A stretch of DNA of 64,000 nucleotides from Deinococcales bacterium. Lineage in GTDB: Bacteria > Deinococcota > Deinococci > Deinococcales > JAAFIG01. Each line of letters opens with the position of its first letter. Positions within the stretch are counted from its first letter, which is position 1. Both the position numbers and the translations under genes were made by a program. The notes beneath the pieces were generated by a model, which saw nothing but the letters and a program-made list of their open reading frames with translations, did not search any database and was not told the origin of the DNA. This document shows, piece by piece, positions 1-64,000 of the stretch. Where the stretch lies: positions 9,283 to 73,282 of the forward strand of contig JANNVX010000064.1 in assembly GCA_031414595.1 (NCBI GenBank), written 5' to 3'.

Positions 1-297
1 AGCACAACAACGACTCCAAGCACAACGACAACTCCAAGCACAACGACAACTCCAAGCACAACAACAACAACAACAACCCCAACAACCCCAAGCACGACAA
101 CAACCCCAACAACTCCAAGTACGACAACAACTCCAAGTACGACAACAACTCCAAGTACGACAACAACTCCAAGTACGACAACAACTCCAAGCACAACAAC
201 GACTCCAACTACAACAACAACCCCAAGCACAACAACGACTCCAACTACAACAACAACCCCAAGCACAACAACGACTCCAAGTACGGCGACAGCCCCT
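1..297 (+). repeat. Coding tandem repeat encoding PSTTTT units
   Basis: 18-nt unit ccaagtacgacaacaact occurs 4 times perfectly at 115-186, with degenerate copies on both sides. Confidence 0.9.
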
Positions 298-576
298 GAC
301 CCAACCATCACAGCGCCAATCATTCCAGTTGCACCTACCGCCGAGTTAATAGAATTGCGTCGCCTTGTCCAAGAAGATTTACGTCTCGAGTATGCTGGTT
401 TTTCAATTGGCACAGTTAAAAAAGCCTTCTTTCAATCCAGTCGTGGTCTGCTATCAATTGCAGAAGGCGATCCCCTCATTCGTGATTCCAGTGTTATTCT
501 GAAATCGGTAAGCCCCACAGAAGTGGTTTTGGCACTCGGCAATGAACTCTTAACTCTACCTTTGGTGAAACGGTGA
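1..576 (+). CDS. 5'-truncated type IV pilus assembly protein (PilW/PilP-like) with long Thr/Pro/Ser stalk
   Basis: Frame 1 is open from base 1 (STTTTPSTTTTP...) and continues into the tracked 355..576 ORF. It ends in a ~65 aa beta-rich domain (LEYAGFSIG...SVSPTEVVLALG) and lies upstream of pilQ. Confidence 0.75.
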   Translation, partial: STTTTPSTTTTPSTTTTPSTTTTTTTPTTPSTTTTPTTPSTTTTPSTTTTPSTTTTPSTTTTPSTTTTPTTTTTPSTTTTPTTTTTPSTTTTPSTATAPDPTITAPIIPVAPTAELIELRRLVQEDLRLEYAGFSIGTVKKAFFQSSRGLLSIAEGDPLIRDSSVILKSVSPTEVVLALGNELLTLPLVKR

Positions 577-584
577 GGTCGCAC

Positions 585-1508
585 ATGAAGATTCAAATTT
601 CGTTACTCGCAATGGTACTCTGGATAGGGGCAAGCGTCGGTTTAGCGCAACAACCCTATGATGATCGCTTGCCCAAAGAAGCCCGTTTTGATCAACGCGT
701 GACGGTCAATTTGCCATCTGGTATTGACCTCAACACCTATATCAAAGAACTTGCTGGCACAATTGGATTACAACCAATTCTCGAGAACGTCCCGCAATTA
801 GCCGTGAACTACCCTCTGAACGATGTGAAATTCCGTGATGCTTGGAATGTCACAATGGCACTTGGTAATTTTGATTATGAATTACTGGGTAATGTGATGG
901 TTGTTTCTGATAAAGCATCTATTGAACGCTTGCGGGTTCTTAATGCCAGTCCAGCCTCACTTCCAACCAGCACTCCAAACGCCTTGTTGGCTCTAAATTT
1001 TACAGCCGGTAAAACCCTTGAAGGGGCCGTGCGTGATGTCGTGGCATTGGCAAAATTACAAGTCATTCCGGTCAACATCCCAAACCGCAACATTGATTAC
1101 AACCTAAGAGGCTTGCCCCTGCGTTTGGCTTGGAACGTATTGCTTGCATTGGGCGCACTTGATTATTACATCGTTTCAAACGACATCGTGACCGTTGGTG
1201 CAAGTGCCGCCATTGACCTACTGCGTCCTAAACCAGCCGTGGTTGTGCCTGTGGTGATTGCACCTCCTGTAGCCGTTCGCCCAGAACTCGAGGTCTTTGT
1301 AGATACGCAAAAAGTTGAATTTGTTGGCTTTGTGCTTTCTTCAGAAGTACGCAAGGCGGTGTTTCGCACTGCCCAAGGAATCAAAGTGGTGGCGGTTGGC
1401 GGTTCGCTGGTCAAAGACAGCAAAGTAGTCTTACGTTCATTCTCAGAAACAGAAGCGGTTCTCGCATTGGGCGATCAAACCATTACACTCAAGTTACAAA
1501 AACCATAA
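585..1508 (+). CDS. Secreted pilus-associated protein: two secretin-N0-like domains plus C-terminal PilP/PilW-like domain
   Basis: Signal peptide; ATG at 585 follows GAGGT. The N-terminus (DDRLPKEARFDQRVTV...DYELLGNVMVV) aligns by eye to the PilQ N-terminus, and the C-terminus aligns to the C-terminus of the upstream gene. Confidence 0.75.
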   Translation: MKIQISLLAMVLWIGASVGLAQQPYDDRLPKEARFDQRVTVNLPSGIDLNTYIKELAGTIGLQPILENVPQLAVNYPLNDVKFRDAWNVTMALGNFDYELLGNVMVVSDKASIERLRVLNASPASLPTSTPNALLALNFTAGKTLEGAVRDVVALAKLQVIPVNIPNRNIDYNLRGLPLRLAWNVLLALGALDYYIVSNDIVTVGASAAIDLLRPKPAVVVPVVIAPPVAVRPELEVFVDTQKVEFVGFVLSSEVRKAVFRTAQGIKVVAVGGSLVKDSKVVLRSFSETEAVLALGDQTITLKLQKP

Positions 1509-1524
1509 TTCTCGAGGTATAGTG

Positions 1525-3075
1525 ATGAACATGACAAAACTCAGAAACGTACTTCTGGTCGCTTTTTTCGCCCTCTCGAGTTTATGCGCCCCAGCCTTGG
1601 GACAACGAATCACCAATGATCGCTTCCCCAATGACGCACGATTTGACCAATTGGTAACGGTAGACATTCCTAGCAGTGGGATGGAATTATCACAGTACCT
1701 ACGTGAACTTGCCAGCCTAGTTAAACTCCAAGCCACCACTGAAGGTATTGCTGCTAAGAATGTGTCGTATAACTTCAAAGCCATTCCATTTCGTCAGGTG
1801 TGGAGCATGGTAGTTTCTTTGAACAACCTTGATTACGAACTCCTGCCTAATGATGTGGTGGTGGTTGGTCCTCCAGAAGTGGTGCAGAAATTCCGTCCAC
1901 CCGCCCCTGTTCAAACCGTAACCCCAACCAATACCACGCCAGCCGCAGTTTTGGTGGTTAAAACTTACGAAATTAAGTCCAACGCCGAAAATATCGCTAA
2001 GGCACTCAGCGCCCAATTTACCGATGTAAAAATTGTGCCTGTGGTCGGAACAAACAAATTGGTGATTACTGCCACACAAAGTCAGCACACTGATATTGCC
2101 GCGTTATTGGTACAAATTGATATTGCCAACACAGCACCCGTCGTGACCGATAGCTCAAGAATTGTACAGGAATTGTATGCGGTATCTTTTGGTAAGGCTT
2201 CTCGTTTAGCCGATATTCTAAAGCAATTGGTGGCAGGACCCACCACCACAGGCAATACAACCACTGGAACAGCCGCACCAAACGCTGTCGCAGTCCAAGC
2301 AGTTCCTAATATCAGCATTGTTGCCGATGACACCTCAAACACACTGATTATTCGCGGACCTGAAGCCTCGATAGCTGGATTAATTGCCTTGGTGCAAAAA
2401 CTTGATAAACCACAGCAATTGGTCAACATTGGGATTCGGATTCAAGAAAATAACGATTCTGCAACCCGTTCATTAGGTGTTGATTGGAAAAGCATCGGGC
2501 TTGGTAACTTCTCTGGTTCGATTATCGGCGGAGCGCTAAACTTTGTGGCAGACGCAACCAATAGCTTGGCTGGGTTAAATGTGACGGCTGCTTTGAACGC
2601 CCTCGAGACCCAAGGCTTATCGCGCCGAATTAACGACACAACCCTGACCGTTCTTAACAATGGAACTGGCTCTGTTCGTTCTGGTGGTCGAATCGAATTA
2701 AGTATTCCTGGAACAGCCACAAACATCAACAAAACCCTGACATTTGGTGTGAAAATTGATGCTTCGCCAACCATTGCCGCCGATGGCAGCATTACTCTGG
2801 ATCTGAATGCTGAAGTGAGTTCGGTTCAAAATGCAGCCAATCCAAACCCAAACCGTATTGATTTTGTGGATAACACCGCTAAGTCCATTGTTCGCTTGAA
2901 GTCTGGACAAACACTCTTACTGGCAAGTTTACTCGCCACAACCCAAGACACAACCACCTCGGGAGTGCCAATTCTGAGTGCAATACCTCTGATTGGTGAT
3001 TTGTTCAAGACCACCAAAACTCAAGATGACCAAAAGCAACTTCTGGTTGTGATTACAGCCGACATCATCAAATAA
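1525..3075 (+). CDS. pilQ: Type IV pilus/competence secretin
   Basis: Signal peptide, N domains with (G/A)KASRLADIL and VADDTSNTLIIRG, and a secretin C domain (LGVDW, ALETQG, GVPILSAIPLIGDLFK). Confidence 0.9.
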   Translation: MNMTKLRNVLLVAFFALSSLCAPALGQRITNDRFPNDARFDQLVTVDIPSSGMELSQYLRELASLVKLQATTEGIAAKNVSYNFKAIPFRQVWSMVVSLNNLDYELLPNDVVVVGPPEVVQKFRPPAPVQTVTPTNTTPAAVLVVKTYEIKSNAENIAKALSAQFTDVKIVPVVGTNKLVITATQSQHTDIAALLVQIDIANTAPVVTDSSRIVQELYAVSFGKASRLADILKQLVAGPTTTGNTTTGTAAPNAVAVQAVPNISIVADDTSNTLIIRGPEASIAGLIALVQKLDKPQQLVNIGIRIQENNDSATRSLGVDWKSIGLGNFSGSIIGGALNFVADATNSLAGLNVTAALNALETQGLSRRINDTTLTVLNNGTGSVRSGGRIELSIPGTATNINKTLTFGVKIDASPTIAADGSITLDLNAEVSSVQNAANPNPNRIDFVDNTAKSIVRLKSGQTLLLASLLATTQDTTTSGVPILSAIPLIGDLFKTTKTQDDQKQLLVVITADIIK

Positions 3076-3088
3076 ACCAAGCACCAAC

Positions 3089-3116
3089 AAAATGCCCCCA
3101 AGTTTGGGGGCATTTT
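3089..3116. terminator. Bidirectional intrinsic terminator
   Basis: aaaatgccccca-agtt-tgggggcatttt lies between convergent pilQ and the DUF790 gene. Confidence 0.9.
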
Positions 3117-4357
3117 TATATTGGGTGAACCAAGGAATTCGGCAAGCGTTCGGCGAGTTTCAGCACATTTTTAGGCTCGAGAACTCCTTTGAACCAAATA
3201 ATTTGATTGTTGTAGCGCTCGAGTTTTAGGGCGGTTTCTTTGCCTAAATTCAGGCGTTGTGAAACTGCCAAAATCAAATCTGGGCGCTCGGAGGCTTGAA
3301 TTTTTCGCAGTTTGCGTTCTAAATACTCGGCTCGCCAGTAGCCGATAATCTCAAGTAAAAGGCTGCGCCCGTCTGGGTGAACCAGCCTAAAATCTGGAAT
3401 CATGACTGTGCCGCCTAGGTCTACAATGTCTACTTCACGCTCGAGTTGCCAATCGGTTTGGGTAAGTGCAAAACGACTGGCAAAAGATTGCTCGAGCAAA
3501 CTGTCAAACATTTTTCCAGCGCTGTAATGTGATTTTAAGGTTGTGCTGTCGTTCAAAACGTATTCGGCTTCGTCCCTAGAACCATCGTAATGGCGCACTT
3601 GGATTTTACTTTGTAATGTCCATTTGGAAACATGCAGCAGGGCGGGTAAAAACTTGGCAAAAGCGATGCCATACCGTGTGCTGGGTTGAAATAAACTCGA
3701 AGGACCATCGAGCATAATGGTGTAGCCTGCATCTGGATCGCCGTTAATACGGTGCATTAAACCAAAGAGTTTTAGGTATTTGAACAACAGCTTGTACTGC
3801 CCGGGGTTGTTGCGGTGGGCTGTCACAAGCAATTCTGAGGCACGGTACAAGATACCTTGGGCTTGTGCAAGGTTATAGCGCGTCAGCAGCCATTCTGGAG
3901 TCGGGGCAGTAAAGGCAATAATTTGGGCTTCGCGCAAGTCGGCGTACAGGCTTTGTTCTAGGTTGACTCGAGTAATGGGTCTGGGTAAACCTGCGCTGAG
4001 TGTTGTTGCTACCATCTCGAGGGTTTGAGCGGCAGTGGCTAGGCTTGGGCGGTGCTTGGCTGCCATGGCAAAGACTTCGGCTCGAGCTACTGCGGGTTCA
4101 ATACTGCTTTGGGCGCTAAATTCACAACTTTCGGAGTACAACAAATGGGCTAACCCTCGGCGAACTCGGTAATCGGTGCTGTCGGCTGTATCCGCCTCGA
4201 GTGCTTCGTCTAGATCACGTCTTGAACGCCCATGATGCACTTCAAATAACAAAATAATGCCTCGAGCCAATTCGAGGTTATCGGCACTTAGCTCGAGGGC
4301 GTGGGGGGTAATAATGCCACCACGAAAAACATTGATTAAAAATTCGGTAGGTAGCAC
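3116..4357 (-). CDS. DUF790 family (Bax1-like) PD-(D/E)XK endonuclease
   Basis: YNLAQAQGILY, LDGPSSLF...RYG..FAKFLPALL and IPDF...LEIIGYW motifs. GTG start has CATAAT 6 nt upstream. Confidence 0.85.
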   Translation of the reverse strand: MLPTEFLINVFRGGIITPHALELSADNLELARGIILLFEVHHGRSRRDLDEALEADTADSTDYRVRRGLAHLLYSESCEFSAQSSIEPAVARAEVFAMAAKHRPSLATAAQTLEMVATTLSAGLPRPITRVNLEQSLYADLREAQIIAFTAPTPEWLLTRYNLAQAQGILYRASELLVTAHRNNPGQYKLLFKYLKLFGLMHRINGDPDAGYTIMLDGPSSLFQPSTRYGIAFAKFLPALLHVSKWTLQSKIQVRHYDGSRDEAEYVLNDSTTLKSHYSAGKMFDSLLEQSFASRFALTQTDWQLEREVDIVDLGGTVMIPDFRLVHPDGRSLLLEIIGYWRAEYLERKLRKIQASERPDLILAVSQRLNLGKETALKLERYNNQIIWFKGVLEPKNVLKLAERLPNSLVHPI

Positions 4358-4426
4358 AGGGCTATTATGCCAGAGAAACGAGGTTTTGATTTTAAGGGCG
4401 TTCTGTGTCTCGAGTCCGACAGCGCT

Positions 4427-4969
4427 CTATGTTTCGAGTCCAATGGCAAAAATTTCCGAGTCTCGAGTCAAAAGCTGTACCCTTGGCAATGGAAGTAACG
4501 CAGGACCAGAGACACTTTTGCCTGCCATTTCAGGGTCAAAAGCACTAAAATGACAAGCACACCCAAGCACTGGATGCTCAAATTCTGGACGGTACTTGTA
4601 TGCCATGGCAGTAATTTCTGGGTTTTTGATGTACTCAACGTTACAACGCAAATGCGTGCAATTTCTGGATAGGGCGATAAAGTGCTTGCCTGAAATACTA
4701 ATCCCACCAATTTGTGGTTTTTGTACCCGTACCAAAATAGCTGGAGTTGAACCGATTTTGAACTGCACCGCATCCCAGATTTTAGGTAAATCGGAGACTC
4801 GAGCCACTCGGACTTTAGGGGCTGCCACAAATTTGGGGGTGCTGCTTGGGGCAGGTTTACCGACTAAAATATTCCATGACCGAATGCCCAGCCAAGTAAA
4901 AAAACTCGCCACACCTGCAACAGGTGCGACCCACCAATACTCGAGGATTTTACGACGGGAAAGGGGCAT
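4427..4969 (-). CDS. Tat-exported Rieske 2Fe-2S protein
   Basis: SRRKIL twin-arginine motif; CTHLRC and CACHFS iron-sulfur boxes. ATG placed at 4969. Confidence 0.85.
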   Translation of the reverse strand: MPLSRRKILEYWWVAPVAGVASFFTWLGIRSWNILVGKPAPSSTPKFVAAPKVRVARVSDLPKIWDAVQFKIGSTPAILVRVQKPQIGGISISGKHFIALSRNCTHLRCNVEYIKNPEITAMAYKYRPEFEHPVLGCACHFSAFDPEMAGKSVSGPALLPLPRVQLLTRDSEIFAIGLET

Positions 4970-5014
4970 AGAGGCAAAAGGCGACAAGGCAAGGGCGAAG
5001 GGCAAAGGTAGAAG
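4970..5014. repeat. Intergenic heptamer tandem repeat (GGGCRAA-like)
   Basis: aggcaaa aggcgac aaggcaa gggcgaa gggcaaa ggtagaa. Confidence 0.65.
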
Positions 5015-5017
5015 TAT

Positions 5018-6160
5018 TCATGGTTTTAGACCAGTCACGAATTTGATGATATTTTCTAGGTCTTTTCCTTGGATGTTTTTGAAGGCTGGCATTTCTTGGT
5101 TGCTCGAGCCGTTGGCTAGTTGCTTTTTGAGGAAGTCTGGGCTTCTGGCTTTTGAGGAAGTTTTTAAGTTTGGTCCAACCAGTCCTTGGGCTTCTGCGCC
5201 GTGGCAGCCAGCGCAGCTTTGGGCAAACAGTTTTGCACCGGGGTCAGCTTCACGTAAACGTGTTTTAGCGGCGGCAATTAAGTCTGGAATTCGTGCGCCA
5301 AAGGCTTTATCCTTATTGACTTTTAGAAATTGTTCCCATGCAGCAATTGCCCCTTTAGGGTCGTTTTTAGCGCTAAAACGAATGTTGCCAATCGTTAGCC
5401 ACGCTTCGGCATTACCGAGTTTTGCGGCGGTCTCGAGTAAGGTCAGGGCTTGGTCGTAATCGCCATTAAAAAAAAGAATCTGTCCGTAACGTGATAAAGC
5501 ATGGATATTTTCTTGGCTCGGTTTGGTTGGTTGGTTCTTTTTGGCTGTGTCGGTGAATTGTCTTAAAGCTGCTCCGTAGCCTTTGGCTGCATCTTCAAAA
5601 CGGTCTAACTCCCATGCCACATCGCCGTATTTCATCAGGGTCTCGAGTGAAAATTCTAAGCGCCTAGCTTCGGGTAGGGTTTCGTTTTTCTTAGAGGTCT
5701 GGTTCAGTTCTGCCGCCAGTTTAAGGAGTTCTTTTTGATTGGCGTAAAGCTCACGTTCGACTGGTCTAAGGGCTAAATTCTCGAGGGCTGGAACTGCGAA
5801 GGCACTTAAACCCCCGAGTAGTACAGCCGTTAAGGTAAATAATAAGATGCCACCACGTAAACTGGCTCGAGATGGATTTTTAACTGGTGTTTCTGCTGTG
5901 GCTTCGATGACTTGCAAAATTTTAGCGGCTCGAGTTTCGTCACGCAAGCGAAAACGTTCATAATCTTGGGTGTTGATTTCGCTCTGCTCTTGTTGTCGTT
6001 CAAGTTCTCGAATCTGGGCGTACACAGCGTTTAATTCTTCCTCGAGTTCATCTTTTTTGGTTTTTACACGAATCTGTGCCGAATTACCGCGCAAAGGCAG
6101 TAGTGCAAAAACAGCCAGTAAAACAGCCACCAAGCCGAGCAAAACAAACCACGGAATCAT
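5018..6160 (-). CDS. ccmI: CcmI/CycH-like TPR protein fused to a C-terminal c-type cytochrome
   Basis: N-terminal TM helix and coiled coil, second TM helix, TPR helices, C-terminal CAGCH heme motif and EMPAF distal Met. Confidence 0.75.
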   Translation of the reverse strand: MIPWFVLLGLVAVLLAVFALLPLRGNSAQIRVKTKKDELEEELNAVYAQIRELERQQEQSEINTQDYERFRLRDETRAAKILQVIEATAETPVKNPSRASLRGGILLFTLTAVLLGGLSAFAVPALENLALRPVERELYANQKELLKLAAELNQTSKKNETLPEARRLEFSLETLMKYGDVAWELDRFEDAAKGYGAALRQFTDTAKKNQPTKPSQENIHALSRYGQILFFNGDYDQALTLLETAAKLGNAEAWLTIGNIRFSAKNDPKGAIAAWEQFLKVNKDKAFGARIPDLIAAAKTRLREADPGAKLFAQSCAGCHGAEAQGLVGPNLKTSSKARSPDFLKKQLANGSSNQEMPAFKNIQGKDLENIIKFVTGLKP

Positions 6161-6645
6161 AGGTGGGTACTTGCCCCGCTTCCTGCCACATGCCCCGCAC
6201 TATCATGGCTGCGGTCACGTTGCGCCTCGAGTTGCCTACGCACTTGCTCGAGTGCGGCGGGGTTGACTTCTTCGGGGTTTTGATGGCTTGAGCGCTTTAA
6301 GTAATTCCACAACACAGCCCCACCAATCAACAAGACCAAAACTGGCAAAATCCATACCAACATATTCACCCCTTGAAACGGTGGTTTAAGCAGCACCGTA
6401 CTGCCATACTTCCCTGAAAAATAGGCTTTGATTTCGCTTTCAGATTTTCCTGCTTTGACCTGAGATTTGACTTCGGCAAGCATACTGCGGGCAAAATCTG
6501 ATGGACTTTCGGTGATGGCAGAGCCACCACAGACAGGGCAACGCAATTCATTGCCGATTAAACGTGCTTTATTCTCGAGTTCTAAATCGGTTTGTGCCAA
6601 GGAAATCGAGAGGAAAGAGAAAAGTAGAAAAAAAAGAAATTTCAT
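6157..6645 (-). CDS. ccmH: Cytochrome c biogenesis protein CcmH
   Basis: LRCPVC, YG..VLLKPP and W.LP motifs. Confidence 0.92.
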   Translation of the reverse strand: MKFLFFLLFSFLSISLAQTDLELENKARLIGNELRCPVCGGSAITESPSDFARSMLAEVKSQVKAGKSESEIKAYFSGKYGSTVLLKPPFQGVNMLVWILPVLVLLIGGAVLWNYLKRSSHQNPEEVNPAALEQVRRQLEAQRDRSHDSAGHVAGSGASTHL

Positions 6646-7184
6646 TCGACCCCCAGCAGTTTTAAGCCAGCCTCGAGTTCAGCGCGTTCGATTGGCTTAG
6701 GGTAATGTTTTTTTACCACACCATTGGAGTCAATAAAAAAGGTTTCTGGAACACCAAAAAGCGCATATTTGACACTGGTACGCCCAGCATCGCTCGAGTC
6801 ATCCATCATAATAGGAAAACCAAGGTCAAACTGATTGGCAAATTCACGGGCTTTGTCTTCTTTGTCATTATAAGCAATACCCAAGAAAATTACGCCTTTT
6901 TTGCTGTATTCAATTGCTGCCCTCGAGAACATTGGAGCTTCGTCTTTACACGGCACACACCAAGAAGCAAAGAAATTTAAGACCACGGGTTTACCCTTAA
7001 ACTGCTCGAGTTGAATGCGCCCACCGTTAATCAAGGTCAGGTCAAAACTTGGTGCGGGTTTTCCCTCGAGCGCGGCAGTGCTTTTGTTACCCGGCTGCGT
7101 CGGTGTGAGCAAACCACCAAGCAGCACTGCCAAAACAGCGACAATCACTGCGCCAATAATAATGTTCCGAACGGCTGTGTTCAC
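6642..7184 (-). CDS. ccmG: Thiol-disulfide oxidoreductase CcmG/TlpA
   Basis: FFASWCVPC and GVPETFFID; N-terminal TM helix; located in the ccm cluster. Confidence 0.88.
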   Translation of the reverse strand: MNTAVRNIIIGAVIVAVLAVLLGGLLTPTQPGNKSTAALEGKPAPSFDLTLINGGRIQLEQFKGKPVVLNFFASWCVPCKDEAPMFSRAAIEYSKKGVIFLGIAYNDKEDKAREFANQFDLGFPIMMDDSSDAGRTSVKYALFGVPETFFIDSNGVVKKHYPKPIERAELEAGLKLLGVE

Positions 7185-7196
7185 ATTTTCTCCTAC

Positions 7197-9158
7197 TTAA
7201 TCAGCAGCGACCATTTCGCTTTGTTTCCTCAAAGTTTGCACCTGTACGGCTGGGATTAGGGTTAAACCCGCACCAATCACAATAATTAAGCCACCGAACC
7301 AAATCCAAGAGACCAAAGGGCTGTTAATAAATTTTAGGGCAACTTGGCTGCCTTTTTCGTCAGCCGATAAGAAAATCACATAGAAATCGCCTAGGAAGTT
7401 GTACTGCACGGCGGGCGTAGCCACGTTCATCTGTTGGGTTTTGTACTGGTTTTGGGCTGGAAAAAAACTCTGACCATCCAAGAGAATTTCGGCAGCATTG
7501 ACAAAGCGGTCTGGCTGTTCTTCGCCAGCCAATCGCAAATAGGTGATGTCATGCCCAAGGACGGTCTTGTTCTCGCCGATTTTGAAGCTGACTTCTTGTT
7601 CGGTTTTGTACGCACCACTAAAAGCAATACCAAGCGCAATCACGACCACACCAAGATGAGCAATGTACGCGCCGTAACGACGCGGAAAGGCGTTCACAAG
7701 GTCGCCAATCGCGGCTAACCACGATTGCCCAATGGCTTTTTGGCGGCTGCGAATGGCTTTGTCGGTCAGGCGCACCATCACAAAAATGTTAAAGAACGCC
7801 AAACCAACGGTTAGCACCACCGACCACTCTCGAGCGCCCAGAATAAACGCAATCACTGCCATAAAAAGCGCCAGAATTGCGGGGATGGTCAGACTTTCGC
7901 GTAGGCTTTCGCCAGTGGCGCGTCGCCAACCTAGGGCGGGTCCAACGGCTTGGAGTGCCAAAATACCCAGTCCGAGCGGCACACCAACCGCATTAAAAAA
8001 CGGTGGTCCAACCGAAGATTTTGCACCTGTGAAGGCTTCAACAAAGACTGGAAATAATGTACCGATTAAAACCATCGCGGCGTAACTCGAGAAAAGTAAA
8101 TTCCCAAATAAAAACGCCCCTTCTCGAGACACGGGACTGTCCAATTGGTGTTCATCACGGATTAAATGCAGTTTTTGATAGCCAATGCCAAGCGTTAAAA
8201 CCAGCACAATCACCAAGAACCCAAAGAACACTGGTCCGATTGCTCCAGCCGCGAACGCATGAACACTCTGGACAATACCGCTACGGGTTAAAAATGTTCC
8301 AAGCAGCGTGCTGGTGAATGCCGCCACAATCAAACCCATATTCCAGCCAACCAGCATTCGGCGGCGTTCTTGAATTTGCAGGCTATGAATAAAGGCTGTG
8401 GCAAAAAACCACGGAATGACGCTGGCGTTCTCCACAGGATCCCATGCCCAGTAGCCACCCCAGCCTAGCACTTCGTAACTCCACCAACCACCAGAGATAA
8501 TCGCAGCGCTTAAAAATATCCATGCGGTGGTTGTCCAACGCCGTGTTTGCACCAACCACGCCTCACCGACCCGACCTGTTAAAAGGGCAGCCATGGCGTA
8601 AGCAAACGGTACGGTCAAACCAACAAAACCAATGTACATCAGAACCGGATGCACCGCCATCATCCAATGGTTTTGCAGCAGTGCATTTGGACCGCGACCA
8701 TCTTGCGGTGGAATTGGCACTTCAATAAATGGGCTGCCGACACTGGCATTGACCCCCAGAAAAAACGCCAGCACAAAAAACATGATTGCCAAGGCATATG
8801 GACGAAGCGCATCAGGTTTTGCGACCCATGCCAGCACCGCCGTAAAGACCGCTAGAATCCACGCCCAAAGCAGTAAACTGCCCTCGAGCGCTCCCCATAA
8901 GCTGACAATTTTGACCCACAATGGACTGGTACTGACACTGTGGTTTGCCACATAACGCACCGAAGTATCGTTGGTTAAAAGCGCCACCCACAAAATCGCC
9001 AAGCCAGCACTCGAGAATAAAAGGGTAATCCCCGCCGTGCGCCGTGCTGTTAGCTCGAGACGTGCATCTAAGGTTGTGGCTGCTCGCCACGCAGTAATTA
9101 ACCCAAAAACACAGAAGACAAGGGCAGTTAAAACCGTAATTTCACCAATCCAACTCAT
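7197..9158 (-). CDS. ccmF: Heme lyase CcmF
   Basis: WGALEGSLLLW, LLQNHWMMAVHP and WSYEVLGWGGYWAWDPVEN (WWD domain). Confidence 0.97.
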   Translation of the reverse strand: MSWIGEITVLTALVFCVFGLITAWRAATTLDARLELTARRTAGITLLFSSAGLAILWVALLTNDTSVRYVANHSVSTSPLWVKIVSLWGALEGSLLLWAWILAVFTAVLAWVAKPDALRPYALAIMFFVLAFFLGVNASVGSPFIEVPIPPQDGRGPNALLQNHWMMAVHPVLMYIGFVGLTVPFAYAMAALLTGRVGEAWLVQTRRWTTTAWIFLSAAIISGGWWSYEVLGWGGYWAWDPVENASVIPWFFATAFIHSLQIQERRRMLVGWNMGLIVAAFTSTLLGTFLTRSGIVQSVHAFAAGAIGPVFFGFLVIVLVLTLGIGYQKLHLIRDEHQLDSPVSREGAFLFGNLLFSSYAAMVLIGTLFPVFVEAFTGAKSSVGPPFFNAVGVPLGLGILALQAVGPALGWRRATGESLRESLTIPAILALFMAVIAFILGAREWSVVLTVGLAFFNIFVMVRLTDKAIRSRQKAIGQSWLAAIGDLVNAFPRRYGAYIAHLGVVVIALGIAFSGAYKTEQEVSFKIGENKTVLGHDITYLRLAGEEQPDRFVNAAEILLDGQSFFPAQNQYKTQQMNVATPAVQYNFLGDFYVIFLSADEKGSQVALKFINSPLVSWIWFGGLIIVIGAGLTLIPAVQVQTLRKQSEMVAAD

Positions 9159-9167
9159 GCAAACCTC

Positions 9168-9425
9168 TTATTCATAATGAAACCGACATGACGCAATAAA
9201 TAATTGCTCTCCTCGGACTTGATAAATAATTCTGTGTTCATCTGTTATCCGCCTTGACCAAAAACCTGCGTAATCGTACTTGAGTGGTTCGGGTTTTCCT
9301 GTTCCTGTAAAAGGGGTTCTTTTAATTTCCCCAATGAGTTGATTGATTTTTTTAATTAGCTTTGGTTCATTTTGTTGAAACCACAAATAATCTTCCTAAG
9401 CAATTTGCGAAAACTCGAGATTCAT
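9168..9425 (-). pseudogene. yoeB: Txe/YoeB toxin with in-frame amber stop at codon 10
   Basis: ATG at 9425 overlaps the antitoxin stop and reads MNLEFSQIA*EDYLWF...PFTGTGKPEPLKYDYAGFWSRRITDEHRIIY...CRFHYE. TAG at 9396-9398 is where YoeB normally has Trp. Confidence 0.85.
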
Positions 9426-9661
9426 AAATCTGCAAGATTTTTCTGAATTGTCTGTCCAGCTTTTATCTGCCTAATTCCCTCGAGAACCCGCGCTGCATTA
9501 ACAGGATTACTCTTAAGATACAGTGTTTCTTGCAAAGAATCCCATTCTTTTTTGGACATCACCACAAATTCTTCGCCCACCGAATTGACCAACAATGCCG
9601 AGCTTTCAACCTGACTTAAGACACTATCAAAACTTGGTTGTTCAACATGAATCGTAATCAT
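9422..9661 (-). CDS. yefM: Phd/YefM antitoxin
   Basis: VVMSKKEWDSLQETLYLKSNPVNAARVLEGI is a typical YefM segment; ATGA-coupled to yoeB. Confidence 0.85.
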   Translation of the reverse strand: MITIHVEQPSFDSVLSQVESSALLVNSVGEEFVVMSKKEWDSLQETLYLKSNPVNAARVLEGIRQIKAGQTIQKNLADL

Positions 9662-9668
9662 AACCCTC

Positions 9669-10238
9669 CTAAACCCACCAACGAACTAAAAAATCTGAAA
9701 ACTCGAGTGGGGCAACCATCTGACCAACGTGGTATTTCTGTACATCCTGATATGTTTTGCCATTTGAGGAGCGGTAAACCTCGAGCCAGCCCGCATTTAG
9801 ATTATAAATCCAGTATTCTGGCACAAAATTCCGCGCATATGCCTCGAGCTTTTCGCTTTGGTCACGATTTAAGGTGCTGTCTGAAATTTCGATAACCAAG
9901 TAAGCATCAGTGTTGTTTACGTCACGCTGCGCGTATTGTTCTTTGGGTAAACGGAGCAAGGCTAAGTCTGGTTCAATGAAATCTGGTGGGGGACTAAACA
10001 AAACCAGTGGGCATTGGCTCGAGACATAGGCTTGGGATTGCAAACCAAGCACAAACTGCTCATTCAAATCACGTACTGCTTGGGCATGACGAAAACCTTG
10101 TTGACCTTTCACAAATAACTCTCCATTCAAAAGTTCAACATGTTTATCGCCAAAAAAACTTTGCTCAGACAGCCATTCAAAGTCCGACAAGGTAAATTTT
10201 AGCTTGCCTTCCTTTGGTGACTCGAGTAACTGAGTCAT
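9669..10238 (-). CDS. Uma2 family endonuclease-fold protein
   Basis: VELLNGEL, EPDLALL, LVIEISDSTL..D...K...YA...VPEYWI motifs. Confidence 0.92.
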   Translation of the reverse strand: MTQLLESPKEGKLKFTLSDFEWLSEQSFFGDKHVELLNGELFVKGQQGFRHAQAVRDLNEQFVLGLQSQAYVSSQCPLVLFSPPPDFIEPDLALLRLPKEQYAQRDVNNTDAYLVIEISDSTLNRDQSEKLEAYARNFVPEYWIYNLNAGWLEVYRSSNGKTYQDVQKYHVGQMVAPLEFSDFLVRWWV

Positions 10239-10675
10239 TGGCTGTCCTTGATGGCATCTATGATTCGGCGGTAATCGAGTTTTTCACCCGGTTTCGGCGC
10301 ACGGTATTCCTCTGAGTGCCGCACCAATAATTCATCGGACTTAAAGGCATTGTTCTCGAGTTTGCCTTGCACCGTCACACCCATACCTTCACGGAATAAA
10401 TCTGGGGGTGTCCCACGGTGCGAGATTGGTAACACAGTTGTGCCATCAGAGATTCTAAAAGTGACTTCTAAAGTATCGCGGTTAAATTTGACACTGCCCG
10501 GTTCGACCACACCACCCAAGCGAATCGTGCGATTGGCATACTTGCTTTGCTCACGGCTAAATTCAGACGGGGTAATAAAAAACACCAAGTTATTTTGCAA
10601 ACTCGAGGTCAGGATAATGCCAATGCCAATTAAAACCACAACCGCGCCAATTAAGTATTTGGTATTGCCTTTCAT
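10235..10675 (-). CDS. ccmE: Heme chaperone CcmE
   Basis: FFITPSE, RLGGVV, PPDLFREG.GV.VQG and HSEEY heme-binding motif. Confidence 0.95.
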   Translation of the reverse strand: MKGNTKYLIGAVVVLIGIGIILTSSLQNNLVFFITPSEFSREQSKYANRTIRLGGVVEPGSVKFNRDTLEVTFRISDGTTVLPISHRGTPPDLFREGMGVTVQGKLENNAFKSDELLVRHSEEYRAPKPGEKLDYRRIIDAIKDSQ

Positions 10676-10824
10676 GATTTCACCTCGAGGTCGCGCTCTT
10701 GTTCTTTTAAGCGTTTATTCATCCGCACCAAGTACCAAGTGTAGCCGCCAAGCAGCAAAATCGTCATGCCATAACCCCAGTAAACAAAAACATCCCATTG
10801 ATTCGGACTACCAAGTTCAGTCAT
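10672..10824 (-). CDS. ccmD: Heme exporter protein CcmD (50 aa, absent from the ORF track)
   Basis: Manual translation MTELGSPNQWDVFVYWGYGMTILLLGGYTWYLVRMNKRLKEQERDLEVKS. Single TM helix with charged tail; overlaps the ccmC stop and the ccmE start. Confidence 0.85.
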   Translation of the reverse strand: MTELGSPNQWDVFVYWGYGMTILLLGGYTWYLVRMNKRLKEQERDLEVKS

Positions 10825-11539
10825 GGGCTAACACCCCTTTAAGCTCGAGATTAAGCTCATGTTCCTCGAGACGGGCTTGTTGGGCTGCCAATTGTCCACG
10901 TAAGCGCAGTAAATAGGCATAGAGGATTGTAAAACCAAGCAGTGCCAGTAAAAAGCCAATCAAAATACCATCATTTTGTAAAGCACTACGCCGTTCAGCG
11001 ATTGAAACCGTTGGGGTTTGATGCAGTGTACTCCACCAGTAAACACTCATGTAATTGATCGGCACACCAACACTGGCAACAATCCCAATCACGGCACTGA
11101 CTCGAGCGCGACGACCGCTATCTTCAATCATACCGCGAACCATCAGCATTCCGATGTAAACCATCAGCATCAGCGCCGTGGTGGTCAGACGGGCATCGCC
11201 CCAAGTCCAATACGCGCCCCAAGTCGGACGACCCCACAATGCCCCCGTAAAAAGCGACAAAATAATAAACACCACACCGATTTCGGTACTTGCTAAGGAC
11301 AAGCGATCCCAATGGTGGTTACGGGTAATCAAATACGCCAAACCAAACGCTGCCGCTAAACCAAACGACAAGTACGCCAACCAACTCGAGCCAACATGAA
11401 TTGGTAGAATCCGCGTCAAATACCCTTGCAGCACATCTGGCGGGGCAGTAAAGGTAAAAAACAAGGCAATCAGAATAATCCCAACACTCGAGTACCCAAG
11501 TGTAGGGGTCAGCCAAGGCGCAAGCGCGAGTTTCTTCAT
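10817..11539 (-). CDS. ccmC: Heme exporter CcmC
   Basis: GALWGRPTWGAYWTWGDARLT WWD motif, IHV and LHQ histidines. TACAAT lies 6 nt before the ATG. Confidence 0.95.
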   Translation of the reverse strand: MKKLALAPWLTPTLGYSSVGIILIALFFTFTAPPDVLQGYLTRILPIHVGSSWLAYLSFGLAAAFGLAYLITRNHHWDRLSLASTEIGVVFIILSLFTGALWGRPTWGAYWTWGDARLTTTALMLMVYIGMLMVRGMIEDSGRRARVSAVIGIVASVGVPINYMSVYWWSTLHQTPTVSIAERRSALQNDGILIGFLLALLGFTILYAYLLRLRGQLAAQQARLEEHELNLELKGVLAHD

Positions 11540-11605
11540 ATTCTAATTGTACGCAACAAAGGTGAAACTTGGTTGAACTTAAGTCCCTCCCCATGATAGG
11601 GGTCG

Positions 11606-12280
11606 TTACTCGACTGCATATGGAAATGCGAGTGTACAAACCACAAGGTAGACCGCGTTAAACCCAGCCAGTAAACGAATCCAACCCCAAACATCCTCGC
11701 CTGAATCTGGCAAGGTCAAACCCACCGTGGCTTTCACACAAGCAATCACGACGGGTACAACAATTGGGAAAATTAGCACGGGTAGTAAACTCTCCCTCGA
11801 GCGCAAGTTGATGGTTAAGGCACTTTGGAAACTCGAGATGATACTAAACCCCATCACACCAAGAAAAACCGTTAAAGCAAAGGGGAGTTCACGCCCTGAA
11901 ATACTCACGCCATACAAAAGCAATGTAAACGGCGCAGTGACCAGTGCTAAAATAAGCATCAAACCCAGATTACCCAGTAACTTGCCAAGGTAAATCAGTT
12001 CATGCGGCACAGGATAAAGCAGCAAGGTCTCGAGCGCCCCATCTTCGGATTCGGAAGCAAAAGCCCGAGAAGCCGCCAAAATACTGGCAAAAGCAATGGC
12101 GACCCACAAAATCCCTGGCGCGGCTTCTCGGAGTTTACGGGTTTCAGGACCAAAGGCAAATGCCAGAATTGTAATCACCAGCACCGCAAAAAAAAGTGTT
12201 GCTGCCAGCACATCTCGGGCGCGACCCTCAACCCGCCAGTCTTTTAAGGCAATGGTTAGGATAATCTGCCATGAATTCAT
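11606..12280 (-). CDS. ccmB: Heme exporter permease CcmB
   Basis: APGILWVA, F.SESEDGALETLLL and LLPVLIFP..VPVVI. Confidence 0.93.
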   Translation of the reverse strand: MNSWQIILTIALKDWRVEGRARDVLAATLFFAVLVITILAFAFGPETRKLREAAPGILWVAIAFASILAASRAFASESEDGALETLLLYPVPHELIYLGKLLGNLGLMLILALVTAPFTLLLYGVSISGRELPFALTVFLGVMGFSIISSFQSALTINLRSRESLLPVLIFPIVVPVVIACVKATVGLTLPDSGEDVWGWIRLLAGFNAVYLVVCTLAFPYAVE

Positions 12281-12329
12281 GGGTTCACCGTAACTGAAAA
12301 ATTCTCAGGACATTCAGAATCACACGGGA

Positions 12330-12560
12330 GAAGCCCCTCGCCCCGGTTCGCGCTTCGCTTGAACGCCCCTCCCCCAACCGCTTCGCGGGGGAGGGGTAAG
12401 CTAAGAGCTAAAAGCAATAGACCTAACCTCCTCTTTTTCGAGCGCCCAAAGCCCGAAGCGCCCAAAGCCCAAAGGTGCTGTTTCAGGGGCAAGACAGGTG
12501 TTGTTTCAGGGGTAAGAGAGGGGGTCGCCGAAGCGCGAACAGCCCGCAAGGTGCTGTCTT
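12330..12560. repeat. Composite palindromic non-coding element between ccmA and ccmB
   Basis: Inverted repeat gttcgcgcttcg (12346-12357) / cgaagcgcgaac (12529-12540); hairpin cccctccccc...gggggagggg (12366-12396); heptamers at 12443-12473; 23-bp tandem pair at 12473-12518. Confidence 0.75.
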
Positions 12561-12602
12561 GTGAGCAAGAAGGCGGGGGGAGTCCATAAGAGGTTACGTT
12601 TT

Positions 12603-13247
12603 TCATTCATTTCCCTTTGGGTCTCGAGGCTCAGAAATAACACCATTCTCGAGCATGACCGATAAGGTCGCAATTTTATCGGTGCGTTCTGGTTCATGTG
12701 AAGCAATAATCAAGGTCGCCCCGCGTTGTTGTTGCTCGAGCATCAGGGCTTCGACCAAGTTTTTACCCTCTGGGTCTAGGGCAGCAAAGGGTTCATCGAG
12801 TAAAATCAGTTCTGGCTCAAGCAGCAGCATTTTAGCCAGCGCGAGGCGTTTTCGCATCCCACTCGAGTAACCACGCACCCGATTTTGGCTGTGCAGTCCA
12901 ACTTTCTCGAGGGCGGCAGGAATACTGGCGGTTTTTTGGTGCATTTTTAGGGCAAATTCAAGGTTTTCTGCGCCAGTTAAGTCTGGATAAAACCCTAAGC
13001 TATGCGAAACAATCAGGATTTTACCTCGGTACTCGAGACGGTTCCGCAGGTCTGACCCTAGGATTTTACCCGTGCCACGAGTTGGTACGAGGCTCGAGGC
13101 AATGATTTTTAGGAGCGTGGTTTTACCCGCGCCATTTGCCCCGTATAAAGCCAGAATTTGATTCGTTGGCAGGACTAAACTTGTGCCACGCAGCACATAG
13201 GAACGTTGGTAGCGATGCACCAAGCCGATAAGTTCTACTGCGTTCAC
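12603..13247 (-). CDS. ccmA: Heme ABC exporter ATPase CcmA
   Basis: GANGAGKTT, YSSGMRKR and LLDEPF. TAAACT lies 6 nt before the GTG. Confidence 0.92.
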   Translation of the reverse strand: MNAVELIGLVHRYQRSYVLRGTSLVLPTNQILALYGANGAGKTTLLKIIASSLVPTRGTGKILGSDLRNRLEYRGKILIVSHSLGFYPDLTGAENLEFALKMHQKTASIPAALEKVGLHSQNRVRGYSSGMRKRLALAKMLLLEPELILLDEPFAALDPEGKNLVEALMLEQQQRGATLIIASHEPERTDKIATLSVMLENGVISEPRDPKGNE

Positions 13248-13277
13248 GATATTAGTTTAACTCGAGTAGCGTGGGAC

Positions 13278-14120
13278 TCAGACCCCACAACCCGAGACAA
13301 GACGTTGCACAAATTTCTTGCCATCCCATTGCACTGCAAAAGTAGCCGAGTCTTCGTAAATGGCTTCAAAGTACAACACCTCGAGTTTGCCATCGCCGTT
13401 TAAGTCTAGGACATTGACCAAATCCCAAACATCGGGGTTGTTTTGCATTCCAGCCTCAATATCGGCATCAGTCGTGGTTTTTAAGTGGATTTCCTGACCC
13501 AAAGAAATAGTTTGGACTTTGCCAGCCACGATTTTACGCACCAACAGCAGACTGTAATCGCCTTTTTCGCCTCGAGCGCTTGGGAATAAACCACTGCGGT
13601 AGCCTCGAGTCGCCGCAATAATAATTTCATCTTGTTTGTCGTTGTCAAGGTCAGTTTTAATCAGGCTGGTAATCTTCACTTCGGGGTTCTTAAGTCCTAA
13701 TTTCTCGAGGTATTGGGAAACCACGGCTCGGTATGTGCCATTATCGTTAGACAATACGGTCACGGCTCGAGGACGAAGATTCCAAGTGGCGTTGGTGGCA
13801 ATCACCCAGTTCTTTGCGGCGGGAACAGGATTTAATTTTACGCCGTAAGTTTCTTCGCACGGCACACCGTAGGATTCTTTGGCTGTGCCAACACTGGCGC
13901 TAGTGATTTTACCGCCCATTGTCCAAAGCGAATTGTATTTCATGCCAGCCGGAGCAACGGCTTTTTTACCGTCTAACCAAGTTGAACCCGACACGCCGCC
14001 TAAGACTTCAAAAACATTTTCTGAAGTTATCGGCGGATAACCAACTAAAAAAGTGGCGCTATTTGGTGCAGCCGCCACACCCAAGGACAAAACAGCCAGT
14101 AATGGTAAGAGTTTTTTCAT
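13278..14120 (-). CDS. Secreted hypothetical protein with Ca-binding DxDxDG-like loops
   Basis: Signal peptide MKKLLPLLAVLSLGVAAA; DLDNDKQDE and DLNGDGKLE loops. TATGCT lies 6 nt before ATG 14120. Confidence 0.75.
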   Translation of the reverse strand: MKKLLPLLAVLSLGVAAAPNSATFLVGYPPITSENVFEVLGGVSGSTWLDGKKAVAPAGMKYNSLWTMGGKITSASVGTAKESYGVPCEETYGVKLNPVPAAKNWVIATNATWNLRPRAVTVLSNDNGTYRAVVSQYLEKLGLKNPEVKITSLIKTDLDNDKQDEIIIAATRGYRSGLFPSARGEKGDYSLLLVRKIVAGKVQTISLGQEIHLKTTTDADIEAGMQNNPDVWDLVNVLDLNGDGKLEVLYFEAIYEDSATFAVQWDGKKFVQRLVSGCGV

Positions 14121-14141
14121 TACTTCAGCATACACGATTTT

Positions 14142-15743
14142 TTAATTCTGCTCGAGAATTATTTTGTCCTGTACCAAAATTCGGCGTGTGGCAATCGTCT
14201 CAAGTAAGCGCCTGTCATGCGAAGCCAGTAACAATGTACCCGTATACTCGAGTAATAATTTCTCGAGAGCAGCAATTGCATCAGTATCCAGATTATTGGT
14301 GGGTTCATCCAAAATCAGCAATGAAGCTCGAGTGACCGATAACCGCGCTAAGGTTAAACGGGTGCGTTGCCCACCAGATAAAGTAGCAATGACTCGGGAT
14401 GGTTCTTTGGGCAACCTTAAACTCGCCAGCAACGCATAGATTTCCTTGGTTTGCAAATGCGGATTAGCAGACAGCAGCGCCTCTTCAAGGGTGATGAATT
14501 CGTTGATTTCCTCAGTGTTCTGGGCTGCCCAGTAGACAGTCACATTCTGCCCGAAAGTCACATTGCCCGTAAACCCGAGTTGCCCTAGAATGGCTTTGAT
14601 TAAGCTGCTCTTACCACCACCATTTGCTCCGACCAACGCAACTTTTTCACCACGTCCAATAAATAAATTAACCTTCTCGAGAATTATTTTTTCATCACGC
14701 TGCACCGTCACACCCTCGAGCTTAAGAACTTCAAACGCACCGACTGGCACAGCATCCAACTGAATTTTGGTCAAAAAACCATCTTCAAAAGGCTTCTCGA
14801 GTTCGCCCATGTGTTCAATGCGTTTCTCGAGTGCCAGCGCACGTTTGCCTTGCTTATGCGACGCTCGGTTCATCAAATGAAAGGCAGTGGTGGCATCACG
14901 GCTTCCCACTCGGTGCTTATTTTCGCTTCTCGAGGCTTGGGCAATGGCGGCTTGGCGCTCAAGGGCTAATTGTTTGATTTTACGTTCATGATTTTCAAAC
15001 GCCAGCAATTGGTTTTCTCGAATGGCTTTTTTAAGCGCCATTGCTTGGCTAAAATTCCCTTCGTACAAGCTGACTTTTTGCCGCTCGAGTTCATAACAAC
15101 GCGTCACTGTCGCATCTAAAAAAGCCCTGTCGTGCGAAACAATCATAAAACCCGCGTCAGAAGCTAAAATCCAATGCTCAAGCCAAGTTAAACTGTCTAA
15201 ATCCAAGTGATTGGTTGGTTCATCCAACAAGTAAAAATCGGCTGGCTGAATCAGTAACCGAGCCAGTAATGCGCGGCGTTCCTGCCCACCAGAAAGCGCG
15301 ATACTCGAGCCTGAGCCTTCTAAACCCAGTCCAGCCAAGATTTCCTCAGCCCGAATTTCAAGGTCGTAGCCACCCGCAATTCTAAATTCTTCTTCTAGCA
15401 GTGCGTACTCGGTAAGATGCTCAGGGCTTGGATTCTCGAGGGCGACTTGGGCTGCCTCGAGTTTATGTTTCAAATCTTTAAGCGCATCGGGCAACACCAC
15501 ATCACGCAGCGCACCTGTCTCGAGGGTCGTGCGTTGTGCGAGATACGCCACTCGCCCAGTCAATGTCACTGTGCCAGTATCAGGTGGCTCAAAACCAGCC
15601 AGAATTTTGAGCAGCGTGGTTTTACCACTGCCATTACGACCCAGCAGCGCAACCCGTTCGCCCATCTGTAACTCGAGGGCGACATCATCAAAAATTAAAT
15701 TGTCTGCAAAGCGCTTTTGCGCTCCACGCATGATTAAGCTCAC
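14142..15743 (-). CDS. ABC-F family ribosome-binding ATPase, probably of the antibiotic-resistance type
   Basis: Two ABC domains (GRNGSGKTT/LSGGQERR/LLDEPTNHLD and GANGGGKSS/LSGGQRTR/ILDEPTNNLD), no TM segments, long linker. GTG at 15743 follows GGAGG. Confidence 0.9.
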   Translation of the reverse strand: MSLIMRGAQKRFADNLIFDDVALELQMGERVALLGRNGSGKTTLLKILAGFEPPDTGTVTLTGRVAYLAQRTTLETGALRDVVLPDALKDLKHKLEAAQVALENPSPEHLTEYALLEEEFRIAGGYDLEIRAEEILAGLGLEGSGSSIALSGGQERRALLARLLIQPADFYLLDEPTNHLDLDSLTWLEHWILASDAGFMIVSHDRAFLDATVTRCYELERQKVSLYEGNFSQAMALKKAIRENQLLAFENHERKIKQLALERQAAIAQASRSENKHRVGSRDATTAFHLMNRASHKQGKRALALEKRIEHMGELEKPFEDGFLTKIQLDAVPVGAFEVLKLEGVTVQRDEKIILEKVNLFIGRGEKVALVGANGGGKSSLIKAILGQLGFTGNVTFGQNVTVYWAAQNTEEINEFITLEEALLSANPHLQTKEIYALLASLRLPKEPSRVIATLSGGQRTRLTLARLSVTRASLLILDEPTNNLDTDAIAALEKLLLEYTGTLLLASHDRRLLETIATRRILVQDKIILEQN

Positions 15744-15788
15744 GTGAACCTCCAAGAAAAAAGGGTGAAGACCTCTTGCCTATGGTGA

Positions 15789-15806
15789 TTAACGCAAACG
15801 TGTCAT
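15789..15806 (-). promoter_or_regulatory. Leader uORF MTRLR upstream of the ABC-F gene
   Basis: AAAGGA-7 nt-ATG ACA CGT TTG CGT TAA, 45 nt before the ABC-F start. Confidence 0.7.
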
Positions 15807-15946
15807 GCAGTAGTCCTTTGAAATAATTAAAGCCGTTGACTCGAGCCAATTCTCGAGGGAGTGGTTTAGATTAACCCAAAATGTGCAGTAAAATCATTAC
15901 GAAAAATGGCGTATCTCTCACCCGGATTTTTGTTAGCATACGCGGC

Positions 15947-16441
15947 GTGAATCCGCTTGTTGGCATTATCATGGGCAGCCAATCCGACTTAGAAACTATG
16001 CAGCACACGGCGAATACCTTGCGTGACCTCGAGATACCTTTTGAAATGCGAATTGTTAGCGCTCATCGCACCCCAGATTTACTTTTTGAATACGCCAAAA
16101 GCGCCGAGGCTCGAGGGCTTGAAGTGATTATCGCGGGGGCAGGCGGCGCAGCACATTTACCCGGAATGGCAGCCAGTCAAACCGTACTGCCCGTACTTGG
16201 CGTACCCGTACAAAGTAAAGCCCTAAACGGCTTAGATAGCTTACTGAGCATTGTGCAAATGCCGGCTGGAATTCCAGTGGCAACGCTGGCGATTGGCAAC
16301 GCTGGTGCTGTCAATGCGGCACTTTTAGCTGCCGCCATCCTAGGCAATAAATACCCAGAAACTCGAGAGAAGCTGCGTTCTTGGCGTGAAAAACAAACAA
16401 AAACAGTTCTCGAGAACAGCCAACTCGAGGGCAATTCATGA
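15947..16441 (+). CDS. purE: N5-CAIR mutase
   Basis: [17 protein letters not shown] and [18 protein letters not shown] lies 7 nt before GTG 15947. Confidence 0.97.
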
Positions 16442-17538
16442 TTCCGCCCGGAAGCACGATTGGCATTTTGGGTGGTGGGCAACTGGCGCGAATGCTGGCG
16501 CTGGCAGCCAGACCAATGGGATATAACGTCGTGGTACTCGACCCAGACCCAGACTGCCCAGCTTCTGGTGTGGTGGACGAAGTGATTGTTGGTGCATTTG
16601 ACAGCCCGAATGCCTATGCACAACTGGCTCAGGTCTGTGATGTGGTGACTTTAGAGTTTGAGAATATCCCATCAGAACACCTCAAAGCCCTCGAGCAAAC
16701 CGTACCGTTGCGCCCAAACCGCAAAGTTCTTGAACGCAGCCGAGACCGACTGCTCGAGAAGAGCTTTATTACCAAAGCCGGTGTGCGTTGCGCTCCATTC
16801 CAAGCAATTTATGCCAGCAGCGACCTAGTAGCAGCCAGATACCCCGCAATTCTCAAAACTGCCACGTTAGGTTATGACGGCAAAGGACAAGCTAAGGTCT
16901 ACACCCAACTCGAGGCAGTCAAGGCTTTTGAGCGCTTTGGCAGTGTGCCATGTGTTTTAGAAGGTATTATAGATTTTTTTCTCGAGATTAGCGTGATTGT
17001 GGCACGCTCAAGTACCCAAACCAAATGTTTTCCAGTCTTTGAAAACCAGCATCAGAACGGAATTTTGGACATCACCCTAGTGCCGGCTCGGATTCCAGAA
17101 GAAACCGCCGAAAAAGCCAAAGAAATTGCTATTAAACTTGCCAATGCCCTCGAGTTACATGGATTGCTCTGCGTTGAAATGTTTGTCACCAACAACCAAC
17201 AAATTCTGGTCAATGAGATTGCACCAAGACCACACAACTCTGGGCATGTGACAATCGAAGCCTGTCAAACCAGTCAATTTGAACAAGCCGTGCGTGCCGT
17301 CTGCGATTTACCACTTGGCAGCACCGAATTACACTCGAGTGGCGCAATGGCGAACTTACTTGGTGAACACATCTCCCCAACTGCCAACTTTGGTGCAGCG
17401 CTCGAGACTGGGGCAAAACTGCACTTGTACCAAAAGCGCGAAGCTCGAGCAGGGCGCAAGATGGGGCATTTAACCGCGCTTGGTGAAGATGCTTTTGAAA
17501 AAGTTAAAGCGGCTCGAGCAGTGCTTAAAGAAACATAA
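16438..17538 (+). CDS. purK: N5-CAIR synthase
   Basis: [30 protein letters not shown] and GRKMGH; coupled to purE. Confidence 0.97.
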
Positions 17539-17541
17539 ACC

Positions 17542-17625
17542 ATGCTTGAAGAACGTGCTAAGCGGGGTTCTCGAGAAAAGTTCTTAACTGCCTCGCAAGC
17601 CATGCCAAATGTTGCCCAAACCCAG
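17542..17625 (+). pseudogene. C-terminal remnant of a HicB-like/RHH antitoxin
   Basis: LEERAKRGSREKFLTASQAMPNV resembles the C-terminal half of a widespread small antitoxin family; the N-terminal DNA-binding half is absent. Confidence 0.5.
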
Positions 17626-17654
17626 AAGATATGTAATTGCTGTACAATTGAGCC

Positions 17655-17897
17655 ATGAACTTAGACCTACCCAGCAAAACAGCCAAAACCCTCGAGCAAC
17701 TGAGGCGTTCGCTTGGCACGACCAGAGAGGAAGCCATTGACCGCGCCTTGAATTCTTATCTGGACGACATCAAAATGGAACGGGTTTTGACTGTCCCAAA
17801 TCCTCGGACTAAAGACATGACCGAAGATGATGTTTATGAAGTTGCCAATGCTGCCATAAAACGCGCTCGAGCCGAAAAGCGTGAGAAGAAACGGTGA
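17655..17897 (+). CDS. CopG/RHH-type antitoxin
   Basis: 80 aa with an RHH-like N-terminus (LDLP...LEQL...TREEAIDRAL); coupled to the PIN gene. TACAAT lies 6 nt before the ATG. Confidence 0.75.
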   Translation: MNLDLPSKTAKTLEQLRRSLGTTREEAIDRALNSYLDDIKMERVLTVPNPRTKDMTEDDVYEVANAAIKRARAEKREKKR

Positions 17898-18322
17898 GGG
17901 TGGTTTTAGACACCAATATCTGGGTGGCTGGGGCAGCTAGACCCGAAGGCGTAACAGGCGCAATTCTATTTGCTTGGTTCAAAGAAAGGCGTTTTACACT
18001 ACTCACTTCTAAAAGCCAACTCGAGGAATTCAAGACCGTTACCAAGTATGCCCAAGTCAAAAAGATTCTTGGTAAGAACGAAGCTGGGGCATTGGTTAAT
18101 CGAGTTAAGAAATTAGCTGAGTTTGTATCAGTCCGAGGCATTAAGAAAATTAGTCCAGACCCTGACGATGACTTTATTATTGCCATTGCCACCCAAGGCA
18201 AAGCCAATCATCTGGTCTCGAGAAACAAAATAGATTTACTCGACTTGGGTGTGATTGAGAATGTCCGAATGGTTACGCCCGAGCAGTTCCTACGATTTCT
18301 GCGGCGTGGTCGCTTGAACTGA
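17894..18322 (+). CDS. PIN-domain toxin
   Basis: MRVVLDTNIWV, DPDDDFII and LVSRNKIDLL. Confidence 0.9.
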   Translation: MRVVLDTNIWVAGAARPEGVTGAILFAWFKERRFTLLTSKSQLEEFKTVTKYAQVKKILGKNEAGALVNRVKKLAEFVSVRGIKKISPDPDDDFIIAIATQGKANHLVSRNKIDLLDLGVIENVRMVTPEQFLRFLRRGRLN

Positions 18323-18366
18323 GTCCATAAACCGTAAATCTTTTTCGGGTTGGTCACTACGCCAAA

Positions 18367-18410
18367 CTGATTTCTCTAGGTGCAGTGACCTAGAGAAATC
18401 AGCTGTTTTT
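18367..18410 (+). terminator. Intrinsic terminator after the PIN TA operon
   Basis: 15-bp perfect stem ctgatttctctaggt/acctagagaaatcag followed by ctgttttt. Confidence 0.8.
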
Positions 18411-18580
18411 GCAAAAGTACAAAATCTGGCTGACCATCTGACGAGGTAATAAAAATGCGCCACTTCTGGGCGCTGATAAAAACAAGCATACAGCAATATG
18501 CACAAACTGTCAAATTTATGCACTCGAGTCGTTGTAAACGGTACATATATCAACTCGAGTCGTTGTGAATTCCTTTCGAC

Positions 18581-18624
18581 TTGACAAAATGAGAGACCTA
18601 GGATTACGATGTCGCTATCCTAGG
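18581..18624 (+). promoter_or_regulatory. Sigma70-type promoter and putative PadR operator
   Basis: TTGACA (18581)-18 nt-TACGAT (18605); inverted repeat CCTAGGAT-N12-ATCCTAGG (18597-18624) straddles the -10. Confidence 0.65.
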
Positions 18625-18675
18625 ACAAACTCGAGAAGCGCCAAACGCAGCCACTCGAGAAACGAGGTACAACCC

Positions 18676-19002
18676 ATGAATCCAAACCTCTTAAAAGGCA
18701 ACCTCGACCTGATTTTATTAGCGATTATTGAACCAGAACCGATTTACGGTGGAGAAATCACCCGCGAGGCTTCTGAACGCACCAATGGCTACTTTGACTT
18801 TAAGGAAGGCACACTCTACCCAGCCCTGCACCGACTCGAGAAAAGCGGTTTTATAAGCGGCTCATTCCAATACCTTCCACGCGGTGGAAGCCCCGTAAAA
18901 TTCTACGAACTGACCGAAAGCGGCAAAAAAGAACTCAGCCAAAAACGCCGCGAGCAGCAAGCCTTCGACCAAGCCCTGGATGCACTACTGGGAAAACCAT
19001 GA
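18676..19002 (+). CDS. PadR family transcriptional regulator
   Basis: LLKGNLDLILLAII, YGGEI, EGTLYPALHRLEK and YELTESGK. ATG 18676 follows GAGGT. Confidence 0.93.
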   Translation: MNPNLLKGNLDLILLAIIEPEPIYGGEITREASERTNGYFDFKEGTLYPALHRLEKSGFISGSFQYLPRGGSPVKFYELTESGKKELSQKRREQQAFDQALDALLGKP

Positions 19003-20198
19003 AGCCCCTCGAGCAGTACCTTTCTCGAGCCACACGCGGGCTTTACGGCGCTAAAAAACTCGAGATACAAGCCGAACTTCGCGGCAGTATTGAAGCGCGA
19101 ATCTGGCAACTCGAGAGACAAGGTAACGCCAACGCCCTCGAGACGGCGCTTAGTGAAATGGGTGAAGCCAAAACAATCAATGCTGGTCTTTTTAAGGAGC
19201 ATCTCATGCCAATTATTTCCAAAGCAGTATTTGTAATTATTGCCGCTACAGCCCTGACCATCACCACACTCTCGAGTAGCCAAGCCCAAGTTGGATGGGC
19301 AACAGCGCAAGATGAATACCTCAAAAATTCTGGTTTTCACGATATTTTTGTCAACATCAGCGACTTAAAATCCTCCTTTGAAAAAGCAGGGGCAGTTGTG
19401 ACTGAAAATATGGCTGAGCCAAAAAAATACACCTATAGCGGCTTAATGTTCTCCATATCACCAAGACTCAATTGGGATGAAACATTGCCAGTCCGAACAT
19501 TAGATATTCAGTTGCCAAATTCTGAGCAAAAAATTCAACTTCAAGCCCTCGCTAAATTCAGTTTGAACTCCGAAGAAAAAATTGCCACCACACCAGAGGA
19601 AGCCGCCTTTATTTCTTACAATTACATGATTGACCAATTCAAAGCCACAAAATTGCCTGTTCGTTTTGAAGGTTGGCAAACACCAAAAATTCAAGTTGGT
19701 GATTTTTCTTTCACTTTAGAAAAAACAGGTAGCTCGCCTCGACCCGAAATGCAATACCTTCAAATTTTTTTCAAATGGTGGCTTTTGGATGGTGATAGAC
19801 CAGGCATACGCAACCGACTGAATGCCAGACTTTCTACTTCTGGTTTATCAAGCGACGCTTACCGCCATGCCATACGCACTAATGACCCAGCCAATACAGT
19901 CTATACCATTGTCAGCAGCGAAGGCGGATTTCGCTCGGCGGCTGGTGTAACCGAAGCACAAACCACCCTCACCTTGGCTCGAACCAATGCCCAAGGGATT
20001 CTCGAGTTCACTGCACCATACAGAATTCTACAATTCGGAAAGAATCCTTTGCTCGAGAAAAATGTACCAAGCGTTGCAGGTACAGAAAAAAATCCCGCCC
20101 AAGCACTTTTGCTTAAGTTCACAGGGCGTTTAGATGCTGCTGCAAAACCCGTAGAAATTGTCTTGCCCAGCAAAACAAAAATTGCTGCCCTCAAATAA
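18999..20198 (+). CDS. PadR-associated membrane protein (permease-prefix/HAAS-like N-terminus, one TM helix, external domain)
   Basis: LEQYLSRATRGL...EIQAELRGSIE...ALSEMG N-terminus; coupled to padR. Confidence 0.75.
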   Translation: MKPLEQYLSRATRGLYGAKKLEIQAELRGSIEARIWQLERQGNANALETALSEMGEAKTINAGLFKEHLMPIISKAVFVIIAATALTITTLSSSQAQVGWATAQDEYLKNSGFHDIFVNISDLKSSFEKAGAVVTENMAEPKKYTYSGLMFSISPRLNWDETLPVRTLDIQLPNSEQKIQLQALAKFSLNSEEKIATTPEEAAFISYNYMIDQFKATKLPVRFEGWQTPKIQVGDFSFTLEKTGSSPRPEMQYLQIFFKWWLLDGDRPGIRNRLNARLSTSGLSSDAYRHAIRTNDPANTVYTIVSSEGGFRSAAGVTEAQTTLTLARTNAQGILEFTAPYRILQFGKNPLLEKNVPSVAGTEKNPAQALLLKFTGRLDAAAKPVEIVLPSKTKIAALK

Positions 20199-20225
20199 AC
20201 CTTGGCTCGAGTTTAATCGCTCGAG
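20178..20225 (+). repeat. 48-bp direct repeat, left copy
   Basis: aaaattgctgccctcaaataaaccttggctcgagtttaatcgctcgag; 47/48 identical to 20944-20991. Confidence 0.92.
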
Positions 20226-20317
20226 TCACACGCGATTTGTGTGGTGCTAAAAACTTGAAGTACAAGCCAATCTCGAGTTTGGCACGCAGATACAGAATTC
20301 TCGAGTTTGGTCAGGAT

Positions 20318-20593
20318 TCAAGCGGCTTTTCGCCTTTTGTATGATTTTTTCCCGTAGGCATCGCCACGCTTTTCGATTAAATAAACATCAATCACCGAAT
20401 CTGACATCGTGAACTCAGCACGATAACCACCAACCCGAAGCCGATAACAACCACGCGAACCCGAGATGGGTTTAACATCACCACTTCCAGTTTCAGATAA
20501 AATTGCAAAAGCCAGTAAAATCGCTTCGTTGAATCGAGCATCCAAAGAGCGCATGTCTTTAATTGCGGAAGCACGAAACTCGAGTTTTTTCAC
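20318..20593 (-). CDS. relE: RelE/ParE family toxin
   Basis: LEFRASAIKDM, GDVKPISG and YRLRVGGYR. Confidence 0.88.
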   Translation of the reverse strand: MKKLEFRASAIKDMRSLDARFNEAILLAFAILSETGSGDVKPISGSRGCYRLRVGGYRAEFTMSDSVIDVYLIEKRGDAYGKKSYKRRKAA

Positions 20594-20847
20594 ACTAAAC
20601 CTAGGGCTTTACGGGTTTGTGCCAAACTATAACGTTTATCCGACTGAGAAGACTTTAGACGCGCCTTAGAACGACGTAAAGCAGTGGGGGACAAAACTTC
20701 GGCATCGGTTTTCAAAGCAGTTACTTTCTTTTTATCAACAACTTTTTGCAATGCTAAATCTAGGGCACCGCGTAAAGTAATTTGGTGTTCACGACGAAGC
20801 AGTTCAAGGGTTTCAAATTGGGCATTGGTTACTTCAATGGTTTTCAT
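20590..20847 (-). CDS. Cognate antitoxin of the RelE toxin
   Basis: 85 aa from ATG 20847 (TACACT 6 nt upstream); ends RYSLAQTRKALGLV, overlapping the relE start. Confidence 0.75.
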   Translation of the reverse strand: MKTIEVTNAQFETLELLRREHQITLRGALDLALQKVVDKKKVTALKTDAEVLSPTALRRSKARLKSSQSDKRYSLAQTRKALGLV

Positions 20848-20943
20848 GTCTCGAGTGTACAGATATGAAGTGTTTATTTCAACTTTGCCACCCGTTGGCA
20901 CACACCCACGCTGAGCAACCCGTTTTTTGGTCTTTGTCTTACC

Positions 20944-21003
20944 AAAATTGCAGCCCTCAAATAAACCTTGGCTCGAGTTTAATCGCTCGAGCCAAGGTTT
21001 ATT
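20944..21003. terminator. Right copy of the direct repeat, completing an 18-bp perfect hairpin
   Basis: aataaaccttggctcgag-tttaatcg-ctcgagccaaggtttatt (20960-21003). Confidence 0.85.
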
Positions 21004-21121
21004 AATGCCGGTTCGCACCATTGCCTGACTTCAAGGCTAATCGGCAATCACAGCAAAAGAATTTTTCACACCCGTAGTTTGCCTCGAGTACCGCAAAAAG
21101 TCTTTGACCTAGGTCAAAATC

Positions 21122-23161
21122 CTAAGCCAAGACTTCCCGAGCCACGGGTAACTCGAGAATAAAGGTACTGCCTTGCCCAACAACACTGGTGGCTCTGACC
21201 TGCCCATTCATGCGCTGCATCAGTTCTCGCACCACCGCTAAACCCAATCCAGCCCCGCCAGTGGCTCTGGCTCGAGCTGGGTCGGAGCGGTAAAAAGGTT
21301 CAAAAATTCGCGCCAAATCTTCGGGTTCGATGCCCATGCCCGTGTCCTCGATAGTTAATTCAACAAAATCCACTCTGGCTCGGGCGGCAATTCGCACAAT
21401 GCCCCATTCAGGGGTGTAGCGAATCGCATTGACCATTAAATTGCGTAGCACCTGCTCGAGTCGTTCGCGGTCGGCTTGAATCGGCAAGATTCGTTCTGGA
21501 ACATCGTTAAGTAAGGTTAAATTACTGACCTTCGCGAGAGGTGCAAAACTCTCGAAGAGTTGCGAAACCAATTCTGGTAATGCCACCACCGTGGGTTGAA
21601 ACTCGAGTTGTTCAAGGTCGGCTCGAGACAAAGCAAATAAATCTTCGACCAGACGCTCTAAACGTTGAACTTCGCTTAAAAGTGCTTGGGGGGCAATCGT
21701 TTCGCCACGCAATTCGGCACTCTCGAGCCGCGCCCGCAGCACCGCAATTGGGGTACGAAGTTCATGCGAAGCATTGGCAGTTAAGCCTTTTTTGGCTTCC
21801 AAAACACTTTCGACATTTTGTTTCTCGCGGCGAAGCGCCAGCACATTGCCCTCGAGCCGCGTTGCCATTTTATTAAAAGTTTGCGATAAACGCGCCACTT
21901 CATCCTCGCCGTCTATGTGAACCCGAGCCTCGAGTTGACCACCTTCTAGGGCTTGCACCCCTTTGAGCAATTGCTCGAGCGGACGGGTCAGACGCAAACT
22001 AACGGCGTAACCCAAAAACCCCAATCCCAGAAAAAAAGCCAAAAAAGATTGCGAAAGCGTATCTAAGGCATTGCTAAAATCCGAACTGATTTGGGCTGCA
22101 ATATCGCCCGGTGGACTAGAATTTTGGGTGCTTTGTACCACGCCAAGCACCACATTGGAGACTTTAGGGTCTTGAGAAATGGCTGGACAACCGGCAATCA
22201 CTTCTAAACCAATCACCAACGCCCGACAACGCCCATTTGCAGTGGTGACTAAAATTTCTTTCCACGGCGCAAGTTCTGGGGTTTCAAAACCATCCCCTTC
22301 CGAAAAACGATCAACTCGGTTAGACCCTAAGACTTTACCTGTCGAATCAATTAAAAGTGCAATCCGCCGAGCATCATTAGAAGGTTCGTTGTCCTCGAGT
22401 AGACTGGATTTACGGGTATCAACACCACCCTCTAAAACAGTAAACAAACGTTTTAACTGCTTTTCGTCAGACCCACTGCTCAGCGCCCCTTGAAAGGCTT
22501 TGGCAAGCTCAGTCGCATCGCGCAGCGCATCGCTGGTTAAACGAGCGCTAGGGTCGCGCACCAAAGTAAGCACACCGGGTAAAATTGCCACCACGCTGGC
22601 GGCAAAAACCCCACCAAACAGCGCCAAGGCGGTTAAACGCCAACGCAAATTGCGCCGTCCTTCAAGCCAAACTTCTCTAATTGCAAAAACAAAGGCAAAA
22701 CGCAAAAAGGTAATCACCATCAAGGCTTCAAACGGCACACGGGCAGGTTCAGGGGCAATAATCGCTTGCAGTGCAAAAAAAGTTCGGGTGGGGGCTAAAA
22801 AATTAACCAGAATCACATTGGCGATACAAAACCCAAAACCCAAAAACAAGCCAAAAAAAGCCACCCGTACAACCCGCCACCACCACATTGTCTCCTCGAG
22901 CCGAGAAAGCCGCAGCACCGCCCAGAACCATAAAATATGTTCACTCAGTAACGCCCAGAGTTCTGCCCAAGGCGCAGCCACACCGACCCGAGTCAGCACC
23001 ACCGCCAACCCACGAAAAAATAAGGCAAGCCACAACGCCTCAAGCAGAGCTACCCAAAAAGACCTCGAGTAAACCATCCAATACGAAACACGGCGTTCCT
23101 CGGCATCCACCCGAGGCGAGCCAATAAAAACCCGCCAGCGTTCATCCCTTGAGTAATCCAT
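21122..23161 (-). CDS. Membrane sensor histidine kinase (HAMP, BaeS-like)
   Basis: HAMP domain, ASHELRTP H-box, NLMVNAIRY N-box, DTGMGI and GGAGLGLAV. Confidence 0.93.
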   Translation of the reverse strand: MDYSRDERWRVFIGSPRVDAEERRVSYWMVYSRSFWVALLEALWLALFFRGLAVVLTRVGVAAPWAELWALLSEHILWFWAVLRLSRLEETMWWWRVVRVAFFGLFLGFGFCIANVILVNFLAPTRTFFALQAIIAPEPARVPFEALMVITFLRFAFVFAIREVWLEGRRNLRWRLTALALFGGVFAASVVAILPGVLTLVRDPSARLTSDALRDATELAKAFQGALSSGSDEKQLKRLFTVLEGGVDTRKSSLLEDNEPSNDARRIALLIDSTGKVLGSNRVDRFSEGDGFETPELAPWKEILVTTANGRCRALVIGLEVIAGCPAISQDPKVSNVVLGVVQSTQNSSPPGDIAAQISSDFSNALDTLSQSFLAFFLGLGFLGYAVSLRLTRPLEQLLKGVQALEGGQLEARVHIDGEDEVARLSQTFNKMATRLEGNVLALRREKQNVESVLEAKKGLTANASHELRTPIAVLRARLESAELRGETIAPQALLSEVQRLERLVEDLFALSRADLEQLEFQPTVVALPELVSQLFESFAPLAKVSNLTLLNDVPERILPIQADRERLEQVLRNLMVNAIRYTPEWGIVRIAARARVDFVELTIEDTGMGIEPEDLARIFEPFYRSDPARARATGGAGLGLAVVRELMQRMNGQVRATSVVGQGSTFILELPVAREVLA

Positions 23162-23172
23162 AGGGCATTATA

Positions 23173-23221
23173 GGCGAAGGGCAAAAGGCAAAGGGCGAAG
23201 GTTTTACTTTTGCCCTTCGCC
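23173..23221. repeat. Heptamer-built inverted repeat between the response regulator and kinase genes
   Basis: ggcgaagggcaaaag (23173-23187) / cttttgcccttcgcc (23207-23221). Confidence 0.75.
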
Positions 23222-23226
23222 CTTTT

Positions 23227-23919
23227 TTAAGCTGCATCAAAACGGTAGCCAACACCCCAGACGCTAATCACCCGTTCGCCCTCAATGCCTAATTTGCGTC
23301 TTAAGCGCACCACAGTCGTGTCCACAACTCGGTCAGAACCGTCGTATTCTGCGCCCCAAATTCGCTCGAGCAGATAATCGCGGGTAAAAGTACGTCCGGG
23401 ATGACGCGCCAGCATCAGCAGCAATTCGTATTCCCTTGGGGTTAAATCGGTTAGTTTTTCGCCGATTCGCACCGCCCGAGCATTGTTATCGAGCTCGAAC
23501 CGCCCAAAACGTAGCACCGCCACACGGCTTTCTTCTTCGATAATTTTGGCGCGGCGCAACATCGCCCGCACCCGAGCTAAGAATTCACGCAACGAAAAGG
23601 GCTTGACAATATAATCATCTGCCCCAACTTCAAAACCAAGCACCCGATCTGTTTCTTCGGCTCGAGCCGTCAGCATTAAAATCGGTACAGTTGCAGTGGT
23701 TGCTCCACTGGAACGCCGTAAGCGCCGCGCCACCTCGAGACCATCTAAGCCGGGTAACATCAAATCCAGAATCAGTAAATCAAACGCCTCTAAACCGGCT
23801 CGCTCGAGGGCTTTAGAGCCATTACTTTCCAGAACGACCAAATGACCCTCGCTCCGCAGATGTTCAGCAATGATATTTGCTAATTCTGATTCGTCTTCAA
23901 CAACCAAAATTTTCGCCAC
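23227..23919 (-). CDS. OmpR-family response regulator
   Basis: ILVVEDE, DLLILDLMLPGLDG, GADDYIVKPF and SVWGVGYRF. Confidence 0.96.
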   Translation of the reverse strand: MAKILVVEDESELANIIAEHLRSEGHLVVLESNGSKALERAGLEAFDLLILDLMLPGLDGLEVARRLRRSSGATTATVPILMLTARAEETDRVLGFEVGADDYIVKPFSLREFLARVRAMLRRAKIIEEESRVAVLRFGRFELDNNARAVRIGEKLTDLTPREYELLLMLARHPGRTFTRDYLLERIWGAEYDGSDRVVDTTVVRLRRKLGIEGERVISVWGVGYRFDAA

Positions 23920-23988
23920 GATAACAGCAGTTTACTCTAAAAGAACCTGAAAAGTACGCCAAAAGTGTGCTAAACTCTGCAACGCCAT

Positions 23989-24065
23989 GCGCCCGTAGCT
24001 CAGTCGGATAGAGCAAAGCACTCCTAACGCTTAGGTCATCCGTTCAATTCGGATCGGGCGCACCA
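23989..24065 (+). tRNA. tRNA-Arg(CCT)
   Basis: GCGCCCG/CGGGCGC acceptor stem, GCTC/GAGC D stem, anticodon loop CT-CCT-AA, T-loop TTCAATT, encoded CCA; 77 nt. Confidence 0.95.
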
Positions 24066-24172
24066 CTATTTTACTCGAATCTAAAGAATGAACGGTAGAT
24101 TTTGTAAGCTGATGCTCGAGAACTTCTTGCCATGTCATAAGCACCTCTTTAGGTTTATTGTGCGTTGAATTT

Positions 24173-24220
24173 TTCGGGGATGCCAGCAAAATACTGGCTG
24201 TCGTTAATCCAGACCTTTTG
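24173..24220 (-). pseudogene. Remnant copy of the R-M enzyme C-terminal region
   Basis: 42/48 nt identical to 26228-26275; encodes QKVWINDSQYFAGIPE versus QKVWINDTQYFAGIPE. Confidence 0.85.
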
Positions 24221-24371
24221 GGTACAAATTTTAACTGCTTAAGTTTAGTCAACCAAACCGCATAACGCAAATGGTAACGTAAAGAGTAACGCAATCCGGT
24301 TTAGTGCATATAGCGCAACAGACATATTAAACCGACTTGAGTAACGTAAAAGTAGCGCAAAAGTAACGTAA

Positions 24372-26057
24372 TTATTTCTGGACTGTTCGGTAGATTGCCT
24401 TATTGCGTATCCCCACCATTTCGAGTTTACCTTGTTTGACTAAACGCCTCAGTAAATAAGAGGCTTGGTCTTCAGAAAGCGTCGTGAAGAGTCGCATAAC
24501 ATCAGCTCTGGTAATTTCCGATTTGGCTTTCAGTAAACTAGAGACCATGATTTCCTGTTCGGTGGCAACCAATCCACGTTGTCGAACATAGGCTTCTGGC
24601 TTACCCAATTGCTCATAAACAGCAGCACTTAAATGATAGGTTTTGGGGCGCTTAAAGCCCCGAGCCTCGAGCAACCCAAGCTCGAGAAGCCGATTCAGTA
24701 GCATTGTAGCATGAGTCACATTATTTTCTAAGAGTTGAGTGGCTTGGTTTGTATTGATGTCACCCTCGAGAGCAACTTGATGCAAAATCAGGAGAGTAGC
24801 CCAGTCCAAGGGTTTACCAAGACGGTTTTGGACTTCGAGCCAGATATAAACCAATTTAAGGTCAGCTTCACCGCCAGAAAAAGAGAGCTTGACTGTTTGC
24901 CGATTTGTGCCAAAGTAACTTGGGGCAGCCCTGCCTGTACGAAGAATACTCTCAAAAATTCGCTCTACCCCTCGGGCGGTGCGTTCAACTAAACCAAGGC
25001 GCTTAAAAATATCTGCCAGCATTGGATTACGAGGACGTGGCTCGGTACTGATGATATTTTCTAAAGTTACGCCTTCGACAAAACCGCCCGGACTCGAAAT
25101 ACTTAGGGCATCATTCTCGAGGATGCGAACATAAACCGCTTGCCGTAGACTGTAATCCCTGTGAACAAGTGCATTGGCAAGGCTTTCGCGCACGGCTTCT
25201 TTGGGGTAAAGCGGTATGCCAATGCGTTGTAAGCCCCAATCGAGTTCTTGTTCACGGTTACGCACCAAAATATACTGCTCGAGGCTTTGCAAGAGTTTAA
25301 GCAGAGGTTCACGAAAAAACTGATTGACTTCAACAGCCTGTTCCGCGCCTAAGACCTGAAAAGCTGCCTCATGACTTGGAACGAATTCTTGCAAGGCTCT
25401 TTGTTTGCCCACAAGTAATAAACCCGCCAAAGTTGGGCGCACCACACCATCAACTGTTTTTACTAAACCCAAGGCTTTGGCTTGTTCAAGATGCCCTAAA
25501 TCACGCAAACTAGGGTCGCTATTGGGGTTATCTTGCAATAACTGATTTAGGCGTTCAAATTCGAGTGGGTCAAGTTCGTCCCAAGTGGTATTCGACAGAA
25601 TTTCTGCACTGTGGTCATATTGGGTCAGTTGTGACAAACGGCTTGGCATTTGGTCTGGATAGAACGGAATACACTCTGGGCGATTATGGACATCCAGACT
25701 ACGGCGCATGGTTTTCCCATCGGTTGTGCTGATCACCCGTTTGGCTTGTGGCACATCAATCACATCCACAAAAACATTGCCAACAGCAACTCGAGTTGCT
25801 CTAACGCCAGCACTTGGGCGGGTACGATTATTGATACTTGCCTCGAGCCTTGGCGAAGTCATCTCGAGATGTTTTTGATGAACACCCGTTATCTGACCGT
25901 TATCTTCAACTCCAACCAGCAAAGTACCACCATCTGCATTGGCTAAACACACCACAGCTTCAAATAAATCGTTAGCTGAAATAGGCGCATCGCGCTTAAA
26001 CTCGAGGGTCATGGATTCGCCGTGGGCTATCAATTTAAGCAATTCTGATTCGGTCAT
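24372..26057 (-). CDS. Schlafen/AlbA_2 + HATPase_c_4 + winged-helix protein
   Basis: GESMTLEFK, AVVCLANADGGTLLVGVED, AVRESLANALVHRDY, ISSPGG and GLVERTARGV. ATG 26057 overlaps the R-M stop (ATGA). Confidence 0.88.
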   Translation of the reverse strand: MTESELLKLIAHGESMTLEFKRDAPISANDLFEAVVCLANADGGTLLVGVEDNGQITGVHQKHLEMTSPRLEASINNRTRPSAGVRATRVAVGNVFVDVIDVPQAKRVISTTDGKTMRRSLDVHNRPECIPFYPDQMPSRLSQLTQYDHSAEILSNTTWDELDPLEFERLNQLLQDNPNSDPSLRDLGHLEQAKALGLVKTVDGVVRPTLAGLLLVGKQRALQEFVPSHEAAFQVLGAEQAVEVNQFFREPLLKLLQSLEQYILVRNREQELDWGLQRIGIPLYPKEAVRESLANALVHRDYSLRQAVYVRILENDALSISSPGGFVEGVTLENIISTEPRPRNPMLADIFKRLGLVERTARGVERIFESILRTGRAAPSYFGTNRQTVKLSFSGGEADLKLVYIWLEVQNRLGKPLDWATLLILHQVALEGDINTNQATQLLENNVTHATMLLNRLLELGLLEARGFKRPKTYHLSAAVYEQLGKPEAYVRQRGLVATEQEIMVSSLLKAKSEITRADVMRLFTTLSEDQASYLLRRLVKQGKLEMVGIRNKAIYRTVQK

Positions 26058-29000
26058 GCCGCCCCCAGCACCAAATCTATACCTTCCATTAGCCCTTGTG
26101 TTTGCTCGAGGGCAGCCGCCACTTGGCAATAATGGTTTATATCATCAAAGCTCAGTTCGCGTCCTTTGCGGTCTTTAAGCCACTTCTCGAGAACTTGATA
26201 GCCACCAATTCGGGTTTGCCAAAGCTGTTCGGGGATGCCAGCAAAATACTGAGTATCGTTTATCCAAACTTTTTGAGCAGCGTACCGTGGTTTATCCACC
26301 ACATTTAAGCCAGCTTGTGGAAAAGTTACACTGGTCTCGAGTTCGGTGGTCATTAAATGAAGCCCTGATAATTCACGTCCCAAACGCACCAGAGCAACAA
26401 AGGCACTTAAATCTGTGGGCAGTGGAATACGAGGGAAATCTATTTTTAAGAATTCGGCATAACGGCTACGGTATTTGGGGCTGTGCAGAACCGCATAGAT
26501 ATAATGCAGCACATCTTCGGGAGCAAAATTCTGGATTAAATCGCCTAAGCCATCGGGCAGCCACTCGAGACCAAGAATTTGTCCAAGCGCCGCAATAAAT
26601 TTGGGCGAAAGATTGGCTTTGCGCCTCTCTGCCTCGAGTGCCAAGCCTTCGGTATTTGGGTAGAGATAAAGCGGAAAAATTTGTACACCACCACGCATAA
26701 AAACATTTTGGTCTATCGGACTTTTCGAGATTTGAACAAGCGACCAAACAGGGTCATTGACAGCCATTCCTTGGCGACCAATACCAAGACAAAGATTATC
26801 TTGATGAACTACATGTTGTAAAAGTTCACGCCTTGGGCGATCCATCAAAAGATTACTGAAATAACACCACCGTGTATCAAATGGGCGATAGTGGCATTTA
26901 ACAATCGGGGACTGCCAATTTTCATCTTTTCTCAAGGCTGCTCGAGTTGCCTGTAACGTCCAATTACCGCCATTCTTAATCTCATATTGTTGACGCAAAA
27001 CATCATCGCTTTGACTCGAGTCTCGTAAATTCTCAATTCGTTCTTCTATTTCGGATTTATCAAAAGCAATCGCAAAGTTATCACGGTGCGTCTTAAAACC
27101 ATTGGCACTGATTGAAAAAATATCTGGGATACCCCAAAATTCTTGATATTCGACTTGTGCATTTATATCTTGAGGAGAGAACAAATAAAATGGGCTGGCG
27201 GGAAAAATTTCTGTCCATTGGGTGCTTTGTAGGTCGTTTTCCTCGAGCCAAAAGTATTTACCGCCTGTCAATTTGGCATTCTCAGCTTTTCCCTCAAAAA
27301 TCTCGCGTAGACCCCATAAATTGGCATGGTAAACCCGTTTTCCTAGCTCGAGTGGCGGTTTTTTGTTGGGTGGCAATTTGATAAAAAAACCAATTGCCAC
27401 ACCCTGCATAATGTCAAACACATTTTCGTCTTTGCTACCATCTGGGGATGTTTCTTTTTTACGGCTGTTGCCGTGTAAATCCAGAAAATACAATTCGTCA
27501 AAACTGTTTAACAGCGCTTGGCGCATTCCTCTAAAGGTTGGGTTGTCCAAATACCCGTGGTTGGTCACAAATGCCAAAATTCCCGCACCAGTTTTGTCTA
27601 TGCGCCACTGCGAAAAGCGAATAAATTTCACGTAATCATCGTTTAAGTATTTTGAGTTGGCTTCGCCTAGTGGCATTCCATCTATTTCAAAATAATTCGT
27701 GCCAGTCTGGTTATTTAGCGTATCCAAGCCATGCAGCAAGTTGTGAATCCAGTCGCCAGTATTGGCGCTGTGTCCACTGTACGGCGGGTTGCCAAGTACG
27801 ACCATCACGGGGGTATCGCGCTTGATGCTGCTGGCAGCCAAAGATTCTTGTTGTAGCGCGGCGGCAAAAGGCTGGAAGGCTTGGTCCACGCCTCGCGGTT
27901 GCTCGAGCGTGTTGGTCAAAAAAATTCGTACCCGTTCGTCTTTTTGTAGCTTATAACCAGTTCTCGAGAGTAAAAAATCGAGTTTTAAGTGTGCCAAGGT
28001 GTACGGTGCAATTAAGAATTCAAAACCATGCACTCGAGGCAGAATATGGTCTTTGACGTAGCCATTCCACATGCCTTGGTTGTTGCTAAAACCCGCGTAA
28101 ATATGGTTAATCACCCGATGCAAAAAAGTGCCAGTGCCAGTGGCGGGGTCTAGCACTTGGACTTTATGCACGCCGTCTGCGGTTTTACTGGGGTCGGCAA
28201 GCCCGCGCTTTAGGTCAAAACGGGTTTTCAGGATGTTATCTACACTCCGCACGATGTAGCCCACCACGGGTTCTGGGGTGTAATAAACACCGCGTTTTTC
28301 TCGCATGGCTTTGTCGTAAGCCGCTAAAAAAGTTTCGTAAAAATGCAGTACCGGGTCGCCTGCGCCAGTGGTTTTGCCAAGTTCGGTTTTGATGCTTTCC
28401 ATATTGGCACTGTCCAAAACCATTGCGGCTTCCTCGAGCGCCCAAACAAAATCTGGGTGGGCTTCTGCCCCGCCAAAGTAACTAAAAATCTGGGTCAGAA
28501 CCGCATTGCCTCGAATGCCAAGCAAAGGTGTGGCACGGCTAAAGGTGCGCTCCTTAAAATCTGGGGCAAACTGACTAAGTTCACCTAAACTGGTATCGGG
28601 TTCGTCTTGTTGGATTCGGGTCGCAAATAAGCCGTAGGTAAGGGTTTGGGCGTACAAGTCGGCAAATTCTTCTCGGGTTAGTTCGGCAACCAAAATGGTT
28701 TTGACACTTAAAAATTGTTCGGTCAGGGGTTTTTTTAGGAGTTTTAATTCTTCACGCAGCACCCGCCGAATCACCACACGGATTTGCTGAGCGTAATAGG
28801 CTAAACGCATAGCCAGTTCTCTGGCGCTGCCGGCGGCTGGGGTTGGATTCTGGACAAAGGCTTGCAGCAAACTGCTTAGTTCTTCTTCGGCATTGGCTCT
28901 TGGGGTAATGGTTTTCTCAACTAAATCGGCAAGCCGTACAGTGCGGCGCAACTTGCCACGCACATACCACCTGAACTCGAGGTAATCGGATAAAATCAGG

Positions 29001-29284
29001 TTGCCAAGGGCATTGGTGTAACGCTGCCACTGGTCGGTTTTTAAGACCTTATCGAGGTTTACAGCAAGGTCTTTAACCTCGAGATGCCCGACATCCAAGC
29101 TGCCTTTGGAAATAATAAAATCAGGTGCGCCGTAAACTTTTCGTTTGGCTTCGTTGGTGGCTTTATAGCCAGTTAATACCGCCTCGAGTAAATCTTGTAA
29201 GTACGGGCGGTAGGTGTGTTCGGTGGCATCGGCTCGAGCGTAGGCTCGTTTAATCTGGCTTAGGTACTCTGCGATTTCGGACAT
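26054..29284 (-). CDS. Single-chain type IIG/ISP-like restriction-modification enzyme (nuclease, N6-adenine MTase, Type_ISP_C-like TRD)
   Basis: ATEHTYR, PDF...HLEVK nuclease motif, LDPATGTGTF (motif I), GNPPY (motif IV), YRPFD, DFPRIP and IGGYQVLEKWLKDRK. TAGACT lies 5 nt before ATG 29284. Confidence 0.9.
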   Translation of the reverse strand: MSEIAEYLSQIKRAYARADATEHTYRPYLQDLLEAVLTGYKATNEAKRKVYGAPDFIISKGSLDVGHLEVKDLAVNLDKVLKTDQWQRYTNALGNLILSDYLEFRWYVRGKLRRTVRLADLVEKTITPRANAEEELSSLLQAFVQNPTPAAGSARELAMRLAYYAQQIRVVIRRVLREELKLLKKPLTEQFLSVKTILVAELTREEFADLYAQTLTYGLFATRIQQDEPDTSLGELSQFAPDFKERTFSRATPLLGIRGNAVLTQIFSYFGGAEAHPDFVWALEEAAMVLDSANMESIKTELGKTTGAGDPVLHFYETFLAAYDKAMREKRGVYYTPEPVVGYIVRSVDNILKTRFDLKRGLADPSKTADGVHKVQVLDPATGTGTFLHRVINHIYAGFSNNQGMWNGYVKDHILPRVHGFEFLIAPYTLAHLKLDFLLSRTGYKLQKDERVRIFLTNTLEQPRGVDQAFQPFAAALQQESLAASSIKRDTPVMVVLGNPPYSGHSANTGDWIHNLLHGLDTLNNQTGTNYFEIDGMPLGEANSKYLNDDYVKFIRFSQWRIDKTGAGILAFVTNHGYLDNPTFRGMRQALLNSFDELYFLDLHGNSRKKETSPDGSKDENVFDIMQGVAIGFFIKLPPNKKPPLELGKRVYHANLWGLREIFEGKAENAKLTGGKYFWLEENDLQSTQWTEIFPASPFYLFSPQDINAQVEYQEFWGIPDIFSISANGFKTHRDNFAIAFDKSEIEERIENLRDSSQSDDVLRQQYEIKNGGNWTLQATRAALRKDENWQSPIVKCHYRPFDTRWCYFSNLLMDRPRRELLQHVVHQDNLCLGIGRQGMAVNDPVWSLVQISKSPIDQNVFMRGGVQIFPLYLYPNTEGLALEAERRKANLSPKFIAALGQILGLEWLPDGLGDLIQNFAPEDVLHYIYAVLHSPKYRSRYAEFLKIDFPRIPLPTDLSAFVALVRLGRELSGLHLMTTELETSVTFPQAGLNVVDKPRYAAQKVWINDTQYFAGIPEQLWQTRIGGYQVLEKWLKDRKGRELSFDDINHYCQVAAALEQTQGLMEGIDLVLGAA

Positions 29285-29432
29285 AGAGCAGTCTACCAAA
29301 AGCACTTGGGGCTTTGGCTTCTTCCTTTTATATTGCTGCGTATTCTCTGGGCTGCCGAGGCTCGAGCCGATAAAACCCAAGAACCCTTGTAGCCCACAAA
29401 TACGGTGCTGTGACGCTTCATGGGTATCTGAC

Positions 29433-30185
29433 CTAAAAACTGGCGATGCGGGCTTTGTATTGCCCTTCGTCGTCTATTAACATCTCGAGGTACTGGCGCT
29501 TCTCGAGGGCATCAATCATCGCAAAACCACTTTCTAAATCAAGCACAATCCCGTCTTTCATGACCGTATGCCCGTAGACCCCAAAGGCATGACCCGCGTC
29601 TTTGACATAAAATGGTTTTTCGTGCCACCAATGTTTAGAATCACGGTCATTGTAAAAAAAGTCATCAAAGTACATCATCCCCGGCAGTGGTCCTGCGTGG
29701 GAAAAATGGACACCTTCGATGCGAATATAACGCTGGAAACTTTTTATCCATTCTTGTAAATCTTCTGGGAGCGGTGTACCGCCCTTGCTTGGGTCAAATT
29801 CGGCATGGATGACACCCATTGCATTGCCCAGTAAGAACTTATGCTCGAGCGCGGCATCGTCGTGATTACCCAGAATAATTTCGACGTTGCCACCAGATTT
29901 TTCGACAAATTCTTTAATCTTATAAAGTTCTCGAGTTTGCGCCCTAGAAGCACTTTTTAAGTGGTCGGGGTTGCGAAAATCATACCCTTCACGCCCGGTC
30001 AGTTCTTCATAGCGAACTGTGGTTTTAGGATGAACCAAGTCACCCATTAAAATCACGCGGTAGCGTCCGTCGAGGACTGGTGGGGTGGGGTTGCCGTGAG
30101 CATCCATTGCAAACGAGGCTTTGAGCGCTCCGTAAAGCAAGCCCCAATCTGTGTGGACATCTCCGATGGCGATAACTTTGACCAT
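29433..30185 (-). CDS. Calcineurin-like metallophosphoesterase
   Basis: GDVH, GDLVH, GNHD, HAG and GHT motifs. Confidence 0.85.
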   Translation of the reverse strand: MVKVIAIGDVHTDWGLLYGALKASFAMDAHGNPTPPVLDGRYRVILMGDLVHPKTTVRYEELTGREGYDFRNPDHLKSASRAQTRELYKIKEFVEKSGGNVEIILGNHDDAALEHKFLLGNAMGVIHAEFDPSKGGTPLPEDLQEWIKSFQRYIRIEGVHFSHAGPLPGMMYFDDFFYNDRDSKHWWHEKPFYVKDAGHAFGVYGHTVMKDGIVLDLESGFAMIDALEKRQYLEMLIDDEGQYKARIASF

Positions 30186-30344
30186 GTTCTACCATTCTAC
30201 TCATACTGGGGGGTATATCGCAAAGACCCTTGAGTGGGGGACGAAAATACGCCCGGTATGAAAAACTTCACATTCAAACAAAATTACAGTGCATTTTTTG
30301 AACTGTGTTATCAGCCTATATCTTGGAGTATGATGCCAAGCCAC

Positions 30345-31337
30345 ATGAACTCGAGTTTTGTTGGTTTGACCGCACTTGGCACATATGTCCCCGAGGAAAT
30401 CGTCACCAACGATGATTTAAGAAAGCGCGGCGTAGAAACGTCCGATGAGTGGATTCAATCTCGGACTGGAATAAAAGAACGGCGTTTTGCTCGAGAAGAC
30501 GAATTTACCAGCCATCTGTGTATTGGTGCAGTCGAGAATCTTGTGGCGCGGTACGGAGCAAAGGTACTCGAGGGCGTGGATATGGTGATTGTCGCAACCA
30601 GTACCCCAGATGCGCTTTTTCCACAAACCGCCGCACTGGTTCAAAATCATTTTAAGTTAAATGCTGGAGCATTTGATTTACTGGCAGCTTGCCCGGGCTG
30701 GATATACGCCTTGTCGGTGGCGGCTGCCTATACCAAAAGTGGGATTCGTAAAAAAGTCTTGGCAATTGGGGCAGAGGCTTTAACCAAAATCCTTGATTGG
30801 TCTGACCGCACGACACTGGTGCTGTTTGGCGACGGGGCATGTGCTGGGATTGTCGAGGTCGTGCCAGAAGGTTACGGCTTTAAGAGCTTTGTACTGGGCG
30901 CAGATGGCGAAGGCGGCAAACACTTAAATATGCGTTGTATCAATAAAACCTTACCAGACGGTAATCCGTTGTCTGAATTTGTGTCCATGAACGGACGCGA
31001 AGTCTTTAAGTTTGCCGTGCGAGTGATGCACACCGCCACCAAACAAGCGGTTAGTGAAGCTGGCTTAGAACTAAAAGACATTGCCCAGTTTATTCCGCAC
31101 CAAGCCAATTACCGAATTATAGATGCCGCCCGTGAATACCTCGAGTTACCCGAAGACCGCGTGGTCGCCAACGTAGACCGTTACGGCAACACCAGTGCTG
31201 CCAGTATTGGTTTGGCGCTGCGTGAAGCCATAGATGACGGTCGAATCAAAGACGGGCATCACCTTTTACTGGTGACGTTTGGAGCGGGTTTAACCTGGGC
31301 TGCCAGCGTGATTACATGGCATGAAAAGACGTTTTAG
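30345..31337 (+). CDS. fabH: 3-oxoacyl-ACP synthase III
   Basis: AACPG (Cys), PHQAN and GNTSAAS catalytic triad; start position uncertain. Confidence 0.95.
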   Translation: MNSSFVGLTALGTYVPEEIVTNDDLRKRGVETSDEWIQSRTGIKERRFAREDEFTSHLCIGAVENLVARYGAKVLEGVDMVIVATSTPDALFPQTAALVQNHFKLNAGAFDLLAACPGWIYALSVAAAYTKSGIRKKVLAIGAEALTKILDWSDRTTLVLFGDGACAGIVEVVPEGYGFKSFVLGADGEGGKHLNMRCINKTLPDGNPLSEFVSMNGREVFKFAVRVMHTATKQAVSEAGLELKDIAQFIPHQANYRIIDAAREYLELPEDRVVANVDRYGNTSAASIGLALREAIDDGRIKDGHHLLLVTFGAGLTWAASVITWHEKTF

Positions 31338-32074
31338 TGCAGTTTAGTTTACTCGAGTGGGTCTTGTTGGGGCTTGGTGCATTGATTGCCGGTTCGAGCA
31401 AAGGCGGATTACCGGGGATTAACACCTTAGCCGTGGTTTTTTTTATACAGGTGCTACCCGCCAAAATTGCGACGGGCGCACTCCTACCGCTTTTAATTGC
31501 GGCTGATGTGGTGGCAGTGCTGCTTTTTCGCAATTCTGCCAATTGGCGTGAACTGTGGCGAATTTTTCCAAGTACCGCCGTCGGTGTGGTCTTGGGGGCG
31601 TTATTGCTTGGGCAAATAGATGATGCTGTAGTCAAGCCTCTGGTTGGCATTATTGTCTTGATTTTATGTGCTTTGCAATTCTGGCGTTCAAAAAACGCTG
31701 GCGCGGGCTTAGACTTGGTGCAACACCCTGTTACGGCTGCCTCGGCGGGTATCATTGCAGGGTTTACGACCCTGATTGCCAATGCTGCGGGTCCAATCAT
31801 GACGCTTTATTTACTGGCAATGCGTTTACCAAAAAACGAATTTGTTGGCACGACCGCCTGGTTTTTCTTTGTGGTCAATTTATTCAAGTTGCCTTTTATG
31901 CTTGGGCTTGGACTTATCAATGTCCAAAGTTTAGAACTGAACTTATATTTAATTCCTGTTGTGATACTGGGTGTTTTTATTGGCAGATTCGCCATGCAAA
32001 AACTCGAGCAGAAAACCTTTAATAACCTTGCGCTGATACTGGCTTTTCTGGGTGGATTACGGCTGCTTTTTTAA
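31337..32074 (+). CDS. TauE/SafE family membrane exporter
   Basis: Repeated G..AG.SKGG / AGFTT.IANAAGP motifs and about 8 TM helices. Confidence 0.85.
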   Translation: MQFSLLEWVLLGLGALIAGSSKGGLPGINTLAVVFFIQVLPAKIATGALLPLLIAADVVAVLLFRNSANWRELWRIFPSTAVGVVLGALLLGQIDDAVVKPLVGIIVLILCALQFWRSKNAGAGLDLVQHPVTAASAGIIAGFTTLIANAAGPIMTLYLLAMRLPKNEFVGTTAWFFFVVNLFKLPFMLGLGLINVQSLELNLYLIPVVILGVFIGRFAMQKLEQKTFNNLALILAFLGGLRLLF

Positions 32075-33199
32075 CCACTCGAGAATCTCGGTGCGGTGTT
32101 CGTCTAACCTCGGTGGGGCTTTTGTAATCGGTAAAGAAGCACCATTAAATTCAAAAGGAGGTTTGGTCAAACGAACCTGACCTAATTCTGGATGCTGGAC
32201 ACACTGCACCACACCTCGAGAAACCGCCCAGTCTGACTCGAGAACCTGACCGACACTCCAAACCGCGCCACAAGGCACACCTGAGCCTTGCAGAAGTTCA
32301 ATTGCTGCCTCGCTCGAGAAACGAACCAAATGCGCTTCTAAATGTTGTGTTAGCTCGAGACGATGGATTAAACGCTGTTCGTTTGTAGCAAATTGTGGCT
32401 CGAGTAAATCTGAGGCGTTCAGGGCAGCACAAAGTTTTTGGTACAAGACATCATTGCCACAAGCGATATTCACAAAACCATCCATTGTTTTATACGTTCC
32501 ATACGGCACAATACTGCGGTGTTCATTGCCGAGGCGTTCAGCATCTTCACCAGCATTTAAGTAGCGACTATTCTGATACGTGCCGAGCGCCACCATACTC
32601 TCGAGCAGATTGATTTCAATCTGTTTGCCCAAGCCGGTGCGCTCACGCTCATACAGCGCTGCCAGAATCGCTTGGGTGGCAAGCGAACCCGCAAAAATAT
32701 CGGCGATGGCTACCCCAGCCTTTTGTGGCAGACCGTTTGGTTCGCCAGTGTAACTCATAAAACCACTCATGCCTTGGGCGATTAAGTCATAACCCGCCCA
32801 ATCTTTTAACGTGCCACTCGAGCCAAAACCAGAAATACTACACCTAATCAAACGCGGATTTTTGGTTTGAATCCCTAGTTTCTCGAGGGTTTTCGGACGG
32901 TAATTCTCCACCAGCACATCGGCAGCATCAACAATTTGTTGGGCAATCTCGAGGTCAGACGGGTTTTTCAAGTCCAAGGCAATACTGCGTTTATTGCGAT
33001 TTGCTGACAAAAAATAGGTGGCTTCTCTTATCCCATTGTTCTCGAGCCAAGGCGCACCCCACGCCCTTGTGTCATCGCCGTTTGGAGGTTCGATTTTAAT
33101 GACATCCGCGCCCAAATCGCCTAGGGTTTGGGTGCAGTAAGGACCCGTTAAAACCCGGGTAAAATCGGCAACCACAATGCCAGATAAAGGAAGATTCAT
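32057..33199 (-). CDS. CaiB/BaiF family III CoA-transferase
   Basis: DFTRVLTGPY, LGADVIKIEPP, NRNKRS and GYD. Confidence 0.93.
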   Translation of the reverse strand: MNLPLSGIVVADFTRVLTGPYCTQTLGDLGADVIKIEPPNGDDTRAWGAPWLENNGIREATYFLSANRNKRSIALDLKNPSDLEIAQQIVDAADVLVENYRPKTLEKLGIQTKNPRLIRCSISGFGSSGTLKDWAGYDLIAQGMSGFMSYTGEPNGLPQKAGVAIADIFAGSLATQAILAALYERERTGLGKQIEINLLESMVALGTYQNSRYLNAGEDAERLGNEHRSIVPYGTYKTMDGFVNIACGNDVLYQKLCAALNASDLLEPQFATNEQRLIHRLELTQHLEAHLVRFSSEAAIELLQGSGVPCGAVWSVGQVLESDWAVSRGVVQCVQHPELGQVRLTKPPFEFNGASLPITKAPPRLDEHRTEILEWLKKQP

Positions 33200-34164
33200 A
33201 TGTCCAGCGCCATAAAAGCCGTTTCGAGTTCGGCAGGGGACGCACCCCTCGCCAGCAGCACCAACAACAGAATTCGGGCTTTATGGGCATTCAAAAACGA
33301 AGCTGGAATCGCCCCAAGTTGACGCAGTTGCTTCCCTCCGCCCTCGTAGCCATAAATCGGTAGAATCGCGCCCGTGTGGGTGCGGGTGGCAATCACAATC
33401 GGTTTGGTGGCGTGGCGAATAATCGGCACAACATCGGGTGGAACATTGCCTGTGCCGAGCGCCGCAATCACCACCCCCGAAGCTCGAGAGAGCGCAGCTT
33501 CTAAGCCCTCACCGCCCCAACCCGCATAGGCATAGACAATTTCGACTCTGGCATCCACATGCTCTATAACTTGTGGGACTCGAGGCTCTGGACGGGCAAA
33601 ATAGGAAATCATGGCTTGAGCCGACAAAAAATCCACTCGCCCAATCGGACCAGGATAACCTCCAAACGCCTCGAGCCGCGTCGTATCGGTTTTGGTGACG
33701 GTACGGGCATCAAAAATATCACCCGCAAAAACCACCAACGCCCCACGGCTTTTGGAACGCGGCTCGAGTGCCACATGTGCGGCTGCCAGAACATTACCGG
33801 GTCCATCCCAAGAGGCTTCTTCGGCATGACGCATACTGCCAGTTAGAACCACAGGCACAGTCGTATTAAGTGTTAGATGCAAGAAAAAAGCAGTCTCCTC
33901 GAGTGTATCCGTGCCATGTGTGACCACAATTCCATCATGATTTTGTGCCACTGCCTGAATTAAATCGCGAAGCTCGAGCATGTGCTTTGGGGTGACATGC
34001 GGACTGGGCAAATTGAATGGTTGAAACACCGAAATCTTAAACTGCTCGAGTTGTGGTAAAGCAAGAAGTAAATCCTGCACGGCATTGGCGGGGATTAAAG
34101 AACCGCTCGAGTCGGTGCGACTGGCGATTGTGCCACCTGTTTGAATGATTGCAAGGCGTTTCAT
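33196..34164 (-). CDS. L-asparaginase/glutaminase family
   Basis: TGGTIAS and HGTDTLEE signature motifs. Confidence 0.92.
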   Translation of the reverse strand: MKRLAIIQTGGTIASRTDSSGSLIPANAVQDLLLALPQLEQFKISVFQPFNLPSPHVTPKHMLELRDLIQAVAQNHDGIVVTHGTDTLEETAFFLHLTLNTTVPVVLTGSMRHAEEASWDGPGNVLAAAHVALEPRSKSRGALVVFAGDIFDARTVTKTDTTRLEAFGGYPGPIGRVDFLSAQAMISYFARPEPRVPQVIEHVDARVEIVYAYAGWGGEGLEAALSRASGVVIAALGTGNVPPDVVPIIRHATKPIVIATRTHTGAILPIYGYEGGGKQLRQLGAIPASFLNAHKARILLLVLLARGASPAELETAFMALDI

Positions 34165-34195
34165 GATGCGATTAGCATACGGTACAGTAACCCCA

Positions 34196-35515
34196 ATGCG
34201 GCAACTTCCGACTGGTTTTCTAAAACGAATGCAGAGCCTTTTAGGGACTGAATTTACAGCTTTTCAAAGCGAATTAGGCACAAGTGAACGGCAGTACGCG
34301 ATTCGTGCCAATGCCCTTAAAATCTCTCGAGAAACCTTAGCCTTTAAGTTGGGCTTAACCGAAAATGTGCCTTGGTCAGATACAGGTTTGTACGCCACTC
34401 GAGAAGCGCGACTTGGCGCTCACCCACTGCACCACGCTGGGGCATATTACGTCCAAGAACCCAGCGCTCAAGCGGTCGCCTTGGCGCTGGATGTTCAGCC
34501 AAATTTGCGGGTCTTAGATTTGTGTGCTGCCCCAGGCGGTAAAAGCACCCACTTAGCTGCTTTGATGCAAAACCAAGGGGTGTTGGTTTGCAATGAAATC
34601 AGTGCCACGAGAGCTAGAGCCTTAAGCGAAAATCTCGAGCGCTTGGGCTGCATCGGGATTGTGACCAACGAAGAACCCGCCAGACTTGCCCAAAAATGGG
34701 GCGCAACCTTTGACCGTGTACTTGTAGACGCGCCATGTAGCGGCGAAGGGATGTTTCGTAAGCATAATGCCGCCATAGAAAGCTGGTCAGAAGCGCATGT
34801 GGTGACTTGTGCGGTGCGCCAAAACTTAATTCTCGAGAATGCGGCGGCACTGCTCAACAATGATGGGATACTGGTCTACAGCACCTGTACTTTTGCAGTT
34901 GAGGAAAACGAAGATGTCATCACGGCATTTCTCGAGCAACACCCAGAATTTAGTCTCGAGCCAATACAGGGATTTAAGGCTGGAATCGGTGGTATTGGCT
35001 CGAGATTGTATCCACATTTGCTTCGTGGCGAAGGGCATTTTCTGGCACGGCTTCGTAAAAATGGGCTTGCTGAGGTGAGCGAGGCATACTATCTTGACCC
35101 TACAGTTAAGGACAAAAAACCATTTGCCGAATTTGCTCGAGAATTTGCAATTCCAGACGGCATTGCTCTCGAGTTTCGTCAAGAGATTCATATGGCACAC
35201 CCAAACAGCCCGAGTCTCGAGGGAATACGGGCGTTGCGGGCTGGGATTCCAGTAGCGCACCTCGAGAAAAACCGTCTTGAACCACATCATGCCTTGTCTC
35301 GAGTGACAAAAAATTATACCAATACAGTAGAACTCGAGGATTCAGAAATCATTGCGTACTTACGCGGCGAAACGATAACTCGAGACGGAAAAGCTGGTTG
35401 GGTTTTACTCGAGACTGGCGGTTTAGCCCTCAGTTGGGGTAAACAGGTTGGCAGTGTTATTAAAAATCATTATCCGAAGCATTTACGTGGCAATGCGTTA
35501 CTACTCGAGGATTGA
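34196..35515 (+). CDS. rsmF: 16S rRNA m5C methyltransferase RsmF-like
   Basis: YYVQEPSA, DLCAAPGGKS, DAPCSGEG, YSTCT and C-terminal KNHYPK. TACAGT lies 7 nt before ATG 34196. Confidence 0.88.
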   Translation: MRQLPTGFLKRMQSLLGTEFTAFQSELGTSERQYAIRANALKISRETLAFKLGLTENVPWSDTGLYATREARLGAHPLHHAGAYYVQEPSAQAVALALDVQPNLRVLDLCAAPGGKSTHLAALMQNQGVLVCNEISATRARALSENLERLGCIGIVTNEEPARLAQKWGATFDRVLVDAPCSGEGMFRKHNAAIESWSEAHVVTCAVRQNLILENAAALLNNDGILVYSTCTFAVEENEDVITAFLEQHPEFSLEPIQGFKAGIGGIGSRLYPHLLRGEGHFLARLRKNGLAEVSEAYYLDPTVKDKKPFAEFAREFAIPDGIALEFRQEIHMAHPNSPSLEGIRALRAGIPVAHLEKNRLEPHHALSRVTKNYTNTVELEDSEIIAYLRGETITRDGKAGWVLLETGGLALSWGKQVGSVIKNHYPKHLRGNALLLED

Positions 35516-35546
35516 ACTCAGTCCACTCGAGGATTGAACTCAGTCC
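35503..35546 (+). repeat. 22-bp perfect tandem duplication spanning the rsmF stop
   Basis: actcgaggattgaactcagtcc twice, followed by a partial aggattga. Confidence 0.9.
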
Positions 35547-35621
35547 AAGGATTGAGAAGATAAAACCACCACCTCAAAAATAGCGTAGACTAGCCTTCGA
35601 TTCACAAATAAGGAGAGGTGT

Positions 35622-37190
35622 ATGCGAAAACGAATAGGCGCGGTTGCATTACTTGGCATTGGCTTACTAGCAGTCAGCATGGCTCAGAATTCTCGCTCGA
35701 GTACCTTGGTGTATGGCGGAGATTTCTCTGACCTGATTTCGCTTGACCCCGGAATCAGTTACGAATTTAGCGGTGGTTTAATCACCGACAATTTGTACGA
35801 AACCTTGGTCAAATTTGAAGGCGAAGATTTAAGCACCTTAAAACCCGGCATTGCGGCTCGTTGGGTAGTTAAAGACGCGGGCAGCACTTGGAAAGTCACC
35901 TTTAATCTTGCCAACAAAAAATTCGCTTCGGGTAATCCAGTCACGGCTGCCGATGTGGTCTACACTTTTGACCGAGCAATAGCCTTAAAAGGTAACGGTT
36001 CGTTTTTGTTTGACGAAGTTGCCAATATGAAAATCGGTAGCACCAAAGCCCTCGGTCGGTCTACTGTCGAAGTAACTTTGCCAAAAACCGCCAGTCCAGC
36101 CGCTTTTTTGAATTTGCTTACCTTTAACATTGGCGGCATTGTAGACAGCGTTTTGGTCAAATCCAAAGCGGTCGGTAACGATTACGGTTCAGAATGGTTA
36201 AAACGCAACTCGGCGGGCTCGGGCGCGTTTGTCTTAAATCGTTGGGACCAGAATCAGCAAGTGGTCTTGGATGCCAACCCCAACTCGAGCTTAAAAGCCA
36301 AATTGAGCCGCGTTATCTTGCGCGAAATGAAAGAAGCTAACACCCAAAAAATTGCCCTCGAGAGCGGTGAAATTGACATTGCTGAGAATCTAACCCCAGA
36401 TATGGTCAAAGCCAAAGCCACAGACGCTAAATTTAATGTCTACAAAGCCGATAGCTTGCGTTTGCAGTACCTCGGCATGAATACTGGGGCTGGCAGCCAA
36501 TTTGAGGATGCAAGGGTGCGCCAAGCGGTGCGTTGGGCGCTTGACCAAGACAGCATGGTTAATGTATTGGCTGGTGGCAACGCCCGTAAAGTCCAAACGA
36601 TTATTCCTGCCGGTTTATTTGGCTTTAATGCCAGCAACCCCTACAGTGTTAATGTCGAAAAAGCCAAGGGGTTACTAGCCGCCGCAGGCAAGCCCAATGG
36701 TTTTGAATTTGAAATGCTCGTCCCACAAGGCTCTTGTGCAGCAGGTGTACCGTGCGCTGATTTAGCCGCCAAAATTCAATCTGACCTTGGAAAAATTGGC
36801 TTAAAAGCCAATATCAAACAAATTGTGCAATCCGAGTTACTTGGTATTTACCGCGCTCAGAAAGCCCAAATGGTCTTAGTTGGTTGGTCTCCGGATTTTC
36901 CGGATCCGGACGGCAACGCTACACCAATGTCGGATTACGGCGCAAAAAGCCTTGCATGGCGCAATGCTTGGAATAATGCCACCGCCAGCAAACTCGCCCA
37001 ACAAGCCGCCCTCGAGCCGAACCCAGCCAAACGCGCTGCGCTCTATAAGCAACTGACCGAACTGCATCTCGAGGAAGGTCCGTTTGCGATTTTGTACCAA
37101 CCAAAAGTACCCGTTACGTTATCCACCAGCGTCAAAGGCTATTTACGCAATGCCCAAGGTCAAGTTCGTTTCGAGAAAATTTCTAAGTAA
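35622..37190 (+). CDS. Peptide/nickel ABC substrate-binding protein (SBP family 5)
   Basis: SLDP, LYETLV, TAADVVYTF, GSGAFVL and W.PDFPDP. Confidence 0.93.
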   Translation: MRKRIGAVALLGIGLLAVSMAQNSRSSTLVYGGDFSDLISLDPGISYEFSGGLITDNLYETLVKFEGEDLSTLKPGIAARWVVKDAGSTWKVTFNLANKKFASGNPVTAADVVYTFDRAIALKGNGSFLFDEVANMKIGSTKALGRSTVEVTLPKTASPAAFLNLLTFNIGGIVDSVLVKSKAVGNDYGSEWLKRNSAGSGAFVLNRWDQNQQVVLDANPNSSLKAKLSRVILREMKEANTQKIALESGEIDIAENLTPDMVKAKATDAKFNVYKADSLRLQYLGMNTGAGSQFEDARVRQAVRWALDQDSMVNVLAGGNARKVQTIIPAGLFGFNASNPYSVNVEKAKGLLAAAGKPNGFEFEMLVPQGSCAAGVPCADLAAKIQSDLGKIGLKANIKQIVQSELLGIYRAQKAQMVLVGWSPDFPDPDGNATPMSDYGAKSLAWRNAWNNATASKLAQQAALEPNPAKRAALYKQLTELHLEEGPFAILYQPKVPVTLSTSVKGYLRNAQGQVRFEKISK

Positions 37191-37200
37191 AGCAAAAAAC

Positions 37201-37229
37201 TCGAGGAGCGTATTTAATGCGCTCCTCGA
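37201..37229 (+). terminator. Hairpin after the SBP gene
   Basis: tcgaggagcg-tatttaatg-cgctcctcga. Confidence 0.6.
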
Positions 37230-37274
37230 TTCGTAGGATTTAAGGCGATAAGTCAAGGTCAGCGATGCGCTAAA

Positions 37275-37323
37275 ACTCAAAGCTCATAGCCCATAGCCCA
37301 TAGCCCATAGCCCAAAGCTCAAA
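37275..37323. repeat. Heptamer tandem repeat GCCCATA
   Basis: actcaaa gctcata gcccata gcccata gcccata gcccaaa gctcaaa. Confidence 0.85.
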
Positions 37324-37336
37324 AAGAGACCCTAAA

Positions 37337-38344
37337 ATGCTTAATTACACCATCAGAAGATTATTTTTTGTCCTATTCGTGGTTTGGGGCGTTTCCTTAG
37401 CCACCTTTTTTATCTCCCAAGTCGTCCCCGGCGACCCCGCACTGGTTGCGCTTGGCGATAAAGCCACCGATGAAATGATTGCCAATTTTAGAACCAAAAA
37501 TGGCTTAGACCAACCCGTTGTAACACAGTATTTTACTTATGTTGGGCGTTTATTAAAAGGCGACCTCGGCACAAGCCTGCGAACTGGCAGACCAATCCTA
37601 GATGATTTACGCGATTTTTTCCCCGGTACACTCGAGTTATCCGCTACAGCCCTGTTTATTGCAGCGCTGATTGGTATTCCAGCCGGAGTGTTGGCGGCGC
37701 TCACCCAAAATAAAGCCCCAGACATTATTGTGCGCTTATTAGCACTACTGGGCGGGGCAACCCCGATTTACTGGTTGGCGATTTTACTGCTCGAGTTTCT
37801 GCACAATAAACTGCGCTTACTGCCCGGACCCGGACGTTTAGATGCTTACTTAATCGCTCCGCCTCGAGTGACTGGTTTTGTCGGCATAGACGCACTGATT
37901 GCTAGAGATTGGGAAGTGTTTTCTGACAGTATTGCCCATTTAATCTTACCCGCTTTTGTGCTGGGCGCGTTTAGCTCGGCGCTGCTGGCACGCATGACCA
38001 GAGCCGCCATGCTTGAAACCATGAGCCAAGATTATATTCGCACCGCCAAAGCCAAAGGCATTGCCCAGTCTCGAGTGGTGATAAAACACGCCCTGAGAAA
38101 TGCTTTTTTGCCTGTCCTGACGGTGCTTGGTGGGGTGCTTGGCGGTTTATTGTCTGGGGCAGTGCTGACCGAAACCATTTTTAGCTGGCCCGGAGTTGGA
38201 CGCTACACCACCGATGCCGCCATCAGCCTTGATTTTCCAGCCGTGATGGGTGTGACTTTACTGGCTGGCATGGCATATTCACTGATTAACTTAGTCACTG
38301 ATTTACTGTACGCGCTGTTTGACCCAAGGATAACCTATGCTTAG
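37337..38344 (+). CDS. Peptide ABC permease (DppB-like)
   Basis: VPGDPA, GDLGTS and EAA loop DYIRTAKAKG. Confidence 0.93.
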   Translation: MLNYTIRRLFFVLFVVWGVSLATFFISQVVPGDPALVALGDKATDEMIANFRTKNGLDQPVVTQYFTYVGRLLKGDLGTSLRTGRPILDDLRDFFPGTLELSATALFIAALIGIPAGVLAALTQNKAPDIIVRLLALLGGATPIYWLAILLLEFLHNKLRLLPGPGRLDAYLIAPPRVTGFVGIDALIARDWEVFSDSIAHLILPAFVLGAFSSALLARMTRAAMLETMSQDYIRTAKAKGIAQSRVVIKHALRNAFLPVLTVLGGVLGGLLSGAVLTETIFSWPGVGRYTTDAAISLDFPAVMGVTLLAGMAYSLINLVTDLLYALFDPRITYA

Positions 38345-39197
38345 TGCTGTCGAAGCCCCTAAAAAACAAGCCTCCAAAGCCTCTAAACGCTTTTGGCGCA
38401 ACCCTGCTTCGATTATCGGGGTGGTGCTGTTGGGTTTACTATTGCTGATTGCTGTGCTGGCAACCGTTATTTCCCCAGACCCGATTGTTCAAGACTTAGG
38501 ACAGCGCTTACTCCCGCCCTCGAGCCAACATTTACTTGGCACAGACCAACTTGGGCGCAGCGTTTGGGGACGGGTGGCACACGGGGCATCGTTGTCCTTA
38601 CAAGTCGGTGTGGTTGTGACCCTGATTTCTGTGACAGTTGGTGTGCTTGTTGGCTTGTTGGCTGGAACATTTGGTGGCGTTTGGGACAATGTTTTGATGC
38701 GTATCACCGATATTTTCTTTGCTTTCCCCAGTTTAATCCTAGCGATGGCAATTGCGGCAGCCCTCGGACCAAGTTTAACCAACACGATTATCGCTGTCGC
38801 CATTGTTAGCTGGCCCAGTTACGCCCGACTGGTACGCGCCCAAGCCATGGCACTGCGCGAACGCGAATTTGTCGAAGCGGCAAGGGCTATCGGCACATCA
38901 CAAATCAGCATTGCTTTACGCCATGTTTTTCCAAATACCTTGACCCCCGTTTTAATCCAAGCCAGTTTTGATGTCGGACAAGCGATTTTAACTGCCGCAG
39001 GGTTATCTTTTATCGGCTTTGGGGCGCAACCACCAACCCCAGAATGGGGGGCGATGGTCTCGGAAACCCGCAACTTTATTTCCGAAGCACCTTGGGCAAG
39101 CTCTGCCCCTGCAATCGCCATACTACTGGCGGTACTGGCATTTAATTTGGTTGGTGATGGTCTACGCGACGCACTAGACCCACGCAACACCCGCTAG
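38337..39197 (+). CDS. Peptide ABC permease (DppC-like)
   Basis: LLGTDQLGRS, EFVEAARAIG and AFNLVGDGLRDALDP. Confidence 0.93.
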   Translation: MLSAVEAPKKQASKASKRFWRNPASIIGVVLLGLLLLIAVLATVISPDPIVQDLGQRLLPPSSQHLLGTDQLGRSVWGRVAHGASLSLQVGVVVTLISVTVGVLVGLLAGTFGGVWDNVLMRITDIFFAFPSLILAMAIAAALGPSLTNTIIAVAIVSWPSYARLVRAQAMALREREFVEAARAIGTSQISIALRHVFPNTLTPVLIQASFDVGQAILTAAGLSFIGFGAQPPTPEWGAMVSETRNFISEAPWASSAPAIAILLAVLAFNLVGDGLRDALDPRNTR

Positions 39198-39589
39198 GGC
39201 AGTACCGCAATCACTTCGACCTCGAGCCGAACTTCTGGGCTACCGAGGCTGGCGACAATCAAACCCGTGTGCGGTGGGCGATGCAAACCAAAAAACTCGA
39301 GCCGAACTTCGGTCACGGCTTTAGAATCTGCACCGTCCACAAGGTACGTTGTGACTTTAACCACGCTGTCTCGAGGAAACCCAGCCGCCTCGAGAACCAC
39401 ACCAAGATTCTGATACACCTGTTTGGCTTGAGCCGCCGCGTCAAAAGGCGCAACTAACGCCCCGTTTACATCTCGAGCCACTTGCCCAGCCACATAGAGG
39501 GTGTTGCCCGCCCGCATTGCATGGTTGTAGGTGGCAGGTTGGTAAATGCCTTCTGGTTGGATGAGTTGGTAGAAATCTGATTGAGACAT
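39194..39589 (-). CDS. RidA/YjgF family enamine/imine deaminase-like protein
   Basis: YNHA.RAGNTLYVAGQV and L.SPEVRLEVEVIA. Confidence 0.88.
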   Translation of the reverse strand: MSQSDFYQLIQPEGIYQPATYNHAMRAGNTLYVAGQVARDVNGALVAPFDAAAQAKQVYQNLGVVLEAAGFPRDSVVKVTTYLVDGADSKAVTEVRLEFFGLHRPPHTGLIVASLGSPEVRLEVEVIAVLP

Positions 39590-39598
39590 GATTGAGTC

Positions 39599-40378
39599 CT
39601 AATTTTCTTGTGAGTCTTGACTGATTATTAAATTCAAGCTGTGTAGCCAATGAACAAATTCATTTATTTTTGTGGCAAGGTTTGTGTCAAAATGAATATT
39701 CACATCCAATCGCCCATTGCCCCAATCGGATAATCCTATAAAACCCTCAATAGCTCGAACATAGACAACAAAATACCCCTCTTTGTGCAAGAAACGCGTC
39801 TCAGATATGTTATTCCAATGTTGATGAATTTGTTGAGCCAGCCAAGTTAAATCCACTGTATGCTCGAGAACAAGTCTTCTGTTTTGGTTATTGCCATATG
39901 GGTAAAAAGTCAAAAGTGCTGCAACTTGGGATTCATCAAAAGGTTCTTGACGATAGCGCCATCGGTGCAAAGAAAAAAAACTGCCTTCAACCCAAAAGAC
40001 TTTTTCCGAATGTCTCGGCAGTATGTACAATTGATGCACTGTGTTTGGTGCGTAAACGATGTAGTCACTATCTATGGTATCAGCAAGAACCACCGAATTA
40101 AGTGCGTCTTCCGTAGAAAGAATATCTTGCTGTCCTTCCCAGAAACGCTCGTAGTAGCCATCAATAATACTTTCGCGGAAATCAAGTTGGGCTTTTGGAA
40201 GTTGTTCAGGTGAATAAATGCGAAAGTAATGACAGTATTCACCGACCCCAAGCTGGGACATAAATTCTCTATACCCAAGTGGCAATGGGTGTTTTAACCA
40301 AGCCTCGAGTTCATCCAAACGTGACTGTTCAACGGTTTGAAGTTCTTGTGAAACAAGGTAGACATTCTTGAAATCCAT
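39599..40378 (-). CDS. SMI1/KNR4-like (immunity-type) protein
   Basis: LDELEAWL...LPLGYREFM...G.GE motif; visibly more AT-rich than its neighbours. Confidence 0.65.
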   Translation of the reverse strand: MDFKNVYLVSQELQTVEQSRLDELEAWLKHPLPLGYREFMSQLGVGEYCHYFRIYSPEQLPKAQLDFRESIIDGYYERFWEGQQDILSTEDALNSVVLADTIDSDYIVYAPNTVHQLYILPRHSEKVFWVEGSFFSLHRWRYRQEPFDESQVAALLTFYPYGNNQNRRLVLEHTVDLTWLAQQIHQHWNNISETRFLHKEGYFVVYVRAIEGFIGLSDWGNGRLDVNIHFDTNLATKINEFVHWLHSLNLIISQDSQEN

Positions 40379-40381
40379 AGG

Positions 40382-41791
40382 CTATAGAATACCCAATTTT
40401 CTTAAAGCCTTCGCGCCGCCCTCGAGACTGCTGTGGTTCATCCCCGCATAATTCGGACTGTAGACAATCCCCTTTGCGCCATTGCTGTACGACGCAAGCA
40501 CGCTCTGCTCGACAATTTCTGGGGTGCAAATGGCTTGGCTTGCGCTGGTGCGCGGCGCGTCCACGCCAATGCCCATGTAGACTGGTATTTTGTCTTGCAG
40601 GTCTCGCACCGTGTCTCGAGCTTGCCCACCGACATAGGTCTCTGGGTTCATGCCTGTCTCGAGCAAGCTATCCCACGGAGCTTCTTGTAAACCAAGCAAT
40701 TTGTACATAATTGGGGTCAGTTCTTGCGGTGTAAAATCTCGCAAAATACTTTGATGCCATTCAGTCATTTCTTTTTTGTAAATCCCACCCGACTGATGCT
40801 GGTAAGTAATCGGTTTGACCCAATCGGCGTACATGGTTTGTTCATCCCAAGACCATTGGGCTTTACGAAGCGGATTAAAATGATTGCGATTCCAGACATT
40901 TAGCCCAAAACTTAGGGCAGGCTTGCACCACTTAACAATGCCGTACAACTCGCGGTCAAGGTCTTTGTTGCGCTCGAGCCAGAAACGCTCCCAAATTAAA
41001 ATCTCGGGATTTCGCAGCAGCATCCGCAAAAAGCCAATGAAAAAACCATCGGAGCAACCGCGCCCGGCTCGAGCCTCTTGGAAAAATGTATAGGCTTCAC
41101 GGAACGCCAGCAAAACCCGCTCGACATCTATACCGCGTTCAATCGCTTCGCGTCTGGCGGCTGGACTAAAATCATTGGCGGCGTTCCCTGCAATTAAATT
41201 ATCCAATGGGCTGCGGCGTTCGTTGCACCACATGATGCCGTCAATATCGTAATTTCTGGCGTAATCCTCGAGAACACTGTGCAACCAAGTGCGGTAATGC
41301 GGATTGGAGGTGCTGGGTTCAGAACCAATCCGCCCAAACTGGTCTATCTCGAGGTACTGCGGTAGATTTGGAATCTGCACCGTGTTGCTGCTGCCGTGGT
41401 CGGCGTACTTAAAAAGGGGTTCCATGACTTCGGGCATGACTTTCATGCCACGTTTGTGTGCCGCCTCTATCACCATCTCGAGGATGTCCATGCCAGCCAT
41501 GCCGGGGTCGTTGTTGGCAAAATTAGTGATGCTGGTATTGCGGTAAAATTCTGGATGATGTTTGATGTACGAGCCGCCACGCATTTGGTCGGGTTCTTGG
41601 ACACCGTGGTCTGGGAAGCCCTCGAGTTTATGCGAGATTCGCCGCCCGACTTTTAAGCCAAGCCAAGAGAGTGTGCCGATTAAAAGCACATTGATTCCGA
41701 AACGTTCTTGGAGGGTCTCGAGAAGTGGCTCTACACCTTCGTCTAAGAAGCTAATGGGGCTGATTTGAATGCCAACGAATTTATCGGTCAT
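40382..41791 (-). CDS. Uncharacterised protein, probable glycoside-hydrolase-like TIM barrel
   Basis: EAAHKRGMKV and YDIDGIMWCNE resemble GH-like (beta/alpha)8 segments; family assignment is tentative. Confidence 0.55.
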   Translation of the reverse strand: MTDKFVGIQISPISFLDEGVEPLLETLQERFGINVLLIGTLSWLGLKVGRRISHKLEGFPDHGVQEPDQMRGGSYIKHHPEFYRNTSITNFANNDPGMAGMDILEMVIEAAHKRGMKVMPEVMEPLFKYADHGSSNTVQIPNLPQYLEIDQFGRIGSEPSTSNPHYRTWLHSVLEDYARNYDIDGIMWCNERRSPLDNLIAGNAANDFSPAARREAIERGIDVERVLLAFREAYTFFQEARAGRGCSDGFFIGFLRMLLRNPEILIWERFWLERNKDLDRELYGIVKWCKPALSFGLNVWNRNHFNPLRKAQWSWDEQTMYADWVKPITYQHQSGGIYKKEMTEWHQSILRDFTPQELTPIMYKLLGLQEAPWDSLLETGMNPETYVGGQARDTVRDLQDKIPVYMGIGVDAPRTSASQAICTPEIVEQSVLASYSNGAKGIVYSPNYAGMNHSSLEGGAKALRKLGIL

Positions 41792-41816
41792 GGATTCCCC
41801 TTGGGGTCTGTGCAAA

Positions 41817-41839
41817 GGCGAGGCATGCCTCGCCCCTAC
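41817..41839 (-). repeat. GTAG-type REP
   Basis: Minus strand GTAG-GGGCGAGG-CATG-CCTCGCC. Confidence 0.8.
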
Positions 41840-41842
41840 GGA

Positions 41843-43036
41843 TTATAAAAATTGTTTCCAGAATTGCTCGAGTTTGTCTAGGGCAGCATCCATTGTTGGG
41901 CGTGGACACATCAGGCTTAGACGCACAAAGCCTTCTGCACCACTGCCAAAGACCACACCGGGTCCAACCCGAACCGCGTGTTGTTCGATTAAACTCGAGG
42001 CGAATTCCATTGAACCCATCTTGGATGCACGAATGTCTGCCATGATGTAATAACTTCCACTGGTGCGGATAAACGGTAGACCCATACCCTCGAGTCTCGA
42101 GATTAAATAGCTTCGGCGTTCGGCATAGGTTTGTAGGCGTTCCTGCCATGCACTTTGGTCGCCAGTCAGGGCAGCCAGTGCTGCCAGTTGGGTTGGGGTG
42201 CTGGTGCTGATTGAGTGCATATGGCGGGTTTCGGTGGCGACTTGTTTTAACCACATTGGCACAGCCAAATAGCCAACCCGCAAACCAGTCATGCCGTAGG
42301 TTTTGGAAAAACCATTAACCGTGATGGTGCGCTCGAACATATTGGGTAATCGGGCAAAAGAAAATTGTTCCGCGCCATCGTAAATGTATTTTTCGTAAAG
42401 TTCGTCGGACACGACCAAGAAATTGTGCTTCTCGGCAAGGGCTGCAATCCCCATCATTGTTTCTCGAGTGACCACTGCGCCCGTTGGATTGTCTGGGCTG
42501 ACCACAATCACCAGTTTGGTGCGTGGCGTAATGGCTGCCTCGAGCGCGGCTAAGTCCCAAGACCAGCCTGTTTCTGGTTTGACTGGCACAGTCACGGCTT
42601 TGCCACCACACAGCGCCACGATGTTGTTATAGGCACTGTAGTACGGGTTGGTCAAAATCACTTCGTCATTTGGGTTTAAGAGCGCAGCGCACATCACATA
42701 AATCGCTTCTTGCGCCCCTGCCGTGACGATGATGTTATCTGCCACGTACTCGAGATGATTTTCCGAGCGTAACTTGGCAGCAATCGCTTCACGCAAAGGC
42801 ACAATGCCATCATAAGGCGTGTACTGCAAAATGCCGTTTCGTAAGCCCTCACGCATCGCATCCAACACAAAATCTGGGGTCGGCAAATCTGGTGTGCCAG
42901 AGCCGAGATTGACTAAGCCCTTGGCGTTCTGCACGGCGGCAACCATACGCGGGTTAATCGGGTTGCCAATGGAATGCTCTAAGTTATCCACTGCAACTCG
43001 AGACAAGAATTTTGAAAAATTAACCGTCTGTGTCAT
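41843..43036 (-). CDS. PLP-dependent class I/II aminotransferase
   Basis: NLGSGTPD, SPDNPTG, SDELYE and NGFSKTYGMTG.R.GY. Confidence 0.95.
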   Translation of the reverse strand: MTQTVNFSKFLSRVAVDNLEHSIGNPINPRMVAAVQNAKGLVNLGSGTPDLPTPDFVLDAMREGLRNGILQYTPYDGIVPLREAIAAKLRSENHLEYVADNIIVTAGAQEAIYVMCAALLNPNDEVILTNPYYSAYNNIVALCGGKAVTVPVKPETGWSWDLAALEAAITPRTKLVIVVSPDNPTGAVVTRETMMGIAALAEKHNFLVVSDELYEKYIYDGAEQFSFARLPNMFERTITVNGFSKTYGMTGLRVGYLAVPMWLKQVATETRHMHSISTSTPTQLAALAALTGDQSAWQERLQTYAERRSYLISRLEGMGLPFIRTSGSYYIMADIRASKMGSMEFASSLIEQHAVRVGPGVVFGSGAEGFVRLSLMCPRPTMDAALDKLEQFWKQFL

Positions 43037-43049
43037 TTATACCTCCAAT

Positions 43050-44084
43050 TCATGCCAATCCTATTGCTTCTGCATACTCAAGTAAGTCCAAAGTCTGTCC
43101 GTGCTTCGAGCTTTCGGCGCAAGCCAGTGTTAAAGCCATCGTCATTAAGTGGTCACGCCCACTCGGGTAGGTGCTGGGTTCATCACGCACTGCACACAAG
43201 AAATCTTCGAGCAACCCGCGTGTGTCGTCTACAAAATCTTCTTGAGGCTCGAGCATAATTTCTTCGGGGGTGGTTGCCCCAGCCTGCCAATACTCGAGAC
43301 CCGCAAAAATATCGCGCTGGAAGAGCATTCCAGAACTGCCATCGGTGCGCCACTGAAATTCGTTTTTAGAGTTTGTCCCCATCCACGTCCCGAAATACTG
43401 CAACTCCACGCCATTTTCAAACTCGAGCCACGCCGCAACTGTGGCATCCGAAGCGTACATGCTCCACGGTGGATTGGTGGTGCGCCCCCAAACGCGCTTG
43501 ACTTCGGAATTGTAAATAAATCTGGCTAAATCAAGGTGATGAATGCTCTGCTCGAGCAGCATCGGTTGCTCCATCGTCAGTGGGTATTTATTCAGCAAAG
43601 GGCGTTTTCCGTCGCGGTAACGCCAATAGTTGATACGCCCAAAACCGACCTGACCGAGCTTGCCGCCCACAATATATTCACGGCTTTTTTTGGTCGTCTC
43701 GAGATAGCGAAAATTCATACCGACACACAGATGAATCCCCGCCTGTTCTGCCATATCTACACAGGCTCGAGCGGTAATGGCATCCAGCGCCAAAGGCTTT
43801 TCGCACAGCACGGGAATACCGCGCTTGGCACAAGCCGTAATCTGCTCGAGATGGACACTTGGTGGGGTGGAAAGCACCACTGCATCGGGTTTGAATTGCT
43901 CTAAGGCGGTTTCTAAATCAGTCAGGTGTGGAAACTCGAGGTTCAGCAGTTTTTCTTGCAATGTTTGCATCGCCTCCGCGCTCGGATCAACCCCAGCCAC
44001 CAAACTCGAGCCAGCATTTTCGGCAATCACCCGCGCCCAGTGCCGCCCGCGAGTGCCAAGTCCAACAAGTAATGTGCGTATCAC
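43050..44084 (-). CDS. Gfo/Idh/MocA family oxidoreductase
   Basis: GLGTRG, VLCEKPLA and EQSIHHLD. Confidence 0.92.
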   Translation of the reverse strand: MIRTLLVGLGTRGRHWARVIAENAGSSLVAGVDPSAEAMQTLQEKLLNLEFPHLTDLETALEQFKPDAVVLSTPPSVHLEQITACAKRGIPVLCEKPLALDAITARACVDMAEQAGIHLCVGMNFRYLETTKKSREYIVGGKLGQVGFGRINYWRYRDGKRPLLNKYPLTMEQPMLLEQSIHHLDLARFIYNSEVKRVWGRTTNPPWSMYASDATVAAWLEFENGVELQYFGTWMGTNSKNEFQWRTDGSSGMLFQRDIFAGLEYWQAGATTPEEIMLEPQEDFVDDTRGLLEDFLCAVRDEPSTYPSGRDHLMTMALTLACAESSKHGQTLDLLEYAEAIGLA

Positions 44085-44095
44085 ATGAAACTCCT

Positions 44096-44974
44096 TTAAG
44101 GTTTTGGTGGGTAGTCAAGTAAACCTTGCTCGAGGAGAATTTTAGGTTTGAACCTGAGTTCTTGCTTGATTTTGCTCGAGTCAATCGCACCGTGACGGGG
44201 TGGCATATAGGCATTCCAAACTGAGGCTTTGTTGAGGTCGCCATAAACAATTTGGTAGGTATTGAGAATCCACGAAGCACTAATGGCTATACCGCCAACA
44301 TTGTACAGATGCGTTTTTTTATCGCCTCGGCGTTTAGCGATGATTTGGATTAAACGGGCTAAATCGGTAGTGTGCAGAAAATTGTATTCGTCAAAGTTTT
44401 TATGCGGCAAAACTATGTTTTTCGGACCAAGAAACTGTTCTGCCATTTGCCCAATTACAGACACCCCTACTCGAGTTCCAGAAGCCTGTTCGTTCGGTCC
44501 GTAAATCGCCGCCAGACGCAAAATCCATAGGGTCATGCCTTCGGGCTTGCCAAGTTCGCAACTCTGTTCGGCAAGGGTTTTGGAGAGGCTGTAGGCTTTG
44601 TCATTACGAAGTATTCCGTCTTCGCCAATCGGTGTGGCTTGTTCTGGTGCATAGACCCCAGCCGAACTGAGTAGAATAAAGTGTTTGACTTTTGCTTCTC
44701 GAGCCGCGAACATTGCATTGATTGTGCCTTGGACATTAACTTCGATTAAATCAAGTTCGTCGTCTCGAGTGGCAGTGGTGCGAGCCGCCGCATGAACCAA
44801 AACTGTAGGCTGATGCTCGAGTGCCAGCGCGGTTAGATGGTCGCAGTCAAGCACATTGAGTCTGTATCGGGTACTATGAACATCACCGTCCAGCACTTCA
44901 AAACCAAGCTGCTCGAGTGACTGAGTTAATGCCTGTCCAACAAATCCACCTGCTCCTGTGAGTAGTATTTTCAT
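44096..44974 (-). CDS. NAD-dependent epimerase/dehydratase (extended SDR)
   Basis: TGAGGFVG, SSAGVY and YSLSK. Confidence 0.9.
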   Translation of the reverse strand: MKILLTGAGGFVGQALTQSLEQLGFEVLDGDVHSTRYRLNVLDCDHLTALALEHQPTVLVHAAARTTATRDDELDLIEVNVQGTINAMFAAREAKVKHFILLSSAGVYAPEQATPIGEDGILRNDKAYSLSKTLAEQSCELGKPEGMTLWILRLAAIYGPNEQASGTRVGVSVIGQMAEQFLGPKNIVLPHKNFDEYNFLHTTDLARLIQIIAKRRGDKKTHLYNVGGIAISASWILNTYQIVYGDLNKASVWNAYMPPRHGAIDSSKIKQELRFKPKILLEQGLLDYPPKP

Positions 44975-46344
44975 GGGCGTACAAACCTCCCGTCCCCCGC
45001 TACACCAATCACTGCACCATCAAGAAAAACTGTTTTTCCATGCACAATCGTGCGCTTGACTTGCCCTTGAAAGATTTTGCCATCAAAAAAGTAATCGTTG
45101 GCTCGAGCTTGACTAAATTCTTTATTTTTGTCCACGACAGTTTGGGCGTTTAAGTCCACCAAGATTAAATCTGCGTCGGCACTGGGTTGCACCGCCCCTT
45201 TTTGTGGGTAAATCCCAAAACGTTTTGCGCCAGCGCTGGACATCAGTTCAACCGCTTTCTCGAGACTGATTTTTTGGTTTCCTACGGCATCCAGCAACAT
45301 TGGTACAAGTTGTTCTACCCCTGGTGCGCCGGGTGGAGCAAGCCAAATATCGGTTTTGGCGCGTTCTTTTTCTTCAACCGTAAATGGCGAGTGGTCGGTA
45401 GTCACACTTTGCAGTGTGCCGTCCTGAATACCTTCCCAGAGCGCAGCATTATCCTCGAGTGTCCGCAAGGGCGGGTTAATTTTGGCGTAACTGCCGTACT
45501 GCTTAAGCTCTGCCTCGGTAAAAAGCAAATACTGTGGACAGGTCTCGCCACTGATGTCTTGTCCAGCTTTTTGCCATTTTCGTAACGTCTCGAGGGCATG
45601 TTTTGAAGTCACATGGGCAATATGAAGTTTTGCGCCAATCAAGTCGTTCATCGTGGCAATTTTGGCAATGGCTAACGCCTCCACCAAGGCTGGACGAGAT
45701 TCACCGTGAGTGGCTGCATCGTTGCGTCCTGTGCTTCTGACTTTGGCGCTGTAATACTCGAGGAGTGGGTTACTTTCGGCATGAACCACAAGGGTTAGTC
45801 CAGTATGGCGCACCAATTCTAAGCACTCGAGTTGCTGCCATTCTTCGGGGATACACAGCCCATCAAATTCATCTTCGCGCCCTAGAACGGCTGCTGTGGT
45901 AAAAATCTTAAAGCCAATTGCACCCGCCTCCACCATCCCTTGAACAAATTCGGGTTTGAGCATTCCGGGTGCGCCGTACAGCGCAAAATTGACCACGGCT
46001 TCGCGTTCGGCTTGGATTCGTCTCGAGGTCAGGATTTCTGGTGTAGCACAACACGGCTTGGAAATCGGCATTTCAAAAACCGTGGTTACTCCACCCGCCG
46101 CAGCCGCTCGGGTTTCCGTAGTCCATGTGCCACGTTCTGGGTAGGCTGGAGCGCGAACATGAAAATGAATATCTACCGCGCCGGGCAGTAAATGTAAGCC
46201 AGTCGCATCTATAATTTCTTTGGCTTCGGCAGTCGTGTTCGGCTCGAGCAGTGCCGCAATTTTACCGTTCTCGAGGGCAACATCTAGGCGTTTGGTGGCT
46301 TGGGGTGTAACAACTACTGCACCGCGAATGAGGGTATCAAACAT
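44971..46344 (-). CDS. Dihydroorotase/allantoinase-like cyclic amidohydrolase
   Basis: PGAVDIHFH, AAAGGVTT, VHAE, AHVT, KINPPLR and TDHSP. Confidence 0.9.
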   Translation of the reverse strand: MFDTLIRGAVVVTPQATKRLDVALENGKIAALLEPNTTAEAKEIIDATGLHLLPGAVDIHFHVRAPAYPERGTWTTETRAAAAGGVTTVFEMPISKPCCATPEILTSRRIQAEREAVVNFALYGAPGMLKPEFVQGMVEAGAIGFKIFTTAAVLGREDEFDGLCIPEEWQQLECLELVRHTGLTLVVHAESNPLLEYYSAKVRSTGRNDAATHGESRPALVEALAIAKIATMNDLIGAKLHIAHVTSKHALETLRKWQKAGQDISGETCPQYLLFTEAELKQYGSYAKINPPLRTLEDNAALWEGIQDGTLQSVTTDHSPFTVEEKERAKTDIWLAPPGAPGVEQLVPMLLDAVGNQKISLEKAVELMSSAGAKRFGIYPQKGAVQPSADADLILVDLNAQTVVDKNKEFSQARANDYFFDGKIFQGQVKRTIVHGKTVFLDGAVIGVAGDGRFVRP

Positions 46345-47500
46345 GGTCTTCCCCACTTAAATGCTGTTTTAGAAAACCGTTCAGGACTGCAAAACACTGC
46401 TCGAGTTGACTGATTTCGACATATTCATCAAATGAATGTGCCACTTCATAACTGCCGGGTCCAAAAATCACCATATCGCCCCGAACCAAGTTCATTAAGT
46501 GTTTGGCATCAGAACCGGGCAAGTAGCCAATTGGCTCGAGCGGTGTTTGGGTGGCTTGGCTCGAATACTGTAAAAAGGCTTTGCCCAAAGGGGTTTCCAA
46601 CCGCGATTCAAACCAACTTGAGTATTGAAATTCACTGATTTTAGCCGTGGCTGGCGAAAGGTCGGTCATTGCCACGACTTGCTCGAGTTCGTGTTGGACA
46701 GTCTTGGGGTTTTCACCCGGAATCATGCGTCGGTCTAGCCGTATCAGACATTGGTCTGCCACCGCGTTGGCGGTGCTGCCACCCTGAATCACCCCGATGT
46801 TGCAAGTCGGAACGCCAACCAAAGGATGCAAATGTTCGGTCAAACGATAATGGTACGCCTCAAGTGCCAAGACAAGCCTTGCCATGGCGTTAATCGCGTT
46901 AATCCCACGACTTGGGTTGGTGGCATGGACGCTATGCCCCTGTGTAGTGATGGTGGCACGCATTACGCCCTTGTGAGCCGTCGCAACACGGTTGGCGGTT
47001 TGTTCACCGACCACAATCAAATCGCAAATTGGTAAATGCCCAGATTCGGCTAACCAGCGCGTCCCCATTTGTCCACCCATCTCTTCGTCGGCTGCCGCCA
47101 CCAAAACCAGTGTACCAAGGGGTTTTCCTCGAGATGCTTGGTGTTTCATGGTCAACATCATCGCCGCAAGCGGGGCTTTATCGTCCACACTGCCTTTACC
47201 ATAAATTCGTCCATTTTGCTCGAGTGCAACAAAAGGGTCAGACGACCATCGTTCGCCTTCGGTTTCTGCCACGGGTACAGTATCCGAATGGGCATGGAGC
47301 ATCACCACTGGCTCACCTTGTCCGATGGTTGCCACGACACTCTGTATTTGCGGATGCTCGATTGGCGCAAGCACCTGCACTGTTGCCCCAATCTGCTCGA
47401 GCCAAGCGGCAATAAAACCCGAGATGGCGCTGTTATCGCCAGGAGGATTGACCGAAGGAATGGCAATCAGGTTTTTAAGTAAATCAACCAATTCATGCAC
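46337..47500 (-). CDS. M20 family (ArgE/DapE-like) amidohydrolase
   Basis: HAHSDTVP, GKGSVDDK, ADEE and GPG...AHSFDEY. Confidence 0.9.
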   Translation of the reverse strand: MHELVDLLKNLIAIPSVNPPGDNSAISGFIAAWLEQIGATVQVLAPIEHPQIQSVVATIGQGEPVVMLHAHSDTVPVAETEGERWSSDPFVALEQNGRIYGKGSVDDKAPLAAMMLTMKHQASRGKPLGTLVLVAAADEEMGGQMGTRWLAESGHLPICDLIVVGEQTANRVATAHKGVMRATITTQGHSVHATNPSRGINAINAMARLVLALEAYHYRLTEHLHPLVGVPTCNIGVIQGGSTANAVADQCLIRLDRRMIPGENPKTVQHELEQVVAMTDLSPATAKISEFQYSSWFESRLETPLGKAFLQYSSQATQTPLEPIGYLPGSDAKHLMNLVRGDMVIFGPGSYEVAHSFDEYVEISQLEQCFAVLNGFLKQHLSGEDHV

Positions 47501-47534
47501 CGTGTCTCACCACCTTGTCTCGAGTTTGGCTTCT

Positions 47535-48515
47535 TCACGTCAATATCCCTTGAACCTCGGCAAAGAAACAACACCAATCGCCGACGGTTACATTGGGTAA
47601 GGCTCGTAAACCAAAAATTCTGCCATCGGCTGGGGCGGTTAAAGTCTCTTGTAAATCGCCGTAAACATCGTAAATTCGGGCAATCACATCGCCTTTTTTC
47701 ATCGTTTTTTTGAATTCGGCTGACTCATCGGCTAGAAATAAACCACTGCATGGTGCAAGCAGCGCATGTTGCACACCTGTATAACGTGGCTCGGCGTATC
47801 TGGCTTGCCCGTCCAGCATCTTGTAATGACGCATCACGTTCAGGGCAGCATCCGCCAAGACCCGTCCAACTCGAGCAAAATCTTTTGGGCTGGTGGCACT
47901 TCGCCCACCGAGTTCAACTGTAATTCCCGTCTTACCGACCTCGAGCATCGAAGCCATTGGATTACCTTTGGGCAAAAAGGCTTTCAGGGCTAAGTCCCAA
48001 CCCTCACCCATTGCCTTGGCGAGTTCCTGAGATTTTGCGTCCTCGGTGGCAAAAATTGTCTCAGACAAATACGAATGCGCTCCGCCCGAATGGATGCTCA
48101 GTTCTAAATCCGCTACCTTGATCATCCACAGGCTATGTTCATAACAAATCCGTTCCGAAAAATACCCGTTCGGCTTACCAGGGTAAATTCGGTTCATGTC
48201 GTAGCTGAACGTATCGAGCGGATTACCTCGAGAGGCGGCTTCAAAGGCTGGCACATTGATGACTGGCACAAGCACCAACGACCCGTGCAACTCGGCGGGA
48301 TTGACTTCACGGCGCAGGATATGGCACATCAAAGGACCTTCGGGTTCATCGCCATGAATTGCGCCATCTACCCACAAGCAAGGACCATCATGTGCGCCGT
48401 TAATCACCACCACGGGAATCTCGAGTGGTGTCCCACCCGCCAGTTTAGAGACGGGGATTGCACCAAGTGCCACGCTATTTGGCTCGGCTTTGGCTGTTCC
48501 AACTGTAATTGTCAT
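47535..48515 (-). CDS. AstE/aspartoacylase family (M14-like) deacylase
   Basis: GAIHGDE, DMNR.YPG, SIHSGG and C-terminal biotinyl-like domain. Confidence 0.88.
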   Translation of the reverse strand: MTITVGTAKAEPNSVALGAIPVSKLAGGTPLEIPVVVINGAHDGPCLWVDGAIHGDEPEGPLMCHILRREVNPAELHGSLVLVPVINVPAFEAASRGNPLDTFSYDMNRIYPGKPNGYFSERICYEHSLWMIKVADLELSIHSGGAHSYLSETIFATEDAKSQELAKAMGEGWDLALKAFLPKGNPMASMLEVGKTGITVELGGRSATSPKDFARVGRVLADAALNVMRHYKMLDGQARYAEPRYTGVQHALLAPCSGLFLADESAEFKKTMKKGDVIARIYDVYGDLQETLTAPADGRIFGLRALPNVTVGDWCCFFAEVQGILT

Positions 48516-48560
48516 GGTTCTCCTCAAATGAAATAGACTTGAAAACAGATTGCTCGAGGT

Positions 48561-48584
48561 GGGCGAGGCATACCTCGCCCCTAC
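48561..48584 (-). repeat. GTAG-type REP
   Basis: Minus strand GTAG-GGGCGAGG-TATG-CCTCGCCC; same family as 41817. Confidence 0.8.
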
Positions 48585-48613
48585 GGTGGATGACTCATTT
48601 TTTTGCTGTCCTT

Positions 48614-48648
48614 CTAAAAGCTAGAAGCTAGTGACTAGCAGCTAGAAG
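48614..48648. repeat. Heptamer tandem repeat CTAGAAG-like
   Basis: ctaaaag ctagaag ctagtga ctagcag ctagaag. Confidence 0.7.
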
Positions 48649-48653
48649 CCAAA

Positions 48654-49127
48654 TCAAATCCCTTGTACTTTTTGGTACTGCTCGAGTTCTTCTGGGGTAT
48701 AAACCTGCATAAATTCGATTTCGATACCACCCGCGTCGTTGTCTAAAAATGCGACGTAACCTTCTGGGTGCGGGTGCGAACCATACACATCACACGCTTT
48801 ACAAATGCGTAAACTTGCGCCGTGGGCTTGAGCATGTTCGAGAGCAGCTTTTATATCGCTGACTTCATAGCAAATATGATGCAGTCCTTCGGCGTTCCGT
48901 TCGGCAATCCAGGCTGCGAAACGTCCGTCGGCATCCATGCTTTCGCAAAGTTGATACTCGATGTTACCAAGGTTAAACAGCGCCACGCGATTGCGTGATT
49001 TTTGGTACTCGAGAATTGGCGTGTCGGCTGGCACATCCAAGAATCTCGAGTAGGTCTCGAGGGCTTTTTTGGCATCACGCACTGCAAACGCCATGTGCTT
49101 AATAGATTTAACTTCTGGGTTTGTCAT
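48654..49127 (-). CDS. VOC family protein (methylmalonyl-CoA epimerase-like)
   Basis: HMAFAV, EGLHHICYEV and IEIEF metal-ligand pattern. Confidence 0.85.
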   Translation of the reverse strand: MTNPEVKSIKHMAFAVRDAKKALETYSRFLDVPADTPILEYQKSRNRVALFNLGNIEYQLCESMDADGRFAAWIAERNAEGLHHICYEVSDIKAALEHAQAHGASLRICKACDVYGSHPHPEGYVAFLDNDAGGIEIEFMQVYTPEELEQYQKVQGI

Positions 49128-50302
49128 GCTTCCCCTTTTAACTTTGGTAGGGCTTTAGCAATTCGTTCCGCCGCTTCTTCTAATTTTTGAATTGGTTGCA
49201 ATAATGAAATACGAATAAAATCATCGCTGTGGTCGCCAAATAACGAACCGGGGAAAATCATCACTTTGGCTTCCTCGAGTAAGCGCACACAAAAATTTCC
49301 AGCCCCTAAACCTGTGCTGCTGATATTGGTGTACAAATAAAATGCACCTTGAGGTTGTCCATAAGTCAGCCCTAAATTATCCAGTACCTTGCGAAAATAA
49401 GTGCGTCTCGAGGCAAAAATTTGGCGGTACTCGAGAACACAATCTTGCGAACCCCGCAACGCCGCCAATGCTGCATGTTGCGAAACCGCAGGGGCGCAAA
49501 TTGTTAAACCATGATGAATTTCATTCATTGGAATCACCAATTCTCGAGGGGCAGCAAAATAACCAATGCGCCAACCCGTCATGGCGTAGGCTTTAGAAAA
49601 ACCATTAACGGTGATGGTGCGTTCCTTCATGTTTGGTAGGCTGGCAAAACTGGTCACGGATGAACCGTCATAAACGAGGCGTTCGTAAATTTCATCGGAA
49701 ATGACAATTAAGTTAAATTCGATAGCTAAAGCCGCCAGTTTCTCAATTTCTGTTCTTGGCGTGACTGCTCCAGTCGGATTACTTGGGTTCATCAAACACA
49801 AAATTCTCGAGCGAGGCGTGATTTTTGCCCGAACCGCTTCGGCAGTCAATGCAAAATTATCTTTTTGGAAGGTTGGCACAGTCACAACCACGCCCCCCGC
49901 CAATTCAACCGCTTGATTGTAAGAAGTGTAACCCGGAGAAGTCAGCAGTACCTCGTCACCAGCATTTAGAAGCGCCAGCATACTGACATAAATACCTTCT
50001 TGCGCTCCTGCCGTGACCACAATTTCATCTGCGGTATAGTGCAAAGAATTTTCTGTCTCGAGCTTATGGCAAATGGCTTGACGCAACTCGAGCAAGCCTT
50101 GCGGTGCAGTGTAATGGGTTGCCCCAGCCGCCAATGCCTTCTGTCCCGCCTCGATGATATGAATTGGCGTAGGCAAATCTGGGTCGCCACGCCCAAGCGC
50201 AATCACACCGTCCAGCTTAGCGGCAATGCCCAGCATCTTGGTGCGAATAGATTCATCTTGATGAATAATCCGGTCCGCAATTTGGTAACGCATGGTACTC
50301 AC
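49124..50302 (-). CDS. PLP-dependent class I/II aminotransferase (paralog of 41843..43036)
   Basis: GRGDPD, NPSNPTG, SDEIYE and NGFSKAYAMTGWRIGY. GTG 50302 follows AAGGAG. Confidence 0.95.
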   Translation of the reverse strand: MSTMRYQIADRIIHQDESIRTKMLGIAAKLDGVIALGRGDPDLPTPIHIIEAGQKALAAGATHYTAPQGLLELRQAICHKLETENSLHYTADEIVVTAGAQEGIYVSMLALLNAGDEVLLTSPGYTSYNQAVELAGGVVVTVPTFQKDNFALTAEAVRAKITPRSRILCLMNPSNPTGAVTPRTEIEKLAALAIEFNLIVISDEIYERLVYDGSSVTSFASLPNMKERTITVNGFSKAYAMTGWRIGYFAAPRELVIPMNEIHHGLTICAPAVSQHAALAALRGSQDCVLEYRQIFASRRTYFRKVLDNLGLTYGQPQGAFYLYTNISSTGLGAGNFCVRLLEEAKVMIFPGSLFGDHSDDFIRISLLQPIQKLEEAAERIAKALPKLKGEA

Positions 50303-50348
50303 AAAATCTCCTTTGGTTGACTGCTGCACACAAGAACGTGAATTCCGA

Positions 50349-50463
50349 CGAACTCCCCCTCGCTTCGCTCGACCCCTCCATGAGGGGTGCTAAGGTCAAG
50401 GTCTGGCACTTTGCCCCCCTCATGGAGGGGGAAACTCGAGCGAAGCGCGAGTGGGGGAGTTCG
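50349..50463. repeat. 115-bp nested palindromic element
   Basis: Nested pairs cgaactccccc/gggggagttcg, cgcttcgctcga/tcgagcgaagcg and cccctccatgagggg/cccctcatggagggg. Confidence 0.88.
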
Positions 50464-50538
50464 TGACCAATTGCGTTTTGCCAAGATACTTTGAGGCTGT
50501 TTTGTCTCGAGTTTTTATCTCGAGACACGGCGTTTGAT

Positions 50539-52371
50539 TTAGCGCTTTACATAAGCTGTGTCTAAGAAATTAAAGAGTTCGCCAATGTAACCGTTGGCGG
50601 TGCTTTGGAATGCGCCCATTGGGTCTTTGAGTTGGTCTTGGGTGTTGCCAACGCGGTTTTTATAGGCAACATGTAAGCCTCGAGTGTACAAGTAGACCAA
50701 AGGTAGGTTCTCGGCAGCCACTTTTTGAAATTGGTCGTAGATTTGTTTGCGAGCAGCCGTGTCCAGTGTCGAAAGCCCTTGGGTAACCAGTTTATCCAAG
50801 AGGATTTCAAAGGATTCTGGTTTTTCGGGTTTGCTCTGCCCAGCACGGTTTAAGTTCCAGATATGCGCCACACCGTTTAAGTTGTACAAGTTACGGCGGG
50901 TCGGTGGGTCAGAAACACCACCAAAATCGGTGAACGACAAATCAAAGTTGCGAGTGCCATCTGGGTTAAAGTTGCGAAGCGCTGGGTTAATCACACTGCC
51001 ATTGTCTGCCACGGTAAAACTGGCATCAATACCAACTTTTTTCATGTCTTCGATGATGATTGGCGCAGCCACTTTTTGTAGGGCTTCGGTCGAGACCACC
51101 AAGGCGTTCATTTTGATGGCTTCGCCTTTGCTGTTGACCAAAAAGCCACTCGAGTTTTTGCGGGTAAAACCAAGTTCACGCAGCAAGGTAGCAGCTCGAG
51201 TCGGGTTGTAACTAAATTTGCTGCTGCCTTCGACAAATAAACTGTCGTTGTACCATTTGGTGTTACCGCTCGAGATAGGTCCGTACAATGGTTTGCCCAG
51301 TCCGCCCAATCCGACTTTGACAATTGTTTCACGGTCTACAAGGTGCGATAAGGCACGGCGGAATTTTGCATTGCGGCAGAGGGTGGCTTTGAACGGGTCT
51401 TTGTTTTGGAAGTTGCAAAAAATCGTCGAGGTCACAGCCGTTTGGGTGATGTTGATTTTCAGTTCGCCATCCAAACGTCCACTGCTGATGGCTTGGCGGA
51501 CTCCTTGCACCTCGTCTATGGTCAGTGGTTGGAAAACATCTTGTTGCCCAGCAATAAAACCAGCCAGACGTGCGTTGGTATCGGCAAAGTTCTTAGCGAT
51601 AATGCGGTCTAAGTACGGTAATTTATTGCCTTTTTCGTCTACGCCCCAATAATCGGGGTTGCGGCGCAAGGTCATTTCTTCACCCGGTTTATAGGACTCA
51701 ACCAAGAAAGGTCCTGCCCCAACGATGTTTTTAGGGTCGGTGCTGACATTGTACGCGCCTTGGACAGCCGCTTCGCCGCGTTCGGCAAGGGGTTGCCAAA
51801 TGTGCTTAGGCACAATAGACCAGTCAGCTAAGTCAAGGAAGGCTGCATCGGTGATGTTTAAGGTCATGCGAACCGTGTCTGCATCTACTTTCGTCCATTT
51901 AATTTCTTTGCCCGCTTGGGTAAAATCTGAGCGCTGTCTCGAGTTGATTTTGACGTTGCTGTGCAACTCGGCGCTGTAAATGATGTCATCGGCGGTCAGC
52001 GCTCTGCCATCTGACCATTTGATGCCTGTGCGGATATTAAAGTTTACATCCAAACCGCGCTGCGTTACACTGGTACAAACATAGCATTCGTTCTGACCTG
52101 TGGCAGCATTAAACTGTACCAACTGCGGAAACCAGAGGTACTGAATAAAGGTGTCCGAAAGCGACTGCACCGTAAACGGATTAAAAGTTGGTGGCAAACC
52201 AACCAAGCCGTAAGTCAGTGTTCCGCCTTTAACGGCTGTACCATCACCGCCAAAACGTGCTGTGCGAACCAAAGCCTGCGAGGACTGTTGGGCTTGTCCC
52301 TGAATCGAAACCACTGCTGCTGCAACCACCAGCGCAGCCCCGAGCCAACTGAGTTTTGAGCGAACGTTCAT
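50539..52371 (-). CDS. Peptide ABC substrate-binding protein (SBP family 5)
   Basis: GGTLTY, TFNP, WSDGRALTADDIIYS, GAGPF and RNPDYW. ATG 52371 follows GGAGGA. Confidence 0.92.
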   Translation of the reverse strand: MNVRSKLSWLGAALVVAAAVVSIQGQAQQSSQALVRTARFGGDGTAVKGGTLTYGLVGLPPTFNPFTVQSLSDTFIQYLWFPQLVQFNAATGQNECYVCTSVTQRGLDVNFNIRTGIKWSDGRALTADDIIYSAELHSNVKINSRQRSDFTQAGKEIKWTKVDADTVRMTLNITDAAFLDLADWSIVPKHIWQPLAERGEAAVQGAYNVSTDPKNIVGAGPFLVESYKPGEEMTLRRNPDYWGVDEKGNKLPYLDRIIAKNFADTNARLAGFIAGQQDVFQPLTIDEVQGVRQAISSGRLDGELKINITQTAVTSTIFCNFQNKDPFKATLCRNAKFRRALSHLVDRETIVKVGLGGLGKPLYGPISSGNTKWYNDSLFVEGSSKFSYNPTRAATLLRELGFTRKNSSGFLVNSKGEAIKMNALVVSTEALQKVAAPIIIEDMKKVGIDASFTVADNGSVINPALRNFNPDGTRNFDLSFTDFGGVSDPPTRRNLYNLNGVAHIWNLNRAGQSKPEKPESFEILLDKLVTQGLSTLDTAARKQIYDQFQKVAAENLPLVYLYTRGLHVAYKNRVGNTQDQLKDPMGAFQSTANGYIGELFNFLDTAYVKR

Positions 52372-52443
52372 ACTTCCTCCTTTGAAACCAAGCACCTTGT
52401 CTTCTCGAGCCGCTAATTTAAGTTAGAAATCGTTTCAAATAGA

Positions 52444-53613
52444 TCACCGCCTTGCCTTGGGGTCAAGTGCATCACGTAAACCGTCCCCCACAAAATTAAA
52501 AGCCAGTACCGCCACGAAAATAAAGAAGCCCGGAAGTAACATCCACGGTCTCGAGGTAAAAGTCTGCATTCCGCCTTCTTGTGCCACCGCCAGCATCAAA
52601 CCCCAACTCGAGTTTGGGTCACTTATCCCAAGCCCAAGAAAACTCAGTCCAGATTCGGTCAAGATAAACCCCGGAATCAGCAGGCTAAACGAGACAATCG
52701 CAAAACTGGCAGTGGCGGGCAGAACATGCCTAAAAATAATTCGAGCATCCGCCGCCCCAAGCCCGCGAGCCGCCATCACAAAGTCTTCTTCGCGTAAGCT
52801 CAGCACCTGACCACGCACTGCTCGAGCCACAGGACCCCAACGGATTAAACCAAGAATCATCACCACCACAAAATAAACCACCCCAGACTTGGCATCCAAA
52901 GGAAATAGCGCCCGCAGTGCCAGCAGCAAAAATAAACCGGGAATGGTCGCCAATATCTCGACGATACGCATAATAAAATCATCCAACCAACCGCCATAAA
53001 AACCAGAAATTGCGCCCATCACTACACCGACAATTAGGGATAGGGTGGCAGCCATAATCCCGATGGTCAGTGTCACCCTTGCGCCAAACAGAATCCGGCT
53101 AAAGACATCGCGCCCAAGTTTATCTGCCCCCCAAACAAAAAGCGTGGCGGGTTTGTCTACCCCAAAAAGCCGTAAGGAAATTTGTGGGTCAAAACCCGAA
53201 GCATTGCGCCATGAAACTGGAATCAGGTTAATTGGAAACGGGGTGTACGGCTGCCCACTGGTCAAGAGTTTAATCGGAAAACGCTGCGTAATGTCTTCTT
53301 TGTACTCGAGTTCCAAGGTGTCCAGATTTAGGCTGCTCGAGACATTATAAACAAAGGGTAAGGTTAAGCTCTTGGTCTCGGGGTCAATCCAATGCACCTT
53401 GGTTGGCGGGGCGTAACTGCGGTCAATTGCGCCTCGAAAAAAAGATTCAGATTCGCCGTAAGGGGAAATAAAATCAGCCATTGCTGCCAGAGCATAGAAA
53501 AACCCCAGTACCCATAAACTCAGCACTGCCAAACCGTGCTTGGCAAATTGAGTCCGCACCACTTGCCCTCGAGACAAGGCTTTGACGGGCGTGTTTTCGG
53601 TTAATAAGCTCAT
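52444..53613 (-). CDS. Peptide ABC permease (OppC-like)
   Basis: WGADKLGRD, DFVMAARGLG and FNFVGDGLRDALDP. Confidence 0.92.
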   Translation of the reverse strand: MSLLTENTPVKALSRGQVVRTQFAKHGLAVLSLWVLGFFYALAAMADFISPYGESESFFRGAIDRSYAPPTKVHWIDPETKSLTLPFVYNVSSSLNLDTLELEYKEDITQRFPIKLLTSGQPYTPFPINLIPVSWRNASGFDPQISLRLFGVDKPATLFVWGADKLGRDVFSRILFGARVTLTIGIMAATLSLIVGVVMGAISGFYGGWLDDFIMRIVEILATIPGLFLLLALRALFPLDAKSGVVYFVVVMILGLIRWGPVARAVRGQVLSLREEDFVMAARGLGAADARIIFRHVLPATASFAIVSFSLLIPGFILTESGLSFLGLGISDPNSSWGLMLAVAQEGGMQTFTSRPWMLLPGFFIFVAVLAFNFVGDGLRDALDPKARR

Positions 53614-54665
53614 GCGTAGCGAATCCTAGGGTCAACAAGGGCGAGTAACAAATCCGAAAATAAATTGCCAATCATCAGTAAAATTGCCGATAAGACCAAT
53701 AAACCCATGACCACATACAAATCTTGTTGTTGAATCGCAATCACAAAACCGGGCGTGATTCCGGGCCAACGGTAGACAAACTCGACCAAACCCGCACCAG
53801 TAACCAACTCGGGCAGAATCGTGCCAAGCCCAGACACGACCGGACCAATGGCATTACGCAGCACATGCTTATAAGTCACAACCCGCTCAGATAAACCCTT
53901 GGCTCTGGCGGTGCGTACAAAATCGGCTTTTAGGAACTCGAGCATCTGACTGCGAACTACTCGCACTAGACTGGATAAACCCGAGGTGGTGACCACAATG
54001 GTTGGTAAAATCAGATGCCAAGCGCGGTCAATCATCTGCTGCCACCACGGTAAATTGTCGTAAATCTCGGTGGTTCGCATCCCGCCGACTGGGAAAATCA
54101 AACCGTTTTTGAGGTCATAGGTCAAAAACTCGAGTATCGGCTTGTACCACGCCTCCCCCTTTGCTACCTGACGCAAATCGGCTTGAAAGGCGAGGACACC
54201 GACAATCAAAAGCAGAATAAAAAAGAAATTTGGCAGTGCCAGACCCATGATGCTTAAAAAACTCACGACTTTATCGCCATTGCTGTACTGTTTTGCCGCC
54301 TGATAAATGCCAATCGGAATGGCTAAAACATAGGTCAGCACCAAAGAAATAACCACCAGACTGAGGCTATTCCAAATTAAAGGCACAATAATATCTGATA
54401 CTGGCGAGCGGTAAGTAAACGACTCCCCCAAATACCCAAGGGTCAGGATTCCCCAAATCCAACGAAAATACTGAACAATAATTGGTTGATCCAAGCCAAA
54501 ATTCTGACGCAGCCGCTCGAGTTGCCCCGCATCAGCATTTGGGTCAAGCGCAAAACGGTCGGTGAAATCACCGGGGGTCAGTTGAATAATCATAAACGCC
54601 AGAAGTGTCGCCCCGATAAAGGTCGGCACAATTTGAAGTAAACGTTTTGCCACGTATTGAATCAC
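53610..54665 (-). CDS. Peptide ABC permease (OppB-like)
   Basis: GYLGESF, DFVRTARAKG and DPRIRY. Confidence 0.92.
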   Translation of the reverse strand: MIQYVAKRLLQIVPTFIGATLLAFMIIQLTPGDFTDRFALDPNADAGQLERLRQNFGLDQPIIVQYFRWIWGILTLGYLGESFTYRSPVSDIIVPLIWNSLSLVVISLVLTYVLAIPIGIYQAAKQYSNGDKVVSFLSIMGLALPNFFFILLLIVGVLAFQADLRQVAKGEAWYKPILEFLTYDLKNGLIFPVGGMRTTEIYDNLPWWQQMIDRAWHLILPTIVVTTSGLSSLVRVVRSQMLEFLKADFVRTARAKGLSERVVTYKHVLRNAIGPVVSGLGTILPELVTGAGLVEFVYRWPGITPGFVIAIQQQDLYVVMGLLVLSAILLMIGNLFSDLLLALVDPRIRYA

Positions 54666-54678
54666 GAGTCAGAACCTC

Positions 54679-54706
54679 GGAGGAAGGAGGAAGGAGGAAG
54701 GAGGAA
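54679..54706. repeat. Heptamer tandem repeat GGAGGAA x4
   Basis: ggaggaa repeated four times in the intergenic region. Confidence 0.88.
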
Positions 54707-54777
54707 AAAAAACGAGTTGCGCTGTGCGGATGTCTCGAGGGCAGATGGGATGTGTTGAGAAATGAAAAGACTGTGAA

Positions 54778-56166
54778 TCACGAAGAACCACCCGTCTCGA
54801 GGGCATACTCATGAAAAATAGCTGCCGCGTACTTGATGCCTTGAATAAAACGTTCAACTGGCATGTTTTCGTTCGGTCCATGCAGATTATTTTCTGGCGC
54901 ACCAAAGCCAGACAGCACTGCCGGATGGGGAATGGCTAACATGATAATCCCTTGAATACTGACCCCATGCACCACTGGTTGTACCCCAAAAACCCGTTCG
55001 GCTGCTTTGAAAGTGGCTTGAGAAATGGCTTCGCGGCTCGAGACTTTATAGGGGTTTTTACGGGCATTGACCAAGACAAGCTCGACATCATCAAAACCAT
55101 GTTTGATCATGTGCATCTCGAGTTTTTTGAATTGCTCTGATGGCTCGAGATCGGGTGGGCAACGAAAATCCATTTTGACCACACCTTCGGCGGGAACAAT
55201 TGTTTTAGAACCCTCGCCAGCGTAACCAGAACTAAAACCACAGATGTTGGCACTTGCGCCGTAATGGGCGCGTTTGAGGATTTCAAAATCATCTTCGCTG
55301 GATAAATGCTTTGCGCCCATTTGTCGCATAAACTCGGTACGGTCAAAGTATTGTTGTTCGTCGCGCAAAAACTCGAGGTCGTACTGGTCTGGGGGAATCA
55401 GGGTGTCATACCAGCCATCCACTTTAATCACACCCGTGGCAGGGTCGGCGATGCTTGATAAACATTCGATTAAACGCCATGCTGGATTTCGCAGCATTTG
55501 CGCCCGCCCAGACCAAGTGTCTTGTTTGAGGGTTTTGCAACGCAACTCGACATACAAAATCGCCTTAATCCCAAGATGCACTTCTGGGCGCAAACTGGTG
55601 CGGTTGACCCCGCCATCTAAGCCAATGCTGGCATCGCACGCCAAACGCTCTTTGTGCTTGTAGACAAAATCCTCGAGATGCGGGCTGCCGATTTCTTCTT
55701 CGCCCTCGAACAGATATTGCAAGTTTACGGGTGTACCGCCAGTGATGGCGCGGTAGGCTTTGGCAGCTTCAACAAAGGCGAGGCAGCCGCTTTTGTTGTC
55801 GGTTGCACCACGGGCATAAATGATGCCATCGCGTATATCTGCGCCCCACGGGTCGGAATGCCACAACTCGAGCGGCTCGGGTGGCTGGACGTCGTAATGC
55901 CCGTAACAAAGTAACGTTTTGGCGTTGGGGTGGCTCGAGGATTCTGTGCCGAGCAGCACTTCGGGTCCACCATCGGTTGGCAGAATTTCAACATCTTTTA
56001 CGCCGTCTTCAAGCATCAGGTCACGCAACAATTGGGCGCATGGTTCGAGACCGATGTTTTGGGCGCTGACCGATGGCTGGCGCAGAAACGTCCGCAAATC
56101 CTCGACGGCTTGTTCGGCGTGGTCATCTATGTATTTGAAGACTTGCTCGAGGGTGGCTTCAGACAT
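54778..56166 (-). CDS. M20 dipeptidase-like metallopeptidase
   Basis: YGHYDVQP, ARGATDNKS, EGEEEIGS and HGPNE. Confidence 0.92.
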   Translation of the reverse strand: MSEATLEQVFKYIDDHAEQAVEDLRTFLRQPSVSAQNIGLEPCAQLLRDLMLEDGVKDVEILPTDGGPEVLLGTESSSHPNAKTLLCYGHYDVQPPEPLELWHSDPWGADIRDGIIYARGATDNKSGCLAFVEAAKAYRAITGGTPVNLQYLFEGEEEIGSPHLEDFVYKHKERLACDASIGLDGGVNRTSLRPEVHLGIKAILYVELRCKTLKQDTWSGRAQMLRNPAWRLIECLSSIADPATGVIKVDGWYDTLIPPDQYDLEFLRDEQQYFDRTEFMRQMGAKHLSSEDDFEILKRAHYGASANICGFSSGYAGEGSKTIVPAEGVVKMDFRCPPDLEPSEQFKKLEMHMIKHGFDDVELVLVNARKNPYKVSSREAISQATFKAAERVFGVQPVVHGVSIQGIIMLAIPHPAVLSGFGAPENNLHGPNENMPVERFIQGIKYAAAIFHEYALETGGSS

Positions 56167-57862
56167 CAAGATTCACCTCAGCTTGTTGCACGCCACCCTT
56201 CTGGCTCGAGACAACAATGTTGATTTTCGCGTCTGGCTTGGCTTTGACCAACCATTCCACAGGTCGGGCGGTGCGCCCCCATTTTTCGCCCCACGGCGAC
56301 CATTGGTATTTGCGTCCGTTGCGTCCCGCTAAATGCCCAACATCGGCGGTGCTATCACCCATCAGCAATTCGGCATTCTCGAGGTGAAGCGTGGCTTTGA
56401 CCGTTTCGGCTACCTTTTTCTCGATGGCACGGTCAGTCAGGTGGCTTGGTAAATACCCGTCGTTGCCGATGACCGCATGAATTTTGTACAAACTCGAGCC
56501 GTCTGGGGCTGTACCAAGTTTCTCGAGTTTGCTCGAGCGCACCCGAATGCGTGGACTAGCTGCCGCATGTTCGAGGCAAAAAAGCGTGTTGGTATGACAA
56601 ATTTCCTCAAGCAGATGTCCGGGTGGGTTTCGCAGTACCCAAATTTCGGCGAGTCCGCCAATTTCAACTGCCCCGAGTTGTGGATGGTCAAACGCTGTCC
56701 ATTCGCGCCAACCTTTTTCGCCGTGGTTTTCCCAGACCCACTGCACCATTTTAATCAGGGTTTCATCGTCTCGAGGGCGAAGGTTGTAAAAAGCAACTTT
56801 TTCGATACCAGCCGCTTTTTCGATGTCCCAGAGTTCGGTGGCAAATATCGGTACGCCAGTTTCTTCAAACATCCAATCTTTTAATGAACCGCGCCGCGCC
56901 TTGGTTTTGTCGGGTGTGAAGCCCTCATAGGTGCTGATGGTTGGATAGCCCGTGATGCTCGTGCCAACCGCGCCCAAATCCTTGAACAGCGTCAAATCCC
57001 TTGGACTCATTTCCGAGTCGTACTTGGTGGTACTTGGGCGCAAATGTACCCCGCCGTGGGTGTGGAACGAATTCATACCGCAAATGTTTGGGTGATTCAA
57101 AATAAAATCAATCATCGCCTTGGATTCTGGTTCGGAGCCGGGGTACAGACCAGCACCGTACTGCTCAGTTTCTTGCGCCCAGTTTGCGGGGAATTGACGG
57201 TTGAGGTTGCCGTCTCGGGTGGCTTCAATCTCTGGTTCTACACCATCATAATCTGGAATTAAACCTTCGGGGTAAAGGCGGTAATAGTTGCCGCCAAATT
57301 CACCAGGTTGACGTTGTACCATCACCCTCGAGTCTTTGCTTGAAATTTTCCATTCGCCAGCTTGGTCTGGCACACGCATTTGCACAATGTAACCGTCGTT
57401 ATTGAGGTCAGTTTGGTACAAGCCGTGTCCGCGTTCGTCCTCTGAACTCGGCACAAAACGCCCATTGCCACACCACCTGAACGGATGCGACAGCGAATAC
57501 TCTGCGCCGTCTGGATTGAGGCGTGGCAGGATATAAAAAGTTTGTTCGTTGAGGAGCATCGTCACTTTTTGGTCATGCCCAAACTGCTCGAGTAAGTACG
57601 AAGCGGCGTACAACGCCGTGGCGCTGGTGGTGTGTTCCTCGGCGTGAATGTGTGCGTCTATGTAGTAGGCGGGTTTCTCGAGGTCAGAACCCGTACTTTT
57701 ATTGGTAATCGTCATCAGCCAAATTTCACGCCCCAGAAAGGTTTTGCCAATGCTCGAGAGCGTGGCGGTTTCGGGGAATGCTGCGGCAAGCTGTTGCAAT
57801 AAAGCCGTCAGTTCTTCGTAGTTGTAAAAGCGGTTATGGGCAATAGATACACGGGGATTCAC
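56159..57862 (-). CDS. M14 zinc carboxypeptidase-like protein
   Basis: HIHAEE, LNPDG, NLNRQF, GSEPE and SFHTHGG. Confidence 0.9.
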   Translation of the reverse strand: MNPRVSIAHNRFYNYEELTALLQQLAAAFPETATLSSIGKTFLGREIWLMTITNKSTGSDLEKPAYYIDAHIHAEEHTTSATALYAASYLLEQFGHDQKVTMLLNEQTFYILPRLNPDGAEYSLSHPFRWCGNGRFVPSSEDERGHGLYQTDLNNDGYIVQMRVPDQAGEWKISSKDSRVMVQRQPGEFGGNYYRLYPEGLIPDYDGVEPEIEATRDGNLNRQFPANWAQETEQYGAGLYPGSEPESKAMIDFILNHPNICGMNSFHTHGGVHLRPSTTKYDSEMSPRDLTLFKDLGAVGTSITGYPTISTYEGFTPDKTKARRGSLKDWMFEETGVPIFATELWDIEKAAGIEKVAFYNLRPRDDETLIKMVQWVWENHGEKGWREWTAFDHPQLGAVEIGGLAEIWVLRNPPGHLLEEICHTNTLFCLEHAAASPRIRVRSSKLEKLGTAPDGSSLYKIHAVIGNDGYLPSHLTDRAIEKKVAETVKATLHLENAELLMGDSTADVGHLAGRNGRKYQWSPWGEKWGRTARPVEWLVKAKPDAKINIVVSSQKGGVQQAEVNLDV

Positions 57863-59106
57863 AAATGACCTCCACTGGCTCGAGAGACCTCGAGACCGTT
57901 CTGAAAAACACGCAAGTTCTTTTTATCTTGTAAAACACGAATATCTTCTAGCGGATTACCATTCACCAGCACCAAATCTGCAATTTTGCCAGTCTCGAGT
58001 GTGCCAATGTCGGGCATGTCCAAGAGTTCGGCTGCCGTTTGGGTTGCTGCCCTAATTGCCTCGAGTGCGCTTAAACCACCACGCATCAAGAGTTCCATTT
58101 CATGATGGTTAGAAAGTCCATGTGGCAGCATAAAACCCGCATCCGTACCAGTCACGATTTTTACGCCAGCTTTTTTGGCTCGAGTCAAGCTGTCCCACAT
58201 TGCTTCGCGCCCAAGCTCGAGCCACTTGATGCTGTTGGCATTGGCATTTTGGGCTTCCCATGAATGCTCAAAGTGATTCTCTTGCACCCGCAGCGTCGGC
58301 ACATAGTAACAATTCTTTTCTGCCATTAGGTCTAAGCACTCGTCATCTAGCCAGCGCCCATGTTCAACACTGTCCAGCCCAGCTTTGACCGCCATATTGA
58401 CGGTTGGACCACCGCTTGTGTGCGCTGCCACCTGTTTCTCGAGACGGTGCGCTTCGGTGATGGCTGCGATTATTTCGGACTCATCCATTTCTTGTTTGTA
58501 AGGGTGTTGCCAATCACGGAAAGAACCGCCACACAAGTTAATTTTAATCACATCCGCGCCGCGTTTGACTTGGGTTCGCACCCCTGCTTGCCACTCGAGC
58601 GCCCCATCGCAAGGGTAGGTCATGTCGTGCAGTGCCACATGGTCGCCCCAACCGCCTTTGTCCATGTGTCCACTTGTCACCGAAAGCCCCAAACCGCACG
58701 CCCGAACTCGAGGACCCGCCACATATCCCGCGTTGATGGCATCGCGTAAGTCAATAATCACGCCGCCGGGTGCATTCAGGTCACGCACCGCCGTCACACC
58801 CCACTCGAGGGTTTCACGGGCGTAACGGGCGGCTCTGAGCGCCAATTTTGGGTACGACATCTCAGAGGCTTCGGCACGAAAAGCCCGAGCTTCGATAGCA
58901 CCACTGTAGGCAAGGTGAACATGGGCATCAATCATGCCGGGCAGTAAAGTCTCACCAAGTATAATGTTCGCACGTTCTGGCAAACTGACATCGGCGGTTC
59001 GAGAAACACCAGAGATACGTCCGTTTTGAACATGCAGCACCGCGTTATCGAGGACTGAGCCATTACCAATAATCAGACGCTTGGCAACAAAGAAAGTCTC
59101 GTTCAT
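57859..59106 (-). CDS. Metal-dependent amidohydrolase (prolidase/ochratoxinase-like group)
   Basis: PGMIDAHVH, SVTSGHMD, AAHT, SVEHG, GTDAG and ADLVLV.GNP. Confidence 0.9.
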   Translation of the reverse strand: MNETFFVAKRLIIGNGSVLDNAVLHVQNGRISGVSRTADVSLPERANIILGETLLPGMIDAHVHLAYSGAIEARAFRAEASEMSYPKLALRAARYARETLEWGVTAVRDLNAPGGVIIDLRDAINAGYVAGPRVRACGLGLSVTSGHMDKGGWGDHVALHDMTYPCDGALEWQAGVRTQVKRGADVIKINLCGGSFRDWQHPYKQEMDESEIIAAITEAHRLEKQVAAHTSGGPTVNMAVKAGLDSVEHGRWLDDECLDLMAEKNCYYVPTLRVQENHFEHSWEAQNANANSIKWLELGREAMWDSLTRAKKAGVKIVTGTDAGFMLPHGLSNHHEMELLMRGGLSALEAIRAATQTAAELLDMPDIGTLETGKIADLVLVNGNPLEDIRVLQDKKNLRVFQNGLEVSRASGGHL

Positions 59107-60326
59107 GCCCATACCTCGAGTCCATCTTTGAAGACGCGGAAATTATTTTTATCCTGTAGCACTTTTATATCTTCTAATGGATTACCGTTCACCAAAAGTA
59201 AATCTGCGATTTTGCCAGTTTTGATTGAACCCAAATTGGACATTTGCATCAGTTCGGCGGCTGTCTGTGTTCCCGCCTTGATTGCCTCGAGCGCCGTTAA
59301 ACCACCGTGCATCAAAAGCTCCAATTCTCGAGCGTTCATGCTGCCATGCGGTAACGTAAAACCTGCATCTGTGCCAAGCGCGATTTTCACGCCAGCCTTA
59401 TGCACAATTTCTAAAGAAACCCATTTGTCCTCGCGGGACTTCTCGAGCCAAAGCCGTGTAGCAGCACTCAGATGCTCGAGTGAAAAGTCAAAATTGCGTT
59501 CATTGACAAGTAACGTTGGCACATAATACGCGCCGCGTTCCGCCATTAAATCTGCTGTTTCTTCATCTATCCAATGTCCATGTTCGACCGTGTTTAAGCC
59601 CAGTGAAACAGCTTTTTTGACACTTTCACCACCGCTCGTGTGGGCTGCCACAAATTTCTCGAGGTGGGCTGCTTCCTGCATTACTGCCGCGATTTCTTCG
59701 TCGGTCATTTCTTGGCGGTACGGGGTGTGTTCAACATCTACCCTCGAGCCAACACACAAATTGATTTTAATAAAATCTGCACCACGTTTAACTTGACTTC
59801 GCGCTCCGCGAACAAAACCCACTGCGCCATCGCAGGGCAGGGTCATATCTGTAAACCTCACATGGTCGCCCCAACCGCCAGCATCCATGTGTCCACCTGT
59901 GACCGATAAGCCCAGACCACAGGCTTTGACTCGAGAACCCTGCACATGACCCGCGTTAATCGCATCGCGTAAGTCGAGTATCACCCCGCCGGGCGCATTC
60001 ATATCCCGCACCGAAGTAAAACCCCACTCGAGGGTGTCTTTAGCATGTTTGGCTGCCCGAAGCGCCAAAAGCGGATAGGAAGTCTCGCTGGCTTCGGCAC
60101 GGAAAGCCCCTTTTTCGGGTTTGCCTGTGTACGCCAAATGCACATGGGTATCTATCAAACCGGGCATCAGGGTTTGGGTACGAATAATGGTTGCATGGTC
60201 TGGGATGCTGATGTCAGCCGCTCGAGCCACGGTTTTTATAAGCCCGTTTTCCTCGAGCAGTACCGCATTCTCGAGGAGTGGCTTGCCTGTGCCATCTATC
60301 AGGCGTTCACACAAAAAGGCGTTCAT
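59103..60326 (-). CDS. Metal-dependent amidohydrolase (tandem paralog of 57859..59106)
   Basis: PGLIDTHVH, SVTGGHMD, TVEHG and GTDAG; ATGA-coupled at both ends. Confidence 0.9.
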   Translation of the reverse strand: MNAFLCERLIDGTGKPLLENAVLLEENGLIKTVARAADISIPDHATIIRTQTLMPGLIDTHVHLAYTGKPEKGAFRAEASETSYPLLALRAAKHAKDTLEWGFTSVRDMNAPGGVILDLRDAINAGHVQGSRVKACGLGLSVTGGHMDAGGWGDHVRFTDMTLPCDGAVGFVRGARSQVKRGADFIKINLCVGSRVDVEHTPYRQEMTDEEIAAVMQEAAHLEKFVAAHTSGGESVKKAVSLGLNTVEHGHWIDEETADLMAERGAYYVPTLLVNERNFDFSLEHLSAATRLWLEKSREDKWVSLEIVHKAGVKIALGTDAGFTLPHGSMNARELELLMHGGLTALEAIKAGTQTAAELMQMSNLGSIKTGKIADLLLVNGNPLEDIKVLQDKNNFRVFKDGLEVWA

Positions 60327-61066
60327 GCGTTCCACCCCATTTGGCGCAATTCTTCGGAGCGTTGCCACGCATTGACATACTGGTCATGAATCCCACTTGA
60401 GTTTTGCAAGGCAAGTTCAACAAAAGCTGGCGTGATTAAAAACGGATCTTTCCAGATTTTCTTGGTTTCCTCGGAATACGTCTGCATACTCATGCTGGTC
60501 TGGGTTGGTGTACCGGGCGTGATAGTGTTGACCGCAATGCCATCTTCGCCCAAATCAGCAGCGATGGCTCGAGACAAGCCCTCTAAACCAAATTTCGAGG
60601 CACAGTAGGCGATTTCATGGGCAAAACCCATCACTCCTGCTCGAGACGAAACGTTGATAATCGAGCCGTTTTTTGCTTGCTGCATGGTGGGTGCAAAAGC
60701 GCGGCACATCAAAAAAACACCGCGTAAGTTAATCCCTAGAATCGTGTCCCAGTCATCGAATGTAGTGTCTATCAGGTGCTTCTCGATAATCACACCAGCA
60801 ACATTAGCAAGAATATCTATGTGGTTTTGTTGCTCTAGAACTGTTTGGGCTAGGTTCTCGACACTGCTTGGCTCGAGTAAATCCAGTGGCATAGCATGGG
60901 CTTGTAGTCCAGCCTCACGCAAGTTTTTCATTTCAGTCTCGAGTTCTTGGATTTCGCGGTCTGCGCCGTAGACAATTGCACCCTCGAGCGCAAAAGCCTT
61001 TGCCACGGCTCGCCCAATGCCTCTGGCTGCTCCTGTGACGACCGCAACTTTGCCGAGGAGTCTCAT
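60323..61066 (-). CDS. SDR family oxidoreductase
   Basis: TGAARGIG, NVAG and YCASK. Confidence 0.92.
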   Translation of the reverse strand: MRLLGKVAVVTGAARGIGRAVAKAFALEGAIVYGADREIQELETEMKNLREAGLQAHAMPLDLLEPSSVENLAQTVLEQQNHIDILANVAGVIIEKHLIDTTFDDWDTILGINLRGVFLMCRAFAPTMQQAKNGSIINVSSRAGVMGFAHEIAYCASKFGLEGLSRAIAADLGEDGIAVNTITPGTPTQTSMSMQTYSEETKKIWKDPFLITPAFVELALQNSSGIHDQYVNAWQRSEELRQMGWNA

Positions 61067-61830
61067 GTGGCGACCCGCCCTCCGTCTATTAAAAGTCCGA
61101 TGCCCGTGGTGAATGAACTCATGTCCGAGGCGAGGTACAGCACGGTTCTAGCAATCTCGAGCGGTGTTCCCATGCGCCCAATCGGGGTGTTTTCCATCCA
61201 CATTTTTCGGGTGGCTTCTTGGTTTTGTGCCAAATTCAAATTGCGTTGGTTCATTGGCGTGTCTATCACGCCCGGGCAGATGGCATTAACGCGAATGTTT
61301 TGTCTCGAGTATTCGATGGCTAGAATTCTGGTCATGCTCATGATTGCGCCTTTACTCGAGCCATACGAGATGTTCCCGCCAACATTGGCAAAAGCCGAAA
61401 CCGATGAATTATTGACAATCGTGCCACCACCCGACTCGAGCAGCAAGGGAATGGCGTGCTTGCAGCAAAAGAATGTGCCTTTAAGGTTGACACCAATTAC
61501 GCGGTCAAACAGTTCTTCGGTCACATCCACACTTGGGGTTTTTGGTTGCTCGATTCCAGCATTGTTAAAAATCGTGTGCAGACCACCAAATTCTGTTTTG
61601 GCAACCGCCACCATGTTTTGAACATCGGTTTCTTTGGAAACATCGCAACGCACAAACACAGCTTTTCCGCCGTGTGAACGAATTTCTTCTACCGCACTTT
61701 TGCTACCAATTTCGTCTATATCGGCAAGTACCACGCTCGCGCCTTCTTCGGCAAAAAGCAGGGCTGTGGCGCGTCCCATACCGTTACCTGCACCGGTCAC
61801 GATTGCTATTTTGTTCTCGAGCCACTTCAT
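61063..61830 (-). CDS. SDR family oxidoreductase
   Basis: [17 protein letters not shown] and VNAICPG. Confidence 0.93.
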
Positions 61831-62558
61831 AGGCTTCTCGCAGTGATGCTTGGTGTAGCACCTAAGATAGGTGGTTCTTCGCGCAGTTCTAAACTCATGT
61901 CGGCAAGCTCCAAGTGCTTAATCACCATTTGAATGTGCTGCCGTGCGGCATGTTCTGCCGCGATAGGGTCTTTACTGGCAATCGCTTCAAAAATGGCTTG
62001 GTGTTCGGCACGAACATCATCCCTCGAGCGACTTGTGCCACTTTGCGGGTCGGACATCCGACGAATCGTGTTGCGGCGGTAGACGGCTGCTAGTTCGGCG
62101 GTGATTTCGCTAAAGCGAATCAAATGCCGATTGTCTGAAACCTCATAGATATGATGATGAAATTTGAGGTCGCTGACCCATAACGCACTTAAATCCGATT
62201 CTTGGACAGGTGTTTCCCATGCTTTAAGGTAAGTTTCTAAGGTCTTTAATTCTGGTTTAGTGATTTTTGACGCGGCTAAAAAAGCTGCCACACCATCTAA
62301 GCCCATCCGACACCAGTACAGATTGACGACATCCTCGAGTTTGAGGACACTGACTTCCATCCGTCCACCAGAATCATAAATCAATCCACGTTCACGCAGC
62401 ATCACCAGTGCATTGCTGACAGGAGTGCGGCTGACATTCAATTGGGCAGCCAGTTCGACTTCGACCAAACTGTCGCCGGGGTGAAGTTCGCCGCTAATGA
62501 TACGGTCACGGATGTTCTCGTAGACCTGATCGCGCAATGCCTTTCCTCTCAAAATCAT
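61827..62558 (-). CDS. GntR/FCD family transcriptional regulator
   Basis: [22 protein letters not shown] and an FCD domain ([15 protein letters not shown]). Confidence 0.93.
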
Positions 62559-62590
62559 TGGGGTGTCCTTTCAAAACCTTGGGATGCGGG

Positions 62591-62617
62591 ATGCTGCATG
62601 CAGCATTCATGTAGAAT
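62591..62617. promoter_or_regulatory. Putative GntR operator and -10 box in the divergent intergenic region
   Basis: Perfect 16-bp palindrome ATGCTGCATGCAGCAT (62591-62606); TAGAAT at 62612. Confidence 0.6.
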
Positions 62618-62714
62618 GTGGTACAGATTAGGTGACTGGAATCAGAAAGTCAAGCCGCCCTCTTTTAACCATCCGATTGTCGCCCTCACTCAAAACCTCA
62701 GAAAGGATAAAATT

Positions 62715-63941
62715 ATGCCTGAAGCCCCCGCTTGGAAATTCGAGAAAATCATTAAGCCGATGTTTGACACACCAAAATCAGCCGTTCTGCTGCGTGGCAG
62801 GGTGGTTAGTGGCACAGACTCCCCAACTTTAGAAGATGGAATTGTAGAACTCGAGAATGGCAGTATCAAAGCTGTTGGACACGCCACAGAATTTGGCTCG
62901 AGGAGCGAAGAATCGGTGCAGGTACTTGGCACAATCTTGCCCGGCTTAATCAACTCCCACGCCCACCTTGCATGGGATGGGATTCATGACTTGGCGCATC
63001 AAAGTATTTACGATTCCAAGCCAATCAATGCCTATAAAAGCGCTGGCAATATGCTGCTCAGTTTGCAGGCTGGCATCACCACGGTGCGTGACCTTGGAAT
63101 GCACGACAGCAACTTATTTGCCAAACAAGCCGTCGAGCAAGGCATTTTCCCGGGTCCACGAATACTGGCGTGTGGGGCAGCGATTGTCCAAACTGGCGGA
63201 CACACCTACTGGGCGTGTAAAGAAGCCAGTGGCGCAGACGAAATGCGTCGAGCTGTCCGTGAACAAGTCCGTGCTGGGGCAGACCTCATTAAAATCATGG
63301 CAAGCCACGACCTCAACGAATTCACCGATGCCGAACTCGAGGCAGTGGTGGACGAAGCCCACCGTAACGGCTTACCGATTACTGCCCATGCCACGTTTAA
63401 CAGCGTGATTTACCGTGTCGCCCAAGCTGGAGTGGATTGTATCGAACATGGCGGCGACATGACTGATGAAACCATTGCGCTAATTTTAGAAAAAAACATT
63501 CCGATTGTTACGACCTTTGCTCCGTTAGTGATGCAGTCCCAAGCCGAAGTCGCAAGGGCATACAACATCCCCGAATGGAAAATTCTCGAGCGTCAAAAAG
63601 CCGTCCAAAGTGGAACGCGCTTTGCAGGACTGGTCAAAGCTGCCGAAGCTGGTATCACCATTGCTTTTGGCACAGATGCCGGAAGCCCCGTTGTGCCGCA
63701 CACCGTGGTTGCCCCAGAACTCGAGTTTATGATTAAACTCGGTGTTAAGAAAAATGCCTTGGATGCGATTCACTGCGCCACCAGTGTGGCTGCTAAAGTC
63801 AACCGCTTGGAGGGTAAAATCGGTACGCTCGAGACTGGCAAAATCGCTGATGTAATTGTCACCGAAGGGCAACCAGACCAAAACATCAGCGACATCTCGA
63901 GAGTCAAAATGGTTTTTGTTGGCGGGATTCGGCGCGTTTAA
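62715..63941 (+). CDS. Metal-dependent amidohydrolase (prolidase-like group)
   Basis: PGLINSHAH, TGGH, TAHA, CIEHG and GTDAG. ATG 62715 follows AAGGA. Confidence 0.9.
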   Translation: MPEAPAWKFEKIIKPMFDTPKSAVLLRGRVVSGTDSPTLEDGIVELENGSIKAVGHATEFGSRSEESVQVLGTILPGLINSHAHLAWDGIHDLAHQSIYDSKPINAYKSAGNMLLSLQAGITTVRDLGMHDSNLFAKQAVEQGIFPGPRILACGAAIVQTGGHTYWACKEASGADEMRRAVREQVRAGADLIKIMASHDLNEFTDAELEAVVDEAHRNGLPITAHATFNSVIYRVAQAGVDCIEHGGDMTDETIALILEKNIPIVTTFAPLVMQSQAEVARAYNIPEWKILERQKAVQSGTRFAGLVKAAEAGITIAFGTDAGSPVVPHTVVAPELEFMIKLGVKKNALDAIHCATSVAAKVNRLEGKIGTLETGKIADVIVTEGQPDQNISDISRVKMVFVGGIRRV

Positions 63942-63960
63942 CCGTAAAACACAATCCATT

Positions 63961-63986
63961 GTAGGGACAGACCCCCGTGTCTGTCC
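63961..63986 (+). repeat. GTAG-type REP-like hairpin
   Basis: GTAG-GGACAGAC-ccccgt-GTCTGTCC. Confidence 0.65.
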
Positions 63987-64000
63987 TGCCAAACAACGAA

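Follow-up and report, generated by a model that had tools for sequence, protein, structure and literature searches.

The window, by which we mean the whole 64,000-nucleotide stretch of DNA that was analyzed, carries 383 copies of the hexamer CTCGAG (positions 1 to 64000; ~6 per kb), and every 2-kb bin of it holds at least 5. Among the most densely loaded genes is one for an ABC-F ATPase (14142 to 15755, minus strand); 14 copies lie between 14141 and 15540, and the orthologs of this gene within the family are equally dense. A second dense stretch, with 12 copies between 3121 and 4500, includes a gene for a Bax1-like endonuclease (3116 to 4357, minus strand). Both of these local counts had been given in the initial annotation and were exact. 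The longest site-free stretch (1581 to 2601, a gap of 1,027 bp) lies within a gene for a PilQ-type secretin, and the largest gap between sites in the window is still only ~1 kb. The presence of the secretin does not discriminate between the hypotheses considered below.

A gene on the minus strand (26054 to 29380) encodes a Type IIG-like methyltransferase (MTase)/nuclease of 1,108 amino acids and carries 18 copies of CTCGAG. Its MTase segment is 94% conserved in G003 only and 36 to 57% elsewhere. Type IIG-like enzymes usually recognize asymmetric sites; for this reason, and because its conservation is restricted to G003, the protein is not favored as the enzyme acting at CTCGAG. The hexamer had also been noted in hairpin stems, which is true but minor. 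Only six hairpins in the window have the hexamer in each arm, which amounts to ~12 of the 383 sites; the best example has an 18-bp stem (20960 to 21003), and another, which is intergenic, has a 9-bp stem and a 7-nt loop (50503 to 50527).

Abundance of CTCGAG

CTCGAG is over-represented, as had been claimed. The 383 copies in the window compare with 8.30 ± 2.82 expected from 100 dinucleotide-preserving shuffles (largest value, 15), a 46-fold excess. With genes called by a simple longest-ORF scheme, without a trained gene finder, 216 copies fall in the Leu-Glu frame, 67 in the frame xCT-CGA-G, and 60 in the frame xxC-TCG-AG, while 40 are intergenic; the motif is thus spread over all frames and intergenic DNA, as the initial annotation had it, at densities of 6.75/kb in intergenic and 5.91/kb in coding sequence. 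The whole genome (4,488,778 bp, GC 47.2%) holds 23,235 copies, ~1 per 190 bases, or 5,176 per Mb (5.2/kb), which is 23.9 times the zero-order expectation. CTCGAG ranks first among the hexamers of the genome, threefold ahead, and all 120 contigs are evenly loaded with it. The genome-wide densities are 5.38/kb in intergenic and 5.14/kb in coding sequence, and the coding copies divide by frame into 12,056, 3,978, and 4,276.

The 20,310 coding copies compare with 1,985 ± 49 when synonymous codons were shuffled within genes, which keeps both amino acids and codons, and with 923 ± 24 when codon order was shuffled. The first of these nulls had been set beforehand as the refuting check, and the excess persists under it. 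The reversed control hexamer, GAGCTC, has 6 copies. Dozens of other palindromes have been purged from the genome, GGCGCC being down to 3 copies, and transversion variants of CTCGAG are genome-wide 4 to 5 times rarer than the zero-order expectation. Over 10 positions on each side of CTCGAG, base composition is near background, with no conserved flank; with the flanks at background beyond the core, a longer motif or a dispersed REP/MITE-like repeat is ruled out. An assembly or cloning artifact is likewise ruled out: positions 14000 to 18000 of the window show 0 differences in independent Logan assemblies of four freshwater-sediment runs (depth 14 to 46), and the same excess recurs in the independently determined genomes of relatives.

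Codon context, conservation, and spacing

Codon choice is governed by CTCGAG, which has also raised the count of Leu-Glu pairs about twofold. No other dipeptide is as over-represented as Leu-Glu (observed/expected, 2.23), and 60% of these pairs are spelled CTCGAG versus 1.6% expected. In the matching contexts of the other two frames, CGA makes up 82% of Arg codons and TCG makes up 81% of Ser codons. The rpoB gene has a constant number of Leu-Glu pairs (6 to 11), of which rich genomes write 6 to 8 as CTCGAG and poor ones 0 to 2.

Sites of CTCGAG evolve 2.5 to 3 times slower than matched positions. Conservation of CTCGAG versus control hexamers was 90% versus 71% in G005, 76% versus 30% in G003, and 69% versus 23% in G006. 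The mismatch frequency at third codon positions was 0.14 to 0.15 inside CTCGAG versus 0.40 elsewhere, so the comparison of synonymous sites that the initial annotation had proposed gave about 3 times slower change within the motif. Intergenic copies were protected as well in this between-genome comparison. A relative without a given site mostly has a single-transition variant of it (CTTGAG, TTCGAG, CTCAAG, or CTCGAA). The genome has four gaps of more than 2.5 kb between sites, each of them a low-GC island; recently acquired low-GC islands are without CTCGAG.

A periodic spacing of the sites had been suggested as a further check; within 400 bp, nothing but the 3-bp codon period was seen. Spacing is near random (coefficient of variation, 0.99) and, below 500 bp, departs only slightly from Poisson toward evenness. 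The ratio of variance to mean for CTCGAG is 0.84 at 250 bp and 1.01 at 1 kb, with values of 1.04 to 1.45 for 25 control k-mers, and gaps of 400 to 1,600 bp are under-represented (0.8 times).

The host and the distribution of CTCGAG in the Deinococcota

Judged from its RpoB, which aligns over its full length with Thermus RNA polymerase beta (1,695 bits versus ~1,220 for the next group), the uncultured host belongs to the Deinococcota and not to the cyanobacteria, in agreement with its description as non-cyanobacterial. The best matches of one window protein are on Deinococcus plasmids. A highly iterated palindrome (HIP), in the sense of Robinson 1995 and Elhai 2015, is a short GC-rich palindrome that is ~15-fold or more over-represented and numbers hundreds to thousands per Mb, and CTCGAG in this genome fits this description. 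It occupies all frames and noncoding DNA, its excess is not explained by codon or amino acid usage, and its sites are conserved between genomes, a hallmark taken from Xu et al. 2018. Because CTCGAG shows every testable hallmark of a HIP and its host is one of the Deinococcota, it is a genuine HIP outside the cyanobacteria.

Mapped over 251 genomes, the CTCGAG excess is present in at least four clades; Deinococcus and Thermus are without it. One pair of sister genomes of identical GC content differs widely (7.0/kb in G253 versus 0.3/kb in G197), and CTCGAG-rich relatives span GC contents of 43 to 66%. Among loci orthologous to the ABC-F gene, L001 to L014 (GC 43 to 63%) have 4 to 9 copies per kb, and the Deinococcus-like L015 to L020 have ~0. 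Meiothermus ruber has 405 coding copies versus a null of 109 ± 8, an intergenic density of 2.8/kb, and a fraction of Leu-Glu pairs written CTCGAG of 0.57 versus 0.14; Allomeiothermus (M.) silvanus, at 2.44/kb, equals M. ruber. The HIP had been called an independent system. That it is a HIP stands; its independence is not established, and the patchiness across the phylum is as compatible with repeated gains as with an ancient origin followed by losses. A viral scan for clusters of CTCGAG mainly recovered phages of high GC content, where both CTCGAG and GAGCTC are frequent, these hits having been chosen by the tested pattern itself.

Methyltransferases in relatives and in this genome

By SMRT sequencing, m6A at cTcgAg was 99.5% in M. 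ruber, 94.1% in M. chliarophilus, and 94.6% in Marinithermus hydrothermalis (Blow et al. 2016, PMC4752239, supplement 4). No endonuclease is listed for the CTCGAG MTases of these three species, and no CTCGAG methylation was detected by SMRT in M. silvanus (Blow et al. 2016, PMC4752239). Elhai's rule that a HIP has a palindrome-specific MTase therefore fits the first three species, and none was detected for the equally dense M. silvanus; SMRT sequencing detects m5C poorly. Only one orphan CTCGAG MTase gene, Mrub_2385, is known in M. ruber DSM 1279. Its product, M.Mru1279II, which was located in G043, is a member of the PaeR7I family and is 64 to 67% identical to Pseudomonas aeruginosa enzymes, one match being named PaeR7I. 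The CTCGAG MTase whose gene was located for Marinithermus is TaqI-like, with close homology to M.TaqI (425 bits).

A CTCGAG-specific MTase, as the initial annotation had proposed, is thus present in cultured relatives; the search for an XhoI-, PaeR7I-, or TaqI-like enzyme in this genome gave no ortholog of either known type and no family-conserved MTase. The genome has more than 25 DNA MTase genes. The best matches to the PaeR7I-like and TaqI-like CTCGAG MTases are 24 to 25% identical, and the best match to an m6A MTase of the M.Mru1279II type is a truncated remnant on C89 (24% identity). A probe with the beta-class MTase that is partnered with XhoI gave only family-level similarity (26 to 28%), and there were 0 matches to the XhoI-family endonuclease (PF04555). 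Endonucleases of this family occur in 4 of the 251 Deinococcota genomes, and none of the four is CTCGAG rich.

For two MTase screens, 245-residue segments from each of the 24 candidates were concatenated and searched against 15 genomes, and among these candidates none was common to all the CTCGAG-rich genomes. G009 and G013 share 0 of 12 stand-alone MTases with this genome, G006 keeps one m5C MTase only, and G196 keeps 0 of the 24 tested. The first candidate, C4_28798 (a gamma-class MTase with an HTH and a TaqI_C domain), was confined to G000 and G003. An overlapping gene of 246 amino acids with a PD-ExK-like motif comes after it, and C4_28798 is a member of a widespread mobile family; from these sequence features, the two genes are probably an ordinary restriction-modification pair for another site. 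An orphan m5C MTase on C22 (C22_27856) is kept in genus g1 within a housekeeping operon, and a gene of G253 that adjoins an HNH nuclease has 60% identity to it. The C22 enzyme was rejected as a family-wide CTCGAG enzyme because it is missing from G009, G013, and G196.

Comparison with known systems

The closest parallel is HIP1 of the cyanobacteria, GCGATCGC, whose function has been without a settled answer for 30 years (PMC4390886, PMC5861425, PMC13756078). Like CTCGAG, HIP1 is a short GC-rich palindrome, over-represented tens of times in all frames and between genes; it is conserved between species, reshapes codon choice, occurs phylum-wide with some lineages devoid of it, and is the target of orphan MTases (for CTCGAG, in cultured relatives). 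However, HIP1 is an octamer whereas CTCGAG is a hexamer, and CTCGAG is denser (about 5,200 to 7,000 per Mb versus 300 to 2,700). HIP1 carries m5C, made by DmtC, whereas m6A was measured at CTCGAG in relatives. The density of HIP1 sites has a periodicity of 10 to 90 kb (Xu et al. 2018). In Calothrix PCC 7103, which belongs to a lineage without HIP1, another 6-bp palindrome, GGCGCC, acts as a HIP, with a matching MTase reported (Elhai 2015), but this case concerns single cyanobacterial strains and a lower density, and GGCGCC is nearly absent from our genome.

The DNA uptake sequences of Neisseria (DUS) and of the Pasteurellaceae (USS) resemble CTCGAG in being in excess genome-wide in coding and noncoding DNA, conserved in related species, and rare in foreign islands. 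They are thought to spread by a drive linked to transformation, and their hosts are naturally competent. Unlike the 6-bp palindrome CTCGAG at 5 per kb, they are 9 to 12 bp long and nonpalindromic, occur at ~1 per kb and more evenly than random, and have a known receptor (ComP for DUS); CTCGAG does not have this profile. The PaeR7I/XhoI restriction-modification systems have an identical recognition site and include the Pseudomonas methylases to which M.Mru1279II is related. But the usual effect of a restriction system is that its site is avoided, the CTCGAG-rich genomes among the 251 lack an XhoI-family endonuclease, and this genome has neither that endonuclease nor a PaeR7I-type m6A MTase. An orphan MTase of Nocardia recognizes the same hexamer, with clusters of sites that suggest a cellular role (Blow et al. 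2016); those clusters are local, at the replication origin, in contrast to the genome-wide 24-fold excess here.

What maintains CTCGAG

CTCGAG is a DNA-level signature, present in duplex DNA regardless of coding and held by a directional force. That it might be a by-product of codon or amino acid usage, or of the purging of other palindromes, or else an artifact, has next to no probability. High-GC relatives do prefer CTC and GAG codons, which accounts for counts at the level of Thermus, and other palindromes have indeed been purged. But CTCGAG occurs at 10 times the codon-preserving null, as densely between genes as within them and in all three frames, and the trait holds whatever the GC content of the relative; the codon nulls, the GAGCTC control, and the agreement of four independent assemblies refute this reading. 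It is also very improbable that the sites arose by escape from TaqI-type restriction. Methylation to CTCG-m6A-G also gives TCG-m6A and would shield the embedded TCGA, other TCGA sites being purged or converted. On plasmid pTT27 of Thermus thermophilus HB8, 45 of 49 TCGA are inside CTCGAG and other TCGA are at 0.03 of expectation; for this genome, CTCGAG accounts for 69% of TCGA, with the remainder at 0.62 of expectation; TCGA outside CTCGAG is at 0.83 in G253 versus 1.29 in its poor sister, G197; and there is the kinship of the Marinithermus MTase with M.TaqI. However, such escape is unable to create sites, total TCGA here is 1.9 times expectation, and TCGA outside CTCGAG is undepleted in M. 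ruber (0.99), G009 and G013 (0.98), G196 (1.49), and Marinithermus (1.57). As a sole cause, escape from TCGA restriction is already insufficient.

A role in chromosome biology seems rather unlikely. Methylated or hemimethylated CTCGAG would be read by a SeqA-, MutH-, or nucleoid-type protein, and selection would keep a site every 100 to 200 bp; the roles considered were strand discrimination, replication timing, and compaction of a multicopy nucleoid. The slight evenness of the sites, relative both to Poisson and to all 25 control k-mers, together with the deficit of gaps of 400 to 1,600 bp, is consistent with such a role, as are the near-complete methylation in three relatives, the link of HIP1 to chromosome structure, and the clusters at the Nocardia origin that go with the orphan MTase. 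Yet the evenness is weak, no reader protein is known, and G197 (unlike its sister of identical GC), Deinococcus, and Thermus manage without the sites. Somewhat unlikely, in our estimation, is pure mutational drive, in which a sequence-specific bias of repair (possibly methyl directed) or of gene conversion would push near-cognate sequences toward CTCGAG with no benefit to the cell, as in Elhai's model of HIP1. This accords with nearly geometric spacing and no periodicity beyond codon phase, with equal coding and intergenic densities, and with the single-transition variants at lost sites and the rarity of transversion variants. Sites are missing from recent low-GC islands and therefore build up with residence time. 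Against drive, the methylation known in relatives is m6A, for which to our knowledge no Vsr-type deamination repair exists; the force was sufficient to double the Leu-Glu pairs in the face of protein constraint; and a search for sequence-specific repair nucleases other than Vsr found none. Conservation of HIP1 sites has been argued to favor selection over neutral replenishment (Xu et al. 2018), and the same conservation is found here. A drive by biased conversion would mimic such conservation.

The most likely mechanism, at about an even chance, is that methylated CTCGAG is a mark of self or kin that is favored in DNA exchange and repair. By analogy with the cultured relatives, the sites would be almost fully methylated by a cognate MTase, usually without a partner endonuclease, and the dense methylated palindrome would serve as the mark. 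Marked DNA would be favored during exchange and repair in naturally transformable, recombination-prone bacteria, whether because it is taken up preferentially, because it survives better on entry, or because copies of the genome recombine, and alleles that gain a site would then reach fixation more often than those losing one. Sequence alone does not distinguish selection from molecular drive as the source of this bias. [quoted passage not shown] Counting against a kin mark are the lack in this genome of a family-conserved MTase, of an ortholog of the PaeR7I-like or TaqI-like enzymes, and of an XhoI-family endonuclease; the equally dense M. silvanus without detected methylation; the lack of an excess in Thermus and Deinococcus, which are the phylum's best-known genera with natural competence; and the near-random spacing, where uptake sequences are reported to be spaced more evenly.

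Significance

In the searchable literature we found no published account of a CTCGAG excess. For three decades HIP1 has stood as a puzzle of the cyanobacteria, and as long as it was confined to one phylum, lineage-specific and general explanations were inseparable. The finding in another phylum of a second, denser iterated palindrome that differs in motif and in methylation chemistry makes the phenomenon general. It also comes with natural experiments: sisters of identical GC content with and without the trait, clades that are fully, partly, or not loaded, and species with and without detected methylation. Cultured organisms such as M. ruber DSM 1279 open the question to direct attack.

More tentatively, and with less than an even chance, the conserved element may be the hexamer itself and not any enzyme, unrelated MTase lineages having been recruited to CTCGAG in the Deinococcota. 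At least three lineages would have been recruited (TaqI-like, PaeR7I-like, and a beta-class lineage paired with XhoI and typed as m4C), and a fourth, m5C, is possible. If so, there would be a reader of CTCGAG in the phylum, for example a DNA-uptake, recombination, or repair factor, and iterated palindromes would be a general, convergently evolved way in which bacteria mark kin DNA, testable in cultured M. ruber.

CTCGAG distorts codon and dipeptide statistics and should flag foreign DNA in these genomes. It is also a ready-made signature for metagenomic binning and host assignment.

Abundance of CTCGAG

The window (C64:9283-73282) contains 383 copies of CTCGAG versus 8.30 ± 2.82 in dinucleotide-preserving shuffles, and the local counts given in the initial annotation (12 in 3121-4500 and 14 in 14141-15540) were exact on recount. 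The whole Deinococcales assembly, G000 (4.49 Mb in 120 contigs, GC 47.2%), has 23,235 copies, which is 5.18/kb and 23.9 times the zero-order expectation. CTCGAG ranked first among hexamers by threefold, 69% of TCGA tetramers lay within it, and its density was about 4 to 6/kb on all contigs. Because the flanking bases showed no preference, the unit is the bare hexamer, not a longer repeat.

Coding DNA, defined by 3,830 open reading frames called with a simple longest-ORF scheme, held 20,310 copies. When synonymous codons were shuffled gene by gene, with the protein sequence and the per-gene codon usage kept, 1,985 ± 49 remained; when codon order was shuffled, 923 ± 24 remained. Thus, the excess persists under an amino-acid- and codon-preserving null. 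As initially annotated, sites occur in all reading frames (12,056, 3,978, and 4,276) and in intergenic DNA, where the genome-wide density matches that of coding DNA (5.38 versus 5.14/kb). An assembly or cloning artifact, named at the outset as what could undo the finding, was rejected: Logan contigs from four freshwater-sediment runs had 0 differences to positions 14000-18000 of the window at a depth of 14 to 46, and relatives' independent assemblies showed the same excess.

The assembly lacks a 16S gene. Its RpoB matched the RNA polymerase β subunits in PDB 1iw7 and 1i6v, which we take to be Thermus entries, over the full length with 1,695 bits, versus about 1,220 bits for any other group. 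A solute-binding protein of the window had its best matches on Deinococcus megaplasmids. These matches place the host in Deinococcota and bear out the claim that it is not a cyanobacterium.

Effects on codons and proteins

In G000, 60% of Leu-Glu (LE) pairs were written CTCGAG, versus 1.6% from context-free codon usage. The share of CGA among Arg codons rose from 14% to 82% in the context xCT_Gxx, and that of TCG among Ser codons from 13% to 81% in the context xxC_AGx. LE was also the most over-represented dipeptide (observed/expected [O/E], 2.23), which means that protein sequences, too, have changed. In rpoB, genomes had a steady 6 to 11 LE pairs, of which 6 to 8 were written CTCGAG in rich genomes versus 0 to 2 in poor ones; because the number is constant, constrained genes undergo synonymous recoding only.

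LE pairs with a Leu codon ending in G were 8 to 14 times below expectation in G000 (CTGGAG, 65 versus ∼800; CTGGAA, 233 versus ∼3,200; TTGGAA, 442 versus ∼3,700), a deficit far exceeding that of other synonymous pairs.

Conservation and spacing of sites

We aligned 70, 247, and 195 kb of three congeners, G005, G003, and G006, to G000 (nucleotide identities of 93%, 78.5%, and 74.7%). CTCGAG was retained at 90%, 76%, and 69% of sites, versus 71%, 30%, and 23% for same-frame hexamers overall. The conservation at synonymous sites that the initial annotation had proposed to look for was present: at third codon positions in G003, the mismatch was 0.14 to 0.15 inside CTCGAG versus 0.40 elsewhere. Intergenic sites were likewise protected, and a site missing in a relative was mostly a single-transition variant there.

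Only four CTCGAG-free gaps exceeded 2.5 kb in G000 (C46:36667-41608, C30:4279-7534, C14:37565-40431, and C96:7391-10013). All are low-GC islands (0.32 to 0.39), which indicates newly acquired DNA without CTCGAG; presumably, these stretches are recent foreign DNA. Our analysis shows that CTCGAG is a DNA-level signature that is actively maintained, by selection or biased conversion, and accumulates with residence time.

Distances between sites were near geometric (CV, 0.99), with a depletion below 20 bp (0.3- to 0.5-fold) and a mild excess at 50 to 200 bp. Over distances up to 400 bp, the spacing periodicity sought was not found, besides 3 bp. Counts per bin were slightly under-dispersed at 250 to 500 bp (0.84 to 0.89); at 1 kb the value was 1.01, whereas the 25 control k-mers all had higher values (1.04 to 1.45). 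The one-base-separated pair CTCGAGNCTCGAG (start-to-start distance of 7) had 101 copies, versus 17 to 20 at distances of 8 and 9.

Distribution across Deinococcota

Exact-pattern counts in 251 Deinococcota genomes were compared with those of the reversed hexamer, GAGCTC. Genomes of the window's family (f1) had 23,235 to 28,018 CTCGAG (5.2 to 6.5/kb) versus 4 to 24 GAGCTC. Three Meiothermus-like genera (g13, g18, and g19) had 2 to 3.5/kb, and density was variable in family f2. A Thermus-like genus (g9) had ∼0.9/kb, equal to its GAGCTC control, and a Deinococcus-like genus (g7) had 26 to 1,010 copies. Two outliers in the Deinococcus family were G253 (∼7.0/kb) and G196 (3.6/kb). By codon-aware statistics, the full syndrome was found in G253, G196, G009, G013, and G198 and was absent in G197 and g7.

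G253 and G197 are sisters (support, 100/100) in a maximum-likelihood RpoB tree and have identical GC (48.8%), yet they differ in CTCGAG density (6.8 versus 0.15/kb), CTCGAG share of LE pairs (74% versus 3%), and LE O/E (2.5 versus 1.2). The CTCGAG-rich state requires at least four changes on this tree. Meiothermus ruber had 2.44/kb; in 200 kb of its genome, there were 405 coding sites versus a null of 109 ± 8, with 2.8/kb in intergenic DNA and an LE fraction of 0.57 versus 0.14.

CTCGAG was below the null on Thermus thermophilus pTT27 and a Deinococcus deserti plasmid. On pTT27 (locus L381, 1-50000), TCGA, which the resident TthHB8I system of T. thermophilus HB8 recognizes, is nearly purged, with 4 non-CTCGAG copies versus 121 expected. 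Of the 49 surviving TCGA, 45 are inside CTCGAG, which is specifically spared although Thermus has no CTCGAG excess.

Alternate highly iterated palindromes (GGCGCC, GCsGC, rCCGGy, GGGATCCC, and TCGATCGA) were described by Elhai at 500 to 2,500 per Mb. All are cyanobacterial, whereas CTCGAG is iterated in Deinococcota, at 5.18/kb in G000. The literature searched contained no report of this excess. The phylum-wide map, the contrast between the sisters, and the raw-run check are added here, as are the exhaustive negative screen for methyltransferases (MTases) and endonucleases, the convergence of three MTase lineages, and the link to published methylomes of cultured species, including the Meiothermus silvanus counterexample.

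Methyltransferases for CTCGAG

The initial annotation had suggested a CTCGAG/TCGA-specific MTase as one possibility. Such enzymes exist in cultured relatives: a SMRT survey (Blow et al. 2016, PMC4752239, supplement 4) assigns three type II m6A MTases of these relatives to cTcgAg and names no endonuclease as their partner. Modification reached 99.5% of sites for M.Mru1279II (Mrub_2385) of M. ruber, 94.1% for M.Mch9957IV, and 94.6% for M.Mhy14884I (Marky_0034) of Marinithermus hydrothermalis. The survey shows no CTCGAG methylation in M. silvanus (PMC4752239). The M. ruber gene (G043:2437484-2439145) is 64 to 67% identical to Pseudomonas PaeR7I-type methylases. The Marinithermus gene (G025:33943-35286; L384 13943-15286) encodes an enzyme closely related to M.TaqI over its full length (425 bits) and only ∼30% identical to the M. 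ruber enzyme; this homology and its SMRT-assigned site suggest that a TCGA specificity like that of M.TaqI gained one base pair at either end. A third type, a beta-class MTase, adjoins intact XhoI-family endonucleases in three genomes of family f4, and a similar enzyme was typed as CTCGAG m4C (2026 preprint, REBASE-based table). Thus, three unrelated MTase lineages converge on one hexamer in Deinococcota.

In G000 itself, searches for an XhoI-family endonuclease and for orthologs of the three types of CTCGAG MTase (PaeR7I-like, TaqI-like, and beta-class) found none; the best match to M.Mru1279II is a truncated remnant on C89. The genome has >25 DNA MTase genes, consistent with the near absence of dozens of other 6-bp palindromes expected ∼800 to 1,000 times each (GGCGCC, 3 copies; TGCGCA, 2; CGATCG, the core of cyanobacterial HIP1, 3; GACGTC, 3; GAGCTC, 6). 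Two screens of concatenated segments of 24 G000 MTases against 15 genomes revealed none common to all CTCGAG-rich genomes. G009 and G013 had 0 of 12 stand-alone MTases, G196 kept none of those screened, and G006 kept only the C22 type.

This C22 enzyme (C22:27856-29055; L058 1405-2604) is an orphan m5C MTase with an HhaI-like catalytic domain and a different recognition domain, and is the sole MTase conserved throughout the genus. It lies in a housekeeping operon, flanked by a CBS-ACT gene and a gene for an RlmL-like RNA methyltransferase; stop and start codons overlap in this arrangement, which is syntenic in G003 and G006. A 60% identical homolog in G253 adjoins an HNH nuclease. Because m5C is poorly detected by SMRT, CTCGAG may be methylated by an m5C route in G000 and M. 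silvanus.

Possible causes of the excess

By analogy with cultured relatives, CTCGAG sites would be methylated, and methylated sites would be favored during DNA exchange or repair; we give this reading an even chance. The same idea currently leads for HIP1, for which an orphan-MTase-dependent boost of natural transformation was reported (PMC13756078). Four points count against it: no cognate MTase was found in G000, M. silvanus is a counterexample, Thermus and Deinococcus lack the trait, and the spacing is nearly random. That pure repair drive yields the excess seems unlikely to us, and a role in chromosome biology somewhat more doubtful still. Escape from TaqI as the main cause is highly improbable.

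Other restriction-modification loci

A low-GC (0.37 to 0.41) three-gene island beside valS (G000:C4:28374-31529) consists of a small Cys-rich ORF, an HTH/gamma-class/TaqI_C MTase gene, and an overlapping gene whose 246-aa product has a PD-ExK-like motif but matches no Pfam entry. The island probably represents a type II restriction-modification system, yet it is rich in CTCGAG (15 + 6 sites). In G031 (L258/L259; C1:about 1,094,000-1,097,000), a PaeR7I-type MTase that shares 49% identity with that of M. ruber directly adjoins an XhoI-family endonuclease gene interrupted by TGA and TAG stop codons, which looks like a restriction system becoming an orphan MTase. Three genomes, G021, G033, and G141 (L255-L257), carry an intact XhoI-family endonuclease and a beta-class MTase yet have ∼0.7 to 1.8 CTCGAG/kb; this lack of avoidance is unusual for a resident restriction site.

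Follow-up and report, generated by a model that had tools for sequence, protein, structure and literature searches.

A chimera of PilQ-type N0 domains and a PilW-type HR domain encoded between pilW and pilQ: a candidate type IVa pilus subunit confined to a small Deinococcales clade

The window analyzed here, a 64,000-nucleotide stretch of a Deinococcales contig, begins inside a pilus operon. Reading the contig 9 kb upstream of the window as well, we found the operon order to be pilM (392 aa), pilN (228 aa), pilO (230 aa), pilW (565 aa), a gene that we call X, and pilQ, with pilW, X, and pilQ each in a different reading frame (Table 1). The 565-aa protein encoded upstream of X has one transmembrane segment and, after a Pro/Thr/Ser-rich linker of great length, a small C-terminal HR domain; no Pfam and no NCBIfam match was obtained for its C terminus. 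Judged by its position after pilM, pilN, and pilO and by its layout of transmembrane, disordered, and HR parts, which is that of Thermus PilW (PMC13039148), this gene is the PilW counterpart. In Thermus, PilW is encoded between pilO and pilQ and combines a transmembrane anchor and a flexible Gly/Pro-rich middle with a GspC-HR-like C-terminal domain; it connects PilQ to PilMNO, and PilQ stability depends on it (PMC13039148, PMC8578077). The slot straight after pilO is occupied by this true PilW-type gene and not by X, which also lies within the pilO-pilQ interval. Downstream of X, PilQ is readily recognized as a secretin (Pfam/NCBIfam: Secretin PF00263, 2.9e-30; Secretin_N, 6e-17).

Table 1. 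Features of the pilW-X-pilQ region, in window coordinates
Feature	Position	Strand	Remarks
pilW-like gene, 3' part	1..576	+	last 191 codons in the window; full gene at contig positions 8161-9858; window begins inside the linker
18-bp tandem repeat array in PilW linker	1..281	+	hexapeptide of TTTPST type, about 18.7 copies; contig 9236-9563, begins 46 bases before the window
HR (PilP/GspC-like) domain of PilW	331..573	+	parent of the C-terminal domain of X, by alignment and tree
RBS-like GGTGAGG	573..579	+	5 nt before the start codon of X; overlaps the pilW stop codon TGA at 574-576
Gene X	585..1508	+	307-aa secreted periplasmic protein: signal peptide, N0a, helix/linker, N0b, Pro-rich linker, HR
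Signal peptide of X, cleavable	585..650	+	residues 1-22, ...SVGLA/QQ (slash marks cleavage); read from sequence
N0a of X	657..920	+	residues 25-112; contains the PilQ-type N-terminal motif D-R-L-P-x-E-A-R-F-D-Q; closest paralogue of the PilQ N0
Helix and linker of X between N0a and N0b	921..986	+	variable helix, residues 110-121
N0b of X	987..1226	+	residues 135-214; diverged second N0 copy
Pro/Val-rich flexible linker of X	1227..1280	+	residues 215-232; aligns with the PilW pre-HR linker (alignment start X215/W99); probable fusion junction
HR domain of X	1281..1505	+	residues 233-307; six beta strands, PilP/GspC-HR fold; paralogue of the PilW C terminus
pilQ	1522..3075	+	517-aa secretin: signal peptide, N0, two Secretin_N domains, secretin core
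N0 domain of PilQ	1606..1881	+	residues 29-120; parent of the N0 domains of X

The open reading frame of X runs from an ATG at 585 to a TAA at 1506-1508, and all 17 aligned homologs share the methionine encoded by this ATG. From its sequence, the protein carries neither a lipobox cysteine nor a transmembrane anchor, and the mature form contains no cysteine at all.

Our data show that X is a chimera of parts from the resident pilQ and pilW genes. The original prediction had matched its N terminus to that of the adjacent PilQ. This was borne out at the protein level, where X 19-103 aligns with PilQ 25-110 at about 43% identity (BLASTP, E 1e-20), and at the DNA level, where 36 of 46 positions are identical between 661-706 and 1616-1661; in a control, the best X 46-mer reached only 25-30 identities against 60 random 1.55-kb stretches of the window. 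The internal duplication proposed for this domain was likewise recovered, N0a and N0b being 32% identical (E 2e-9), and N0b itself (X 140-214) matches the PilQ N0 at 35% identity (BLASTP, E about 2e-12 to 3e-12). The C terminus, said to resemble the end of the upstream gene, does so: X 215-306 aligns with the last 93 aa of PilW at 39% identity (E 4e-17), and across comparisons the identity of X-HR to the resident PilW HR ranges from 39% to 44%. X furthermore matches PilW open reading frames in four other families, including that of a Thermus genome, which aligns with X residues 226-305 at E 2.9e-4 genome-wide and at E 9e-6 in the locus set.

The AlphaFold2 model of X, built from a 17-sequence alignment, has a mean pLDDT of 80.3 and a pTM of 0.60, with pLDDT below 50 only in the signal peptide (1-24) and the Pro-rich linker (219-231). 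It shows a beta-alpha-beta-beta-alpha-beta-beta unit at 38-108, a helix at 110-121, a second alpha/beta unit at about 134-206, and six beta strands at 245-303. In this model, the N0 fold is present twice and is followed by the beta-sandwich fold of HR domains. Searched against the PDB with Foldseek, the N0 part matched Neisseria meningitidis PilQ (4ar0, the top match), ETEC GspD (4jtm_A; TMt 0.72, rmsd 2.4 Å), and 3ezj, as well as DotD. The C-terminal part matched the GspC HR (3oss_C; TMt 0.72, rmsd 2.5 Å), Pseudomonas aeruginosa PilP (2y4y, with TMt 0.63, and 2lc4), N. meningitidis PilP (2ivw), and the GspB HR (4wfw), every HR-type match having a Foldseek probability of at least 0.97. Two secretin-N0-like domains joined to a PilP/PilW-like domain, as the original prediction had read the protein, is therefore also what the predicted structure displays. 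Its proposed check by profile searches gave a divided answer: homology to the N0 and PilP folds stands by Foldseek, whereas no sequence-profile match was found, neither in Pfam or NCBIfam at E<=1 nor against PDB sequences by phmmer or with the alignment profile. Since annotation by sequence profile gave nothing, the N0 and HR domains of X are recognized only by fold comparison. The region joining N0a to N0b is modeled with a pLDDT of 79-92, and because of this the two domains are predicted to form a fairly rigid tandem that would add periplasmic layers.

X resembles three known kinds of protein in its parts but belongs, as they are defined, to none of the secretin, PilP, or PilW families. The N0 fold that it contains twice is that of the PilQ N0 (N. 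meningitidis 4ar0/4av2; same fold in GspD N0, 4jtm/3ezj), and N0a keeps the signal peptide and the mature motif D-R-[LF]-P-x-[DE]-A-R-F-D-Q of Deinococcales PilQ. Unlike PilQ, however, X has no N1-N3 domains, no C-terminal PF00263 core, and no beta-barrel, and it therefore cannot form a pore. The absence of a secretin barrel, already noted in the original prediction, agrees with the searches, as X has no Pfam or NCBIfam match at E<=1 where its PilQ neighbor matches Secretin and Secretin_N. With PilP (2y4y/2lc4 from P. aeruginosa, 2ivw from N. meningitidis) and the GspC HR (3oss_C), the C terminus of X has a beta-sandwich fold in common (Foldseek probability 1.00, TMt 0.63-0.72), and by analogy X-HR would do the same job, docking onto a secretin N0. 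But PilP carries a lipobox cysteine and GspC and GspB a transmembrane helix, whereas X is neither a lipoprotein nor membrane anchored; X has no sequence-level match to PilP (no PF04351 match at E<=1), and its HR domain is fused to the very kind of partner domain that it would be expected to bind. Like Thermus thermophilus PilW (TT_C1016), X lies directly upstream of pilQ and ends in a homologous HR-type beta domain. PilW, in contrast, has a transmembrane anchor, a long disordered Gly/Pro-rich spacer, and no N0, in place of the cleavable signal peptide and two N0 domains of X, and the X-bearing genome keeps its separate PilW-type gene just upstream.

The architecture, which the original prediction did not recognize, is absent from Pfam, from NCBIfam, and, in two protein libraries, from everything outside one small clade; neither the domain libraries nor the pilus and secretin literature that we consulted describes it. 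A word-indexed search of 5.8 billion clusters returned 18 full-length homologs, of which 15 are 71-99% identical to X and three 47-48%; no name and no Pfam domain is attached to any of them. In an exhaustive HMMER search of 1.84 billion representatives, a single 50%-identity cluster fell below E 1e-30, the other matches being secretin N termini or PilW-type C termini. Among these matches, the apparent stand-alone N0 relatives (P0029, P0034, P0037, P0049, P0051, and P0054) were rejected as truncated or frameshifted PilQ N termini, and P0023 (1301 aa, 16 matched stretches) as a junk repeat translation; P0027 and P0030, in which the aligned stretch continues past N0b into the N-terminal half of the HR domain, are ordinary secretins extended by a linker artifact. 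Of 151 genomes of the order, full-length X occurs only in the genus of the window (g1), in five of its eight genomes plus one in which the gene lies at a contig edge, the other two being fragmented. It was found in none of 11 genomes from the other four genera of the family and in none of 132 genomes of other families.

A sister lineage whose X is 47% identical (GCA_965188805.1) has the same arrangement, with pilMNO followed by pilW (577 aa), X (313 aa), pilQ (512 aa), and a DUF790 gene. X homologs always stand in the order pilMNO-pilW-X-pilQ, and an intact PilW is kept beside X in every X-bearing genome. A survey of pilus loci, proposed together with the original prediction, further sets this arrangement apart: all 17 other Deinococcales loci inspected have an open reading frame ending in a homologous HR domain, that is pilW, followed directly by a pilQ starting with a homologous N0 and no X between them. 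One of these 17 loci comes from a Thermus genome, whose PilM matches PDB 2ych at 621 bits; its pilW, read from the first GTG, encodes 323 aa and its pilQ 759 aa, in agreement with published sizes. X is thus a lineage-specific gain confined to one Deinococcales genus and one sister lineage, both uncultured. Going by the names of the metagenome-assembled genomes, the material comes from glacier-fed streams. We considered whether it compensates for a short PilQ and rejected this idea: genera g3 and g5 have a similarly short PilQ and do without X, so X is not a simple substitute for missing PilQ rings.

With X consisting solely of copies of two neighboring genes and known only from uncultured genomes, it could be suspected to be a decaying chimeric open reading frame, a nonfunctional by-product of duplication, or else an assembly artifact of one metagenome-assembled genome. 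Pairwise among four species of the genus, however, dN/dS is 0.07-0.10 over the whole gene with saturated synonymous sites (dS >1), which marks X as a working gene, and all three domains are constrained (0.02-0.07 for N0a, 0.04-0.17 for N0b, and 0.08-0.15 for HR). The reading frame is intact in all 18 homologs, down to 47% identity. As to an artifact, X is present in at least six independent assemblies, drawn from NCBI, JGI, ENA, and Logan and 47-99% identical, and its copies are only 30-45% identical to their parents, which makes a repeat misassembly impossible. We regard both versions of this explanation as effectively refuted. Sequence conservation peaks on one surface: no part of the protein is better conserved than the beta1+alpha1 face of N0a (residues 36-59), where 58% of positions are invariant over 17 sequences that include the 47% lineage, compared with 35% in the rest of N0a and 12% in the matching beta1+alpha1 segment of N0b.

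With respect to the origin of X, the phylogenies of its two kinds of domain differ in what they settle. In the HR tree, X-HR groups with the PilW-HR of X-bearing lineages in a single clade (97/92), to which no PilW-HR from the remaining genera of the family or from other families belongs; it follows that the resident pilW of the ancestor shared by the X-bearing lineages was the source of the HR copy. Within this clade, X-HR of the sister lineage groups with PilW-HR and not with the X-HR of g1 (96/91), a placement that needs either gene conversion or tree error as its explanation. In the N0 tree, N0a (99/99) and N0b (100/99) are each monophyletic, both predate the split of the two X-bearing lineages, and both fall in the PilQ clade of families f1 and f2 (98/97). 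In the best tree, they form one clade with the PilQ N0 of the same lineages at weak support (60/88); their branching inside the f1/f2 clade is unsettled, and monophyly of N0a plus N0b was neither recovered nor rejected (p-AU 0.2). N0a is about as distant from its own PilQ N0 (44% identity) as the PilQ N0 domains of different families are from each other, and because of this an older origin of X with later losses may be compatible with the N0 data taken alone.

The arrangement of the locus leads us to propose that X arose by a tandem duplication spanning the pilW-pilQ junction. In this scenario, the duplicated segment would begin in the pilW linker and end directly behind the N0-coding part of pilQ, so that, where the two copies meet, the signal peptide and N0 of pilQ become joined in frame to the linker and HR of pilW. 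This single event would give a series that reads pilW through its HR, then signal peptide-N0 joined to linker-HR, then the signal peptide and N0 of an intact pilQ. The chimera would thereby be left between its two parents, both of them retained, and a later internal duplication, which this model requires, would have doubled its N0 unit. Gene position, orientation, and domain order (the 5' part of pilQ and then the 3' part of pilW) are exactly as one tandem duplication predicts. At the putative junction, the residues "LRPKP" that close N0b align with "FRPPAP", which follows N0 in PilQ, and the linker that follows in X aligns with the PilW pre-HR linker, although the junction sequence has diverged too far for proof.

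In type IV pili, in type II secretion, and in competence systems alike, the HR:N0 contact serves as the universal joint that connects the inner-membrane platform to the secretin. At the X locus, copies of both sides of this joint are combined in a single additional subunit that is strongly conserved. In the GspC-GspD complex, the HR domain packs its strands beta1-beta3 on beta1 and alpha1 of N0, and the two beta1 strands pair by antiparallel augmentation (PMC3169554); PilP binds the PilQ N0 (PMC3441751), and OutB occupies the face of the OutD N0 that OutC also binds (PMC9239104). As HR domains dock on secretin N0 by beta-strand augmentation, X could insert into the PilW-PilQ connection. We therefore favor, with a probability of about 0.55, the reading that X is an extra, working subunit found only in this lineage's type IVa pilus/DNA-uptake machine, born by duplication of the pilW-pilQ junction and doubling of N0 and inserted in the PilW-PilQ link. 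X-HR would dock on the PilQ N0, and PilW-HR would dock on the conserved N0a of X. With X placed in this way, the periplasmic stretch from the inner-membrane platform to the secretin would hold one or two further ring layers. In structural terms, X probably acts as an adaptor or an extra ring between PilW at the platform and PilQ at the outer-membrane pore. We infer all three steps, binding of X to PilQ, binding of PilW to X, and ring formation by X, by analogy with these known complexes. The position in the operon, the purifying selection on all three domains, and the conserved docking face of N0a all fit such a role.

The same domains lend themselves to other uses, and a lengthening of the conduit by X is no better supported than a role as competitor or assembly factor. 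Holding both halves of the PilW-PilQ interface on a protein that lacks a membrane anchor, X might instead act as a competitor or modulator whose HR caps the PilQ N0 and/or whose N0 domains sequester PilW-HR, tuning or delaying the coupling of secretin and platform, for example as a pilus/DNA-uptake switch or as a gate on assembly. A precedent exists in the Dickeya dadantii type II secretion system, where OutB (GspB; 4wfw) is a second HR protein besides the GspC homolog OutC in one secretin machine, and, docking on one face of N0, the two partly interfere with each other (PMC9239104). OutB differs from X in being anchored in the inner membrane, in having a peptidoglycan-linked C-terminal extension and no N0, and in serving another machine in another phylum. 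Yet the gene is closely spaced from its neighbors in a structural operon and has an RBS of its own, in the manner of a subunit made in stoichiometric amounts; strong purifying selection acts on each of its three domains, and a pure decoy would require just one domain type. We hold a competitor role to be possible but unlikely.

Somewhat more doubtful is a role as a soluble periplasmic factor for secretin assembly or stability, in which X would escort PilQ protomers through HR:N0 contacts, perhaps template the ring with its own N0 domains, and be absent from the mature machine. Being soluble, X could travel with PilQ; in addition, PilQ needs PilW in Thermus both to be stable and to be localized to the outer membrane (PMC8578077, PMC13039148), and HR:N0 binding by GspB/OutB helps to target the secretin (PMC9239104). 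In every X-bearing genome, however, the intact PilW beside X already covers a chaperone role, and the conserved HR-receiving face of N0a suggests that X itself is docked by an HR domain.

The favored reading, X as a subunit inserted between PilW and PilQ, has a more elaborate form. Carrying both an HR and an N0 domain, X is self-complementary and could therefore assemble head to tail, the HR of one layer docking on the N0a of the next, to give a stack of periplasmic rings, variable in number, between PilW and PilQ and hence a modular extension of the conduit, adjustable in length and built from a subunit other than the secretin. We consider this stacking to be speculative and improbable; if true, it would be a natural example of how trans-envelope machines gain layers, caught soon after birth.

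Should X be an inserted adaptor or ring, it would mean that such machines can be lengthened or rewired by a self-docking module and not by extending the secretin. Thermus represents the other route, with N0-N5 rings in the secretin. The narrow distribution, the uncultured hosts, and a function that we infer set the limits of this conclusion. With regard to evolution, the locus offers an unusually clean case of how a new machine component may arise in one step from a gene-junction duplication.

We also asked whether the two HR copies have drifted asymmetrically, as a sign that one was retargeted to a new partner. No such asymmetry was seen between PilW-HR and X-HR, their identities to outgroups being 31.7% and 30.9% and their patristic distances 2.45 and 2.10, respectively, and the argument that PilW-HR was retargeted was dropped for want of a significant difference. 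The paralogous interfaces of these genomes, PilW-HR and X-HR on one side and PilQ-N0, X-N0a, and X-N0b on the other, constitute a ready-made system in which the divergence of HR:N0 specificity can be followed.

In the sister lineage (GCA_965188805.1, locus L019), the HR domain of X, the predicted periplasmic protein encoded between pilW and pilQ (307 aa in the window), clustered in the HR tree with the PilW HR domains (96/91) and not with the X HR domains of the window's own genus, g1. The motif YFRSSRGLL is common to this domain and the HR domain of the adjacent PilW. Gene conversion between the neighboring HR copies may explain this grouping.

For the sister lineage, the public annotation shows a pair of ORFs on the minus strand (394 and 82 aa) over pilW, where the gene caller missed the 577-aa, Pro/Thr-rich plus-strand ORF; PilW is therefore probably absent from the annotations of these metagenome-assembled genomes. 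Similar shadow ORFs are found in the window, one of which is listed in the table. Since part of the PilW linker is encoded by ~18.7 tandem copies of an 18-bp unit, each specifying a hexapeptide of the TTTPST type, and since stop-to-stop lengths of PilW differ within the genus (527, 567, 579, and 592 codons), the periplasmic spacer of this protein may be variable in length.

Across the Deinococcales loci compared (L021 to L040), PilQ ranges from ~500 to ~760 aa, owing to differing counts of Secretin_N-type ring domains, and the N-terminal motif of the mature protein, L-P-x-[DE]-x-R-F-D, is kept in nearly all PilQ sequences. A 413-aa gene lies convergent with pilQ; it is conserved at the equivalent position in the sister lineage, and the counterpart there carries Pfam DUF790.

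The 64-kb window has 383 copies of the palindrome CTCGAG, approximately one per 167 bp, versus 8.3 expected from shuffles, and one copy falls within the 13-nt spacer between X and pilQ. In the sister lineage (47% identity), the PilW and X HR domains each have a CTCGAG at their start, and these sites are homologous in position.

Coordinates of features in the window and at the sister-lineage locus (L002, sequence holding the linker array)
Feature	Position	Strand
18-bp array, PilW linker	window 1-281 (L002 9236-9563)	
Shadow ORF	window 3..413	-
CTCGAG copies, pilW-X-pilQ	window 385, 780, 1287, 1511, 1575, 2602	
413-aa gene	window 3116-4357	-
Sister-lineage pilW (577-aa ORF)	L019 6258-7991	+
Sister-lineage PilW HR domain	L019 7750-7988	
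Sister-lineage X gene	L019 8001-8942

Follow-up and report, generated by a model that had tools for sequence, protein, structure and literature searches.

A conserved mini-uORF leader as a probable ribosome-sensing attenuator of a candidate ribosome-protection ABC-F gene in a Deinococcales bacterium

Does the five-codon reading frame that precedes an ABC-F gene in a Deinococcales bacterium belong to a switch that senses the state of the ribosome, and what would such a switch respond to? The question is raised by the window, a stretch of 64,000 nucleotides in which an original prediction had placed an inducible ribosome-protection gene under a putative macrolide-sensing leader. The leader at 15857-15738 is probably a ribosome-sensing translational attenuator of a candidate ARE-type ribosome-protection ABC-F. 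Direct support comes from the anatomy of the locus, the conservation of the uORF, covariation in the helix that it forms, the computed unmasking of the downstream ribosome-binding site, the fold of the ABC-F and its long linker.

The elements of the leader and gene are given below.

15857-15840, minus strand: 5' stem-loop CUCGAG-AAUUGG-CUCGAG, 33 nt upstream of the uORF start
15819-15814, minus strand: SD1 of the uORF, AAAGGA, read from the sequence; 7 nt before the ATG at 15806 and unpaired in the predicted fold
15806-15789, minus strand: uORF ATG-ACA-CGT-TTG-CGT-TAA, read from the sequence as MTRLR-stop, with the R-L-R (+X+) motif
15799-15772, minus strand: 5' arm of the sequestering helix in MFE folds, made of GUUUGCGU (uORF codons 3-5), AAUC (uORF stop codon plus 2 nt), CCA, AGG and AAGAGG
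15788-15744, minus strand: spacer of exactly 45 nt between the uORF and the ABC-F start, containing UCUUC/CACCC and a U6 run
15764-15738, minus strand: 3' arm of the sequestering helix in MFE folds, made of CCUUUU, UCU, UGG, GGUU and ACGUGAGC
15762-15757, minus strand: U6 run in the sequence, after the weak inner hairpin AAGAGG/CCUUUU
15753-15749, minus strand: SD2 of the ABC-F gene, GGAGG, read from the sequence; 5 nt before the GTG
15743-14142, minus strand: ABC-F ATPase gene, 533 aa by translation, with a GTG start (15743-15741)

The SD-led five-codon uORF ending in RLR-stop is thus present as originally described, as are the 45-nt spacer, its UCUUC/CACCC and the U6 run. In the ORF listing the ABC-F reading frame opens at TTG 15755; the alignment of orthologues and the SD spacing favour GTG 15743 as its start. 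A 53-aa ORF in another frame overlaps the leader (15849-15688) and was discarded, its frame being broken by indels among relatives.

Conservation was assessed across three families of the order, in 80 orthologous loci. Of these, 79/80 have a mini-uORF of 2-9 codons, with its own SD, in the same position, a result that bears out the conservation upstream of orthologues on which the original prediction depended. An SD-like site at the SD1 spacing is likewise found in 79/80, SD2 is kept as GGAGG, GGAGA or GGGGG in all 80, and the uORF start codon switches among ATG, TTG and GTG. Mini-ORFs of the form M(T)RL[RK]-stop number 23 in the whole 4.49-Mb genome (both strands), with an SD-like site at only 3 of them; together with the uORF found at the same place in nearly every orthologue, these counts make a chance origin unlikely. 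Within the window's family, the uORF is conserved in 14/14 loci through synonymous changes (CGT/CGC, TTG/CTG, ACA/ACC/ACT), its start switching between ATG and TTG. R-x-R is present in all 14, with L, R, E or Y as the middle residue and a shifting register, and in one relative (L012) the uORF is exactly MRLR-stop. Outside this family [RK]x[RK] occurs in only 1/66 loci despite the same leader architecture, so R-x-R does not define the element; sister-family uORFs instead read MRL-stop, MRNAR-stop or MTERR-stop. Attenuation by Arg-tRNA or amino-acid supply was set aside, since the gene under control has no link to arginine metabolism.

RNA folding places the ribosome-binding site of the ABC-F gene within a covarying helix that sequesters it. 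In the MFE folds, the 3' arm takes in both SD2 and the GUG start codon, which pair with the second half of the uORF, the stop codon and UCACC, the 5 nt beyond it. The anti-SD role had earlier been assigned to UCUUC/CACCC, and here the original prediction needs correction: the main partner of GGAGG, according to both the minimum-energy fold and covariation, is the UCACC (15788-15784) that immediately follows the stop codon. Pairing of GGAGG with CCUUU (from CACCCUUU) is weak and appears as a fallback only, in a constrained fold with the uORF covered.

Covariation was evaluated by an explicit pair count on an arm-anchored alignment of 19 in-register relatives. This alignment was fitted to the proposed helix and leans toward it, and for that reason slid and shuffled controls accompany it. 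Pairing reaches 84% in the helix that joins the uORF end to SD2/start, as against 25-42% in the slid controls; compensatory changes occur in 6/10 of the helix pairs, exemplified by CGU:ACG to CGC:GCG and UAA:UU to UGA:UC, and none of 500 shuffles matches the observed scores. A change in the last Arg codon, CGC to CAC (Arg to His), is offset by GCG to GUG in the other arm, and the conservation of this codon can be explained in part by RNA pairing. Arm duplexes average -14.9 kcal/mol for cognate pairs, compared with -10.6 for shuffled and -9.7 to -12.5 for cross-family ones. RNAalifold returned no consensus structure for a MAFFT alignment of 27 mixed sequences, the pairing register being different from genus to genus.

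The effect of a ribosome on the uORF was modelled with a footprint of 28 nt and measured as ensemble opening energy; constrained MFE folds with long flanks were set aside for their spurious alternative SD2 partners. A footprint on the uORF lowers the mean SD2/start opening energy across the leaders from 14.4 to 7.5 kcal/mol, and on the window's uORF from 16.5 to 8.1-8.8 kcal/mol. Placed at codon 4 or 5, it covers 15799-15781, that is, the 5' arm, with a computed fall from 16.5 to 8.1 kcal/mol. SD2 is unmasked equally well when the ribosome is modelled at the uORF start codon and when it is modelled at codon 4-5, so the +X+ site is not favoured by geometry.

These elements can be assembled into a switch. 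In its off state, SD2 and the GUG would be paired with the second half of the MTRLR uORF, the stop codon and the nucleotides just beyond it, and little ABC-F would be made. A ribosome-targeting drug would turn it on by arresting a ribosome on the mini-uORF; with the helix's 5' arm under this parked ribosome, SD2 and the start codon would be free and the ABC-F would be translated. The protein would then bind the ribosomal E site, with its extended hairpin reaching toward the peptidyl-transferase centre and tunnel, and relieve the action of the drug. Of this scheme, the stalling in response to a drug, the class of that drug and the role in resistance are inferred.

Characterised leaders provide points of comparison for each of these steps. 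Both +X+ and xRx are macrolide arrest contexts, and MRLR is the shortest functional +X+ ORF (PMC12583479). Like ErmDL of erm(D) (MTHSMRLR..., with the minimal derivative MRLR), the window's leader has an SD-preceded ORF with Arg-Leu-Arg, and a ribosome arrested at the Leu would open a structure that hides the downstream ribosome-binding site. The +X+ motif is there in MTRLR, and the predicted arrest site lies, by computation, where it would free that site; the motif is not conserved wherever the leader is. The two leaders share no sequence homology, and for the window's leader arrest is a prediction. They differ further in the controlled gene, which encodes an rRNA methyltransferase in erm(D) and an ABC-F here, in the uORF, which has 5 codons in all here and ends right after the motif, and in the RNA, a single hairpin as opposed to the alternative hairpin pairs of ErmDL.

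In Bacillus subtilis, vmlR is preceded by the uORF MIN and an SD-sequestering hairpin, and this 3-codon uORF senses lincomycin and retapamulin at initiation (PMC9226507). The window's leader shares with it a chromosomal species-core ABC-F gene, a tiny SD-preceded uORF within a stem and a hairpin that sequesters the SD; the 3-codon MRL-stop uORFs of Deinococcus-like relatives are of the same size as the vmlR uORF. However, control of vmlR depends mainly on NusG pausing and on an intrinsic terminator with its antiterminator, whereas the end of the window's uORF pairs directly with SD2 and the start codon, and no terminator with a competing antiterminator is predicted between uORF and gene in the window. 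In msrD, drug-dependent stalling on the leader MsrDL (MYLIFM) induces a macrolide-resistance ABC-F gene by transcription attenuation (PMC10314930). As in msrD and msr(A), a short leader peptide precedes an ABC-F gene in the window, and drug-dependent stalling is proposed for it; unlike msrD, the window has a different leader peptide, and its ABC-F, at 264 bits against the Msr cutoff of 680, is not an Msr. The msr(A) leader carries an MRLK-type motif. In cat-86 and cmlA, the resistance gene has its ribosome-binding site hidden in one stem-loop, whose left arm the leader ORF enters, and a stalled ribosome melts the stem. The window's leader has the same single-stem design with the leader ORF in the left arm, but those systems differ in drug class (chloramphenicol), in leader length and in product (an acetyltransferase or exporter).

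Macrolide sensing by the window's leader is plausible. The same attenuator might instead answer to PTC drugs (lincosamides, pleuromutilins, streptogramin A, or phenicols and oxazolidinones), with ribosomes trapped on a very short uORF at its start codon or immediately beyond it, as on MIN of vmlR; we regard this as unlikely, yet worth serious consideration. It would suit the uORF length, 3-6 codons in 71/80 loci against 3 in vmlR, the equal unmasking by a start-codon and a last-codon ribosome in the model, the lack of +X+ outside the window's family and the position of VmlR2 and PoxtA as top structural neighbours of the protein. Many uORFs also have Thr, Ala or Ser penultimate to a later codon (MT..., ..AR, ..SH), which is a phenicol/oxazolidinone arrest context. 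Drugs that trap initiation, however, need no particular peptide, and the vmlR uORF tolerates MDN, MDK and MRK; the peptide kept through synonymous changes and the invariant R-x-R of the window's family therefore argue for sequence-specific arrest. Arg at position 2 or 3 of the uORF, seen in 66/80 loci, also fits the macrolide contexts +X+ and xRx.

Pfam recognises two ABC_tran domains and an ABC_tran_Xtn domain in the gene product, and two NBDs in one chain without a transmembrane domain identify it as an ABC-F ATPase. The AlphaFold2 model (pLDDT 92.9) contains both NBDs and an interdomain helical hairpin at residues 231-312, with helices 231-280 and 284-312. The background for the linker, tree and structure alignment consisted of distant ABC-Fs among the matches listed, with 30-37% identity and the generic ABC motifs YLLDEPTN and DEPTN[NH]LD. 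From H-loop1 to Walker-A2 the protein has 168 residues and 67 distant ABC-Fs among the matches listed have a median of 142, which upholds the long interdomain linker of the original prediction; all 26 extra residues lie at the hairpin tip, which is at about residues 270-290, and only 2 of those 67 listed matches have an equally long linker. Measured between the NBD1 signature and the NBD2 end, the protein is within about 5 aa of VmlR, VgaA, VgaL, MsrE and LsaA, and in full-length alignments the protein is 14-15 aa longer than Uup and YbiT. Judged from sequence, the extended hairpin matches a resistance-type (ARE) ABC-F. In Foldseek, matches 1-25 are all ABC-Fs and the top ones are all ribosome-bound, with the ARE-ABCF VmlR2 first and PoxtA next; YbiT, EttA and Uup score nearly as well, so the fold alone cannot part resistance from housekeeping factors.

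Profile searches place the protein outside the named groups on either side. None of the cutoffs of the named resistance models (Msr, Vga, Lsa, Sal, OptrA, PoxtA, CplR and producer type) is reached, the best being Vga with 278 bits against 725, with 243 against 800 for the producer type; nor is any housekeeping NCBIfam cutoff (Uup 274/900, EttA 254/599, YbiT-type 248/762, YheS-type 216/917). NF000355, the "ribosomal protection-like ABC-F" model (369 against a cutoff of 380 bits), was discarded as evidence for resistance because it is also the top model for both ABC-F paralogues of the genome, the Uup-like one and the other, and therefore does not discriminate. In the phylogeny, the window's ABC-F does not group with the housekeeping proteins of E. 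coli (EttA, Uup, YbiT and YheS) and forms its own clade, whose sister among the matches listed is an uncharacterised actinobacterial long-linker clade; the same leader was sought in that sister clade (L073, L107, L171) and not found. On these sequence comparisons, the protein is not an orthologue of EttA, Uup, YbiT or YheS. Two computable outcomes had been named as counting against the original prediction, loss of the uORF among orthologues and grouping of the protein with housekeeping ABC-Fs; the uORF proved to be conserved and the protein fell outside those groups.

The genomic setting raises a second alternative. The ABC-F gene is a vertically inherited core gene adjoining purEK, is not carried on a mobile element, and is near-universal in the Deinococcus-like family in a housekeeping neighbourhood. 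Such a gene might encode a housekeeping factor that resolves difficult peptide-bond or termination steps, under drug-independent feedback: the Arg-rich mini-uORF would be translated slowly, and SD2 would be unmasked when ABC-F activity or general peptidyl-transferase performance is low. Membership in no named resistance family and the best sequence scores among solved structures, which belong to Uup and YbiT, agree with this, as does the intrinsic slowness of the +X+ motif for the ribosome. We nevertheless consider it improbable: the hairpin tip exceeds the median of the 67 distant ABC-Fs among the matches listed by 26 aa, the solved structures of the housekeeping proteins Uup and YbiT have shorter linkers, and such extensions mark resistance factors. 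In addition, the uORF peptides are too diverse across families for one intrinsic arrest sequence, and two paralogues already present in the genome, one of them Uup-like, lack such a leader.

The U6 run had suggested a possible intrinsic terminator, a role discarded after terminator prediction on the window found none in the leader. At the homologous place in a sister genus (locus L005), there is a terminator-like hairpin (TGCCCCGAAACTTTGGGGCG and TTTCTTGATT); no antiterminator was found, this sister genus included. A hairpin at about -32 nt from the uORF recurs in 70/80 loci, as against 37/80 shuffled windows, with stem sequences that vary by lineage (CCAGG/CCUGG, CCGGG/CCCGG, CUCGGG/CUCGAG), and this 5' stem-loop is probably near the 5' end of the transcript. 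Rfam covariance models gave no meaningful match to the leaders of the window and five relatives. The lack of a terminator/antiterminator pair in the window, and the opening of the helix by any ribosome on the uORF in the model, would also agree with a passive structure, in which the hairpin sets a low basal level of translation or acts as an RNA thermometer, and routine uORF translation opens it according to ribosome availability with no stalling signal; this is very improbable, since SD1, start codon and frame are kept in 79/80 loci, positions 2-3 are strongly enriched in Arg and the window's family conserves its peptide through synonymous changes, signs of selection on the peptide that passive unfolding does not need.

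Leader-peptide control of resistance ABC-Fs is well studied in Firmicutes and Actinobacteria, with vmlR, msrD, lmo0919, vga(A), cplR and lmrC as examples, and a literature search found no account of such control in Deinococcota. The ribosome-sensing attenuator proposed here is a further example of this known type of resistance switch, in a very compact form: a 5-codon ORF is at once the putative sensor peptide and the anti-SD strand. In macrolide structural work a minimal MRLR arrest ORF was engineered, and the uORF of the window's family is its counterpart in nature.

A broader reading, which we offer as speculative and rather doubtful, takes the leader across the order as a natural library of minimal arrest peptides (MRL-, MRLR-, MTRLR-, MRNAR- and MR[LP]xPL-stop) that has co-diversified with one ABC-F lineage, with the single-hairpin switch unchanged and each 3-7-residue peptide tuning it to a different ribosome-targeting compound produced by neighbours; or else as an intrinsic arrest relieved by the ABC-F itself, a drug-independent feedback sensor of peptidyl-transferase performance. 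If either were true, peptides too short for the tunnel macrolide site would be specific natural sensors, and in the case of MRL-stop the A site would contain a stop codon during arrest. For comparative work, the 80 leaders already offer a set of candidate arrest peptides of 3-7 residues. An orthologue of the gene lies on chromosome 1 of Deinococcus radiodurans R1, with MRF-stop as its leader uORF. The ribosomes of Deinococcus radiodurans and Thermus are classical structural models for 50S antibiotics, so a drug-inducible ribosome-protection factor would be directly testable in D. radiodurans and, if true, would bear on the reading of drug-sensitivity data for this species.

The ABC-F gene is preceded by a compact leader in which every element named in the original prediction (an SD-preceded uORF, a 45-nt spacer, UCUUC/CACCC and a U6 run) was found in place. 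The features are as follows.

Leader and gene features, all on the minus strand
15857-15840: stem-loop CUCGAG-AAUUGG-CUCGAG, read from the sequence
15819-15814: AAAGGA, the SD of the uORF (SD1), 7 nt before the uORF start
15806-15789: uORF, AUG ACA CGU UUG CGU UAA, encoding MTRLR and a stop
15788-15744: 45-nt spacer with UCUUC, CACCC and the U6 run
15762-15757: U6 run
15753-15749: GGAGG, the SD of the ABC-F gene (SD2), 5 nt before GUG
15743, end 14142: ABC-F ORF, 533 codons, GUG start
15799-15792 with 15745-15738: helix pair GUUUGCGU with ACGUGAGC, predicted fold
15790-15787 with 15750-15747: helix pair AAUC with GGUU, predicted fold

The ORF listing begins the ABC-F frame at a TTG at 15755; the GTG at 15743 is favoured as the start, since both the SD spacing and the orthologue N-termini (M-S-L-...) agree with it.

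A first set of 20 leaders was folded, and every one showed a helix surrounding a variable inner hairpin: one strand is made up of the last uORF codons, the stop and the 5-10 nt after it, the other of SD2, spacer sequence and the ABC-F start codon. The predicted fold of the window leader further contains CCA with UGG, AGG with UCU and AAGAGG with CCUUUU. Because the z-score of this whole leader is only -1.8, the case for the helix is a comparative one. Rfam returned no family match for the leader. Cognate 5′/3′ arm duplexes average -14.9 kcal/mol, against -10.6 with shuffled 5′ arms and -9.7 to -12.5 with between-family swaps. The 10-bp helix was scored on 19 in-register leaders aligned by their arms; this alignment was fitted to the helix and hence is biased toward it, so that the controls must be read in that light. 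The helix is 84% paired, its scores are equalled by none of 500 shuffles, and pairing falls to 25-42% when the partner is slid by 1-3 nt. Two-sided changes occur in six pairs, including CGU:ACG to CGC:GCG, UAA:UU to UGA:UC and CGC:GCG to CAC:GUG. One compensated change converts the last uORF Arg to His; therefore, conservation of the last Arg codon is partly structural, not peptidic. Sequestration of SD2 was as originally proposed, with a different partner: not UCUUC/CACCC but mainly the UCACC directly after the stop codon, while CCUUU:GGAGG forms a weak fallback hairpin only when the uORF is occupied.

The uORF itself is widely conserved. Upstream DNA from 80 orthologous loci, among which same-genus loci are non-independent observations, contains an SD-preceded mini-ORF of 2-9 codons, 27-92 nt 5′ of the ABC-F start, in 79 cases. 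Its length is five codons in 26 loci, six in 23 and three in 22, and its start codon alternates between ATG, TTG and GTG with the frame kept.

uORF peptides by group (f1, family of the window; f2 and f3, sister families in the order)
f1, 14 loci: MTRLR (nine loci), MTRLRSSP (stop lost), MRLR, MTRRR, MRERR, MTRYRC
f2, 10 loci: MRAAR, MRNAR, MRVNR, MRDSH, MRNAH, MEDAR, MEIAR, MIDSR, MNDSI
Other f3 genera, 7 loci: MTERR, MTQAR, MEDPR, MTDPQA, MTDLTL, MRQQQSL
Large Deinococcus-like genus, 49 loci: MRL-stop (13 loci), MRN-stop, MRW-stop, MRR-stop, MRF-stop, six-codon MR[LPFH]x[PLS]L-stop

The f1 peptide is preserved through synonymous changes (CGT/CGC, TTG/CTG, ACA/ACC/ACT). R-x-R is present in 14/14 f1 loci, with variable middle residue and register, and in only 1/66 loci elsewhere; the most widespread feature is an Arg at position 2 or 3 (66/80). 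In a same-genus locus (L003; ABC-F 85% identical), the stop has changed from TAA to TCA, lengthening the peptide to MTRLRSSP, and the RNA helix is retained. Across both strands of the 4.49-Mb genome, only three SD-preceded M(T)RL[RK]-stop mini-ORFs occur. No leader of this type was found before the genome's two other ABC-F genes, and neither of their leaders is structured.

A ribosome was modelled as a 28-nt unpaired footprint spanning -12 to +15 of the P-site codon. With this footprint in place, the ensemble cost of opening the stretch from SD2 up to and including the start codon averages 7.5 instead of 14.4 kcal/mol across the 80 leaders, and in the window it drops from 16.5 to 8.1-8.8 kcal/mol; with the 5′ arm shuffled, the value is 9.4. 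This drop suggests that a ribosome parked on the mini-uORF would unmask the ABC-F start site, whereas one terminating fast would allow the helix to re-form, constituting translational attenuation through a single hairpin. In its mode of action, such a leader would resemble translational attenuators of the ErmDL and cat/cmlA types, as well as the uORF leaders that precede the resistance ABC-F genes vmlR and msrD; it is homologous to none of these.

[quoted passage not shown] Both the f1 peptides MTRLR/MRLR and the M-R-L core seen in the Deinococcus-like genus fit these results. In the model, however, a footprint at the uORF start codon exposes SD2 equally well, so +X+ arrest and initiation arrest would be indistinguishable by geometry alone. 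Lincosamides and pleuromutilins are, moreover, sensed by tiny uORFs such as the MIN of vmlR (PMC9226507). For these reasons, a stall-sensing translational attenuator is regarded as probable, while macrolide specificity is put forward tentatively, at somewhat less than even chances.

The U6 run is present, and no intrinsic terminator is predicted there in the window leader, where the run follows a weak A/U-rich stem. In a sister genus (g5; L005:3099-3118, minus strand, and other loci), the inner leader hairpin is GC-rich and terminator-like, followed by UUUCUUGAUU; the homologous place in the window holds just the weak stem and U6. No antiterminator was found in the sister-genus leaders, and a uORF-bound ribosome would fall short of the hairpin; transcription attenuation is therefore only a possibility in these relatives and is not claimed for the window. 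A layer of this kind may be in the course of being lost from the family, or may never have been fully established in it.

About 32 nt 5′ of the uORF start, a stem-loop is found in 70/80 leaders, compared with 37/80 shuffled windows. Its stems vary by lineage (CUCGAG/CUCGAG, CUCGGG/CUCGAG, CCAGG/CCUGG, CCGGG/CCCGG, CUCAGG/CCUGAG) around a mostly U-rich loop (UUU, UUC). It probably lies close to the transcript 5′ end and could serve in mRNA stabilisation or factor binding. CTCGAG is abundant in the 4.49-Mb genome (23,235 copies versus 972 expected, about a 24-fold excess; 383 in the window), and several other 6-bp palindromes are nearly missing (GGGCCC 0, TGCGCA 2, and CGATCG, GACGTC, CGCGCG and GGCGCC 3 each).

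The encoded protein contains two ABC_tran domains and ABC_tran_Xtn (Pfam). Its AlphaFold2 model is confident (pLDDT 92.9, pTM 0.86), with a long helical hairpin (helices 231-280 and 284-312) connecting the two nucleotide-binding domains. Foldseek matches 1-25 are ABC-F proteins throughout, mostly solved on ribosomes, led by the ARE-ABCF VmlR2 (8buu), then PoxtA, YbiT, EttA and Uup. Curated cutoffs were missed for all housekeeping models (score/cutoff: Uup 274/900, EttA 254/599, YbiT-type 248/762, YheS-type 216/917) and for the named resistance families (Vga 278/725, Msr 264/680). The best NCBIfam model was NF000355, "ribosomal protection-like ABC-F" (score 369, cutoff 380); it was rejected as a sign of resistance function because it also tops both other paralogues of the genome. 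Of these, the 623-aa Uup-like protein (C67:82966-84837) has a C-terminal coiled coil, and the 740-aa protein (C110:3725-5947) has a C-terminal extension of roughly 200 aa without family assignment.

The long interdomain linker noted originally is borne out: 168 residues separate the NBD1 H-loop His204 from the NBD2 Walker-A Gly372, against a median of 142 in a background set of 67 distant ABC-Fs drawn from many phyla, only two of which match this length. All 26 extra residues lie within the hairpin tip (residues 266-304, 38 versus a median of 12), and the extension is common to all orthologues (168-172 residues). Measured between the NBD1 signature motif and the NBD2 end, the protein's length agrees to within about 5 residues with VmlR, VgaL, VgaA-LC, MsrE and LsaA; full-length alignments show an excess of 14-15 residues over E. 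coli Uup and YbiT. In a maximum-likelihood tree of 90 ABC-Fs, built by a quick search and with named resistance proteins represented by little more than Msr(I), OptrA and PoxtA, the 11 Deinococcales proteins form a single clade (SH-aLRT 99), sister (support 97) to an actinobacterial clade whose linker is equally long and whose tip motif (...R.GDNDK...) is similar. The Deinococcales clade does not join the E. coli proteins EttA, Uup, YbiT and YheS, so that, with all housekeeping cutoffs missed as well, the grouping with housekeeping ABC-Fs that would speak against the original prediction was not seen. Profile scores, linker length and tree together point to a distinct subfamily with a resistance-type extension outside every characterised family.

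Searches of the literature and of Rfam turned up no earlier account of ABC-F leaders in Deinococcota. Of 301 genomes sampled across the order, 103 carry the orthologue, covering f1, nearly all of the high-GC family f3 and part of f2; it was not found in the sampled members of two small-genome families. A congeneric orthologue (L002, G005:C476:2360-3952; 96% identical, leader identical) carries one in-frame TAA, which could reflect a pseudogene or an assembly error. About 20 nt past the ABC-F stop begins a 281-aa ORF (13278-14123, minus strand) with a signal-peptide-like N-terminus and no Pfam match, which may be co-transcribed. The ABC-F gene adjoins purE-purK and an unrelated gene pair for a secreted protein and an ABC ATPase, and its setting is not a mobile element. 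Its inheritance is vertical and it counts as a core gene; VmlR, LsaA and Lmo0919, resistance ABC-Fs encoded on the chromosome, likewise belong to the core genes of their species (PMC9226507).
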